DNA from: Mytilus edulis
Taxonomy: Eukaryota
DNA: 64,000 bases
Direction of reading: 5' to 3'
Assembly (NCBI RefSeq): GCF_963676685.1
Contig: NC_092350.1
Span: 3,038,001 to 3,102,000, forward strand
Shown: one piece after another, positions 1 through 64,000 of the stretch
How the letters are laid out: each line of letters starts with the position of its first letter
Position numbering within the stretch: position 1 is the stretch's first letter
The notes under the pieces: model-generated
The model's input: the letters and a program-made list of their open reading frames with translations, nothing else
Told to the model about the DNA's origin: nothing
Databases searched by the model: none
Program-made: the position numbers and the translations under genes

Positions 1-580
1 TAAAGTAGGTTATCAAAAACATAACATGAATGATCCAAAAACGGAAAACCATGCTTAAAAACAATAAAATAAATAGGTCAGACAGTAACCTGCTATTACC
101 ACTGACTTTCAGGACTAAGGCAATACACATAAGGATTTGGAGTGGTTAAACATGTTCCTCCGGCTTATTTAGGACAATTGTGTGACGAGACACTGAACGT
201 CTCGTTAAAGATAAACTTAATTTGCTACCAAAATCAAAGAACAGGGTAAGGATTAGAAAAAAAGTTTATTATTTTGTTTTTGCATTTTTCCCAAAATAAA
301 ATAAAATAGTAAAGCAGTATACATGTTTCTTTCTTTTTCCATTGAAATTATCATTACGATCAATAATTATGAATGAAAATATAGATTTAAAGGAAAATAT
401 ATCAAAATTAAAAAATAAAAATTGAAAGACAGTATTACTTTATTGATGGAATTATTAGAATCTATTATAACTACATTTATGCTGTCAATGTATTTCTGAT
501 TGAAGAAGTGATCAATCAACAACTATTTATGAAACAATAATCAAACAAAATAAATCTAATCCGAATTTTAATACATAATC

Positions 581-1135
581 GAACTATTTGCCACTGGACA
601 TAAAGATATAAATAATAACTATTTATTAAATAGTAAACAAAATTAATTTAATCTTGAAATGAATGAAATATTGGACACGGGTTATTAAGAAATTAATAGT
701 AACAATTTATCAAATACCAAGCATACAAAATTGATTTTATCCTAATATATGAATGAACTATTTGCCACTGGACATAAAGATATAAATAATAACTATTTAT
801 TAAATAGTAAACAAAATTAATTTAATCTTGAAATGAATGAAATATTGGACACGGGTTATTAAGAAATTAATAGTAACAATTTATCAAATACCAAGCATAC
901 AAAATTGATTTTATCCTAATATATGAATGAACTATTTGCCACTGGACACTAAGATACATTGTATAAACAATAAACTAATAACTTACTAATCCTAATATAT
1001 GAATGAAGTATTTGCTACTGGACGTTAAGATATATATAACAGATTTATAACTTACTAATCTTAATATATGGATGAACTATTTGCCACTGGACATTAAGAT
1101 ATATATATATATATATAATAAATTGATAACTTACC
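581..1135. repeat. Compound tandem repeat: two 174-bp units followed by ~70-76-bp units, all sharing the core GAACTATTTGCCACTGGAC
   Basis: Core motif at 581, 755, 929, 1005 and 1074. 581-754 and 755-928 look identical. Confidence 0.85.
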
Positions 1136-1238
1136 TATCATGTGTATCATTATCATATTGGAAGTTTGTAAAATAAACAAACAAATTCTTGCACAAACTC
1201 TCGAGATAAGTTAGAATGAACTTTACCAATTGGGCGGC

Positions 1239-1450
1239 GGCATTAATTTTAGCAACACGATGGAATGTCACGTTCCAGACGACTTCAAAACATTTTTGTC
1301 GTATATTTCTTTGATCAGATGATGTAGAATTATAATGTTGCCCAATACCTACTTAATTCTCATTGGTTATTGAAGTGTCAACATTAAAATAAGTGCTGGG
1401 AAATTATGTGCAGTGGTAGATTACTTAAATTATGATTTAAATATAATGTG
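1239..1450. repeat. ~210-bp dispersed element, copy 1 (copy 2 at 8788-8998)
   Basis: Both copies begin GGCATTAATTTTAGCAACACGATGGAATGTCACGTTCCAGACGAC and stay collinear for ~210 bp. Confidence 0.8.
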
Positions 1451-1712
1451 CTATTACCCTCTCGGAGAAAGTACAGATAATTATACTCTAAGATTTTTCA
1501 TTCACACATTTTAAGTCATTTGACATTTTTATTTAAAATGAATCTCTCCTCTAATTCATAACTATTTTGATACAATTTCCTGTGAAAACATTGATTTTAC
1601 AAAATACCTTACATTTTCAATCCACTTTATTAATTTTATGCTATAAAAATACGCATACAGACAACTAATATATAAAGTTTTAAAACAAACAAAACTCCTT
1701 TCAACACTAAGG

Positions 1713-2217
1713 AAGCCGGATACGGTCAATTTCCTGACTTGGACCGGCAAAGTTCCTGACTTGAGACAGTCAAAGTTCCTGACTTTGACCGGCACGGTTC
1801 CTTACTTTGGATATGAAAAATTACTAACTCGGGACGGCAAAATTCCTTACTTGGGACAGGCAATGTTATTGACTTGGGACAGATATGTTTCCTGACTTAG
1901 GACAGATATGTTTCCTGACTTGTGACGGCAAGGTTCCTGACTTGTGACGGCAAGGTTCTTGACTTTAGACAGGCAAGGTTCCTGACTTGGGACATGTACA
2001 TTTCCTGACTTAGAACAGGTAATGTTCCTGACTTGGGACAGGCAAGATTCCTGACTTAGGACAGGCAAGGTTACTAACTTTGGACATGAAAGGTTACTAA
2101 CTTGGGACGGCAAGTCTCCCTACTTGGGACAGGCAAGGTGTCTGACTTCGGACCGGCAAATTTCCTGACTTGGAACGGCAATGTTTCTGACTTGGGACAG
2201 GCAAGGTTCCTGACTTC
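1713..2217. repeat. 23-bp minisatellite, ~22 copies, consensus about TTCCTGACTTGGGACAGGCAAGG
   Basis: CCTGACT recurs at 1981, 2004, 2027 and onward (period 23). Confidence 0.9.
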
Positions 2218-2884
2218 ATTACTATTGATGTGCATACTAATTTAAATAGATGTCAAATTTTTATATTAAAAAAAAGCTGTTCACATATTATTTTGGCGTC
2301 TGAAGAATTTACAGTTAAAATTGAAAAATATCGGCCAACTCCTCGAGCTTATATTAAACAAGTCTTTGAGAGATCAAAAGAATTCTTATATATATTTTTC
2401 TTTATTGTAAAATCGTGCCATGCTAAAAGATTCCAACGTGAAAACACCAAAAAGATTATTACAGATATATATGTAAATCTGAGTAGTTTGTACTTTTCAT
2501 AAACAACTTATTAAAACAAATTAAATGATCAAAGAACGGTGACACCCGGTCAAACCTATAAAAATAAATGCAAACGAGTTCATATCTTACATATATTATG
2601 TCTATTACAGCATTTTATGTATATTTTGATGGTAAATATATATTAATTCTCAACGTGAAAACAGCGGGTCACTTTTACTAGTAGAGAAATACTAAAGCCA
2701 TTAGGTTGTAAATATAATTGGTGACGTATGCTTTGACCTAGTAACTCTATTTTAGAAATCGGTGAAGTGTCGAATAAAAATGTAAATAAAGAAGCGGCAT
2801 CATAGTTTCCTATCATAATGCATCACGAAAACTTGTAAATCTATTCGTAATATGTCAACTAAATGTTCAGCGCTCACAAACGTG

Positions 2885-3185
2885 GCTAAGTCCGCCATAT
2901 TCCTTGTGTTCCTGTCCAAAGTCAGGGACCAGTAGTTCAGTGGTTGTCGTGGGTTTATGTCTGGCATATTTGTTTTCGTTAATTGTTCTGCTATAAATTA
3001 TGTCGTAAATTTTCTTGTACACTTTTTCAAATATTTTTTATGTTGGAGCCTTTTATAGCCGACTAAACGGTATGTGTTTTTCTCATCATTGAAAATTATA
3101 CAGTTGCATATCATAATCAAACAATTTGAACTCTAATGAATTAATATCTGTCTTATTCGCAATCATACCACATCTCTCTTTTTTT
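2885..3185 (+). mobile_element. Degenerate copy of short interspersed repeat family A (related to Penelope-like/Naiad 3' tails)
   Basis: Contains CCTGTCCAAAGTCAGG...CAGTGGTTGTCG...GCAATCATACCACATCT, shared with copies at 11330, 18110, 27195, 55990(-) and 62240. Confidence 0.65.
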
Positions 3186-3360
3186 TTTAACATAAAAGAA
3201 AAAAATGTAATAAAATATCGTACATTTCTAATAAGGAAATACCGGTTGAGTCGACATTGTAAGCGTCTGCTGCTACATATGCAAGCATTCCATATCTTGT
3301 AAATGTTGTCAGGATATCATAATAGAGAACAGTAGACAAATAAGTACACAGCTTATTGAT

Positions 3361-3831
3361 TAACAAGAATGTGTCCAAAGTACACGGATGCCTACTCACA
3401 CTATCATTTATATGTTCAGTGGACCGTGAAATTTGGGTCAATACTTTGATTTGGCATAAAAATTTGAAAGATCATATCATAGGGAACATGTGTACTAAGT
3501 GTCAAGTTGATTGGACTTCAACTTCATCAAAAACTACCTTGACCACAAACTGTAACCAAAACTTTAACCTGAGCTTCGCACTATCTTTTTCTTTGTTCAG
3601 TGGACCGTGAAATTGGGGTCAATACTTTAATGTGGCATTAAAGTTAGAAAGATCATATCATAGGGAAAATGTGTACTAAGCTTCAAGAGTTGATTGGACT
3701 TCAACTTCATCAAAAACTATCTTGACCAAAAACTTTAACGTGAAGCGTTACGAACGGACGAACAGACGGAAGAACGGACGCACAGACCAGAAAACCTAAT
3801 GCCCCTCTTCTATCGTAGTTGGGGCATAAAA
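3361..3831 (-). mobile_element. Non-autonomous Helentron/HINE (pearl/DINE-like) element
   Basis: Terminal hairpin ATGCCCC...GGGGCAT (~3799-3827), a (GGAC/GAAC)n microsatellite at 3751-3780, and two ~180-bp core repeats (TGTTCAGTGGACCGTGAAATT at 3413 and 3594). Confidence 0.7.
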
Positions 3832-4141
3832 ACGTCTAAAGGTAGGAACACGTTAGAATGGTCATGTATCCGTACCGTACATGCAGATTTGAAGACTACT
3901 GTGTCTTCGTCATTGAATTAACCAAAACAAACATGAATGTGTATTTCCTATTTAAGAAAAGTTATCCAGGAAAATCAGCTAGAACTAAAAAAGACTTAAG
4001 TATACATATTTTCAAACTTTTATTATAAATATGAAAAAAATTATTATTCCTAGAAACATTGTTACAAATGTAACGCAATGGATTTCTTTGTTTAAATTGT
4101 GTATACTGCCTAAATATCATCTTGAGTTTATAAACACGTGA

Positions 4142-4740
4142 TCACAACCAACCATTGCCAACTTGTCTGTTTGTTTCTAACTGGCTTCGTCTTTCATTGA
4201 AAATTTGGTCGAATCTGTTATTTCTGTCAATATTTGTTCTCCTGTCAATATTTGTATCAAATCTGTTTCTTCTATCAAGATTCGTATCAAATCTATTTCC
4301 AATTCTACCATCTAAATTTGACGTTTGTCCTAGTACGTTTAAAAAATCATTACCCAAACTATCAACGAATCGTCCACCTATTCTTTGGTTTCTATTTTGA
4401 AATCCACCATCTTGCCACTGAGAACCGCCCTGCCATCTATCTAAATTATCTCCCCTGCCGCTATTGCAAATGTCAATGTCACAGCCTCTACACCTCACGC
4501 CATGTTCAAATTCGATTGTTTCTTGTACACACTGTGGTGGTATTATCTGTAGAGTACACGGTTTGTTGCATTGAAGCAGTTTGTTGCTAGGTAGCACGGC
4601 ATGATCAGTGGGTATATGGATTGGATCTTTAACAAACCCATTGCCGTTTGATATATGGACGGGATCTTTCAGAAATCCATGATCCTGGGGTCTAACCACG
4701 GAAGTATGTTTGGTCTTTTTGTGATAGCCATAGCTGCGAC
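4142..4740 (-). CDS. Cluster gene 1, exon 2: secreted 6-Cys-module protein with RGD and an Asn/Arg/Asp/Gly-rich tail (217 aa spliced)
   Basis: Acceptor ttttgtAG at 4741-4742. Phase-1 junction reads G|GT-CGC-AGC (GRSYGYHKKTKHTS) in frame with ORF 4142-4699. AATAAA at 4019-4024(-). Paralogous to genes 2-4. Confidence 0.9.
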
Positions 4741-4817
4741 CTACAAAATAAAAATGTTATTTTATTTGTATTATTTAAATTATTCTAGCAGTGTTGATGT
4801 GACAATTCATATTTATA

Positions 4818-4842
4818 TGTGTGTGTGTGTGTGTGTGTGTGT
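4818..4842. repeat. (GT)n microsatellite in the gene 1 intron
   Basis: About 12 TG dinucleotides. Confidence 0.9.
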
Positions 4843-5242
4843 GAAATGGATTGTAAAACAATAGATGTACATATATGGTTATAATTAATGATAAACCGAT
4901 AAGTACAATCAGTGTGTCCGAAGCAGTCAAACGCCATCACTGTTGAGACGTTTGACACAATAAAACCTAAACTATTTTTTTTAATGTAACTTACACGAAA
5001 ATTCTCTATTTTTACTAGTGTCAACAGCGTTTAAAATATTTCTATAATTTTGTAGGTTATCAATGTTTTTCTTTTCATTTTTTGTTTGTTATCCTACGTC
5101 TACATTAATATTAAACAGACCAAAATAAGTATTATTTTTTTTTTCAAAATAACTTTCTATTATTTTTTTTTACACTACACGTGACTTCAATTTACATATT
5201 CACAAAATAAAACATTAACATTACAGATGTTGTAATTCATAC

Positions 5243-5297
5243 CTTGAACTGAGCATAGAGAGACAAATAGAAACGTGCAACAAATAAGTGACTTCAT
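5243..5297 (-). CDS. Cluster gene 1, exon 1: signal peptide MKSLICCTFLFVSLCSVQ(G)
   Basis: ATG at 5297, 55-nt coding exon, donor G|GTATGA at 5242, hydrophobic core ending VQG. Confidence 0.9.
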
Positions 5298-5344
5298 GTT
5301 AACTGTATATTGTAAACTGATACACAATCTACAAAACCATGTTT

Positions 5345-5603
5345 CTTTTATACCATACAAAATAAATGTCCTTAATCGTAACGTATACGCAGTGATTGTA
5401 TTGTAATGGATGAAAGTTAGTGTAAACGTCATTGAATTTGACAGACAATGACACCTATATTGTCATTGTAACATTTTTATGACATTTTTATGGATTACGG
5501 ACAACGATGAGCGAATACGGTATCAGTAATATGTAATGAGTGACGTATGAGATACAGTAACGTACTCTATGTAATGAGTGACGTATGAGATACAGTAACG
5601 TAC
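5345..5603 (-). promoter_or_regulatory. Gene 1 promoter: TATA box plus upstream motifs shared with paralogs
   Basis: TATAAAAG at 5345-5352(-). ACGTCA at 5426-5431. GCGAATACGGTATCA at 5511-5525 is identical to gene 2 (14309-14323). Confidence 0.7.
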
Positions 5604-6894
5604 CCTCCCTCACATAACATGTTTCTGAATCCACCGTTTTTATAGTCTTTATCATTTATCGTACATTTGATACAAAAATATCGAACTCAAAGGAAAACTC
5701 AAAACGAAAATGTTTTCATCAAAGATCGTCTAATTGGAAATTTACAGGCTCAAACACATCACACGAATGGAAAAAAATGTTATATTCCTGATTTGGTACG
5801 GGCAAGAAGTTCGATTTAATAAGTTTAATGTTATTTAGCATTGAATATTTTGATCTTGCCTCTAAACGGAAACCTTAATTTGATTGGTCATCCTATGCGG
5901 CCATTGCATGTTGTGAACGTGCTGATATATACAATTTTTTGGGCTCTGTGATTTAGCTGAATTAACGTTCATCCAAATGACCAATGAAAACAATCGGTCG
6001 TTTGTGGTTCCTTCGATTAATAGTATTGCAAATATACTAGCGGAAATATAAACGTTGCAACCTTTACCAAACTGTCGTATTTTTTTTACCAACCTAAAGC
6101 TAAATATTATGATATTTAATCATCTTGTTAATCTCTGCGATATTGGTTAAACACATCCTCAGTTTGTATGTGTACACAACTGTTTTATGTGAGTCCTTTG
6201 TGGAACATAGTATAAACATTTCTTCTTTCTTTCTTCTTTTTTTTGCAAGGAAAGCAATGTTGTTATTTTTAAATAAATAAATATACCTTTTCGCACAGCT
6301 ATGAACATGGAGCAGTCTGTCTTTGTGGTGGTGCGTTCTATAATTTGGCTACGACAGCTACGATTCATGTATATGGCAAACTCAGGTGATAATCATCCAG
6401 ACATCGGAATCACTTCAGCAATCAAATGTGTTTCTGGTAACATGTTCAACCGAAAACAACAGCGCTTAAGTTTAATATTTGTGCCATATCCTAGACAGTG
6501 TCTGAAAGCATTCAAGATATTCTCAAATGATAAAACGACGATATAATATCACCTTATTATAAAGATTTAATAATTCATGTAAGCAGTTTTGTCTTTTGTA
6601 TCGTGTTTTGTTTTTCTCTCTTGTTAATTTTTTTTTTTTTGCTTTTGTTATTTTTTCTTCTTCTGCTATGCGAATCTGAGCTGGGATTCTTTCCGTTGTG
6701 TTCTATAATTAAAGCGTTATTGTTTATGTGTTTACTGTCAGCATACATGTGTATTGTATATGTTAGAAAGGAACAACTTGATATAAGTTGCCATCCAATC
6801 GTAGTGCTACATGAAGATATCATTAAATCAAAATAAAAAAGTATCATGTGTTCATAAACAATGACGAATAAAAAAAATCTTACTTTCCAAAAAT

Positions 6895-7095
6895 GGGACG
6901 AAAGATAGAAAGATAGATCGAAAATAAACTGAGAATGCCATGGCTAAAAATAAAAAGACAAACAGACAAATAATAGTACAGAAGACATAACATTGAAAAC
7001 TAAAGACTAAGCAACACGAACTCCACCAAAAACTGGGGGTGATCTCGGGTGCTCCTGAACGGAAGGCAGATCCTGCTCCACATGTGGCAACCTAT
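6895..7095 (-). mobile_element. Isolated 3' tail of a Naiad-type Penelope-like element (structured tail family C)
   Basis: Reverse complement matches the tail at 25765-25950 (CCACATGTGGAGCAGGATCTGC...TTTAGCCATGGC). Confidence 0.7.
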
Positions 7096-7869
7096 TTGAA
7101 TTATAACATTTTTTCAAGAATCTGAATTGCAATGATGCCAGGTTATGTTATAATAAATTGACATATATCCAGAAATGCACGGTGTTTCCGTTAGTATAGT
7201 ATAATGTAGTTCGTTGATGGTTCGTTTGGTAAACTTGTGCCCACCAGGTACTGTAACTTGATTTTCAAAATTTCGGTGTTCTATTATTATCATGGTTATA
7301 ATTATGGTTTACTTTGGGGTTTTCCCGAATATTGTCTTTGATTTTCTTGTGTTGTTTCAAACCTTGACTCTCAAATGGCTTGAGACGAGTTTCGGGTGAT
7401 ATCTAACTTTCTAACCCCTTTTTACCATCACAAGTTTAATCAATATCCATTCAGAGACCAATTAAAACATAACCATTCCATTGTTTTGTGTTATATTGTT
7501 ACATGTCTATTTGACTCATACTTTATTATTTCATAAATGCACTAAATCGTGTACACTTCTTGAACAGAGAACAAACATTTTATAATTTAAAGTACCATCA
7601 ATTTGTCAATTAACTTTTTTTTCCAAAAGGAGCGTATAGTATGTTGTCGAGGAATTAATATGGAGGTTTCCGAAAGGAGCTTCGGTTGTCTTATTATAAA
7701 TGTATATGTATTGTTGTTCTGTTTTTACAGAAAAATATAACATAACTTGAATTTTATATATTGAGGTATACCCCCAAATTGATTTTCAGTTTAAAAATCT
7801 TATGATTTTTTGTTTTTTTTAAATTTAAGAAAGTTGAAGACATGCCAAGTTGTTTCAATCTTATTACTG

Positions 7870-8098
7870 TAAGGGACGACATCAAAAGTTCAATGTAGGA
7901 TTAAAAAAAAAGCTTAATTCATATAGTTTTTTCACTAACCCCCTACCTCCCCCCCCCCCTTTTTTTTTTCTTAATTTAATTTGGGAAAATTGATTGACCT
8001 AAATCGATGTCAATCAAACAAAACTTTTGACCCCACCCCCAATCTATTTGATTTAAGTTTTTTTTATCCTTCTTCATTCATTTTTTTTGTCGTCCGTA
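7870..8098. mobile_element. Small MITE-like element
   Basis: Imperfect terminal inverted repeats TAAGGGACGACATCAAAA and TTTTTTTGTCGTCCGTA. Confidence 0.4.
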
Positions 8099-8787
8099 TT
8101 AAAGCGGTATATATTTCCTGGAAGTTTGTGGACGGTAGATTGGTATACTGGACCCCTGATGTTGTTTCGCTCTCAATCATCGGGTGACCAGTTTAGGTAG
8201 ATCGGGTGTCTTTCTTTGAGCAACAGTTTTCTGATATGTTGCAAAACTATTTTTTTATAAATATATTGTAAGTATCATACGCATTCAGTATACAACAAAA
8301 GCATCTACAAGTAAATCGTGCAATATAAAACATAAAGTGTGGTTAAGTGTGTTCAAAATTATCATAAAAATCCTGATAAAATTATGGCAGATAATTGTTT
8401 TGATTTTAAAAGGGCAATTTGTGGGTTTGATTTTTTTTTTCAATCAAAAAATGCCCCTGATCCCCATTTTTTTTTTTATTTTCAAAATATTTATGAAAAG
8501 CAATTCTCTGATTGAATTTTGAATAATTAGATCGTGTAGTATTCCTCAATGTAAAGAAAATATTAATTTTCTGCCATATGGGCAATAATAATAACTGATT
8601 TCTTTAATTTCAATGTATTCTAATGTAAAACAAGGTTTGACAGTGTGACACCTATATTTAATAATACAATTTAAAAGTACATTGACCTAGAAGTATTTAA
8701 CAGATGTTGAAGACAATTCTACTGTCGAACACTAAGAAATCCCAGCTGCCTTAATGTGAAAAATCTGTGAACGAAAAGAAAAACAAA

Positions 8788-8998
8788 GGCATTAATTTTA
8801 GCAACACGATGGAATGTCACGTTCCAGACGACTCTAAAATATTATTGTCGTATATTTCTTTGATATCATGATGTAGAATTATAATGTTATCCAATACCTA
8901 GTTTATGTTCATTGGTTATTGAAGTTGTTACATGTTGTCAAGTGTCGAGAAATTAGTTTCAGTGGTAGATCACTTTAATTATGATTGGATATAATGTT
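8788..8998. repeat. ~210-bp dispersed element, copy 2 (copy 1 at 1239-1450)
   Basis: Collinear match to 1239-1450. Confidence 0.8.
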
Positions 8999-9038
8999 CC
9001 TTACAATAAACCCTTCGTTCATTTTTACATTCATTCAT

Positions 9039-9127
9039 CGCAGGCACTTGTTTCTATCCATGGGAAGAATCACTCGTAAATATACGTTGAAAGTGGGTCT
9101 TCCCATGGATAGAAACAAGTGCCTGTG
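9039..9127. mobile_element. 89-bp foldback MITE / long hairpin
   Basis: Perfect 28-bp inverted repeat at 9041-9068 and 9098-9125. TCATTCAT flanks both sides (9031-9038, 9128-9135) and may be an 8-bp TSD. Confidence 0.75.
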
Positions 9128-10339
9128 TCATTCATTCATTCATATATAATTGTCGATCTGCTCTTGAAGCGTCACATATCTTATTTCAATTTTTTGTTAA
9201 AATATAGATTTTACATTTTCAAATTGTATAGAAATACCAACATTTTTCCATGAAATAATTCTTAGTCAAGTTTTAAGTATTCTATAGCATTATATGAAGT
9301 GTATACATGTTTGTCCGTATAAAATTTCCTTCACAACAAAAGATTGACCTAATGCGGATCCAGGATTCCATAAATGAGAGGGGGGAACTAAAGAAAATTT
9401 TAGTGGTATAGGTAAAAAGTCTGGACTAATTACAAATGATGCTCCACGAGGAGGAGCCCGGGAACCCAGGCACCCCTCCTTAGTCCGCCTCTGTTGAAGA
9501 AACCTAAACGAAACCGTGGCCAAAAGAATAAAGCTTAGGGCCACGAGCACATGATACGCCTGTCGCTCATTCAAAGAATAAAAAACCAAAACTCCTCAAT
9601 GTCATATCAAAAATATATAGTATATATAAAAAAAACTGAAGGGAGTTTATTTTAATAGATATAAACCAGTCATCCAAATTTGGTTAAACTGCTCAAAACA
9701 CGTTTGAGTTGTCAGAAAACCGGAAAATCCCGCCCTTTTAACAAATAACATCCCATAGCTCCCATAAATTAAGCTTCAAAGGTGAGCTTATGTGAAAAGA
9801 TATCAACGCTTAACCAAAGTTTCACAAAAACTGTTCAAAGCATTTTTAAATACTCGTCTGAGAACTGGAAAATAGCCCTTTTAGAATGAATAAAGCTCCA
9901 TAACTCGGACACGTAAAATCTTTAAAAAAATCGACATATTTACGACGTACGGACGAACAACGGTATATAATAATACGTCCCGGTAATAGGCGTATAGAAA
10001 GAAAAGTAAGGAAAACAGTCAATGATACACGTCACTTAAACTACAGCTGTATCAAGGATCCGACAAAAAACGTATCAAATTGAGGGTTTGGATTGTTAAA
10101 CACATTTTGATGCTCTAATGGTTGCACCCGTCCTGTTGAATATAAAAGGTCAAATTCCGGTTAAATGTAGCATTCAAAGATAAATTCATATAAAACGAGG
10201 AAAGAACAGATTAACTGAAGGCAATAACAATCAAAAGCAAGGAGTAAACACAGTTTATTTGATTTTTTTTATACGTTTTTGATACGTTATTTGGATGGAG
10301 AGCTGTCTCATCGGCACTCACACCACATCTTCCTATATC

Positions 10340-10735
10340 TCTCTTAAGACTCATAAAACCAAAAGACATTTACATCAACAGTGACAAATAATAAATAAGA
10401 AACAACACCACTAAAAACCGAGAGTGAAATCAGGTGCTCCGGAAGGGTAAGCATTTCCTGCACCGTATACGGCACCCATCGTGTTATTTCTTTGTTCAGT
10501 TCGGTAATGATGGAAGGTTATAATGAATGAGGAAGAATATCAGATATGATTTCTGACACACTTTTGTCATAATGGCCAATCAGCTCATGATGGCGACCGT
10601 AAAATTTATTAAGTGAGGACCTTAATTTAATTGATTCATAGCCCTGTCTTAGCAAATTTTGAGAAAGCTGTAGTCCTTGTTCAACAAAATCAACGTACTT
10701 TGAGCTAGCTCTAGAGTAACGTATCAATTGAGACA
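10340..10735 (-). mobile_element. 3' fragment of a Naiad-type Penelope-like retroelement (RT C-terminus plus structured tail)
   Basis: ORF reads SQLIRYSRA...LRQGYESIKLRSSLNKFYGRHHEL, homologous to the RT end at ~25520-25685. A family C tail follows at 10400-10490. Confidence 0.75.
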
Positions 10736-11099
10736 AAAATTCTTTTGTTTTTGAGGATATTTGCATTAATCGAGAGATAACCTCAACTTTGTTTTTTTAA
10801 CATACATTTATGTGTCAATTTTAGGTTTTATATGCCCATACAGGTTTCATACTTTTGATGGTCTGTTTTATTGATTATTCTTCTGTAGACAAAACAATAT
10901 TTCTTAGGATTTGTTATTAAATTATGTTCTCCAAGGGAAGTAATACAAACGTCATTAAATAATTTATCATACTTGAACTTTAATTATTTAAGAAAGTTTA
11001 ACAGATTTACTGTTCAATGGTTAAACATGTGTTTAGTATAACTATACATTTTTTTTACAGCTTAACATATTGTTTCATAGGAAAATTTGTGTACAGAAC

Positions 11100-11725
11100 C
11101 CATGTAGTCTTAGATGCATGATTGTTTTTATTAGTTGTTAGTGGTTTTTAACAAGCTGTCAGTAACTGCAAGTACTCTCAGATCTGTACGTTGTGTTTTT
11201 TGTTGTTGGGATATACAAGTACCCGGCCACGTCCACTCTGTGTAGTATTTCTATTGGTATCCATCTGATGAGTCAAGCCTTTTCAACTGATTTTCATACT
11301 TCGTTCTTATGTTGTTATGTTACACCACTGTCCCAGGTTAGGGGAGGTTTAGGATCCCGCTCATATGTTTACCCCCCCCCCCCGTCCACCCCCCCCCCCC
11401 CCCCACACACACACCACCACCACCACCACCACTACCACCACCACTACCACATTCTCTTTAAATGTGCCTGTCCCATATCAGAAGCCTGTAATTCAGTGGT
11501 TGTCGTTTGTTGATGTTTTACATATTTGTTTTTCGTTTATTTTTTATATAAATAAGGCCGTTAGTTTTCTTACTTGAATTGTTTTACATTTGTCATTTCG
11601 GAGCCTGACTATGCAGTAAGGGCTTTGCTCATTGTACGGTGACCTATAGTTGTTACTTTTGTGTGTCATTTGGTCTTTTGTGGGGAGTTGTCTCATTGGC
11701 AATTATACCATATCTTCTTTTTTTA
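11100..11725 (+). mobile_element. Interspersed repeat family A copy with an internal poly-C/(CAC)n expansion
   Basis: Family A motifs (GGATCCCGCT..ATGTTTA, TGTGCCTGTCCC, CAGTGGTTGTCGTTTG, GTCTCATTGGCAAT). Simple repeat at 11372-11450. Confidence 0.65.
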
Positions 11726-12243
11726 CATTAAAGTAAATATTGCCCTTGAACAGTTTTAACCATGAAAAAAAATGTCCGGTTGACACAATTTCATGGGGGA
11801 CATTTTTAAAACCTAGTAATGAACCTTATGCAAAGTTTGCCTACAAAACACTATATAAAAAATCTTTTAAAAAACTGTATGTTGATGTATATGTGTAGCG
11901 TTGGGTTAAGGTCTATTGAGCTTAAACTTAATCTAATTGTCATAACAAAATGGATGAAAACTTTAAACATCTAGGCAGTTTTGGCAATTTGAAACTTGGT
12001 ATGCAGTTTGGGTTTTGCTCATTGTTGAAGGCTGTAGGATGACCTATAATTGTTATATGTACGTCATTTACTCTATGGTGGAAAATTTCTTCTTGGCAAT
12101 CTTGCCAATCTGATTGTTTGTATGACAAAAACCAATAAGTAAGAAATAGATCTTTACCCGTTTATTGATTATATAAAAATTGTACAGCAAAATACTCTGG
12201 ATTTCTAAATGTTTTACAAAATACTCAAATCTTCACCACGTGA

Positions 12244-12863
12244 TCATAACCACCCACTTCCAACTTGTCTGTTTCTCCTGTCATTTAAGTTTCTATCTAA
12301 TCTGTTTCTTCTATCAAAATTTGTATCCTGTCTGTTTCTAAATCTACCACCTAAATTCGTGTTTTGTCTTTCATTAAAGAAATCACTACCTAAACTGTCA
12401 ACGAATTCTCCGCCTATTCTGTTGTTTAAATTTTGGTTTCTACCTCCACCTAAACTATCAACGAATTGTCCGCCTATTCTGCTGTTTAAATTTTGGTTTC
12501 TACCTCCACCTAAACTATCAACGAATTCTCCGCCTATTCTGCTGTTTATATTTCGGTTTCTGCCCCCATTTTGCCATTGGGAACCGCCCTGCAATCTATC
12601 TAAATTATCTCCCCTGCCTCTGTTGCATATATCAATATCACACCCTCTACACCTCACGCCATGTTCAAATCCAAATGTTTCTTGTATACACTCTGGTGGT
12701 ATTATCTGAAGAGTACATCCTACATCACAGTCAGGTAGTCTCTTACTTGGTAACACGACAGGTTCTTTAGGTATATGTACTTGATCTGTCGGGAATCCAA
12801 TATGATCCTTTGCCTTGACCACGTGAGCCCTTTTTGTCTTTTTTTGATAGCCATATGTCCGAC
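12244..12863 (-). CDS. Cluster gene 2, exon 2: 6-Cys module, RGD and 3 copies of the 20-aa repeat (224 aa spliced)
   Basis: Acceptor tttcAG at 12864-12865. Junction reads GRTYGYQKKTKRAH into ORF 12244-12822. AATAAA at 12161-12166(-). Confidence 0.9.
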
Positions 12864-13039
12864 CTGAAATGATAAATTAAGAAAAAAATGTAAGTCAAAA
12901 TATACATTTACATTTAGTATTACAAGTGTTAATATCTTTAATTTCGTTAATTATAAAAGAAATGGTAGATTCTCGTCAATGCTCTTCAACTTCGTACTTT
13001 ATTTGGCCTTTTTTTTTTTTTTAACTTTTTTGGATTCGA

Positions 13040-13083
13040 GCGTCACTGATGAGTCTTTTGTAGACGAAACGCGCGTCTGACGT
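13040..13083 (+). ncRNA. Type I hammerhead ribozyme with intact core, inside a short retrozyme/PLE-like insertion (~12976-13126) in the gene 2 intron
   Basis: GCGTCA-CTGATGA-GTCT tttgt AGAC-GAA-ACGCGCGT-C^TGACGT. Stem I is 6 bp, stem II is 4 bp, stem III is a minimal palindrome. Predicted GUC cleavage after 13077. Confidence 0.85.
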
Positions 13084-14057
13084 ATATATAGAATTTAGTC
13101 CTGGTATATATCTATGATGAGTTTATGTTCAATGATAAAGCTAGGAACAACGACGATTTCGCGAAGCTTTCGTACGTAGGCATGTACATTTGACGCTTGG
13201 TCTTCGGTAATATCATCGTATCGGACAGAGGAGTAATAACCCAAAAAAAAAAAAGTTTCAAAAGATGATTAATTTGAAAAACTCAATAAATGTAACATTA
13301 TTGTTAATTTTAGCATATATGTTATTAAGATTTCAAAGTATATTACTTAAGTGTTATACATGTTGAAACAATTGATATGGTGTTTAAACACAATCAATCA
13401 TTTATGTTTTGTCTTTTCTTTTCCTCGCAATAAAACATTGCGTTATTGGTCGGACTTTATAAGAGAATACATACATTGACTTGATTGTTTCATTATAATT
13501 ATTCGTTTTTCGAACGTATTCATTATTTATTGATTCATTAATTTCAACACAAATATAAAAAATGAAAGTAATTGAAAAATATTTATTAATTTTGAATCCA
13601 TAAAATTGAGTTTGCACATTCATTAATTAAATCAATTAATATATCACACTTTAAATTGAACTGGGGGAAGAAAAATATCCATGTTGTAGCCACATTTTTT
13701 TTATCGAATACAATTTAAATACAATTGTGGCGCGCTCGTAGAACGAAACATTTCATTTTAATATTTCCGTATAAAAGCGTATAATGCATAATCAAAATAT
13801 AGATTTTATTATTTGTTTTTGATTTTGTCTAATCAACGCAAATTGTCCAATTGTTATTTTGTTCCATTTTTATTTTTTAGTAACTCATCACATATATCTG
13901 AAACTTCTATTTATAGTAGTCTCAGTATGTATTAAAAATTATACAAAAAAATATATTTAACATTTCAAAATCTATTATGTTTTTTGTTTTTTTTTGTACA
14001 AATTATATGAATGAACTTTAAAGCCCGGATTTATATTAACTAAAAAGAAAATCATAC

Positions 14058-14112
14058 CTTGAACTAAATAGAGAGAAACCAAAATAAGCACAAAACAAAG
14101 AAGAGACTGCAT
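14058..14112 (-). CDS. Cluster gene 2, exon 1: signal peptide MQSLLCFVLILVSLYLVQ(G)
   Basis: ATG at 14112, 55 nt, donor G|GTATGA. Confidence 0.9.
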
Positions 14113-14155
14113 GTTCAATGTTTTAAAGTTATGTCCAATCTGCTAAACTTTCCTT

Positions 14156-14345
14156 CTTTTATACCTTATAAAATGTCCGTATTTAAACTTATTCTACGTT
14201 GATTGGATTATATTAGATGAAAATAAAGTGTGACGTCACGATATTTGACTGATAATGACACCTTAATTGCCCATATGTCATCTTTATTACTTTTTATGGA
14301 CACATTGGGCGAATACGGTATCAAAAATGTGTGTATAGTGACGTT
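14156..14345 (-). promoter_or_regulatory. Gene 2 promoter: TATA, CCAAT and a palindromic CRE
   Basis: TATAAAAG at 14156-14163(-). ATTGG at 14202-14206. TGACGTCA at 14232-14239. Confidence 0.7.
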
Positions 14346-15040
14346 CCATATATATATTTATATATATTTATATAGTAACCTACAACATTGGGTGTTCAAA
14401 ATCAACGTATGCTAGTCGTTTAATGTTTGTTTATTGTCTAAACTATCGTTATGTTTCCCCCGTGTTTTTTGTAAGTTTAAAATGCGAAACGTTCAAAAGA
14501 CGGGTTATAAATATAACCTCATATTTACCAAATTACCTTAACATTTAGTGTAAGTTAAACATTGACCAATGAAGTACAATAATGTTTTTTTCTCGAATCA
14601 AATATGTCAATTGGATAAATGTCTAAAGATTTTTCAATAATTGTATGCCTATACACTGGACTATGTCTTCATTCATTGCTATCGAGGCCCTATGAACTTT
14701 GACAACTACTGTTGTTTCTTTAATTTGTGTTCTTGTACTTGTATTGTTGCGTACCTTGAACAGCTTATACAAGAAGCAGTAACAGTGCTCTTAACAACGA
14801 GTAATTTCGTATTGTTTTGAATACATGTTAGTTTATTCCACATTGGCTAGAGTTATAAGGAAGGTATCAGATCTCACAAAACATGTTTAACCCATTCGCG
14901 TTTTTTGCGCATGTCCAAAGCAGGAATCTCTGGTCTTTGTTAGTCTTGTATGTTTTTATTGAAACTTAGGTTCATTTTGATGTTTCGGAAGTTAGTTTGA
15001 CATTTATTTTTGCTGAAATACTGCATATTAGTTAGGGTCC

Positions 15041-16610
15041 AGGCATTATCCTTCATCAAAAATTAGTTCATCGAAAATACCTCCTTATTTCAAAGACCAG
15101 TCTGTACCAATCATTTCTTATGCCTATACCAAACCTATTGCAACTCAAATATTCAATTGCAAACACGTTTTGCAGGATCTCAGTATTGACGACTACAAGT
15201 CTAAACCTCCTAATTGCACTTGTGCTAGTTCCCAATTCACATATAATCCGGCTGGCCACGTTATTACCGGTGACCTCAACATTGTTAATAACACTTTCCT
15301 ACGAAATGTGTTATCGATAGGTCCAAAATATCGAGGCCGAAATCGATCAATTGAAATACAACTTTGAAATTTTGATGAATTCAGTGAAGGATTATGCCAG
15401 GAAATGGGCTAAGCGTGAGAAAGAAGACGTAGACACTCTTTGCGAATGGATTAAGGCAGTGAGGTCGTTGATGCAAATCAGAATTAAGAAACTGAATGGG
15501 TCTATCTATGCTCAAGCTACGTCAATCTTTAAAGACCCAAATGTTGCAAAACACTTATCCTACCTTTATGACAAATATGTTGTTGTCCCCCACAGATAAA
15601 GCCCCAAACAACATCGTTTTTATGTGTAAAACTCATTACATTAACTGCTTGATAAACGAATTAGGTATATACTTGGAAACCCAACATATACCCCCATGAC
15701 ACTTACCAAAGAGGAAATCCTAGATAATCATAAATCTTTTCTATGTTCCTTTGGAGTTTCAACCAAAGATGATGAACTGGATCTTCCATCACCTTATTGG
15801 ATACCTAAACTGCATACGTGTCCTTACAATCAACGGTATATTGCTGGGTCTTCCAAGTGCTCCACGAAACCTCTAAATTATTAACATCTATGTTATCAGC
15901 AACAAAGACGGGCTTCAAAGTTTTTAATAAACTGCCTATTCTAGAGGTGGCGTGAATCAGATGTGGATACTTAAAAATTCCAAAGATATTTAGAGTTCAT
16001 ACAATCGTACTCTCTTTCATCTTGTAATAGTATTAAAACATTTGATTTTTCTACACTTTATACAAGTATTCCACATTCCAAACTAAAAGACAAATTGAAA
16101 GAGTTGGTATTGCTTTGTTTCATAAAAGAAAAATGACCAACAAAGATATAAGTATCTTGTCTTAGGAAGAATACATCCTACTTTGTAAAGGACCACTGTG
16201 GTTCAAACAAAAAATTCTCTGGAACTGACATTATCAAGATGCTTGATTTCTTAATTGACAACATATTTGTTACGTTCGGAGGACGTGTTTTTCAACAGAA
16301 TTCGGCATTCCAATGGGAACAAATTGTGCCCCTCTTCTTGCCGACTTGTTTCTTTATTATTATGAGGCTGACTTCATACATGAACTTCTTAGGAAGAAAG
16401 ATAAGAAGTAAGCAATATCCTTTAACTCTACTTTCCGCTATATAGATGATGTTCTTTCACTACATAATTCAAAATTTGGTGACTGTGTCGAACGCATCTA
16501 TCCAATTGAACTAGAGATAAAGGATACAACAGCCAGGTACAGTTAAGTCGGCCTCATATCTTGACTTACATCTAGAAATTGACAATGAGGGTCTATTGAA
16601 AACAAAATTT
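15041..16610 (+). mobile_element. Decayed Naiad-type Penelope-like retroelement (5'-truncated, 3' end deleted)
   Basis: Frameshifted ORF pieces: CxC linker PPNCTC...GHVITGD, DKAPNN, YWIPKLH, FDFSTLYTSIPH, GIPMGTNCAP-like and YIDD. Confidence 0.85.
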
Positions 16611-17272
16611 TGAACACCAAATCAATAATTGCGATGCTTTCACACATGAGTCTGCTGTCTACTACACACTTGTCAAGTGTGCTTACCTTTTAGAAGCCTA
16701 TTATCTAGGAACCAATGTGAATTTCGTTATTCAATCTTTTAACAATGTGGAAACTTGAGCACGCTGAGTATTAACAACAATGATTCAGAAAGTAAAAATA
16801 GAATTACAACATGAACAGAACAAAAAACCAGCAAAAATAGAATACCAACGAATAAATTATGTCAAAATAAATAAAAATGTACTTAATCTACATATAAATT
16901 GTAATAAAATTGATTGTAACAAATAGGGAAATTTACTTTGCCGGAAGCTTTTTTATTATTTCAGAATGTTTTGATTGACGTGTACTTTTTATAGACACTA
17001 TAATAAATAAATATGTGAAAAGAAATAATAATATTTTAATGCTTATGATACAAACAAAAACATGGTGTATGCATCTAAAATATATCTCACAAAGAATGGA
17101 AATATGGTGTTACAGCTCGTAAGGACTATTGGAGGACTGGCTTTGCTAAAGCATTCGCATTCGAAATAACATAAATGATTCCAATTATACTGTACATATA
17201 TGCGTATTTTCAATCAATTTCTCTTCAGTGATGTGCGAGGCCAAACTATTTCTAGAGTTATCACTTATGATA

Positions 17273-17547
17273 AGCACTTGTCTAAGAGCAAGTGCGTGTT
17301 GTACTCGGTATATTATGATATCGCGAATAAACATGCCGTTTTGAGCCTTTGAGCCTCCTTATTATTCAAACTTTGTTTTAGAAACAGATTTAGAAATCAA
17401 TCCTCTAGTGGACTACATGTCCCCTCTCTAATCCGATTGTATCAACAACCAAGAAGCCAGTACATCGGCACTGGCATAACAATACAGATAGTGATGTGAT
17501 ATCATAATATACCAGGTACAATACACACTGGCTCCTAGACAAGTGCT
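17273..17547. mobile_element. ~275-bp MITE with ~50-bp imperfect TIRs
   Basis: AGCACTTGTCTAAGAGCAAGTGCGTG... pairs with ...CACACTGGCTCCTAGACAAGTGCT. Paralogous copies at ~27111 (left arm only) and ~40205-40477. Confidence 0.55.
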
Positions 17548-19190
17548 AATAAAAAGTCAAAGTTCTGGAAAAATTGGAAAAAACAAGTATTATATCTTAA
17601 CATTTCAAGAGTGCAAACACTACGAACATATCAAATCGATTATTTAACGTGGAATGGCCATACATTTCTACATTATTAACGACTAGTATTGCAATTACAG
17701 CAGCTATAATGATATCACTGTTTAATGGTTGAGATGTACATTTTGACAATTAATACCTCTGCATTGTTGCAACAAAATCAAAATAACAAAAATACAAAAC
17801 TCCGTTGAAAATCCATAATGGTAAGTTGGTCATGAAATGGCAAAATCAAAACCTCGAACACAATAACCGCATGGATAACAACTGTCATATTCCTGACATG
17901 CTTTGATGAAGACATTTTCTGGTGTAGAAAACGCAAAAAACGTCAAAATATTTAAAATTCATACATGGATACAAACGTTTTAAAAGAAAAGAAACATCTC
18001 TTTATAACATGCATGCGTCCTTATTGCTTCTCTTGGTTATCAGGACCACTCGAAGCCGAATGTTTGAATATTTTTCAATTGATTTCTATAGTCCTTTCTT
18101 GATTTGAAATGTTACACAACTGTCGCAGGTTTAAGGGGGATCCCGCGAACATGTTTAACCCCGCCACATTCTGTATGCATTTGACTGTCCCAAGTCAGGA
18201 TCATGTAAGTCAGTGGTTGTCGTTTATTGATGTATTAAATAATTTTTTTCGTAAAGCTTTTGGACATAAAAGGACGTTACATTTCTTGTTTGATTTGTTT
18301 TACATTTGTCATTTTATAGATAATAATGCGTAATTGGCTTTGCTCAATGTTGAAGGCCTTATTGTGACCTATAGTTGTTAATTTCTATTTCATTTGGTCT
18401 CTTGTGGAGAGTTGTCTCATTTGCAGTTATACCACATCATATTTTTTAAATCAAAGTAAATATTGTCCGTCAACAGTGACAAAATGTTCGGCGGACACTA
18501 TTTCATGGGGGACATTTTGAAATCCTACAAATGAACCTTATGCCCAGTTTGAGTACTTGCTTTTCATGTATTTAGTTTTGGTGATATATTTGTGATTTGT
18601 CTCATGCTTAGTTCGTTTCTGTGTGTGTTACATTTTAATATTGTGTCGTTGATCTCCTCTTATATTTAATGTGTTTCCCTCAGTTTTAGTTTGTAACCCG
18701 GAATTGTTATTTTCAATCGATTTATGAGTTTCGAACAGCGGTATACTACTGTTGCCTTTATTTGCCTACAAACCACTTCATAAAAAATCTTTAAAGAAAG
18801 TATGTGGATGTATATGTGTGTGTCGTTGGGTTAATGTCTATTTCGTTTAAACCTAATCTAATTGTCATAAACAAATAAATTTACCCATGTACTCAAATTG
18901 AAGACTTTAAACATCTAGGCAATCTTGGCACTTTAAAACTTGTTATGCGGTATGAGGTTTAATTCATTGTTGAAGGCTTTAGGATGACCTACAATTATTA
19001 TCTTTTCGTCATTCAGTCTATGGTGGAAAATTCTTTATTTGCAATATTACCCAATCTGATTGATTTTATAACAAAACCCAATAAGCAAGAAATAGATCTT
19101 TACCCGTTTATTGATTATATAAAAATTGTACAACAAAATACTCTGGATTTCTAAATGTTTTTACAAAATACTCAAATCGTCACCACGTGA

Positions 19191-19930
19191 TCATAACCAC
19201 CCACTTCCAACTTGTCTGTTTCTCCTGTCATTTAAGTTTATATCTAATCTGTTTCTTCTATCAAAATTGGTATCCTGTCTGTTTCTAAATCTACCACCTA
19301 AATTCATGTTTTGTCTTTCGTTAAAGAAATCACTACCTAAACTGTCAACGAATTCTCCGCCTATTCTGCTGTTTAAATTTTGGTTTCTACCTCCACCTAA
19401 ACTATCAACGAATTCTCCGCCTATTCTGCTGTTTAAATTTTGGTTTCTACCTCCACCTAAACTATCAACGAATTCTCCGCCTATTCTGCTGTTTAAATTT
19501 TGGTTTCTACCTTCACCTAAACTATCAACGAATTGTCCGCCTATTCTGTTGTTTAAATTTTGGTTTCTACCTCCACCTAAACTATCAACGAATTCTCCGC
19601 CTATTCTGCTGTTTATATTTCGGTTTCTGCCTCTATTTTGCCACTGGGAACTACCCTGCAATCTATTTAAATTATCTCCCCTTCCTCTATTGCAAATATT
19701 AACATCACACCCTCTACACTTCACGCCATGTTCAAATCCAAATGTTTCTTGTATACACTCTGGTGGTATTATCTGAAGAGTACATCCTACATCACAGTCA
19801 GGTAGTCTCTTACTTGGAAACACGACATGTTCTTTGGGTTTATGTACTTGATCTGTCGGGAATCCAATTGGATCCTTTGCCTTAACCACGTGATCCCTTT
19901 TTATCTTTTTTTGATAACCATATGTCCGAC
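19191..19930 (-). CDS. Cluster gene 3, exon 2: 6-Cys module, RGD and 5 copies of the 20-aa repeat (264 aa spliced)
   Basis: Acceptor tttcAG at 19931-19932. Junction reads GRTYGYQKKIKRDH into ORF 19191-19889. AATAAA at 19107-19112(-). Confidence 0.88.
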
Positions 19931-20009
19931 CTGAAACGATAAATCGAGAAAAGAATGTAATTCAAAATAAATTTACATTTGCATGTAGTTATACACGTTT
20001 TATCTTTAA

Positions 20010-21320
20010 GGGCATACGATACAGTTACAGGGGAGGTAATGACGTTGCTAACATAAAATGTTATTTTCGCGACGTCAAACTGTGACATATCGGGAAAAGA
20101 TGCATTTTTTGACTGATTTTTATCATTCAAACTGATTTAATTTGAAAACGAGTGCATGGACCCCTATTTTTTAAAACGACATTTTGTTTCATTTTGCAGG
20201 GAGATTATGTGAACCAAATTTTATAAAACTGTAAATAGTGCAATTTTTTTAATGTTAATAAATATACAGCAAAACTTTCATTTTTTTCTCAATTCATGAC
20301 CATTTGATAGATATGAGTTATTTCTGAATAAAAAATGCATAAATTGATTGCACTGCCGGGTATTTCAGGTTGAAGTGATTTGTCAGTGTTTGTTGGAGGA
20401 GGGGGGAGATCTGGTAGGACTGTAACTGTCTGCATGTCAGAATCATCAGAATCATACATTTGAGATTGAAAAAGTTGCAGAAGTTCTTCTGTTACTGCAG
20501 GAGGGGAGGAAGAAATTACTGGTTCTTTTGGTACCTCATGAGGATCAATTAGAACGTCAAATCTGTATCTGGCTTCAGTGATAATTTTCCCATCATTTAG
20601 TTTGATTTCCCATAACGGGAACCCAAAGTTTTTATTTTCAGCTAGTATAACACCCTCTTCACCCGAGATAAGTCTAACTCTTTTTCCCCTTTCTAGAACT
20701 TCGTTCAGAGACATCTTTTTATTATGTAATTATTTAGCAGACGATGCGATCGCGATTTTGTTTACACGTAACCAAGGAGTTTTACGAGTTTAAAGCAGGC
20801 TAAGTCCGAAAAGTTTGAAGGTAAATTGTTTTATTCTGAGAAGTGTCTCCAAACAAGGTGCACCAAATATTTAATGCAGACAGAGAAAAAAGTAGTCCCG
20901 GCAGAAATATTGACCAATCAGGTGCCGAGAACAGATTTTTCACTAGTGAAAATAAATTTGTCTCACACCGGTCAGGAAATGTGAAAATAGCACAAAAATT
21001 AGAGAAGGGTTATTTCTGAATAAAAAATGCATACATTTTTAGAATACTTATAAAATACAGAAATGACAAATTATTTAACGAAAAACTATTTGTGTTTATC
21101 TTTTGAAACAAAAAAGTTATGGCTTTCTTTCGAAAGGGAAAATACGGCCACAAATCCGAATTTTTAGCAAATATACCAGATTTCGACCTCATTTAACTCA
21201 AAAAGTAGCACATGAAGGTATATTTTTTTATTACATATTTGATTTAATCAGGCAAACAATAGCCTATATGGAAATTTTCATCAAACTGTAAATACGGGAT
21301 CAAAACTGTATCGTATGCCC
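20010..21320. mobile_element. Non-autonomous TTAA-specific DNA transposon (Kolobok-like termini; Crypton not excluded) in the gene 3 intron
   Basis: Perfect 17-bp TIR GGGCATACGATACAGTT at 20010-20026 and 21304-21320. TTAA at 20006-20009 and 21321-21324. The paralogous intron of gene 2 has a single TTAA empty site (12938-12941). Confidence 0.85.
20289..20714 (-). CDS. 141-aa ORF inside the TTAA element, probably a truncated element-encoded protein
   Basis: ATG start. The first ~55 aa look like a small beta-barrel, followed by an acidic/Pro-rich linker. Confidence 0.45.
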   Translation of the reverse strand: MSLNEVLERGKRVRLISGEEGVILAENKNFGFPLWEIKLNDGKIITEARYRFDVLIDPHEVPKEPVISSSPPAVTEELLQLFQSQMYDSDDSDMQTVTVLPDLPPPPTNTDKSLQPEIPGSAINLCIFYSEITHIYQMVMN

Positions 21321-21359
21321 TTAATTTCTCTAATTTTAAAAGAAACGACAATCAAGCTA

Positions 21360-21935
21360 GTATGACCCGACAATTGTTCGTTCAAAGTTCACATTTAGGA
21401 TTTTGTATATTTCTTTAATCTATGCTTTTTATTATTATTCCGAGTCCTTATTGCGTTTTAATAATTTATTAGTTTATTGTATTTTACGCTATTCAAAAGT
21501 TACTTGTATTTTACACTTAACTATAATCCTTTCATTTAGATCAATTATCAAAGATTTATATCCGTCTTTAAGATAAAAGGTTTTGTGATAAAGAATATAG
21601 ATAATTTGACACTAAGTGATAAATGCCGAAAGCTATTCTTGACAAACTGATACGAACCATGTTTTAATTCGTAATCCCCGCTTTCGGCAAAACGCGAATT
21701 AATATTATTTAATAAAAAGATATTTGATTGGTTCATTTTCCGTATGTCAATCAGTCTTTTGAATTTGTATTTTATATTTGTTTGTATGTTGTTATTCAGT
21801 TATGTTTTAATATTTGAAATATATGGATGTGAAATAAATATGTAAACTTTCCAGCGACTTGGACTTTATCTCAACTACCGCTAGTTTCCCAGAAACTAAC
21901 TAATATGACAGAGGTGACCAACAACCTGGTCATAC
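21360..21935. mobile_element. ~575-bp TIR insertion (TA or CTAG target duplication) in the gene 3 intron
   Basis: CTAGTATGACC at 21357 and GGTCATACTAG ending at 21938. Empty site AAGCTAGGAACAAC in gene 2 (13138) and gene 4 (28811). Confidence 0.75.
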
Positions 21936-22897
21936 TAGGAACAACCACGACGTCGCCAAGCTTTATTACGTAAGCATTTTCATTTGAAACTTCGTCGACG
22001 ATAGTCGCACCATATCGGAGAGAAGAGTAATAACCAAATAAATCGTTTCAAAATTTTGAAAAACTCAATATATGTAACATTATTGCCTTTGCCATGTGAT
22101 TATGGACTTTCCGAATTGATTTTCCTCTAAGTTCAGTATTTTTGTGATTTTACTTTTTTTTCAGCATACATGCTTTTAAGATTTCAAAGTATTTTATTTA
22201 TTGTTATCTTTTGCAACAATTGGCAGGTTGTTTAAACACAATCAATCATTTGTGTTTTGTCTTTTCTTTTCCTCGCAATAAAACATCTTGTTATTGATCG
22301 TATTTTATAAAAATACATACATTGACTTGATTGTTTTATTATAATTATTCGTTTTCCGAATTCATTATTTATTGATTCATTAATTTCAACACAAATATCA
22401 CAAATGAAAGTAATTGAAAAATATTTATTAATTTTGAATTCATAAAATTGAGTTTGCACATTCATTAATTAAATCAACTAATAGATCACACTTTAAATTG
22501 AACTGGGGGAAGAAAAATATCCATGTTGTAGCCACATTTTTTTATCGAATACAATTTAAATACAATTGTGGCCCGCTCGTAGAACGAAACATTTCATTTT
22601 AATATTTCCGTATAAAAGCGTATAATGCATAATCAAAATATAGATTTTATTATTTGTTTTTTGATTTTGTCTAATCAACGCACATTGTCCAATTGTTCTT
22701 TTGTTCCATTTTTTATTTTTTAGTTACTCATCACATATATCTGAAACTTCTATTTATAGTAGTCTCAGTATGTATTAAAAATTATACAAAAAAATATATT
22801 TAACATTTCAAAATCTATTATGTTTTGTTTTTTTTCTACAAATTATATGAATGAACTTTAAAGCCCGGATTTATATTAACTAAAAAGAAAATCATAC

Positions 22898-22952
22898 CTT
22901 GAACTAAATAGAGAGAAACCAAAATAAGCACAAAACAAAGAAGAGACTGCAT
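22898..22952 (-). CDS. Cluster gene 3, exon 1: signal peptide MQSLLCFVLILVSLYLVQ(G)
   Basis: ATG at 22952, 55 nt, donor G|GTATGA. Identical to gene 2 exon 1. Confidence 0.88.
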
Positions 22953-22995
22953 GTTCAATGTTTTAAAGTTATGTCCAATCTGCTAAACTTTCCTT

Positions 22996-23190
22996 CTGTT
23001 ATACCTTATAAAATGTCCGTATTTAAACTTATTCTACGTTGATTGGATTATATTAGATGAAAATAAAGTGTGACGTCACGATATTTGACTGATAATGACA
23101 CCTTAATTGCCCATATGTCATCTTTATTATTATATTTTATGGACACATTGGGCAAATACGGTATCAAAGATGTGTGTAGAGTGACGTTCC
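22996..23190 (-). promoter_or_regulatory. Gene 3 promoter with variant TATA box (TATAACAG)
   Basis: Paralog of the gene 2 promoter. TGACGTCA at 23072-23079. One substitution in the TATA box at 22998. Confidence 0.65.
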
Positions 23191-23877
23191 ATATATATAT
23201 ATATATATATAGTAACCTACAACATTGGGTGTTCAAAATCAACGTATGCCAGTCGTTTAATGTTTGTTTATTGTCTAAACTATCGTTATGTTTCCCCTGT
23301 GTTTTTTGTAAGTTTAAAATGCGAAACGTTCAAAAGACGGGTTATAAATATAACCTCCTATTTACAAAATTACCTTAATATTTAGTGTAAGTTAAACATT
23401 GACCAATGAAACACAATAATGTTTTTTCTCGAATCAAATATGTCAATTGGATAAATGTCTAAAGGTTTTTCAATAATTGTATGCCTATACACTGGACTAT
23501 GTCTTCATTCATTGCTATCGAGGCCCTATGAAATATGACAACTACTGTTGTTTCTTTAATTTGTGTTCTTGTACTTCTATTGTTGCGTACCTTGAACAGC
23601 TTATACAAGAAGCAGTAACAGTTCTCTTAACAACGAGCAATTTCGTATTGTTTTAAATACATGTTAGTTTATTCCACATTTGCTAGAGTTATAAGGAAGG
23701 TATCAGATCTCACAAAACATGTTTAACCAAGCCGCGTTTTTTGCGCATGTCCAAAGCAGGAACCTCTGGTCTTTGTTAGTCTTGTATGTTTTTATTGAAA
23801 CTTAGGTTCATTTTGATGTTTCGAAGGTTAGTATGACATTTCTTTTTGCTGAAATACTACATATTATTTAGGGTCCA

Positions 23878-25993
23878 GGCAGTATCCTTCATCATAAATT
23901 AGTTCATCGATCCTACCTCCGTATTTCAAAGACCAGTCTGTTCCAATCATTTCTTATATCTATACCAAACCTATTGCAACTAAAATTTTCAATTGCAAAC
24001 ACGTTTTGCAGGATCTCAGTATTGACGACTACAAGTCTAAACCTCCTGATTGCACTTGAGCTAGTTCCCAATTCACATATAATCCGGCTGGCCACGTTAT
24101 TACCGATGACCTCAACATTGTTAATAACACTTCCCTACGAAATGTGTTATCGAAAGGTCCAAAATATCGAGGCCGAAATCCATCAATTGAAATACAACTT
24201 TAAAATTTTGATGAATTCAGTGAAGGATTATGCCAGGCAATGGGCTAAACGTGAGACACTCTTTCCGAATGGATTAAGGCAGTGAGGTCGTTGATACAAA
24301 TCAGAATTAAGAAACTGAATGGGTCTATCAATGCTCATACTACGTCAATCTTAAAAGACCATAATGTTGCAAAACACTTATTCTACCTTTATGACAAATA
24401 TGTTGTTGTCCCCCACAGATAAAGCCCCAAACAACATCGTTTTTGTGTATAAAACTCATTACACTAACTGCTTGATAAACGAATTAGGTATTCACTTGGA
24501 AACCCAACATATACCCTCACGACACTTACCAAAGAGGAAATCTTAAATAATCATAGGTCTGTTCTATGTTCCTTTGGAATTTCAGCCAAAGATGATGAAC
24601 TGGATCTTCCATCACCTTATTGGATACCTAAACTGCAAAAGTGTCCTTACAAACAACAGTATATTGCTAGGTCTTCCAAGTGCTCCACAAAACCTCTAGA
24701 TTATTGACATCTATTTTATCAGCAACAAAGACGGGCTTCAAAGTTTTTGTGAAACTGCCTATTCTAGAGGTGGCGTGAATCAGATGTGGATACTTAAAAA
24801 TTCCAAAGATCTTTCGAGTACATACAATCTAACTCTCTTTCATATTCTAATAGTATTAAAACATTTGATTTTTCTACACTTTATACAAGTATTCCACATT
24901 CCAAACTAAATAACAAATTGAAAGAGTTGGTATTGCTTTGTTTCATAAAAAAGAATGGCCAACGAAGATACAAGTATCTTGTCTTGGGAAGGGATATATC
25001 CTACTTTGTAAAGGACCACTCTGATTCAAACAAAAAATTCTCTGGAATTGACATCATCAAGATGCTTGATTTCTTGATTGACAACATATTCGTTACGTTC
25101 GGAGAACGTGTTTGTCAACAGACTTTCGGCATGCCAATGGGAACACATTGTGCCCCTCTTCTTGTCGACTTGTTTCTTTATTATTATGAGGCTGACTTCA
25201 TACAGGAACTTCTTAGGAAGAAAGATAAGAAGTTAGCAATATCCTTTAACTCTTCTTCCCGCTATATAGATGATGTTCTTTCACTACATAATTCAAAATT
25301 TGGTGACTATGTCGAACGCATCTATCCCATTGAACTAGAGATAAAGGATACTACAGATACAGTTAAGGGCCTCATATCTTGGCTTACATATGGAAAATGG
25401 ACAATGAGGGTCAATTGAAAACAAAACTTTACGAGAAAAGAGATGATTTCAGCTTTCCAATTGTGAACTTTCCATTTCTAAGTAGCAACAATCCAGCAGC
25501 ACCTGCATACGGCATATATATCTCCCAATTGATATGATATTCCCGTACTTGTATTTCCGATCATCCTTTTCTTGATAGAGGGTTTTTGCTCACAAGGAAG
25601 CTATTAAATCAAGCGTTCCAAATGGTGAAATTTAAGCCATCTCCTCGTACATTTTACGGACGCATCATGTGTTGGTTGACCGTTATGAAATAACTACAAT
25701 CCCCTTCCCATTCATAAATATGACCTACCGAATAAGACTATTTTCCGGATTTGTTATCTCATAAGCAACACGACGGGTACCACATGTGGAGCAGGATCTG
25801 CTTACCCTTCAAGAGCACCTGAGACCATGCTTAGTTTTAGGTGGGGTTCGTATTGTTTATTCTTTAGTTTTCTATGTTGTGTCATGTGAACTATTGTTTG
25901 TCTGTTTGTCCTTTTAATTTTTAGCCATGGCGTTGTCAGTCTATTATCGAATTATGAGTTTGACTGTCCCTCTGGTATCTTTCGTCCCTCTTT
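23878..25993 (+). mobile_element. Decayed 5'-truncated Naiad-type Penelope-like retroelement with 3' tail
   Basis: PLE RT motifs: DKAPNN, YWIPKL, FDFSTLYTSIPH, GMPMGTHCAP, RYIDD, KRDDFSFPIVNFPFL. No GIY-YIG after the RT. Inserted inside an older family B repeat (GGGTCCAG | TGAAGCCCGC). Confidence 0.88.
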
Positions 25994-27985
25994 TGAAGCC
26001 CGCTTCCAGTATTTGCTCAGTGTATTGGAAACCCATTGATGATCCTTGGCTCTGTTTTCTGCTCTTTGGTCGTGATAATATCTCTTCGAGACATTCCCTG
26101 TTTTTATTCTCAATTTACGTTACCCTATTGTCTTTTTGTTACTACTCTTTGTAGGGTATTTTTTTTGTCATTTGTACGATATGTTCAATGATATGATGTG
26201 ATCGTTTAGTTCAATATATTTTTGTCCTCATATTGTGGAACAGTTCACTTGAGCTCAACCAGTTTGTGTTTGCTTCTCCTCTTTTGACGTATCTCGTAAG
26301 AGACGGTCGTACGTTTCTTTCTTTTAATGCGAGAACACATTTTCATAATTCCTATTATACACTTTAATTTTCTACCCTAGATATACATCGCCGTGGTCAG
26401 ATATTGCACACCATCTTAAAATAATACTTTGAACACCAAATCAATAATTGCGATGCTTTCAAACTGATTTTTTTTTCAGTTTCACACATGAGTCTGCTGT
26501 CTACTACACACGTGTCAAGTGTGATTAATTTTTAGAAGCCTATTATTTAGGAACCAATGTGAATTTCGTTATTCAATCTTTTAACAATGTGGAAACTTGA
26601 GCACGCTGAGTATTAACAACAATGATTCAGAAAGTAAAAATAGAATTACAACATAAACAGAAAAAAAAAACAGCAAAAAAAAAAATACCAACGAATAAAT
26701 TATGTCAAAATAAATAAAAATGTACTTAATTTACATAAAATTGTAATAAAATTGATTGTAACAAATAGGGAAATATACTTTGCCGGAAGCTTTTTTATTA
26801 TTTCAGAATGTTTTGATTGACGTGTACTTTTTATAGACATTATTATAAATAAATATGTAAAAAGAAATAATATTTTAATGCTTATGATACAAACAAAAAC
26901 ATGGTGCGTGCAATTAAAATATATCTCACAAAGAATGCAAATATGGTGTTACAGCTCGTAAGGACTATTGGAGGACTGCTTTGCTAAAACATTCGCATTT
27001 GAAATAACATAAATGGTTCAAATTATACTGTACATATATGCGCATTTACAATCAATTTCTCTTCAATGATGCGCGAGGCCAAACTGTTTCCAGAGTTATC
27101 ACTTATGATAAGCATTTGTCTAGGAGCCAGTGCGTGTTGTACTCGGTATATTATGATGTCGCAAATAATTTTTATAGTCCTTTCTTGATTTGTAATGTTA
27201 CACAACTGTCGCAGGCTTAGGGGGGATCCAGCTCATATGTTTAACCCCGCCACATTCTGTATGTATTTGACTGTCCCAAGTCAGGATCATGTAAGTCAGT
27301 GGTTGTCGTTTGTTGATGTATTAAATAATTTTTTTCGTGAAGTTTTTGGACATAAAAGATAAAGATTTCTTGTTTGAATTATTTTGCATTTGTCATTTTA
27401 TAGATAATTATGCGTAATGGGCTTTGCTCAATGTTGAAGGCCTTGTGGTTACCTATAGTTGTTAATTTCTGAGTCATTTGGTCTCTTGTCGAGAGTTGTC
27501 TCATTGGCAATTATACCACATCATTTTTTTTTACATCAAAGTAAATATTGTCCGTCAACAGTATTAACCATGAAAAAATGTTCGGCGGACACTACATAAA
27601 CAATCTTTAAAGAAAGCATGTGGATGTATATGTGTGTGTCGTTGGCTTAATGTCTATTGCGTTTAAACCTAATTTAATAGTCATAAGAAAATAAATGTAC
27701 CATGTACTCAAATTGAAGACTTTAAACATCTAGGCAATCTTGGCACTTTAAAACTTGTTATGCGGTGTTTTGTTCATTGTTGAAGGCTGTAGGATGACCT
27801 ATAATTATCATCTTTTCGTCATTTAGTCTATGGTGGAAAACTCTTTATTTGCTATATTATCCAATCTGATTGATTTTATAACAAAACCCAATAAGTAAGA
27901 AACAGATCTTTATATAAAAATGGTACAACAAAATACTCTGGATTTCTAAATGTTTTTACAAAATACTCAAATCGTCACCACGTGA

Positions 27986-28725
27986 TCATAACCACCCACT
28001 TCCAACTTGTCTGTTTCTCCTGTCATTTAAGTTTCTATCTAATCTGTTTCTTCTATCAAAATTTGTATCCTGTCTGTTTCTAAATCTACCACCTAAATTC
28101 GTGTTTTGTCTTTCGTTAAAGAAATCACTACCTAAACTGTCAACGAATTCTCCGCCTATTCTGTTGTTTAAATTTTGGTTTCTACCTCCACCTAAACTAT
28201 CAACGAATTGATCGCCTATTCTGCTGTTTAAATTTTGGTTTCTACCTCCACCTAAACTATCAACGAATTGTCCGCCTATTCTGCTGTTTAAATTTTGGTT
28301 TCTACCTCCACCTAAACTATCAACGAATTGTCCGCCTATTCTGCTGTTTAGATTTTGGTTTCTACCTCCACCTAAACTATCAACGAATTCTCCGCCTATT
28401 CTGCTGTTTATATTTCGGTTTCTGCCCCCATTTTGCCATTGGGAACCGCCCTGCAATCTATCTAAATTATCTCCCCTGCCTCTGTTGCATATATCAACAT
28501 CACACCCTCTACACCTCACGCCATGTTCGAATCCAAATGTTTCTTGTATACACTCTGGTGGTATTATCTGAAGAGTACATCCTACATCACAGTTAGGTAG
28601 TCTCTGACTTGGTAACACGACAGGTTCTTTAGGTATATGTACTTGATCTGTCGGGAATCCAATGGGATCCTTTGCCTTGACCACGTGAGCCCTTTTTGTC
28701 TTTTTTTGATAGCCATATGTCCGAC
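27986..28725 (-). CDS. Cluster gene 4, exon 2: 6-Cys module, RGD and 5 copies of the 20-aa repeat (264 aa spliced)
   Basis: Acceptor tttcAG at 28726-28727. Junction reads GRTYGYQKKTKRAH into ORF 27986-28684. Confidence 0.9.
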
Positions 28726-29632
28726 CTGAAATGATAAATTGAGAAAAGAATGTAAATCAAATTAAATTTACATTTACATGTAGTATTACAATTCTTATCT
28801 TTAAATGATAAAGCTAGGAACAACGACGACGTCGCGAAGCTTTCTTACGTAAGCCTGTACATTTGACGCTTGGTCTGCGGTAATCTCATCGTATCGGAGA
28901 GAGGAATAATGACCCAAGAAAATGGTTTCAAAAGATGATTAATTTTGAAAAACTCAATATATGTAACATAATTGTTTATTTCAGCATATATGTCATTAAG
29001 ATTTCCAAGTATATTATTTGGTGTTAAACATGTTGAAACAATTGGTATAGTGTTTAAACACAATCAATCGTTTTGTTTTGTCCTCGCAATAAAACATTGC
29101 GTTATTGATCGGACTTTATAAGAGAATACATAAATGTAAGAAATGGAAGTAAATGAAAAATATTTATAAATTTTGAATTCATAAAATTGAGTTTGCACAT
29201 TCAATAATTAAATCAATTCATAGATCACACTTTAAATTGAACTGGGGAAAAATATCCATGGTTGTATTCACAATTTTTAAATCGAATACAATGTAAATAC
29301 AATTGTGGTGCGCTCGTAGAACGAAACATTTCATTTTAATATTTCCGTATAAAAGCGTATAATGCATAATCAAAATATAGATTTTATTATTTGACTGTTT
29401 TTGGTTTTGTCTAATCAATGCAGTTTGTCCAATTGTTCTTTTGTTCCATTTTTTATTTTTTAGTTACTCATCACATTTATCTGAAACTACTATTTATAGT
29501 AGTCCCAGTATGTATTAAGAATTATACAAAACATATATTGAACATTTCAAAATCTATTATGTTTTTTTTTCTTCAAACTATATGAATAAACATTTAAACC
29601 TGTATTTATTATCATAATGAAGAAAATCATAC

Positions 29633-29687
29633 CTTGGACTGAATACAGAGAAACCAAAATAAGCACAAAACAAAGAAGAGACTGCAT
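29633..29687 (-). CDS. Cluster gene 4, exon 1: signal peptide MQSLLCFVLILVSLYSVQ(G)
   Basis: ATG at 29687, 55 nt, donor G|GTATGA. Confidence 0.9.
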
Positions 29688-29730
29688 GTTTACTGTTTTA
29701 AAGTGATGTACAGTCTGCTAATTTTTCTTT

Positions 29731-29945
29731 CTTTTATACCTTACAAAATGTCCTTATTCAAACTTATTCTATGTTGATTGGATTATTTCAGATGAAAATA
29801 AGGTGCGACGTCACCAAATTTGAGTGATGGTGACACTTGTATAGTCTTTGTGACATCTTTATTACTATTTTATGGACATCGGTGTGCTAATGAGGTATCA
29901 ATGATGTGTGTAGAATGACGTATCATAATATATACAGTAACATAC
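29731..29945 (-). promoter_or_regulatory. Gene 4 promoter
   Basis: TATAAAAG at 29731-29738(-). ATTGG at ~29777. ACGTCA at 29808-29813. TTTATGG at ~29869. Confidence 0.7.
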
Positions 29946-30511
29946 ACAAATTTCCCAAAATTAACTTGTGTAACATTACTCGTTAAAAGTAGGTTTATTG
30001 TATAATAAATACAGTTGGTAGATTATCGCCCCTGTAATGGATGCGCCCATGATATTTTTATAAGAGTTAGTTTTCGAGGCATTTATACTGTTGAGAGGGG
30101 CAGAGACACATATGTATGTGTTAGATATGTTTATGTGCAGTTAATGCAGTGCGTGTAAAAACAATACAGTACAAAAAACGATATAATTTACGATTTTCAA
30201 TGATATTCCCAATCGCTATGATGCCAATGTTACATGTACACTATCGTGACTATTGAAAGTGTTTTTGTAATTTACGCTTGACTTTTTTGACTACTTGATA
30301 TGAATTATAGAATTCACATAACTTTGAGAAACGAACCATATATATCTAGACTAAACTCCGGTGTCGTACATAGATGAACAATACTGTATACATGTAGTAG
30401 CAACTGTTTACATGTAGTTTCAAGTGTGTGAAAATATTTGAAAGTAAGCAACCTAATATAGCATCTTTTCATACAATTTAAAGAATATCCAAACTACATA
30501 TTAATATTAAT

Positions 30512-31276
30512 ATGGCATCAGCTGACTTTAAAGAGCTCAAAAGCCTCATAATGGGAGTTGATAAAAAAGTAAGTGACTTTTCACAGCAACTTAAAAAAGT
30601 TGAACATAATTTAACAGGCATGATCAATGAAGTGAAAACTGACGTTAATGTACTGAAAACAAAATACGATGAATCTCAGGTAGAAATAACCACTTTGAGA
30701 CGAGACTTCACAGAGTTGGAACAGGGTGTTGCAGGTATGGATCTGCAAATACAAGCAATTGAAGGTGAAAAATTACAAAAACAAAAATATGAGCTTCAAA
30801 CCCAGATGAATGAGTTAAAGGATCAGGTTACATTGCTTGAAAAGCACGAAAGAAAATATAATGTTATGATTTATGGTATTGATGACAGTAATGCAGACGA
30901 GAATATCTATTCTGTTACTCGTCAGTTGTTTAGCGAAAATTTAAAAATTGAACAGAGAAAAGCAAATGCCATTCCAATTGCTAATGCTCACCGCGTACCA
31001 ACAAGGGGTAGTGGACCCAAACCAATTATTGTTCGATTAATCCACTATGGAGATAAACAACTCATTATGTCCAGTGCCCACAATTTAAAAGGTAGTCAAA
31101 TTCGTATTCTAGATGATCTACCCGTATCCATGAAAGAGGAAAGATTCCTTCTGTCTCACGTAGCCTACAAAATACGCAAAAAAGAAAAATTGCAAACACG
31201 TATTCGAGATGTCGGGGCACATATGACACTTGAAACCCGTAAAAATAGAGGGGAACCATGGAGCACAAGAGAATGA
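30512..31276 (+). CDS. LINE ORF1p (coiled coil plus L1-type RRM/CTD)
   Basis: Heptad-rich N-terminal half, then ERKYNVMIYGI...AHRV...PKPIIVRL...IRILDDLP. Confidence 0.85.
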   Translation: MASADFKELKSLIMGVDKKVSDFSQQLKKVEHNLTGMINEVKTDVNVLKTKYDESQVEITTLRRDFTELEQGVAGMDLQIQAIEGEKLQKQKYELQTQMNELKDQVTLLEKHERKYNVMIYGIDDSNADENIYSVTRQLFSENLKIEQRKANAIPIANAHRVPTRGSGPKPIIVRLIHYGDKQLIMSSAHNLKGSQIRILDDLPVSMKEERFLLSHVAYKIRKKEKLQTRIRDVGAHMTLETRKNRGEPWSTRE

Positions 31277-33219
31277 TCAGCGATACAAAACAATATATAC
31301 CTTTTTCTAATAATTTACATGTCTTTATACAAAATTTTACTTGTAAAACAATAAGCCATTGCCATAGTTATTTGTTTAAATACATACATGTACATGTATA
31401 ACCTTTTTCTTCATCATATTTTCACAGATACCATTAATAAATTGATACCAAATTGTAAGTATAGAACAGGGAATTTCATTCCAGCTTTATAATCTATTTA
31501 TGCAAATACTTAATTTTTGGTTTGTGTTTTTTTTTATTTTTTTATTTTTTTTTTATTTGTTATTTGCTTTTTGTTACTTTAGTTTTGCTTGTTCTCTATG
31601 CTTTCTTGCATGATTATCTGCAATATATTGGCAGACACATATCAATGTAAATGCTAATTCTGATTTATATATATACATATACTCATTTTCCAATTTGCTG
31701 AGTTAAAATTTTTGCCTTTATTATTCATTTATATGTTTATTCTCTGCTGCTTATACATGCATAGTTTTTGCTATTGCTAGTTATTTACTTTTATTCTGAA
31801 CTGCTATAATGTGCTTAATGCTGTGGTTGCTATATGCTTTACTTTATTTTATCAAATACAGACTGACACAAATGAGTTGAAGTTAGAATATGTAAAGGAC
31901 AGACCACTTTTAAAGTGATGTTTATATTTCAAATTTAAGAATGAGACGCTTGTTTAAAATTATCTTTCCTTGGTTGTGTTTATGGTACATGTACATTATA
32001 ATGAAATGACATTACTGTAGTAAGTTTTACACAATCTTTGCTGAAACTTACTCATTAATAAGATATGCATACACACACTCAGAATGTGCAGTCTATGTTT
32101 GACTGTTAGATAGTTTTGTTAGTTTTCAAGATATATTGATCATGCGTTAATTTGATTTACACTGTGATACAGAAGTTTTGCTACATATATATAGTGACAC
32201 TACATTTGAAGTCAGTCAGAGTTTTTAATTTTTTGAAATCATCTCTCAACTACGCACTGTTCTTTTAAGCAAGAAATATTAATATTTAGATAAATCTTAT
32301 ATATTTACAACTGCACCTCATAATATCATAAAGAATATTGATCTTTAATGGTACAAATGTATCAGAGATATATTGAGTATAAAACATCTCTGCCTTCTTA
32401 AATAGACATAGGATTATATAAATCTGTGTATTTGACTTTGGAGTTTTAATACATAAATACAAAGGACAAACATAGAAATTCCAATATCTACATGTAGTCA
32501 ATTGAACAACTCTGACAGTCTTGAAATATTGTACATAATAAGCTTATTTAGAATGCATCTAATAGTTCATTTAACTAAAACTGTTTTTCAAAATGAATGA
32601 ACGCGTTATAAAGACAACATCTTATGATAAAAATATTGACAAATCTGACTGGATCAGATTTGAAGGCAGAACAATGGACATTTGTATACTTGTGCTTCTT
32701 GTGTGATCTTTTCTTTTTTGCCATAACCACATATAATGGAAAAGTATCTGTGTGTGTTCGAAAGAATGACAGTAAGAAAATTAAATGTTATATGAAATTA
32801 TAGGAATGAAATAATCTTTCAAAATATGTACATAACATGAACTATACAGATATTCACTGTTGGGTGCTCAAATTAAATTTCCATCTGAATCCAATGTATT
32901 TATTGAAATTTCTTCTGAGTTATCTCCCATAGACCATTTAGAGTGACTATCCTATACAACAACAGTGAATGTCTCAGAGTGCAAATTTAGTATTTGATTT
33001 TAATGTTGGACTTTGTCTTGCTATTGTATTTTATGTTTTCTTATATATGTATTTATTGTAAATTACAAATATGTCTTAAGGTTTCACAGATCTGGAAAAA
33101 CTATACAGTTTTAAAGGAAAAGAACTTTAAAAGTCCCTTGATTTCACAAATTTCATGGTATATTTATGTATACTCACTAATCATTAGAGTTATAAATATT
33201 GATAAAGCTAAACGCATGC

Positions 33220-36200
33220 ATGAAGGGTGATATTCTTAAAATAATTTCTTATAATTGTCAAGGTCTGTATACAAAGGAGAAACGGAGAGATGTTTTGAAC
33301 TATTTAAAGTCGAAGAATTTTAATGTATATTGTCTTCAGGACACACATTTAACAGAACAAGATGAATTAAATATTAAAAATCAGTGGAAGGGAGAATGCC
33401 TTTTCAATTCATTTACATCCAATCAGAGAGGGGTGGCCATCTTTTTTAATGAAAACTTTGATCTTCAAATTCACAAAGTTAAAAAAGATGAGGGTGGAAA
33501 TCTTCTTGGATTGGACATTACAATTGAAGAACAAAGAATTACTTTAGTAAATATTTATGGGCCAAATGTAGACACTCCTTGCTTTTATCAAAAGGTGGCT
33601 GACATTATTGAGGAATTTGATAACCAATCTTGTATTCTTTGTGGAGATTTTAACCTCATTCAAAGTTTTAATCTTGATACCCATAATTATGTTAATATCA
33701 ACAACCCAAAGTCTAGAGAAAAAGTATTACAGCTAATGGAAGACTTTAATCTAGTTGATCCATTTAGAGAATTATACCCCAATCTGAAAAGATTTACTTG
33801 GAGGAAAAAAAAACCCTTTAAACAATCTCGTTTAGATTTTTTTCTGATTTCTGATAATATTTTTCACTTTGTTAATGATGTTAAAATTAATAATAGTTAC
33901 AGGTCTGATCATTCACCTGTGGTCTTTTCTTTCAAGATTAATGAATTTATAAAAGGCAGAGGCCTTTGGAAGTTTAATAATTCTCTTCTTCATGATACTG
34001 ACTATGTTAAAGAGATAAAAAACCTCATAAATATAGTAAAAGAACAATATGCTGTCAAGATATATAGAGATGAAATTTTACAAAATATTGACAACTCTGA
34101 AATTGAATTTACTGTTGATGACCAGTTATTTTTAGAAACTCTACTCACAGAAATACGTGGCAAAACTATTTCATATGCCTCTTATAAAAAAAAGGCGGGT
34201 ATAAAAATTGAAAATGAAATTATTTCAAAATTAAAACAATTAGAAGAAAATGCTCTAACAGTAGAAAATCTGGAAGAGATTGATCAGAAAAAAGCAGAAC
34301 TTAAAATGTATAGACAAAAGAAGGTTCAGGGACAATATGTTAGGTCAAGAAGTCAGTGGATTGAAGAAGGAGAAAAACCTACTAATTTTTTTTTAAATCT
34401 AGAGACTAGAAATTATATTAATAAGACTATTCAAAAACTTACTTTAGAAAATGGTGTTATAGTGGAGGAACAAAAAGAAATCTTAAATCAGACAAAGGTG
34501 TTTTATGAAAAACTTTATAGAAAACAAGATTGTTTAAAAAAGGTTGATTTAACACGGGAATGTTGTTATGACGAGATACCAAAGCTTAGCGAGGATGAAA
34601 AGCAATTATTGGAGGGAAATATTAATTTTTCTGAATTAACTGCAGCATTAAAGAGGATGAAAAATAACAAAAGTCCTGGATCTGATGGTTACACTGCAGA
34701 ATTTTTTAAAATTTTTTGGATTGATATTGGTAAATTTGTCCTTAGATCTATAAATTTTGGGTATGGGAAGGGCCAAATGTCTGTCACCCAGAGGCAGGGA
34801 GTGATTACATGTATTCCAAAAGATGGTAAACCAAAACAATTTCTTAAAAATTGGAGACCTATTACTTTACTTAATTCTACATATAAATTGGCATCAAGCT
34901 GTATAGCAGAGAGAATAAAATCTGTTTTGTCAAAATTAATAAGCTCGGATCAAACTGGTTTTGTTCCAGGTAGATATATAGGCGAAAATTGTCGATTGAT
35001 ATATGATATTCTACATTTTACTGAAGAAAATAATATTCCTGCTGATTGATTTTGAGAAGGCATTTGATTCCATATCTTGGTCATTTCTTTATGATACATT
35101 AAGATATTTTAATTTTGGTGAATCTGTTATATCCTGGGTTAAAACCTTCTATAACAATATAACAGCTGCGGTGACACAAAACTGCTGTCTGTCAGAATTC
35201 TTCACTATAGAGAGAGGCTGTAGACAGGGAGATCCTTTATCCCCTTATATTTTCTTGCTATGTGCAGAAATATTAGGCATTTTGGTAAGAAATAGTAGGG
35301 AGATAAAGGGTATTACTATAGATGATACAGAGTTTGTACTTTCTCAATATGCAGATGATACATCCTTGATATTAGATGGCTCGCCAGAATCGCTCGATGC
35401 ATCTCTTCGTGTTCTCCAATTGTATGCTGAAATCTCGGGACTTAAGATAAATATAGAAAAAACAAGTGTTATTTGGATAGGTAGCAAAAAACATAGTCAG
35501 GATCAAATTTGTGTAAAGTGGGGATTGAAATGGGGCTCCAGTACATTTAAACTACTTGGAATTACTTTTTCAGTCGACCTAGATAGAATGATTAATTTAA
35601 ATTATAGGCCAGTTTTAGATAATATAGACAACACTTTGAAAAAATGGTCAAAACAGTATCTCACCCCCTTTGGAAAGATTACCATTTTAAAAACTTTGGT
35701 CATAGCTAAATTAAATCATCTGTTTCTATCTATCCCTAGTCCAGATGAGAATATGTTACTTAATTTAACAAATAAAATGTATGCTTTTATCTGGGATAAT
35801 AAACCAGATAAGGTCAAGCGAGATCTTTTATGTCAAGATTATTATAAGGGTGGTTTAAAAATGCTAAATTTAAAAGCATTTATACAGGGACTAAAACTTA
35901 CATGGGTGAGACGTTTGTATAATTCGAATTCAAAGTGGGTGAGATTAGTCTCTATTGTGGAGCAAATAAATTTTATTGAAATAAGTTATATTGGGCCTAT
36001 TAAAAGGTCATCAAATAAATTTTGGCAAGAAGTTTTTGATGCTTGGAAAACCCTTAATCAAATTAGAAAACCAAGATGTATTGATGAAATTCTATCTTAT
36101 TCTTTATGGGAGGTAGAAAACTTTAAAATTGGTGGTTCAAGAGTCTACTATAAAAACTGGGCAAATGCGGGAATTTGGACAGTGCAAGATTTGTTAGATG

Positions 36201-36991
36201 ACCAGGGCAAAGTTATGTCATTTCAAAATTTCCAACAATTATATCAATTTAGGCCAAATATTTTACATTATTATGGAATAGCACACTCGCTTAATGAGTG
36301 GTTAAACACGATAAATATTGAAGTAAACGAGAGAAGAATTCATGCAATAATACCTTTTAACATAAGTATCTTTTTTGAATCAAAAAAAGGTTCAAAAGAC
36401 ATGTACAACATATTGAATGAAAAATATATTACATTTGCTGCAAAGGAAAAATGGGAGAACCATCTTAATATGACTGGTATTAACTGGAAAAAAATACACA
36501 CTTCGTGTACAAAATATAGTAAAAGCACTAAGCTTAGCTGGTTCCAATATAGAATTATCCATAGAATTTTGGGAACTAATTCACTACTTTACAAGATGAA
36601 AATAAATAGTAACAACATGTGTACATTTTGTAAAGAAGGACCAGAGACCATAGAACATTTATTTTGGAGCTGTCCGATGGTCGCCAGTCTCTGGCATGCA
36701 CTAAACATTTGGATTTTTGAAATGACAAATATTGAACTGCCTTTGAATATTATGATTATTTTATTTGGTATCTTAGAAAATGTTAAATTGAATTTTGTTA
36801 AAAATAAGATTATTCTTTTTTCAAAATACTACATCTACCGAACAAAACTACAAGAAGTTTTGCCAAATTTAAATGCTTTAAAAAACTATTTAAAGGAACA
36901 CTTGAATTTAGAAAAATACATTTCATTTAAAAACCTCTCTGTAGAGGAATATAACAAATACTGGAGTCCCTGGGCCCCTATCATAGAATAA
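33220..36991 (+). pseudogene. LINE ORF2p (APE endonuclease, RT, CCHC) with a single frameshift at ~35040
   Basis: SYNCQGL, LQDTH, GDFN, SRLDFFL and SDH (APE). KSPGSDG, WRPITLL, DFEKAFD, GCRQGDPLSP and YADD (RT). CTFC...HLFWSC. Frame changes between NIP and LIDFEK. Confidence 0.9.
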
Positions 36992-37815
36992 ATAATAAAT
37001 GTTAAAATTTGATTGAAACACCACTTATGCATATCGCAAGAACAAGTAAGACTTCAATGTTATAAGATATTTATTTATTTTCAAGCTACTATTGCACCAC
37101 CATATATATTCAATTGTTGTTTTATTATATAATACTTCTTTTGTGTTAAAATGCCATTCTGTACACCTTTGTTCATACATGTTGTGCTAGTCTATTTGTT
37201 ACAATAAAGAAAATTCATTATAAAAAAAAATAAATACAGTTGGTATGTTTACTGTCTGCTGATTTGTTAAAAGTATTACTTTTATTTTTATTGTTGTCAA
37301 TTTGTATAACTACATGCCCACTCTGAAGTTGTGTATTCATACGCCAACATGTGTGTACGTTGTAATTGTTAATATGGATAATATAAAAAGTTCTATGAGC
37401 CTTCCTTTTTATTAAAAATTTATTTATAATGAATGTCAATACTTTTTTTTGAATTTATGGAACCATAAAATTAGTTTTTGACTATTCACATTGTACATAA
37501 TCCGCTTCACGAATTATTCAATGTTAAGAGTCAAAAAAGCAAAATAAATAATATCCTTTAATAAAAGCTATTGTTAATGTTCCCCACTGTTTTTCGAATG
37601 TTTAAAACGTTCTAAAGACGAGTTATGAAAGTGAACATCCATTTACAAATTACCATTCGAGTTTAACATTAACCAATGACACACAATAACGTTTTTCTCG
37701 AATCAAATATGTATAATGTCTAAATAATTTTTAATACTTGTATGTCCTCACTTATTAATTGTTTTTCCTGTACATGTATTAATAGTTATCAAAGGTACCA
37801 GGATTATAATTTAGT

Positions 37816-37859
37816 ATGCCAGACGCGCGTTTCGTCTACATCAGACTCATCAGTGACGC
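37816..37859 (-). ncRNA. Type I hammerhead ribozyme (intact core, one stem I mismatch) in a retrozyme-like fragment at ~37782-38015
   Basis: Reverse complement reads GCGTCA-CTGATGA-GTCT gatgt AGAC-GAA-ACGCGCGT-C^TGGCAT. Confidence 0.8.
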
Positions 37860-39856
37860 TCATATCAAAATATTTATAAAGCCAAACAAGAACAAAGTTG
37901 AAGAGCATTGAGGATCCAAAATTCTCAAAAGTGGTGCCAAATACGGCTGAGGTAATCTATGCCTGGGATAATAATAACTTTTGCGTAAAATTCAAAGTTT
38001 TGTAAACAGGAATTTAATGCGTGCAATTGAACAGCTTATATAAGTAGTAGTAACAGTTTTCTTAACAACGAGCAATTTCGTATTGTTTTAGATACATGGT
38101 ATTTTATACCACATTGGCTAGAGGTATAAGGGAGGGTTCAGATCTCACAAAATATTTTTCTCGGCCGCATGTTTGCGCCTGTCCAAAGCAGAAACCTCTG
38201 GTCTTTGATAGTCTTGTGTGTTTTTTATTTTACTTTTTGTTAGCTTTTATGTTTCGGAGGTCAGTGTAACATCTATTTTTGCTAAAATATTGCATACTAT
38301 ATAGGGTCCAACAGAAGCACTGTAAATTTGTAATGAATGAATGAATTTTATTTCTTATTAACTACATAGTTACATAGAATATATATGTATAAACAATAAC
38401 ATTAAATATTAAAGCCCATAAGAACAATACAAACATAATAGATATAGGAAGATGTGGTATGAGTGCCAATGAGACAACTCTCCATTCAAATACTAATTTA
38501 TAAAAGTAAACCATTATAGGTCAAGGTACGGCCTTTAACACGGAGCCTTTGCTCACACCGAAAATCAACATTAAATTCGAGACCCATTGGTGGCCCTCGG
38601 TGCTGTTTCTGCTCTTTGGTCGGGAAGTTATCTCTATGAGACATTTTCCGTTTCCATTCTCAAATTTATTCTACACTATTGCCTTTTTGTTACAATTTAT
38701 TGTAGGGTATTTTTTAGTCATTTGTACGATATAGGTTCAATGATAAGATGTGATGGTTTAGGTTAATTTAACACAGCTCTCTTACATTTTGGGATAATTC
38801 TCGGGTAGATAAGCTCTTTTTGATTGTTTTCCCCTCTATTTATGTATCTTTTATTAGAGAGAGTTGTTCGCTTCTTTCTTTAATGTGAGAAAACATTCTT
38901 ATAATTCCTATTTTACACTTTATTTTCTACCCTAGGTATAGATCGGCGTGGTCCAATACTACACATCTTTTTAAAATAATACTTTGAAAGCCAAATCAAT
39001 AGCTACGATTCATTTGGCTTTCAAATTGATTTTTGTTCAGTTTCACTCATAATTCTGCTGTCTACGCCACGCGTGTCAAGTGTGCTAAATTATAAGAAGC
39101 CTGGTATCTAACAGACTTAAAGAACTAATGTTAATTTCGCTATTTCATCTTTTAAACCATGCAGAAGATTTAGCACGCTAAATATTTACAGCAATGATTC
39201 AAAAATTTAAATAAAAAGAACAAACAGAAAACATCCAAAAAAAATTAGCAACGAATACATAATGTCAAAATCAATTAAAATGTACTTAATTTACATATAA
39301 ATTGTAATAGAATTGAATGTAACAAATAGGGCAATATTCTTTGCCGGAAGCTTTTCTATTATTTTAGAATGTTTTAACTGACGTGTACTATTTTATAGAT
39401 ATTTTAAAAAAAATCTAGATATTTTTTAAATGCTTATGATTCAAGCAAAATTTACAAAAACATTTTAAATGCAATTATATAAAAATATTTCATAAAGAAT
39501 GCAAATATAATGCTCGTAAGGACTATTAACAGACTGACTCTGCTAGTCTCCATAGTGATTGAGATTATAACAGGAGTTGGCTGTTGGGTCCCTGTTTTTG
39601 ATATGTTTGCCTATTATGTCTGTTTGTTTTGTTCACGCATCGTTGTCAGTATAACGGAATTTGATGCGCGCGTCATACCAGAGAGATTTTTAGCTAGCTT
39701 TAAAACCAAGTTCAATCCGCCATGTTCTACATACGAAAATGCCTGTACTAAGTCAGGAATATGACAGTTGTTATCAATTCGTTTTAAGAATTTTGGTCCT
39801 CAATGCTCTTCAACTTTGTACCTCTTATTTAGCCTTTTTAACTTTTTTGGATTCGA

Positions 39857-39900
39857 GCGTCACTGATGAGTCTTTTGTAGACGTAACGCCCGTCTGGTGT
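39857..39900 (+). ncRNA. Degenerate type I hammerhead ribozyme (GAAA changed to GTAA; probably inactive)
   Basis: GCGTCA-CTGATGA-GTCT tttgt AGAC-GTAA-CGCCCGTC-TGGTGT, with the same flanks as the 13040 copy. Confidence 0.7.
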
Positions 39901-41884
39901 ATACTAAATTCAGTCCTGGTATCTATGATGAGTTTTTTTTTTTAATATGTTAGAGCTTTTGATTTTGCAAATTGACTAAGGACTTTCTTTTTGAATTTAC
40001 CTAGGAGTTCAGTATTTTTGTGATTTAGCTTCTTCCTGCTAGAATTTTTATCAAACATGTTGGAAAAAAATCAAAAACATTTAAAGCAGTTAAAATAACA
40101 TAACGGTACCAGTTATACTGCACACATATATGCGCTTTTCGGCTATTCATTTCCCTTCAGTGATGTTCGAGGCCAAAATGTTTCCATAATCATCACTTAT
40201 AATTAGCTTTTGCCTAGGAGCCAGTGTGTATTGAACCCGGTTAATTTTGATATCCCAAATAACAATGCCATTTGAGCCTTTTAAGAAAAAAATCATGTTT
40301 TATTATGCAAACTTTGTTTTAGAAACAGATTTTGAAATCCATTCTTTGGTGGACTCTATATACCCCCCCCCCCCTTTTTCCGATAATATCAACTTTGGCA
40401 CTTGCATAACATTACGGATAGTGAAGCGATTTTACAATATACCGGGTTTACTACACACTGGCTTCTAGACAAATGCTAATTATAAGAGTTTATTCTGGAA
40501 ATATTTGAAAAGCAAGTACTATAACTTGACTTTTCAAGAGCTTGCTAATTATACATTGCAGACACTACGACCCGACGCTTTATCGAGGAATGGCTATACA
40601 TTTCTGTATTATGGTTACGGATTTTATGATAATGACACCTTTAATGTTATCATTGTTTAATGCTTGAGATGAATATTTTGACAATAAATGAAGGCCGTAC
40701 GGTGACCTACAATTGTTAATGTCTGTGTCATTTTGGTATCTTGTGGACAGTTGTCTCATTGGCAATCATACCACATCTTCTTTTTTATATTACTCATTTC
40801 TTGATTATGGTTAAATTAGCGTGTAACAGCTGAAAAAAAGATTGCCTGTAAGAAAAATAAATCCTTATAAAAATTATTGCGTGAAAGAAAAGCTCTAAAT
40901 TCTGGTTGAAATATAAAAATAAGCATACAATATAATTACAATAAATCGAGAGAAAACATAATATATAAAAAAGAAGATGTGGTATGATTGCCAATGAGAC
41001 AATTGTCCACAAGAGACCAAAATCATGCATCTTAAAAGACTAAACTTTCAATCCGTACACATCCAACATCCAATGGATTTAGTGTAAAGACGTCATAAAC
41101 AGCCAGAGAAAAACATGACCTTGTGCAATGCCAAGTTACAGGTATCGACAGATTGTAGATCCATGAATATGTATATGTATATAACATACTAGTAATATTT
41201 AGTTAGCTTTTAATTTACTGATAACAAAATCAATATTTAAATATAAGTCTGTAATTGATATGGAAAAAATACTTTTGAAATAAGTCTAAAGATTTCATAG
41301 AACTTACTTTCCATACCATTATTTAGCACATAATGAGAAAAGATTGTACATACAAATATTTTTTCTGAATTATTTTCAACATAAAAATCGTGTTATGAAG
41401 CGATAAGATACACAACCCTTCTTATATGTATGTATGTAATGGTTACATTATTTGGTATGATTGCAAATGAGGCAAAAGGTCCTGCTTTTACAACTCTCAT
41501 CCCATACAGCAGGCTATAAACAATTCCAGAATGACAAATTAAACGAGACGACTATAAGCTTGATTTATATAGAATCCGATTCACAAAACACAAATATGAT
41601 ATATTCCAACAAATGACAACTACTGATCAACAGCCCCTAGAATGATGACGGCCACATACAAATCTATTTTGACATTTACGCAGGAATTGAATAAAAGAGA
41701 TTATGTCACAAAAAACATAATATGTCACATAACCTAGGTATAACTCTGATTGGATGTGTGTTAACTAATGCTTTATTGAATCAATATAACGTTTGTTTCA
41801 GCAGTCTCGTGATACGAGGTTAAATGATATCTGTATCTAGAAACTTTGATACTGGCATAAATATGCTACTGATTTTTTAGAACA

Positions 41885-43830
41885 TGCATGAAAGTCCCAA
41901 CTATGTATTGGCTTCCGAAACTACACAAAACACCTTACAAATATAGATTTATTTCGTCTTCAAGCCATTGTTCCACTACTAAATTATATATTCTTCTTAC
42001 CAGTACACTTGGTACAATTAAAAACTTGATAATAAATTGTTCAAATAAGGCCTTCGAAAATAGTGGAATAAATACTTTTGGAGTGTCAAAAACTCGTTGG
42101 AAGTACTTGATAAATTGCATGCTTATATTGGTGATTTTGAATCTGTTCAAAGTTTTGATTTTTCTACCCTATATACCAAATTGCCTCACATTCTCATTAA
42201 GAAAAAAATCACACACCTAATTAAATGGGCATTTAAAAAGTCAGAATGTGAATATATATGTTCAAATTCTTTTAGGTCATTTTTTAGTAGCAATAAACAA
42301 AAAATCAATTGGACATGCTTTGATACTATATCTGCCCTTGAATTTTTACTAGATAACATTTTTGTTCGCTTTGGTGATTCCATATATCGTCAGGTTATCG
42401 GAATTCCAATGGGGATTAACTGTGCACCACTTATTGCGGACCTGTTTTTGTATTGCTATCAGTTACAATTTTTGACAAAAATCAGCAAAGACCCATAGAA
42501 ACAACATCTGATACACAAATTTAATAATACTTTTAGATATTTGCATGATATTTTAGCTCTCAATAATGACGACTTCAGTATGTATACTAAAGAAATTTAT
42601 CCTGTTGAACTTACTTTGAATAAAGCTAATACTAACAATGACCACTGCCCTTTCCTCGATCTTGATATATATATCATTAACGGAAAGCTTAATACTAAAA
42701 TTTATGATAAAAGAGATGATTTCTCATTTCCTATCGTTAATTATCCATTTTTAGATGGTGACGTTCCCCTGTCACCATCTTACGGTGTTTATATATCTCA
42801 ACTTGTACGATTCGCTCGTGTATGTAACAATGTTTCAGATTTTAACGAGAGAAATTTATGTATTACTGAAAAATTATTACACCAGCGTTTTCGATATCAC
42901 AAACTAGTCAAAACATTTACTAAATTTTATCATCGGTATAAGGACATCATTCGTAAATATAGCTCAACATGCAAACTTCTTATACGTTCAGGTATTTCAC
43001 ATCCACATATTTTATGGAAATATTCTTTATAAAGCACAAAAAAGTCAGTATTCACCTCAGAAGCTAACAAAACCTTTAAATAGACTTATTAAGAAGGGAT
43101 ATAGTTACGATACTGTTGTCAGGTCATTTAAGATTGCATATTTTGGCGTTAATATTGATTCTTTTGTAGGGTCTTTGCATCGGAACTAAACACATTTATT
43201 ATTAATAAACCAGTTGTTGGCATGACACGAGTTATGTTCTTCTCATATATGTTATGATGGTATGATATTAAACCCCTAACGGGGAGGATTGTGCCTGATA
43301 TTCATATGATGAAGACATAATTTTTCAATCAGTTTAATTGAGGTCCAGAGCTGGCATGTCAGTTAACTGCTAGTAGTCTGATGTTATTTGTGTATTATTG
43401 TCATTTTGTTTATTTTCTTTGGTTACATCTTCTGACGTCAGACTCGGACTTCTCTTGAACTGAATTTTAATGTGCGTATTGTTATGCGCTTACTTTTCTG
43501 CATTGGCTAGAGGTATAGGGGGAGGGTTGAGATCTCACAAACATGTTTAACCCCGCCGCATTTTTGCGCCTGCCCCAAGTCAGGAGTCTCTGGCCTTTGT
43601 TAGTCTTGTATTATTTTAACTTTTAGTTTCTTGTGTACAATTTGGAGTTTATTATGGTGTTCATTATCACTGAACCAGTATATATTTGTTTAGGGGCCAG
43701 CTGAAGGACCCCTCCGGGTGCGAGAATTTCTCTTGCATTGAAGACCTGTTGGTGACCTTCTGCTGTTGTCTGCTTTATGATTGGGTTGTTGTCTCTTTGT
43801 CACATTCCCCATTTTCATTCTCAAGTTTAC
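41885..43830 (+). mobile_element. Decayed 5'-truncated Penelope-like (Naiad-type) retroelement, second family, with a long family B 3' tail
   Basis: YWLPKLHKTP, FDFSTLYTKLPH, GIPMGINCAP, YLHD (decayed YxDD), YDKRDDFSFPIVNYPFL and SYGVYISQL. Confidence 0.85.
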
Positions 43831-44491
43831 TTGATGAAAGTATTCAAAATAAATCGCAGGTGAGTAATGCACGTAAAACAGAGAACACTAAAAGAAATAT
43901 CCTTTGGACGCAGCCTATCTCTCACATTGGAGAGTTCATGCGATTCCCTTGGTTTGTTTTGTTGCAAAGTGCCTCTTTTTAATTGATTTACAAGATTAAA
44001 ACATCAGTAAACTATAGTTACCACATCTGATATACCCTTTAAACAGCTTATAACATCTAAATAATTACTAATAAGTACACTTATTCTATGTTAGTTTGAT
44101 TGTATAAAACAGTAGCGCGTCATTCAAAAATAAGTCTGCATATGAAAATGAAATGTTATATTCGTGATGACACGTACTTCTACCAAAAAAGTCATCACCT
44201 GAATAAAAGAAAAGCGTTATAAAACTTTTCATGGTCTTATAAGCATTAAAAAGTAAATGTTAGAAAATTAATGCTACTTTTTTAATTTTATTTCGGTGTG
44301 AAAGTGGTAGTAACGCACAGATATTCCGCGCTTCATCCACATGTGCTTGACAAAGGCATTCATTACTTAATTCAATATGTTGTCTCTTATTATTCTACTG
44401 TCTGTACAATGAATAGAGAAATGGACGTTGTGTATGGAAATAAGAAATGTAAAAATGTAAAAATGTTACACTAGGCAATCTTCCAAAAAAG

Positions 44492-45286
44492 TAGTGTTGT
44501 CAAATCGTACAGTTTCGTACGATTTTATAATACGATGAATTGAAGTTGGTCGTTTGGTATTAAAAGGCTTATTTGTGAGCATTTTTCGACTTTTAATAAT
44601 CCAATACACCGTATCTACTATGGCGTTTATAATAACTTCAGGTTAAAAAATAAAAAACCTCCTTTATTTCATCGAATTGAAAATGTCGGAAACCGATGAA
44701 TGTTTCATTTTCTCTAGATGTTTCAGAAAATAATATGGAGTGTTTCAATTTGAAATAATGAAGTCTGTTACTCGTACCATCAAGTACACATTACGTACAT
44801 TCACGTTGATTTTCGTTTCACAATTTTTGGTTGGTATTTCGTTAATATTATGACAAAGCCTTGTGTGATGGAGGTTGTACATTCAGATGTAGGTATACGC
44901 AATATTAGATCAAAAATTACATAATGAAGTAAATCGTAAAATTTATTTGGACTACCGATTTAAAGTTACAGTAAGTGTTTCAAACAAATTGTATACTTAT
45001 TATGTTTACTTAAGATCTCGTCCCGAGCTGATAGACAACTTGTCTTAGTGCTAATTAATTTTATATTTTAATGGATTAAAAATAGCAATCAATATACTGT
45101 ATAATTGATCTGTCAAATTAATTACCACGGCGATCATTTTGAATAGAACCAAATAATTTTATGATTTCATTAAACATTTATACAAAATATATTCAAATTG
45201 AAAAAGGCTGGTTAACCGGTTGACGTTTCTAGTATTCGGTCGTTCCGACGGTTAACAAGTTAACCGGTTAACCATTGACAACACTA
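44492..45286. mobile_element. ~795-bp hAT-like MITE
   Basis: 12-bp TIR TAGTGTTGTCAA / TTGACAACACTA. 8-bp flanks CAAAAAAG and CAAATAAG differ at one base. Subterminal GTTAACCGGTT palindromes. Confidence 0.75.
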
Positions 45287-45581
45287 CAAATAAGGTGTTC
45301 AGTATTATAAGCTTATCGGATAACAGTATTGCAGCAAAAAGAATACGTTCCTAATGAGTCCTGCTTACAGGGTTAAGTCTGCCATGTTAGGCATGCACAG
45401 CCAATTACCTTGTGCATAAGTCAAAAGAAAATCAGTGAAGTGATATTTTGGGCTGCTATTTCAAGGTAGATATAACATAAGTATGGTGCACCAAGGGGCA
45501 GTTGCCAACCGAAAACTCAAATAACTAGGAGTTTAATAACTACAGATAACAAGACGGTCTTCAAAAAGTAACAAAATCAAC

Positions 45582-45647
45582 ACCGCTTAAGGCCCCGATA
45601 AAAGAAAACAACAAACCGCTTAAGGCCCCGATAAAAGAAAACAACAA
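45582..45647. repeat. 33-bp tandem duplication
   Basis: ACCGCTTAAGGCCCCGATAAAAGAAAACAACAA occurs twice. Confidence 0.85.
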
Positions 45648-46760
45648 AAGAGTATTCCTGAATTGATAGCCAATAAAATGATAAAATACAATAGTCACGT
45701 GTTAATTTTACTACTACTCGAGAATGTGAAATTTACAAAACGAGACAAAATTGAGTTTGCTCAAGACCTACGTCTTCATTTATAAATCTAGCTAATTGGT
45801 TCCGAAAAAGAGCGAGGATATAAACTGTACGTTATTGTCTCTTTGGTATCTATAAATAGAAGCTCCTAGGGTTGATCGTAGAGCAAGTTATAGCTGGAAA
45901 CATCTCGTGTTGCTTTTGTTTATACAAACCTGGTAATCAAAAACTTTTAACAAGTTTCTAGGAACCAAGTGAAGTTGCAAAGAAGACTTGGCTTTGATTT
46001 TTATTCTGTAACGATCAGTTTGATGTATAAACATAGTGATAATAAAATGGCATCCCTTTGATTTGGTTACAAATTCAAAAACCTCTCTAACAAAGAGTAA
46101 TCCGAAACTGCAAATCAAAAAGACAATAAAACTTAAACAACAAATTTGACAGAAGTTTGCAGTAGTTATTATTAGAATCTTTAACATACTAATTTCAGTC
46201 GAAATTTTCCAAATGAAATAGGGAAAGACGCCAACGGGTAATTCAAGTCGATAATTCGACGAACAAACAAACACTACGCCGACATGATACAAAATACTGG
46301 CAATCTGTTTTGTTTTCGTTTAATTTGTTGTTTGTTTCCGTTCTTTATATTTGAATGTTGTTTTTTCCAAGGTGTGGTCTAGTGTTTTTTTTAATTTTAA
46401 CAAAGCATTGATAGCTAACACGAAACCTCCCATTTAAATACTGAAATACCTTTCGAATACCGGTAATTCGTTAATTTCATATAGGTAACAAAAAAATAAC
46501 AGGTTTGTAAATTTGTGCGCCATGTGTACGTTTTGTCATAAAAAAAAATCACCAGTGAAGCTCGAATAAAACGGTACAAGCCAAATAAAGTATTACGTTG
46601 GAGTGCATTGAGGGTCAATTGATAAGATTGCTAACTAATTATAAATGATCATTTTTATTTTATAAAATAAAAGTATGGATTTCTATGTATGCTTGTAATC
46701 TGCTTAACAAATAAATATATAGTCAATTCAGAGTAAATAAAATTAAAACAATATATACAA

Positions 46761-48814
46761 TTACTGTTGAGTAATGGGACCATGAAAACTATTTGAACTT
46801 GCCGGTAAAGCTTGGTTTGTAACAGGATCAATAAAACCACCGGTATTTGATGTTTGCACATTGCTTTGGCCTTGATTCGCAAATCCTTGGACAGATGCCC
46901 ATGGGTTTCCGGCGGTTAATGTAGGTCCTGGAAAGTTTCCATTTGAAGGCGGCTGACCTGGAAAATTTCCATTTAAAGGCGGTTGACCTGGAAAATTTCC
47001 ATTTAAAGGCACTTGACCTTGAATGTTTCCATTTAAAGGCACTTGACCTTGAATGTTTCCATTTAAAGGTACTTGACCTTGAAAGTTAGAATTAATGCCT
47101 GGCACTGGAGGCAACTGGTTCAGGAACTGAGAAATTTGACCATTTGGGTTAGGTCCTAAATTTTGGTTTGATACTGGTTGTTGCATTCCAGCCATAAAAG
47201 GATTGGTATTTTGTCCAAACCCTTGGAATCCTTGTGGTACAAAACCCGGGAATCCTTGTCCCTGTAGATTTGTATTTACTCCATTGTTAGGAAAACCTTG
47301 TTGAGTCTGTGGTATTCCACCGGTAGGAAACTGAGGCATAGGGAATTGTCCAAATGCTGGCACCTGCTGCTGACCTCTTAATTGTTGTATTTGAAATTCT
47401 AATGCAGCTTGTTGTCCTCTGAGTTGGTTCAATATCTGCTGATTTTGGACCAATTGCATTTCAGGGGATTGACTTCCACCTTGTAAATTTGGAGGCATAA
47501 AACCCGGAGTTTGAGGCCAAATGTTATTATTTTGCTGACCTTGAAATGGTGACGGGATATTTTGTAAAAACGGATTCTGCATTGTATTTTGATTCATCAA
47601 TGGATTCTGAACATTTTCCGTTAAACTTGAATCAACTGGTGGTAGTAACAAGTTTGCATTGCTGCTGTCAAATCTAACTCTGTTGGCGAATTCATTGTCA
47701 GATGGAGGCACATTAAGAACAGCTAGAGGATCTCTTATTTGTTGTCCAACGTCGGTTGTTATAATTGGTTGAACTGGTGGTGAATCTGGTAGTGCAGCAG
47801 GTGGCGGCAAGTCTGGAAGAATTGCAGGTAACAGAGAATCTGGTCGTGAAATAGGGGGCGGGAAATCTGGTAGTATTGTACGTAGCGGTGAATCTGGTAG
47901 TGCAGCAGGTGGCGGCAAGTCTGGTTGAATTGCAGGTATTTGGGAATCTGGTCGTGCAGCAGGAATCGGAGAAACTGGTCGTGGTGGTGGATCAACCGGT
48001 GTATCGTTTGGTCCGACACTGTCTGCTGGTAACCGAACTGACGAACCTGGAAAAGGACTTAAAGGTTCAACGTTATCTTGAAACAATCGCACTGATGAAT
48101 CGAGTGTAGGGTCACGACTCACAACGTTGTCTTGGCGCAGCCGTACGGAATTATCAAGTAAAGATTCCTCATTTCTTAAGATATCTGGGGACACTAGAAT
48201 GGGTGAATCAGGAAAAGAACCTATACTTCCAATGTTGTTTTGTGGCAGCCGAACGGATAAATCAGGGAAAGAGTCTCGCCTTCGAATGTTGTCTTGGGGA
48301 AGCCGAACAGATGAATCAGATAAAGTACCTAGATTGCCTAAGCTGTCTGAATGTAGTCGATCGGACGGTTCTGGAGAGATATCTGTATGGTGAACATTAT
48401 CAAAAGGCCTTCGAACTGACATGTCTGGGAAATGATCTCGAATAGAAGGTCTTCTTTCCTCTTTTTCTGCATGGATTTTAACAACTTTGACTGTTTTTTG
48501 TTGAATCGGTGTAATTTTTTTCTGTTTTATTGAATGTAATTTTTTCACCAAACGTTTTAAATCCGTAACCCTCTTTGAACATTTGTTATTATCACATCCT
48601 TGACATTTGTAACCGTTTTTATAGAAATAGGTTTTCATCCGGCATTCGTCAGGAATAAATTCTTGTTCGCATGCCACAGGTGGACATGGACCTGATGACT
48701 TCTTATGTGTGAAATCTTCGAGGAGACGTTTCTTACGTGAGAAATCATCCAAAAGACGTTTCTTCACTCTCGATCTGAACACTTTCTTGTTTTTATCATA
48801 CCGATACGAATGGC
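46761..48814 (-). CDS. Cluster gene 5, exon 2: large secreted modular protein (702 aa spliced) with the 6-Cys module and Pro- and Gln/Asn/Gly-rich repeats
   Basis: Acceptor tttcAG at 48815-48816. Phase-1 junction reads G|GC-CAT (GHSYRY). Uninterrupted 2-kb ORF. AATAAA at 46654-46659(-). Confidence 0.92.
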
Positions 48815-50226
48815 CTGAAATCAAATAAATATTGAGGTTAGAACTATTTTAAAAATACATGTACTAAATCAATCCAATCGTTTTACCTAAAAAGTTGAAT
48901 AATATATAAACAAAATAAAAAGTTTAATAAACATATAAGTTTCTGACTGAATTGTATGCTGCTTTGACTTCTAAAGCTTAGTAAGCTTCTAACGGTCTCC
49001 TTGTCGTGTTTTGTGTTTTCTCGCCTCGTCAAAGTCGCGGAGATGTGTAGTTGTATTACACAATCAATTTTAACGAAAAAGTGTTGTTGTGATCAATCAA
49101 TTTAAACAAAAAAAGTGTTGTTGTGATCAATCAATTTCAATCAGCATGATAGTTGTGTGAAAGGATGAATGAAAGTTTCTGTATGTAAATATGTGTTTGT
49201 TTAGATTTATCTATCTGGTTTAAGAACGACCCAGTGATTGAGTTAAAAAAAATTAATTTTAATTTTGTATAACATTTAGCACGTGTAATTTCAAAGAAGA
49301 ATATTGGACCACGCAATCTCAATGATGATCCTTTGACATTAAAACATTTGTTGTTTCACATGTTAAAGATTGTAATCATACCATTTTAAGGGGAAACACT
49401 TACAATAAGCTAATGCTAGTTGGTGTGTTATTGCACTAGCATTAACATATATCATTATTAGTGTTGTCACTTTGACACATTCCCCATTTCCATTCTCAAT
49501 TTTATCATTATTATGGATTTTATATATCAGTCTCCTTCATCATGGTTCATTGACGTTTGCATATTTACATATTAAAGTTTGTGATCATATGAGGAAATTT
49601 TTTCAAGAGATAAAACAAAAAGTGCAGATAAATCAGTTTAAGAGGAAACCCTATAGTAAGTTAATGATGTATCTAGTTGTATACGTATTTGTATATTATT
49701 TGGTCCTGTACCCTAGGGTAAAGTTTATGGACTTTGAAAAGTTCTATAGTTTACATAAACTCATCATACCAGGCTTAAACTCGTGTAAGAATGATGGCAG
49801 TTTCATTTTACCATTTAATATTAAAACAAAATTCAAGAAAGTCTTCTGTGTTACTTGTTTATTATAAAGAAATACAATTACTATTTATTAAACGGAATAG
49901 AAGTGATAGACAAATGAACATAATTAATAAAATATTAAACGACAAAAAGTACTGATCTGAAAAGTCTCGGGGATTACGGAAAGATAATCCAACTAAAATT
50001 CAACCAAACAAAAACTAATTTCCCAAACCTATCTTTTATTTTTTAATCTTATTTTGTCTGAAAGTCAAATATAATAACGTAATAAGATTTGTTATTATTT
50101 TATTATTGTTTTACTCTTTTTCTACATAACTATTATTATATATAATAAGAAATTGTCTTACACGTAGAGTGTGAAAATAGTTACGAATACCTGATAATTG
50201 ATTGCTTTTAAAAAATTTCAACTCAC

Positions 50227-50281
50227 CGTTTACAAGATATATATGAATCAACAAAAGAGTGATAATAGCCGATGTCTTCAT
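50227..50281 (-). CDS. Cluster gene 5, exon 1: signal peptide MKTSAIITLLLIHIYLVN(G)
   Basis: ATG at 50281, 55-nt exon with the same length and phase as genes 1-4, donor G|GTGAGT. Confidence 0.88.
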
Positions 50282-50333
50282 TATTACTTCCCAAACACCT
50301 TTACGATAATGGTTATCATTTGAACTTTTTTTC

Positions 50334-50530
50334 GTTTTATATCGTCATCTTCGCGCCATCGTATAGTATGACAATGAAATATTTCAATTCAATCAACAGA
50401 CGTATTTCATTGGTCAATGCATCTTAAACGTCAAGTGGTATCATCATTGACTATCATCGTTTTGACAGAGGATAACAACCGTACAAATTGATATATAATT
50501 AGCATGTAAATAATGACATATTTATGATAA
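50334..50530 (-). promoter_or_regulatory. Gene 5 promoter
   Basis: TATAAAAC at 50334-50341(-). ATTGG at ~50409. AAACGTCA at 50426-50433. TTTGACAGA at ~50461. Confidence 0.6.
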
Positions 50531-50932
50531 ATGTACGTATATTTTGTTTTGATCCAATACGTTTTTTACCTGATCATCTCCCACAAGGTATTTTATAGAT
50601 AATGATATATTGTTTTTCTGATAGACCTTTGGTTAACCTTAAAGAAAACTGGGAAATTACCACAAATTTTTAAAATAGCCGTCTTAACTTACATTTATAT
50701 ACAAATTATGTCTTTTCATGTATTGTATAACAAAGTAAATTGAATGGTTGACCAACCGTTTAAGGCACTCCTGTTTTGTCTAGAACTGTTCCACGAAGCC
50801 AATTATAGAAGGAGTGATAGTACTTTTGTCATTCGTTTTTTTTTGTAGAATATATATATATCATATTTAGGTTAAAAGGAAACGTGGAGTTGAATAATAC
50901 CAAAATGTGAATAAAAAGTTGTGCGGTATATA

Positions 50933-51141
50933 TTGTAAATTCAGAATTTATTGCGTGCATTCATTATTGCGATTTTGTCATTTTGGACTTAAGTTTGCAT
51001 GATTTTAGTTTTTGCGGTAAAAAAAAATTCCTATTTAATTCATGTATAAAGTTTAGAAATGCGAGTTTAAATTATTGCAGTTATAACCCTGTTGCATTTT
51101 TCGCAATAATAAAAACATCGAAATCATTTCTGAATTTACAG
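50933..51141. mobile_element. ~210-bp MITE with TA flanks
   Basis: TIR (C/T)TGTAAATTCAGAA / TTCTGAATTTACAG with TA on both sides. Confidence 0.7.
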
Positions 51142-51269
51142 TATCAAAGAGACAATATCCCAGACACAAATAAACTCAATACTTCTGTCTTCAGTAATAG
51201 ACAGGAGTGTGTCTGTGAAATATCATATTTTTTTAATCATCCTGTGTTAATGCAAAAATAAAATGTTAT

Positions 51270-52375
51270 TCATTGGAATGGAAATGAGGAATGTGTCAAA
51301 GAGACAACAACCCGCCCAAATAAAAATCAACAGCAGAGGGTCACCAACAGGTCTTCAATGTAGCGAGAAATTCCCGCACCCGGAGGCGTCCTTCAGCTGG
51401 CCCCTAAACAAATATATACTAGTCCAGTGATAATGAACGCCATACTAATTTCCAAATTGTACACAAGAAACTAAAATTAAAATAATACAAGACTAACAAA
51501 GGCCAGAGGCTCCTGACTTGGGACAGGCGCAAAAATGCGGCGGGGTTAAACATGTTTGTGAGATCTCAACCCTCTCCCTATACCTCTAACCAATGTAGTA
51601 AAGTAAACGCATAACAATACGTACATTAAAATTCAGTTCAAGAGAAATCCGAGTCTGATGTCAGAAGATGTAACCAAAGAAAATAAACAAAATGACAATA
51701 ATACATAAATAACAACAGACTACTAGCAGTTAACTGACATGCCAGCTCCAGACTTCAACTAAACTGACTGAAAGATTATGATTTCATCATATGAACATCA
51801 GGCACAATCCTTCCCGTTAGGGGTTTAGTATCATACCATCATAACATATATGAGAAGAACATAACCCGTGTCATGCCAACAACTGTTTTTAGAATAAATG
51901 TGTTTAGTTCCGATACAAAGACCTTATCAATGCCAAAATATGCAATCTTTAATGACTTGACAACAGTATCGTAATTATATCCCTTCTTAATAAGTCTATT
52001 CAAAGGTTTTGTAAGTTTCTGAGGTGAATACTGACACCTTTGTGCTTTATAAAGAATATTACCATAAAAAATTGGATGTGAAATACCTGAACGTATTAAA
52101 AGTCTGCATGTTGAGCTATATTTACGAATAATGTCTTTATACCGATGATAAAATTTAGTAAATGTTTTGACTAGTTTGTGATATCGAAAACCCTGGTGTA
52201 ATAATTTTTCAGTAATACATAAATTTCTCTCGTTAAAATCTAAAACATTGTTACATACACGAGCGAATCGTACAAGTTGAGATATATAAACACCGTAAGA
52301 TGGTGACAAGGGAACGTCACCATCTAAAAACGGATAATTAACGATAGGAAATGAAAAATCATCCCTTTTATCATA
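51270..52375 (-). mobile_element. 3' fragment of the same Penelope-like family as 41885-43830
   Basis: ORF 51839-52309 reads SPSYGVYISQLVRFARVC...; near-identical to 42700-43830 in inverted orientation. Confidence 0.88.
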
Positions 52376-53309
52376 TAATTCATTTGTGTTTCCTATTTAT
52401 TATATTTTATGATAAATTGGAGTTCATACTTTTGTGTATCGTTATATTTGTACTTGTATAATAAAACAGTATAAAGCTTAACAATAAATACGACTAATTT
52501 GAATCGAGGCATTTTGCAAAATGTAACCTCATCAGAAGAAATAAAAGTATGAAGTGATTTGAAATATGCATTTCTTTGAATGTAATTTTATGAGAAATCG
52601 CAGCAACAGAAACTACCCGTAATGTGGGTATATGAAAGTCAACGAGAGGTAACCCAATTCAAACACGACATTGCTTAAATGCAAGCTCATCGGATTAAAT
52701 AGGAGTATGAAAAAATATGAACAATGCGTTACCTAAATTGTAACTAAATAAAAGGCAACAGTAGTATACCAGTGTTTAAAAGTCATACATCGATTGAGAG
52801 AAAACAAACCGGGCTTCAAACCAAAACCGATGGAAACAAATCATTAAAAAGGAACAACAGGAACACAAAGGTTTAACAACAACAATCGCCAACACTCATT
52901 AAAGCGAACTACTAGATAATAACTACATATTCCTGACTTAGTACATGACATTTTTAGAAAAACAAATGGTGGTTTGAATCTGGTTTAATGGCAGGCCAAA
53001 CATACCACTTTATGACAATGTTAAAATATATCAATAAAATACTATATACATTAATCTGATGTGAATTCAGTAGATGGAATAGGAAATGAAACTAATATAA
53101 TACAAACTATTCAATGTAAGCTAACATAATCGTCATTTTATCTCTGGTGTGAATAGTTGTCTTGTTGGGAATCGCACATATTCTTTTGATATTAAAATAG
53201 TTTATTCGTAAGGAAATGAATAGGTTTGAGAATAAAACCGTTAAGCTCTCTCAAGATTACATGTTTAAGGGTTAAATCATATGTCATCAAGCGTTATTAT
53301 ATTTTAGAG

Positions 53310-53520
53310 AGTAATAAAATTGAGAATGGAAATGGGAAATGTGTCAAAAACTCGACAATACAGCAGACAACAGTCGAAGGCCACCTATGGGTCTTCAGTG
53401 CAGCAAGAAATTCCCGCACCCGAAGGCGTCCTTCAGCTGGCCCCTAAACCAATATGTATACTAGTTCAGTAATAACGGACGTCATACTAAAATCCTAATT
53501 ATACACAAGAAACTAGAATA
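53310..53520 (-). mobile_element. Family B tail fragment
   Basis: Matches 51270-51480 (GAATGGAAATGGG...CTTCAGCTGGCCCCTAAA). Confidence 0.7.
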
Positions 53521-53721
53521 AAAAAGTAAGACTACATTTGCTAAATGCATTCTTCTGATATTCTGATAAAGAATCAATAAGATAAACATTTTAAGAAATT
53601 TCATGCGCTGAAAGGGTTTTTCTTAATTTATCTGCATCAGTTACTTACAAACCTAAGCATTGGAAATCCAATGATGTGTTAATAAGTTGCATCCATAGCA
53701 TAATTCTTAATTTAAAACCAC

Positions 53722-53796
53722 TGGTCTCCTCAAGGATCCGATCCTGTGACCTCTTTGTTTCAAAGCAGCTGCTTTTGCCAACTCGGCTAAAGCAGT
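53722..53796 (-). other. Degenerate tRNA-like sequence (pseudo-tRNA or SINE head)
   Basis: A-box-like TAGCCGAGTTGG and B-box-like GGATCGGATCC with CAGG/CCT T-stem remnants, ending in CCA. The acceptor stem does not pair. Confidence 0.35.
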
Positions 53797-55989
53797 TCTA
53801 CCATAGTTAAATCCGTAACGGCCGGCTATATATCTACTACATACACACTAGCAATGTTTCACAGGTACCATAATCATTGATATTATGGATGAGGGAAAAG
53901 TAATTTTTTTTCAGTACAATAACTTTTATTGAACTTTTTGATATTTTATACCCTTTTATGGATATAATAATCAGATAAATGTAAAGGATTTTAGGGAAAA
54001 ACGAAATCAGAGATTCACTTTAAATAGTTATGACAAAGTTAAAGTAAATAGTTATTTTGTACAGGTATATTACGATGGTAAAGTGATTGCATTCAAAACG
54101 CATTAAATGCATGTTTTTCATTTCTTCCTTTGATTATTAATGACAAATTAATAATCATATTTTTACAGATTATGCACACACCCTACAACCGTAATGACCC
54201 ACAAAAAACTAAATATAAGTACCTTATCTTTAGTTAAAAATCAACAAGTTATCTTTTTAATTCATAGAAAATGAGACAGTCATGTTTGTACATTGTGATT
54301 GTTCTCTCAGATGTACTATAGCTACATGTATGAGATAATTGATAAAAACATAAGGTATTTATTTATGTCGACCTAAGATGTTAAGGAATTAGTTGCTTTG
54401 GATTGCTGTCTCGTTTATCCCGCTCATCATTTTATAGTTTATATATATAGATATATATCGAATTTGACAATAAAGAAACATCTATGTGCTTTTCATAATT
54501 TCAACTTTCGTTTAGTGTATTCATGATATACAAGGGTCGTGCTGATGCAATTACACAACATCTTCAATTGTAACATTGACTATTATTCAGCAATCGTTAG
54601 GTCATATACCTCTTAGCTTATTTGTTCTTATACATCCGTTGCTTTCAAATAATTGGTTTGAGGGCTCCTAATTTAGGAAAAAAATTGAAAAGCGTTTAGT
54701 ACGCATGATCTTATAAAAGAGTTGTGTTCAGTTTATAATTGAAATGGCAGCAATTTAATTTCTCCGTAGCTCATATGGCAGTGCGTCATCTTTACAAATG
54801 TTATCCTTTTATTCTCAAGATGTCATGTAATTTGAAGACATTTCTAGGAATGGTGAGATTTGTGAGAACCAGGAAGCTTGAGTACATTTATAAAAAATTA
54901 TGTTCTGTAACTGATTCTTCAAAATCAACAAGATATTATAATTAAAGAGCTATCATAATCTTACTACAAATAATTTGAATTGTAAAAACTGTAACAAAAA
55001 CAACGATATTTCGGGATACTTTCCTTAAACTTTTTATTATTCGAAAAACACTGCAATCACTTACATGATAATGTAATTTAATTGATACATTCTTATAAAG
55101 AAATGCGTATGAAACCAATGTATGCATTTTAAAGTGACAGAAACACATGTCACAAAGTACAAAAAATATCACATATAGTTGTATCGAATTGGGAAAATAC
55201 ATTTTAGATTTTTTATAATTTGAATAAGTTCAATTTTTTCTGTGTCTGATTTTAAGAACAAAATGTTTTTATTATGTAAACCACAATCGTGACTTTCAAA
55301 TAAATATATTATAAATGACTTCATGTAATAATTCTTTTTCTTTCCTACCACAAACAATTTATCAATATCCCAAGATGGATATGTTATGGTCACCTCAGGG
55401 GTTTCCCCAAAGGTTGGCCTACATATCAGTGTGAAAACAACAGGTGTGCAATTAAACAGCATGTTTATCATCAAAAGTAAAATCACATGGCAAAATCAAA
55501 TGACAAACGAATGGACAAGAACTGTCATATTCCTGACTTGATACAGGCATTTTCAAATGTAAAAATATTGTGGATTAAACCTGGTTTTAAAGCGCTAAAC
55601 CTCTCACTTTGATGACAGTCTCATCAAATTCCGTTATATTAACAATGATGCGTGAACTAAACAGACATAATAGATAAAATAGTCAAAATATTGGTACAGC
55701 AGTCATCATCGTTTAACAATTTTAAAAAGAACACTTTAACACAAAAAACATCTATCTACAAACACATTAGAGTTTATTAAATTTTCTTCAAACTTGTCCG
55801 TAAGGATTAATGCAACCCGAAATTAAGCTACGTGTAACTTGACCTATGTCAATTTTATTTTTCCTGATCGTTCAATAATGCACATTTCTATTCAAGCAAT
55901 AATGATAAACTTATGACATATATTTACCACGGTAAAATTTAACAAAGTCATGACAACTTTTTGGTGAAATATATTTATGGTATTTATAG

Positions 55990-56125
55990 AAAAGAAGATG
56001 TGGTATGATTGACAATGAGACAAATATCCACAAAAAAACAAAATAGGTCACCGTACGACCTTCAACTATTAGCCAAGCCCATACCGCATAGTCAGCTATA
56101 AAAGGCCCCGATAAGACAATGTATA
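55990..56125 (-). mobile_element. Family A repeat fragment with a well-preserved multibranch motif
   Basis: Reverse complement reads GGGGCCTTTTATAGCTGACTATGCGGTATGGGCTTGGCTAATAGTTGAAGGTCGTACGGTGACCTAT...CATACCACATCTTCTT. Confidence 0.7.
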
Positions 56126-56394
56126 TTTCAAGGTTACAGACACTTTTACATAACAGGTTACGTTTCCAAGAGCTATACAGCGGAAGTAGATATACATAAT
56201 GGTGACAATGTATGTTCTTTATATAATCTTCATTGATATAGGAACACTTCTCCTTCAAGGGTAAAAGGTAACAGGTCTATTTCTATATACAAACATACTT
56301 TTAGTTACAAATAGAATTATATCATTATTTAGGAACATTTGTCGTTTTGTTAAAATTATCATTTGACATTAAAAGATCTGTTAAGCCGCTGATT

Positions 56395-59300
56395 ATAGAC
56401 TAGTAGTATCGGAGGTTATCCCCAGAGTATCGAGCCACTTCCTATAACTCCGCATTACACTACTCATACTGCTCATAGACTGGTAGTATCAAAGAGTTCT
56501 TCCAAGATATCTAGCCACTTCCTATAACTCTACATTACACTCCTCGTACTGCTCGTAGACTGGTAGTATCGAAGAGTAATCTCAGAGTATCTAGCCACTT
56601 CCTATAACTCTACTTTTCACTACTCGTACTGCTCATAGACTGGTAGTATCGGAGAGTAATCGTAGAGTATCTAGCCACTTCCTATAACTCTACATTACAC
56701 TACTCATACTGCTCTTAGACTGGTAGTATCGGAGAGTATCCCCATAGTATCTCGTCACTTCCTATAACTCTACATTACACTACTCATACTGCTCATAGAC
56801 TGGTAGTATCGGAGAGTATCCCCATAGTATCTCGTCACTTCCTATAACTCTACATTACACTACTCATACTGCTCATACACTGGTAGTATCGGAGAGTAAT
56901 CCCAGAGTATCTAGCCACTTCCTATAACTCTACTATTCACTACTGATACTGCTCATAGACTGGTAGTATCGGAGAGTATCCCCATAGTATCTCGCGACTT
57001 CTTATAACTCTACATTACACTAATCGTACTGCTCATAGACTGGTAGTATCGGAGAGTATCCCCATAGTATCTCGTCACTTCCTATAACTCTACATTATAC
57101 TACTCATACTGCTCATAGACTGGTAGTATCGGAGAGTATCCCCATAGTATTTCGTCACTTCCTATAACTCTATATTAAACCAATCATACTGCTCATAGAC
57201 TAATAGTATCGGAAAGTATCCCCATAGTATTTCGTCCCTTCCTATAACTCTACATTATACTACTCATACTGCTCATACACTGGTAGTATCGAAGAGTAAT
57301 CTCAGAGTATCTAGCCACTTCCTATAACTCTATTTTTCACTACTCGTACTGCTCGTAGACTGGTAGTATCGGAGAGTAATCCCATAGTATCTCGTCACTT
57401 CCTATAACTCTACATTATACTACTCATACTGCTCATAGACTGGTAGTATCGGAGCGTAGTCCCATAGTATCTCGTCACTTCCTATAACTCTACATTACAC
57501 TAATCGTACTGCTGATAGACTGGTAGTATCGGAGAGTATCCCCATAGTATCTCGCGACTTCCTATAACTCTACATTACACTACTCATACTGCTCATAGAC
57601 TGGTAGTATCGGAGCGTAGTCCCATAGTATCTCGTCACTTCCTATAACTCTACATTACACTACTCATACTGCTCATAGACTGGTAGTATCGGAGAGTAAT
57701 CCCAGAGTATCTAGCCACTTCCTATAACTCTACTTTTCACTACTCGTACTGCTCATAGACTGGTAGTATCGGAGAGTAATCCTAGAGTATCTCGTCACTT
57801 CCTATAACTCTATATTATACTACTCATACTGTTCATAGACTGGTAGTATCGGAGAGTATCCCCATAGTATCTCGTCCCTTCCTATAGCTCTACATTACGT
57901 ATATACACTAATCGTACTGCTCGTAGACTGGTAGTATCGGAGAGTATCCCCATAGTATCTCGTCACTTCCTATAACTCTACATTACACTACTCATACTGC
58001 TCATAGACTGGTAGTATCGGAGTGTAGTCCTAGAGTATGTAGCCACTTCCTATAACTCTACATTACACTACTCATACTGCTCATAGACTGCTGGTATCGG
58101 AGTGTAGTCCTAGAGTATGTAGCCACTTCCTATAACTCTACTTTTCACTACTCGTACTGCTCATAGACTGGTAGTATCGGAGAGTAATCCTAGAGTATCT
58201 AGCCACTTCCTATAACTCTACATTACACTACTCGTACTGCTCATAGACTGGTAGTATCGGAGAGTATCCCCATAGTATCTCGTCACTTCCTATAACTCTA
58301 CATTACACTAATCGTACTGCTCATAGACTGGTAGTATCGGAGAGTATCCCCATAGTATCTCGTCACTTCCTATAACTCTACATTACACTACTCGTACTGC
58401 TCATAGACTGGTAGTATCGGAGAGTATCCCCATAGTATCTCGTCACTTCCTATAACTCTACATTACACTACTCATACTGCTCATAGACTGGTAGTATCGG
58501 AGAGTAATCGTAGAGTATCTAGCCACTTCCTATAACTCTACATTACACTACTCATACTGCTCATAGACTGGTAGTATCGGAGAGTATCCCCATAGTATCT
58601 CGCGACTTCCTATAACTCTACATTACACTACTCATACTGCTCATAGACTGGTAGTATCGGAGAGTATCCCCATAGTATCTCGCCACTTCCTATAACTCTA
58701 CATTTCACTACTCATACTGCTCATAGACTGGTAGTATCGGAGAGTATCCCCATAGTATCTCGCGACTTCCTATAACTCTACATTACACTACTCGTACTGC
58801 TCATAGACTAGTAGTATCGGAGAGTATCCCCATAGTATCTCGTCACTTCCTATAACTCTACATTACACTACTCATACTGCTCATAGACTGGTAGTATCGG
58901 AGAGTAATCGTAGAGTATCTAGCCACTTCCTATAACTCTACATTACACTACTCATACTGCTCATAGACTGGTAGTATCGGAGAGTATCCCCATAGTATCT
59001 CGCGACTTCCTATAACTCTACATTACACTACTCATACTGCTCATAGACTGGTAGTATCGGAGAGTAATCGTAGAGTATCTAGCCACTTCCTATAACTCTA
59101 CATTACACTACTCATACTGCTCATAGACTGGTAGTATCGGAGAGTAATCGTAGAGTATCTCGCCACTTCCTATAATTCTACATTACACTAATCGTACTGC
59201 TCATAGACTTGTAGTATCGGAAAGTATCCCCATAGTATCTGGCCACTTCCTATAGCTCTACATTACGTATATACACTAATCGTACTGCTCATAGACTGGT

Positions 59301-62236
59301 AGTATCGGAGAGAATGCCCTGAGTATCTAGCCACTTCCTATAACTCTACATTACACTAATCGTACTGCTCATAGACTGGTAGTATCGGAGTGTAGTCCTA
59401 GAGTATGTAGCCACTTCCTATAACTCTACATTACACTACTCATACTGCTCATAGACTGGTAGTATCGGAGAGTATCCCCATAGTATCTCGTCACTTCCTA
59501 TAACTCTACATTATACTACTCATACTGCTCATAGAATGGTAGTATCGGAGAGTATCCCCATAGTATCTCGTCACTTCCTATAACTCTACATTATACTACT
59601 CATACTGCTCATAGACTGGTAGTATCGGAGAGTAATCCCAGAGTATCTAGCCACTTCCTATAACTCTACATTATACTACTCATACTGCTCATAGACTGGT
59701 AGTATCGGAGAGTAATCCCAGAGTATCTCGTCACTTCCTATAACTCTACATTACACTACTCATACTGCTCATAGACTGGTAGTATCGGAGAGTATCCCCA
59801 TAGTATCTCGCCACTTCCTATAACTCTACATTACACTACTCATACTGCTCATAGACTGGTAGTATCGGAGAGTAATCCCAGAGTAGCTAGCCTCTTCCTT
59901 TAGCTCTACATTACGTATATACACTAATCGTACTGCTCATAGACTGGTAGTATCGGAGAGAATACCTAGGGTATCTCGCGACTTCCTTTAACTCTACATT
60001 ATACTACTCATACTGCTCATAGACTGGTAGTATCGGAGAGTAATCCCAGAGTATCTCGTCACTTCCTATAACTCTACCTTACACTACTCATACTGCTTAT
60101 AGACTGGTAGTATCGGAGAGTATCCCCATAGTATCTCGTCACTTCCTATAACTCTACATTACACTACTCATACTGCTCATAGACTGGTAGTATCGGAGAG
60201 TAATCCTAGAGTATCTAGCCACTTCCTATAACTCTACATTATACTACTCATACTGCTCATAGACTGGTAGTTTCGGAGAGTAATCCCAGAGTATCTCGTT
60301 ACTTCCTATAACTCTACATTACACTACTCATACTGCTTATAGACTGGTAGTATCGGAGAGTATCCCCATAGTATCTCGTCCATTCCTATAACTCTACATT
60401 ATACTACTCATACTGCTCATAGACTGGTAGTATCGGAAAGTATCCCCATAGTATCTCGTCACTTCCTATTACTCTACATTATACTACTCATACTGTTCAT
60501 AGACATGTAGTATCGGAGAGTATTCCCTGAGTATCTAGCCACTTTTTAGAACTCTACATTACACTACTCATACTGCTCATAGACTGGTAGTATCGGAGAG
60601 TATCCCCATAGTATCTCGTCCCTTCCTATAGCTCTACATTACGTATATACACTAATCGTACTGCTCATAGACTGGTAGTATCGGAGAGTATCCCCATAGT
60701 ATTTCGTCACTTCCTATAACTCTACATTATACTACTCATACTGCTCATAGACTGGTAGTATCGGAGAGTATCCCCATAGTATCTCGTCACTTCCTATAAC
60801 TCTACATTATACTACTCATACCACTCATAGAATGGTAGTATCGGAGAGTATCCCCATAGTATCTCGTCACTTCCTATAACTCTACATTACACTACTCATA
60901 CTGCTCATAGACTGGTAGTATCGGAGAGTATCCCCATAGTATCTCGTCACTTCCTATAACTCTACATTACACTACTCATACTGCTCATAGACTGGTAGTA
61001 TCGGAGCGTAGTCCCATAGTATCTCGTCACTTCCTATAACTCTACATTACTCTAATCGTACGGCTCATAGACTGGTAGTATCGGAAATTATCCCCATAGT
61101 ATCTCGCCACTTCCTATAGCTCTACATTACGTATATACACTAATCGTGCTGCTCATAGACTGGTAGTATCGGAAAGTATCCCCATAGTATCTCGTCACTT
61201 CCTATAACTCTACATTACACTACTCATACTGCTCATAGACTGGTAGTATCGGAAAGTATCCCCATAGTATCTCGTCACTTCCTATAACTCTACATTACAC
61301 TACTCATACTGCTCATAGACTGGTAGTATCGGAAATTATCCCCATAGTATCTCGTCACTTCCTATAACTCTACATTATACTACTCATACTGCTCATAGAC
61401 TGGTAGTATCGGAAAGTATCCCCATAGTATCTCGTCACTTCCTATAACTCTACATTATACTACTCATACTGCTCATAGACTGGTAGTATCGGAAAGTATC
61501 CCCATAGTATCTCGTCACTTCCTATAACTCTACATTATACTACTCATACTGCTCATAGACTGGTAGTATCGGAAAGTATCCCCATAGTATCTCGTCACTT
61601 CCTATAACTCTACATTACACTACTCATACTGCTCATAGACTGGTAGTATCGGAAAGTATCCCCATAGTATCTCGTCACTTCCTATAACTCTACATTATAC
61701 TACTCATACTGCTCATAGACTGGTAGTATGGGAAAGTATCCCCATAGTATCTCGTCACTTCCTATAACTCTACATTATACTACTCATACTGCTCATAGAC
61801 TGGTAGTATCGGAGAGTATCTTCATAGTATCTCGCGACTTCCTATAACTCTACATTACACTACTCATACTGCTCAAAAGACTGGTAGTATCGGAGAGTAA
61901 TCCCAGAGTATCTCGTCACTTCCTATAACTCTACATTATACTACTCATACTGCTCATAGACTGGTAGTATCGGAGAGTAATCCCAGAGTATCTAGTCACT
62001 TCCTATAACTCTACATTACACTACTCATACTGCTCATAGACTGGTAGTATCGGAAAGTATCCCCATAGTATCTTGTCACTTCCTATAACTCTACATTACT
62101 CTAATCGTACGGCTCATAGACTGGTAGTATGGGAAAGTATCCCCATAGTATCTCGCCACTTCCTATAGCTCTACATTACGTATATACACTAATCGTACTG
62201 CTCATAGACTGGTAGTATCGGAGAGTATCCCAAGAG
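56395..62236. repeat. 80-bp satellite DNA array, ~72 monomers
   Basis: Consensus about TAGACTGGTAGTATCGGAGAGTATCCCCATAGTATCTCGTCACTTCCTATAACTCTACATTACACTACTCATACTGCTCA. Period 80 (e.g. 56701 to 56781). Six 88-bp variants. Confidence 0.97.
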
Positions 62237-62240
62237 CACC

Positions 62241-62800
62241 GGTACTCCGCCAAATTCAGTATGTATGTGCCTGTCCCAAGTCAAGAGCTTGTAATCCAGT
62301 GGTTGTCGTTTGTTATATATTCGTTTTTCGTTCATTTTTTGCACATACATTTGCCGTTAATATTCTCGTTTGAATTGTTTACATTTGTCATTTCGGGTAC
62401 TTTTATAGCTGACTATGCGGTAAGGGCTTTACATATTGTTGAATGCCAAACGGAGAGCTATTATATAGTTGTTAATTTTTGTGTCATCTTGGTCTCGTCT
62501 CCACATCTTCCTTTTTATGTTTAACCCCGCCGCACTTTTGCACCTGACCCAATCTGGAGACTCTGGCCTTTGCTAGTTTTGTAGGATTTTTTTATTTTAG
62601 TTCCTTTATATGTTTTAGAGTTTAATATGACGTCCATTTACGCTGAAATAGTACATACTATTGTTGGCCAGCTGAAACCCGTCTCCGGGTGCGGGAATTT
62701 CTCGATTGTTGGATTCCCGTTAGTAGCCTTTATGGTTTGTCTGCATTTTGGTCGGGTTGTTGTCTCTTTAAAACACTCCCCACTTCCATTCCTAATTCAT
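62241..62800 (+). mobile_element. Head-to-tail family A and family B repeat copies abutting the satellite
   Basis: Family A at ~62241-62515 and family B at ~62517-62800 (ATGTTTAACCCCGCCGC...CTCCGGGTGCGGGAATTTCTCG). Confidence 0.65.
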
Positions 62801-64000
62801 GTTTCTCAGGTAAAAAAAAAGATATCAAAATTAGTATATGGTGTAGGGATTTGCAAACAAGATATAAGATGTAGGACCAAATGCAGATCACATCTGTTAC
62901 AACATCTACAATGCTTAAGATAATTGCATGCAGACCGAACCCAATTAATCCGGAATGAAATGATAGCAACTTCGAACAAATACAAAATAACTTAAGTCAA
63001 CAAATATAGGTCACCGAACTGCCTTTAATATGAGTATATGACACATTTGAAAGTGTCTTTTAAAAAAGATTATAAAGACAACAGTGCAGTTATGCATCCC
63101 ATTTAAAAGATCATAATAATGTATAGCTTGTTTGATACATGCATGAAATATGTGTTAAGTAAAACGGTTGTATGATGTTATTTGTAGCTAATTATTTCGT
63201 TATCCCACAGGAAAACTAATAGAAATAATCAAGAAATAAGAAATTGTTATCAGATATATTGAGTTATCTTACTTTGTATACAAATTATATAGTTTTTCAT
63301 ATTTTTACCAAGTATGATAATAATTTTGGACTAGAACATATGGATACAAATGATATGTTCATTTCATGTTAAAACTCAATAAACAGTTACATTGAAAAAT
63401 AAGAAGATAGGAATACCATGTTTGATATTATTTCATCATATCTTCTTTTTTTTTTGCAAGCCAGACTATAAATCAACATCGTTATATATTTTTGTTTTGT
63501 TCAGAAAAATAACATACTCTTTTTCATCATGCACAAATAAGTGCAACAGTAATATAGCGATGTTTGGAAGTCAGAAATCAATTGAGAGAAAATAAATCCG
63601 ATAACAAACCTGTGAGCATTTATTTATATAGTATTATTGTTTGAATGCACTTGACAATGTGTTTATAAATAATGTTGTAAAAAGATTTTACAGTATCATT
63701 TTCCTTATGTTATTTCAGAGTTAAGAGATTTGCCTGTACTTTTTTAAATGTGTGTCCTTTTAAAGATCTACAATTCGTTTAGTTATTTATTTTTCATTTC
63801 AAACTAGCATCGATATCATTATTAGGACATTCAGCCAGTCACCCTCAGAATGCACTTGTAGACAACGATGGTTGTATCAAAATTGTATGAAGCACAAAGC
63901 TACATGTCAAAAGTACACTAACCAATATATCCAATTGTATATGCTGTAATATTCTGTTGTATTACTTGTTTTGTGTCATCAAATATACATATGAAGAAAT

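What the first reader, a model, noticed from the sequence alone, without database searches (positions are those of the whole stretch)
4142..50341. Five-gene tandem cluster of secreted proteins sharing an unassigned six-cysteine module
Seen: all five minus-strand genes have a TATA box 44-53 nt before the ATG, a 55-nt signal-peptide exon ending in V-[QN]-G, a phase-1 intron, and an exon 2 starting G-[RH]-[ST]-Y-x-Y followed by a Lys-rich stretch. All carry C-x3/4-C-x4-IP-x-[EQ]-C-x3-T-x2-[FY]-x2-G-x-[RK]-C-x-GCD-x3-C (gene 1 CNKPCTLQIIPPQCVQETIEFEHGVRCRGCDIDIC; gene 5 CPPVACEQEFIPDECRMKTYFYKNGYKCQGCDNNKC). The ORF track misses the spliced signal exons and the link between gene 5 and genes 1-4. 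Known: signal peptide plus small disulfide domain plus low-complexity repeats is typical of mollusc shell-matrix, byssal and mucus proteins. The Cys spacing is only loosely antistasin-like. Inference: an undescribed family in which a common disulfide head is attached to interchangeable disordered tails, possibly co-expressed parts of one extracellular material.
Basis: partly seen in the sequence, partly recalled or inferred. Interest (0 to 1): 0.9.

Follow-up and report, generated by a model that had tools for sequence, protein, structure and literature searches.

The report
Bivalve six-cysteine secreted protein family
Five neighbouring blue-mussel genes encode secreted proteins that share a small six-cysteine domain, so far seen only in bivalves and assigned to no known family, joined to unrelated repetitive tails; the genes are real and already in RefSeq as 'uncharacterized protein', but their function is untested.

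Summary
The window is Mytilus edulis. All five minus-strand genes have a 55-nt signal exon, a GT..AG phase-1 intron, and an exon 2 that starts G-[RH]-[ST]-Y-x-Y. Each mature protein has exactly six Cys, all in one 35-36-residue module. The spliced models of genes 1, 3 and 4 are identical to RefSeq 'uncharacterized' proteins. Gene 5 orthologues in M. trossulus and M. coruscus carry the same signal exon.

A profile built only from non-Mytilus bivalve modules finds exactly these five ORFs among 1020 in the window (E 1e-9 to 3e-13).

M. edulis has at least 23 copies, 21 of them on this chromosome. There are 61 representative proteins in 1.84 billion. Every named one is a bivalve except one plant NLR, taken as spurious. 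They occur as module-only peptides, arrays of 2-16 modules, or a module plus varied low-complexity tails.

No Pfam, PDB-sequence or fold match was found, and no paper mentions them.

Function is unresolved because tissue data were out of reach. An extracellular-material role is the best guess but is inferred. This is a new family of a familiar molluscan kind and of moderate interest.

The parts
5243..5297 (-). Gene 1 exon 1 (signal peptide, 55 nt); TATAAA at 5347-5352
   Evidence: the spliced product is identical to XP_071122914.1
4142..4740 (-). Gene 1 exon 2 including the stop; six-Cys module at about 4466-4570
14058..14112 (-). Gene 2 exon 1 (signal peptide); TATAAA at 14158-14163
12244..12863 (-). 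Gene 2 exon 2; module at about 12625-12729; three 60-nt (20-aa) repeats at 12388-12568
22898..22952 (-). Gene 3 exon 1; the TATA box here reads TATAAC; the intron is 2967 nt
   Evidence: the product is identical to XP_071122917.1
19191..19930 (-). Gene 3 exon 2; module at about 19692-19796; five 60-nt repeats at 19335-19633
29633..29687 (-). Gene 4 exon 1; TATAAA at 29733-29738
   Evidence: the product is identical to XP_071181710.1
27986..28725 (-). Gene 4 exon 2; module at about 28487-28591; five 60-nt repeats at 28130-28430
50227..50281 (-). Gene 5 exon 1 (signal peptide); TATAAA at 50336-50341
   Evidence: M. trossulus and M. coruscus orthologues start with the same signal peptide followed by GHSYRY
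46761..48814 (-). Gene 5 exon 2; module at about 48579-48686; P/Q/N-rich tail with 30-nt and 54-nt repeats at 46927-47087 and 47779-47979
   Evidence: Contigs of two RNA-like runs cover 46825-48815 and leave the intron empty apart from a repeat at 49462-49506

Best explanation
This is a tandem cluster of five expressed-type, two-exon genes in Mytilus edulis. It belongs to a bivalve-wide family of secreted proteins that nobody has characterised.

Shown or read from the sequence: each product has a cleavable signal peptide, then a short basic Tyr/Lys/His peptide (G-[RH]-[ST]-Y-x-Y-x-K-K), then a compact module of about 35 residues that holds all six cysteines of the mature protein. After that comes a long repeat-built, probably disordered tail. 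In genes 1-4 the tail is R/N/G/D-rich with pI about 11-12. In gene 5 it is P/Q/N-rich with pI 5.7.

Inferred: the module folds as a three-disulfide unit and acts as a binding or anchoring head. The tails supply bulk, charge and multivalent weak contacts. [quoted passage not shown]

Shown: the cluster grew by recent tandem duplication (genes 2-4) and by gain or loss of 60-nt repeat units.
For: Gene anatomy and reading frames.

Identity to public models: genes 1, 3 and 4 equal RefSeq proteins. Orthologues exist in M. trossulus, M. galloprovincialis, M. coruscus and M. californianus, including the signal exon of gene 5.

Transcription of gene 5: exon 2 is present and the intron absent in contigs of two RNA-like runs. 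Fourteen small, transcriptome-like runs from seven studies hold about half or more of its words.

Independent homology: a profile of 24 modules from non-Mytilus bivalves hits only the five exon-2 ORFs of the window, with E from 1e-9 to 3e-13.

Conservation: all six Cys are invariant in 30 aligned sequences and a Gly is nearly invariant.

Structure: the module alone, folded with 30 sequences, gives pLDDT 82.5 with a beta-hairpin. In the full-length model only the signal helix is confident and the tail scores about 30.

Composition: exactly six Cys per mature protein, all in the module; tail composition and pI as stated.

Tail turnover: 60-nt repeats occur in 3 versus 5 copies at 93-95% match. 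Genes 2-4 are 87-95% identical in DNA across promoter, intron and flank.

Modularity: the same head occurs with other tails, alone, or in arrays of 2-16.
Against: There are no tissue, proteomic or localisation data.

Tyr is scarce (2-5 per protein), unlike DOPA-type foot proteins.

Relatives occur in oysters and unionids, whose adults (general knowledge) make no byssus. That argues against a byssus-only role.

Small module-only relatives look more like defence or signalling peptides.

Disulfide pairing is inferred from secretion and the even Cys count, not shown. The CxxxC...CxxC layout could also bind a metal.

The module was not confidently folded in the full-length run with a shallow alignment.

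Two raw RNA runs showed almost no gene 5 reads.
Confidence: 0.5

Rival explanations
1. These are defence or mucosal effector precursors. The cationic N-terminal peptide plus the six-Cys module would be the active antimicrobial or toxin-like unit. The tail would be a pro-region or carrier, as in mussel mytilin, myticin and CRP-I precursors.
For: The genes share a signal exon, a small Cys-rich domain, tandem clustering and copy-number change. Module-only secreted peptides of 62-72 aa exist in unionids. A six-copy cluster of short forms lies at C7:75.89-75.93 Mb in this genome. The head is basic, with pI 8.3-9.5.
Against: The module is conserved rather than hypervariable. The tails are far longer than the head, themselves basic in genes 1-4, and show conserved motifs up to the C-terminus. 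No conserved dibasic cleavage site lies between head and tail. No Pfam defensin, mytilin or myticin match appears at E <= 10.
Confidence: 0.17
2. The module is a protease-inhibitor-type domain, functionally like antistasin, Kazal or WAP units. Such domains also occur singly, in long tandem arrays, and fused to matrix regions.
For: The range of architectures matches: single units, arrays of 2-16, and fusions with tails. Protease-inhibitor domains are common in mollusc shell matrices (PMC3896809).
Against: No match to any inhibitor family in Pfam, in PDB sequences or by fold. The most conserved loop, I-P-x-E-C, is invariant-like, whereas reactive loops usually vary.
Confidence: 0.1
3. The module is an extracellular metal-binding (zinc-knuckle-like) unit rather than a purely disulfide knot. 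It would cross-link a material through metal coordination.
For: The layout is CxxxC ... CxxC followed by D-x-D. The only matches are weak and sub-threshold, to zinc ribbons or fingers: PADR1 at E 1.8, zf-AN1, zf-WIZ, and PDB 6tly at E 0.44. A paralogue carries an HHHH run inside loop 1. A 2026 paper reports Zn-finger-like repeated globular domains in the plaque protein mefp-12 of M. edulis (PMC13022425).
Against: All these matches are below significance. Secreted six-Cys domains are normally oxidised. The mefp-12 sequence (PV698367) was not available, so any relation is untested. No gene with five or six modules plus a coiled coil turned up in the genome-wide module search.
Confidence: 0.1
4. 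These are prohormone or signalling-ligand precursors, with the repeats processed into peptides.
For: A signal peptide and repeated 20-aa units are present, with RR pairs in the C-terminal part of genes 1-4.
Against: There are no dibasic sites between the 20-aa repeats and no Gly-amidation signals. Repeat number varies freely between paralogues. Gene 5 has a 600-aa P/Q/N-rich tail.
Confidence: 0.04

Closest known systems
[quoted passage not shown]
   Same: They share a signal peptide, a small Cys-rich or basic folded part, and fast-evolving repeat-built tails. They are lineage-restricted and tandemly duplicated. The relatives with 10-16 modules separated by Pro/Thr/Ser-rich linkers recall the layout of lustrin A (from memory).
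   Different: No sequence relation to any named matrix protein was found. Presence in a shell or other matrix proteome is not shown.
Mytilus cysteine-rich peptide families (mytilins, myticins, MgCRP-I; PMC4558851)
   Same: Secreted, six or more Cys, and multigene tandem clusters in Mytilus.
   Different: The Cys spacing differs (C-x3-4-C-x8-C-x12-C-x2-C-x4-C). The module is conserved rather than hypervariable. Long tails follow it. The distribution is bivalve-wide rather than mussel-specific. There are no Pfam hits.
Antistasin-like and other small disulfide inhibitor domains
   Same: A domain of about 35 residues and six Cys that occurs singly or in long arrays.
   Different: No hit to Antistasin, Kazal, WAP, TIL, VWC or any other Pfam model at E <= 10.
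mefp-12 plaque protein of M. edulis with repeated 'Zn-finger-like' globular domains (PMC13022425)
   Same: A mussel secreted protein with repeated small Cys-containing globular domains, predicted by AlphaFold, within an extracellular material.
   Different: mefp-12 has a central His-rich coiled coil and five or six domains with conserved His. Its sequence could not be compared here, and the paper reports it as restricted to Mytilidae.

Membership tests
The unnamed bivalve six-Cys module family (defined here) | Six invariant Cys spaced C-x3-4-C-x8-C-x12-13-C-x2-C-x4(6)-C, with [IV]-P before Cys3 and a Gly before Cys4; a significant match to a profile built without the sequence under test | tested here: met
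   A profile of 24 non-Mytilus modules hits the five exon-2 ORFs only, with E from 1e-9 to 3e-13. Invariant columns are listed.
The unnamed bivalve six-Cys module family (defined here) | A secreted protein: an N-terminal signal peptide on its own exon, followed by a phase-1 intron | tested here: met
   Shown for the five genes. The C10 paralogues have the same structure, with a 55- or 58-nt exon 1. AF2 predicts a helix at residues 2-17. No SignalP run was possible; the signal call is heuristic.
Antistasin family (Pfam PF02822) | A match to the family profile and its Cys pattern | tested here: not met
   hmmscan against Pfam-A at E <= 10 returns no antistasin hit for any of the five proteins, nor for the multi-module relatives.
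Zinc-ribbon or zinc-finger folds (PADR1, ZZ-like) | A significant profile match; metal ligands; an intracellular context | tested here: not met
   PADR1 scores E 1.8 and 8.8 bits against a cut-off of 25.1. PDB 6tly scores E 0.44. The proteins carry signal peptides. Metal binding itself cannot be tested with these tools.
Mussel foot (DOPA) proteins | High Tyr content (DOPA precursor) and foot-gland expression | tested here: not met
   Tyr is 2-5 residues per mature protein of 198-683 aa. Foot-gland expression cannot be tested here.
Shell matrix proteins | Identified in a shell proteome and expressed in mantle | not testable with these tools
   No paper holds their accessions or motifs. Supplementary tables were not held.
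Mytilus AMP families (mytilin, myticin, defensin, MgCRP-I) | The family-specific Cys array or profile | tested here: not met
   No Pfam match. The Cys spacing differs from the MgCRP-I description in PMC4558851 (abstract).

The most novel reading that the evidence does not exclude
The module is a previously unrecognised, bivalve-specific protein fold that serves as a common 'head' for a whole chromosome-7-centred superfamily of phase-separating or gel-forming secreted proteins. The head anchors each protein (by disulfide exchange, metal or ligand binding) in one bivalve biomaterial such as periostracum or shell matrix, byssal plaque or mucus. The swappable tails tune the material's properties.
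Probability: 0.25. Interest if true: 0.65.

Novelty: new member of a known kind. Interest (0 to 1): 0.45.

Why it matters
Bivalve biomaterials (shell, periostracum, byssus, mucus) are built from lineage-restricted secreted proteins, and most of these are still 'uncharacterized'. This work defines a small domain without a Pfam, PDB or literature match. Apart from one plant NLR taken as spurious, every named hit is a bivalve, from the three subclasses Pteriomorphia, Palaeoheterodonta and Heterodonta. The domain occurs alone, in arrays of up to 16, and fused to at least five unrelated kinds of low-complexity tail.

That gives annotators a new domain model. It gives materials and immunity researchers a defined set of candidate genes. 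It also offers a clean case of tail swapping and repeat-number evolution on a fixed head.

It does not overturn any current view. The kind of protein is familiar, and the function is still open.

Tried and rejected
Pfam scans found nothing for the five proteins or for ten relatives. Only one plant NLR, taken as a false positive of the profile search, had domains.

Other searches that gave nothing:
- The PDB sequence profile search gave only E >= 0.44.
- Foldseek against PDB gave no match at E <= 0.001.
- VIA-align wide gave no Z >= 2.
- The ESM Atlas gave no usable hit for gene 4 or for a 16-module relative.

AlphaFold2 on full-length gene 4 (as RefSeq protein P0001) gave pLDDT 34.5. Even the module was not confident with that shallow, Mytilus-only alignment.

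Nine literature searches found nothing that describes these proteins. They used accessions, UniProt ids, LOC ids, short motif strings and topic words. No supplementary file was held for the three papers tried.

Read laying on gene 5 showed no splice joint. The contigs are fragmentary. One X6 contig ends at 48815, one base past the predicted acceptor, where the genome's base equals the last base of exon 1, and it leaves 3 letters unplaced. Two raw RNA runs had depth of 2 or less. Run, sample and tissue names were coded, so no tissue could be assigned.

The Logan contigs that hold gene 1-like proteins therefore could not be inspected.

The joined (spliced) models were built only inside scripts, to check frame and length and to compare exactly with database proteins. 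Searches used exon 2 by reference, or database proteins.

A last word-index search with a full-length family alignment added no named relatives.

Rejected readings:
- Chance ORFs or TE-derived ORFs, because the genes are conserved across species and match RefSeq models.
- Antistasin membership.
- mefp-12 identity for any gene in this window, because no coiled coil and only one module is present.
Full report
**What is in the sequence.** The window is AT-rich (GC about 0.29-0.41). It matches Mytilus edulis proteins at 100%. In the tools' own genome it is C7:3,038,001-3,102,000.

Each has the following features:
- an ATG-initiated 55-nt exon 1 encoding a typical signal peptide;
- a GT donor and an AG acceptor preceded by a pyrimidine-rich tract;
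- a phase-1 split Gly codon;
- a single long exon 2 ending in a stop.

The products are 217, 224, 264, 264 and 702 aa. TATAAA begins 51-60 nt before the ATG in genes 1, 2, 4 and 5. In gene 3 the box reads TATAAC. AATAAA follows each stop by 78-137 nt. Introns are 502, 1194, 2967, 907 and 1412 nt.

After the predicted cleavage site (V-Q-G or V-N-G) each protein starts [RH]-[ST]-Y-x-Y followed by Lys-rich residues. All six Cys of each mature protein lie in one 35-36-residue stretch.

**Are the genes real?** The spliced products of genes 1, 3 and 4 are letter-for-letter identical to RefSeq XP_071122914.1, XP_071122917.1 and XP_071181710.1, all named 'uncharacterized protein'. Gene 2 is 97% identical to an older M. 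edulis model, CAG2239540.1.

Orthologues exist in M. trossulus, M. galloprovincialis and M. coruscus. Gene 5 has orthologues in four Mytilus species. The M. trossulus and M. coruscus models begin with the same signal peptide followed by GHSYRY. The automatic names 'R3H domain-containing protein 2-like' and 'histone acetyltransferase p300-like' are probably low-complexity artefacts.

In two other assemblies the gene 5 orthologue and the gene 1/2/4-type proteins report the same longest-contig length. This suggests, but does not prove, that the linkage is conserved.

For gene 5, 14 small, transcriptome-like runs from seven studies hold 44-67% of the sampled words of exon 2. In the two such runs that were laid, contigs cover 46825-48815 and leave the intron empty, apart from a short repeat at 49462-49506. 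No contig bridged the intron, so the junction itself rests on annotation and conservation. Two raw RNA runs had next to no reads. No tissue could therefore be assigned.

**Is gene 5 related to genes 1-4?** Yes, at the protein level only. BLASTP gives E = 2e-8 against gene 4 and 9e-6 against gene 1, confined to the module. There is no DNA similarity.

An independent test supports this. A profile HMM built from 24 modules of non-Mytilus bivalves was searched against all 1020 stop-to-stop ORFs of the window. It hit exactly the five exon-2 ORFs. Gene 5 scored best at 2.7e-13, and genes 1-4 scored 7e-11 to 1e-9.

Genes 2-4 are recent tandem copies, 87-95% identical in DNA across promoter, exon 1, intron and 3' flank. 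Gene 1 is an older copy, 69-79% identical. The 20-aa repeat of the tail is a 60-nt tandem array with 3 copies in gene 2 and 5 copies in genes 3 and 4, at 93-95% match.

**How wide is the family?** A profile of eight modules was run against 1.84 billion representative proteins. It gave 61 hits at E <= 1e-3 and 21 at E <= 1e-10.

Every named hit but one is a bivalve:
- Mytilus species;
- Pecten maximus and Ylistrum balloti;
- Crassostrea and Magallana species, and Saccostrea echinata;
- Pinctada imbricata;
- Potamilus streckersoni and Sinanodonta woodiana;
- Ruditapes philippinarum and Mactra antiquata.

The exception is a plant NLR, which is probably spurious.

By architecture, the 61 hits split as follows:
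- 22 have one module plus a tail longer than 25 aa;
- 13 are module-only secreted peptides of 62-120 aa;
- 13 have 2-4 modules;
- 8 have 10-16 modules separated by Pro/Thr/Ser-rich linkers, and in these the last loop reads C-x2-C-P-x-W-[RK]-x-x-C.

Full-length alignment of single-module members from scallops, oysters, pearl oyster and mussels shows shared features beyond the module. These are a G-R-x-Y start after the signal peptide, a D-R-W-Q...W-Q-N stretch after the module, and a C-terminal N-[SG]-W motif (GNGWL, NSWASPGF, NSWATSF).

In M. edulis itself there are at least 23 module matches. Twenty-one lie on the same chromosome piece, at 3.04, 14.3, 35.87-35.88, 38.67, 42.97 and 75.89-75.93 Mb, and two lie on C10. 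They include:
- an N/Q/W-rich-tailed gene that starts GHRYHSY;
- a three-module gene;
- His-rich two-module genes with an HHHH run inside loop 1;
- six short module-only genes within 34 kb;
- one gene with the module at the C-terminus, after an N/M/G-rich region.

The C10 paralogues have the same signal exon and phase-1 structure.

**Is the module a known domain?** None was found.
- Pfam-A at E <= 10 gives no family for genes 1-2 and only sub-threshold noise for genes 3-5. The best match on the module is PADR1 zinc ribbon at E 1.8.
- Two relatives with 11 and 16 modules have no Pfam hit.
- A profile search of PDB sequences gives E >= 0.44.
- AlphaFold2 on the module with 30 diverse sequences gives mean pLDDT 82.5 and a beta-hairpin at residues 25-34.
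- Foldseek and VIA-align over 48,161 chains find no match. For a 45-residue domain this is weak evidence either way.
- The ESM Atlas gave nothing.
- No paper in the library holds the accessions, UniProt ids, LOC ids or motif strings.

The antistasin resemblance is not supported.

**How it most likely works.** Three things are shown or read directly from the sequence. The proteins carry signal peptides. The Cys count is even and confined to one conserved module. The tails are repeat-built, compositionally extreme and poorly modelled: R/N/G/D-rich at pI 11-12 in genes 1-4, P/Q/N-rich at pI 5.7 in gene 5, and pLDDT about 30.

The rest is inferred. The module would be a three-disulfide folded head that binds or anchors. 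The tails would be disordered, multivalent polymers. The proteins would be parts of a secreted material or coating. Bivalve-wide distribution argues against a byssus-only role and fits shell or periostracum matrix, or mucus.

I put about 0.5 on this reading taken as a whole. The structural and family part is close to certain. The functional part is perhaps 0.4-0.5.

The rivals are a defence-peptide-like function (0.17), a protease-inhibitor-like function (0.10), an extracellular metal-binding knuckle (0.10) and a prohormone (0.04).

A 2026 paper reports repeated 'Zn-finger-like' Cys/His globular domains in the M. edulis plaque protein mefp-12 (PMC13022425). No gene with five or six modules and a coiled coil appeared in the genome-wide search.

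**Novelty and score.** The gene models are public but unnamed. The domain has no assigned family, structure or literature. Secreted Cys-rich head plus low-complexity tail is a familiar molluscan theme. I rate this a new member of a known kind and give it interest 0.45. It is a solid, useful family definition with an open function, not a surprise to specialists.

**Constraints.** Joined spliced sequences were used only inside scripts and were not sent to search tools.

Noticed in passing
window 13040-13083 (+) and 37816-37859 (-): Two type I hammerhead ribozyme matches (RF00163). The one at 37816-37859 scores 34.6 bits against a gathering score of 34. The one inside the gene 2 intron, antisense to the gene, scores 33.3 bits, just under gathering, with E 3.4e-6 in the local search. 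They probably belong to Penelope-like retroelement tails.
   Followed up: partly
window 49462-49506 (gene 5 intron): A short element of about 45 nt has enormous depth in all four runs laid. Word depth is 11,000-20,000 in the contig runs, and thousands of raw RNA reads continue into unlike sequence on both sides. It looks like the conserved core of a very abundant, transcribed repeat.
   Followed up: no
window 56395-62231: An 80-bp satellite with 72 copies at 90% match. It coincides with the GC-richer block that shows strong negative GC skew.
   Followed up: no
window 33199-36991 (+): A LINE-like retrotransposon lies between genes 4 and 5: endonuclease plus reverse transcriptase plus zf-RVT in two overlapping ORFs. 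Further RT fragments occur at 24918-25418 and about 41.9-43.0 kb.
   Followed up: partly
window 22998-23003: The TATA box of gene 3 reads TATAAC, where genes 2 and 4 have TATAAA, in an otherwise 87-95% identical promoter. Whether gene 3 is expressed at a lower level is unknown.
   Followed up: no
window 4445-4453, 12604-12612, 19671-19679, 28466-28474 (minus strand, approximate): An R-G-D tripeptide follows three or four residues after the last Cys in genes 1-4 and in the C10 paralogues (C-N-[RS]-G-R-G-D-N-L-D-R). It is absent from gene 5 and from most relatives in other bivalves. It could be an integrin-type motif or a by-product of the R/G/D-rich composition.
   Followed up: no
G000:C7:75,892,708-75,926,569 (L014-L016): A second tandem cluster holds six short module-only genes (Y-L-N-R-G-C-P-x-L-x-C ...), some with a seventh Cys.
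   Followed up: partly
G000:C7:38,670,733-38,678,693 (L017, L018) and C7:14,328,876 (L019): His-rich two-module paralogues carry an HHHH run in loop 1 and H-rich tails. One gene has the reversed order, with an N/M/G-rich region first and the module last.
   Followed up: partly
window 1731-2216: A 23-nt tandem repeat with about 21 copies.
   Followed up: no
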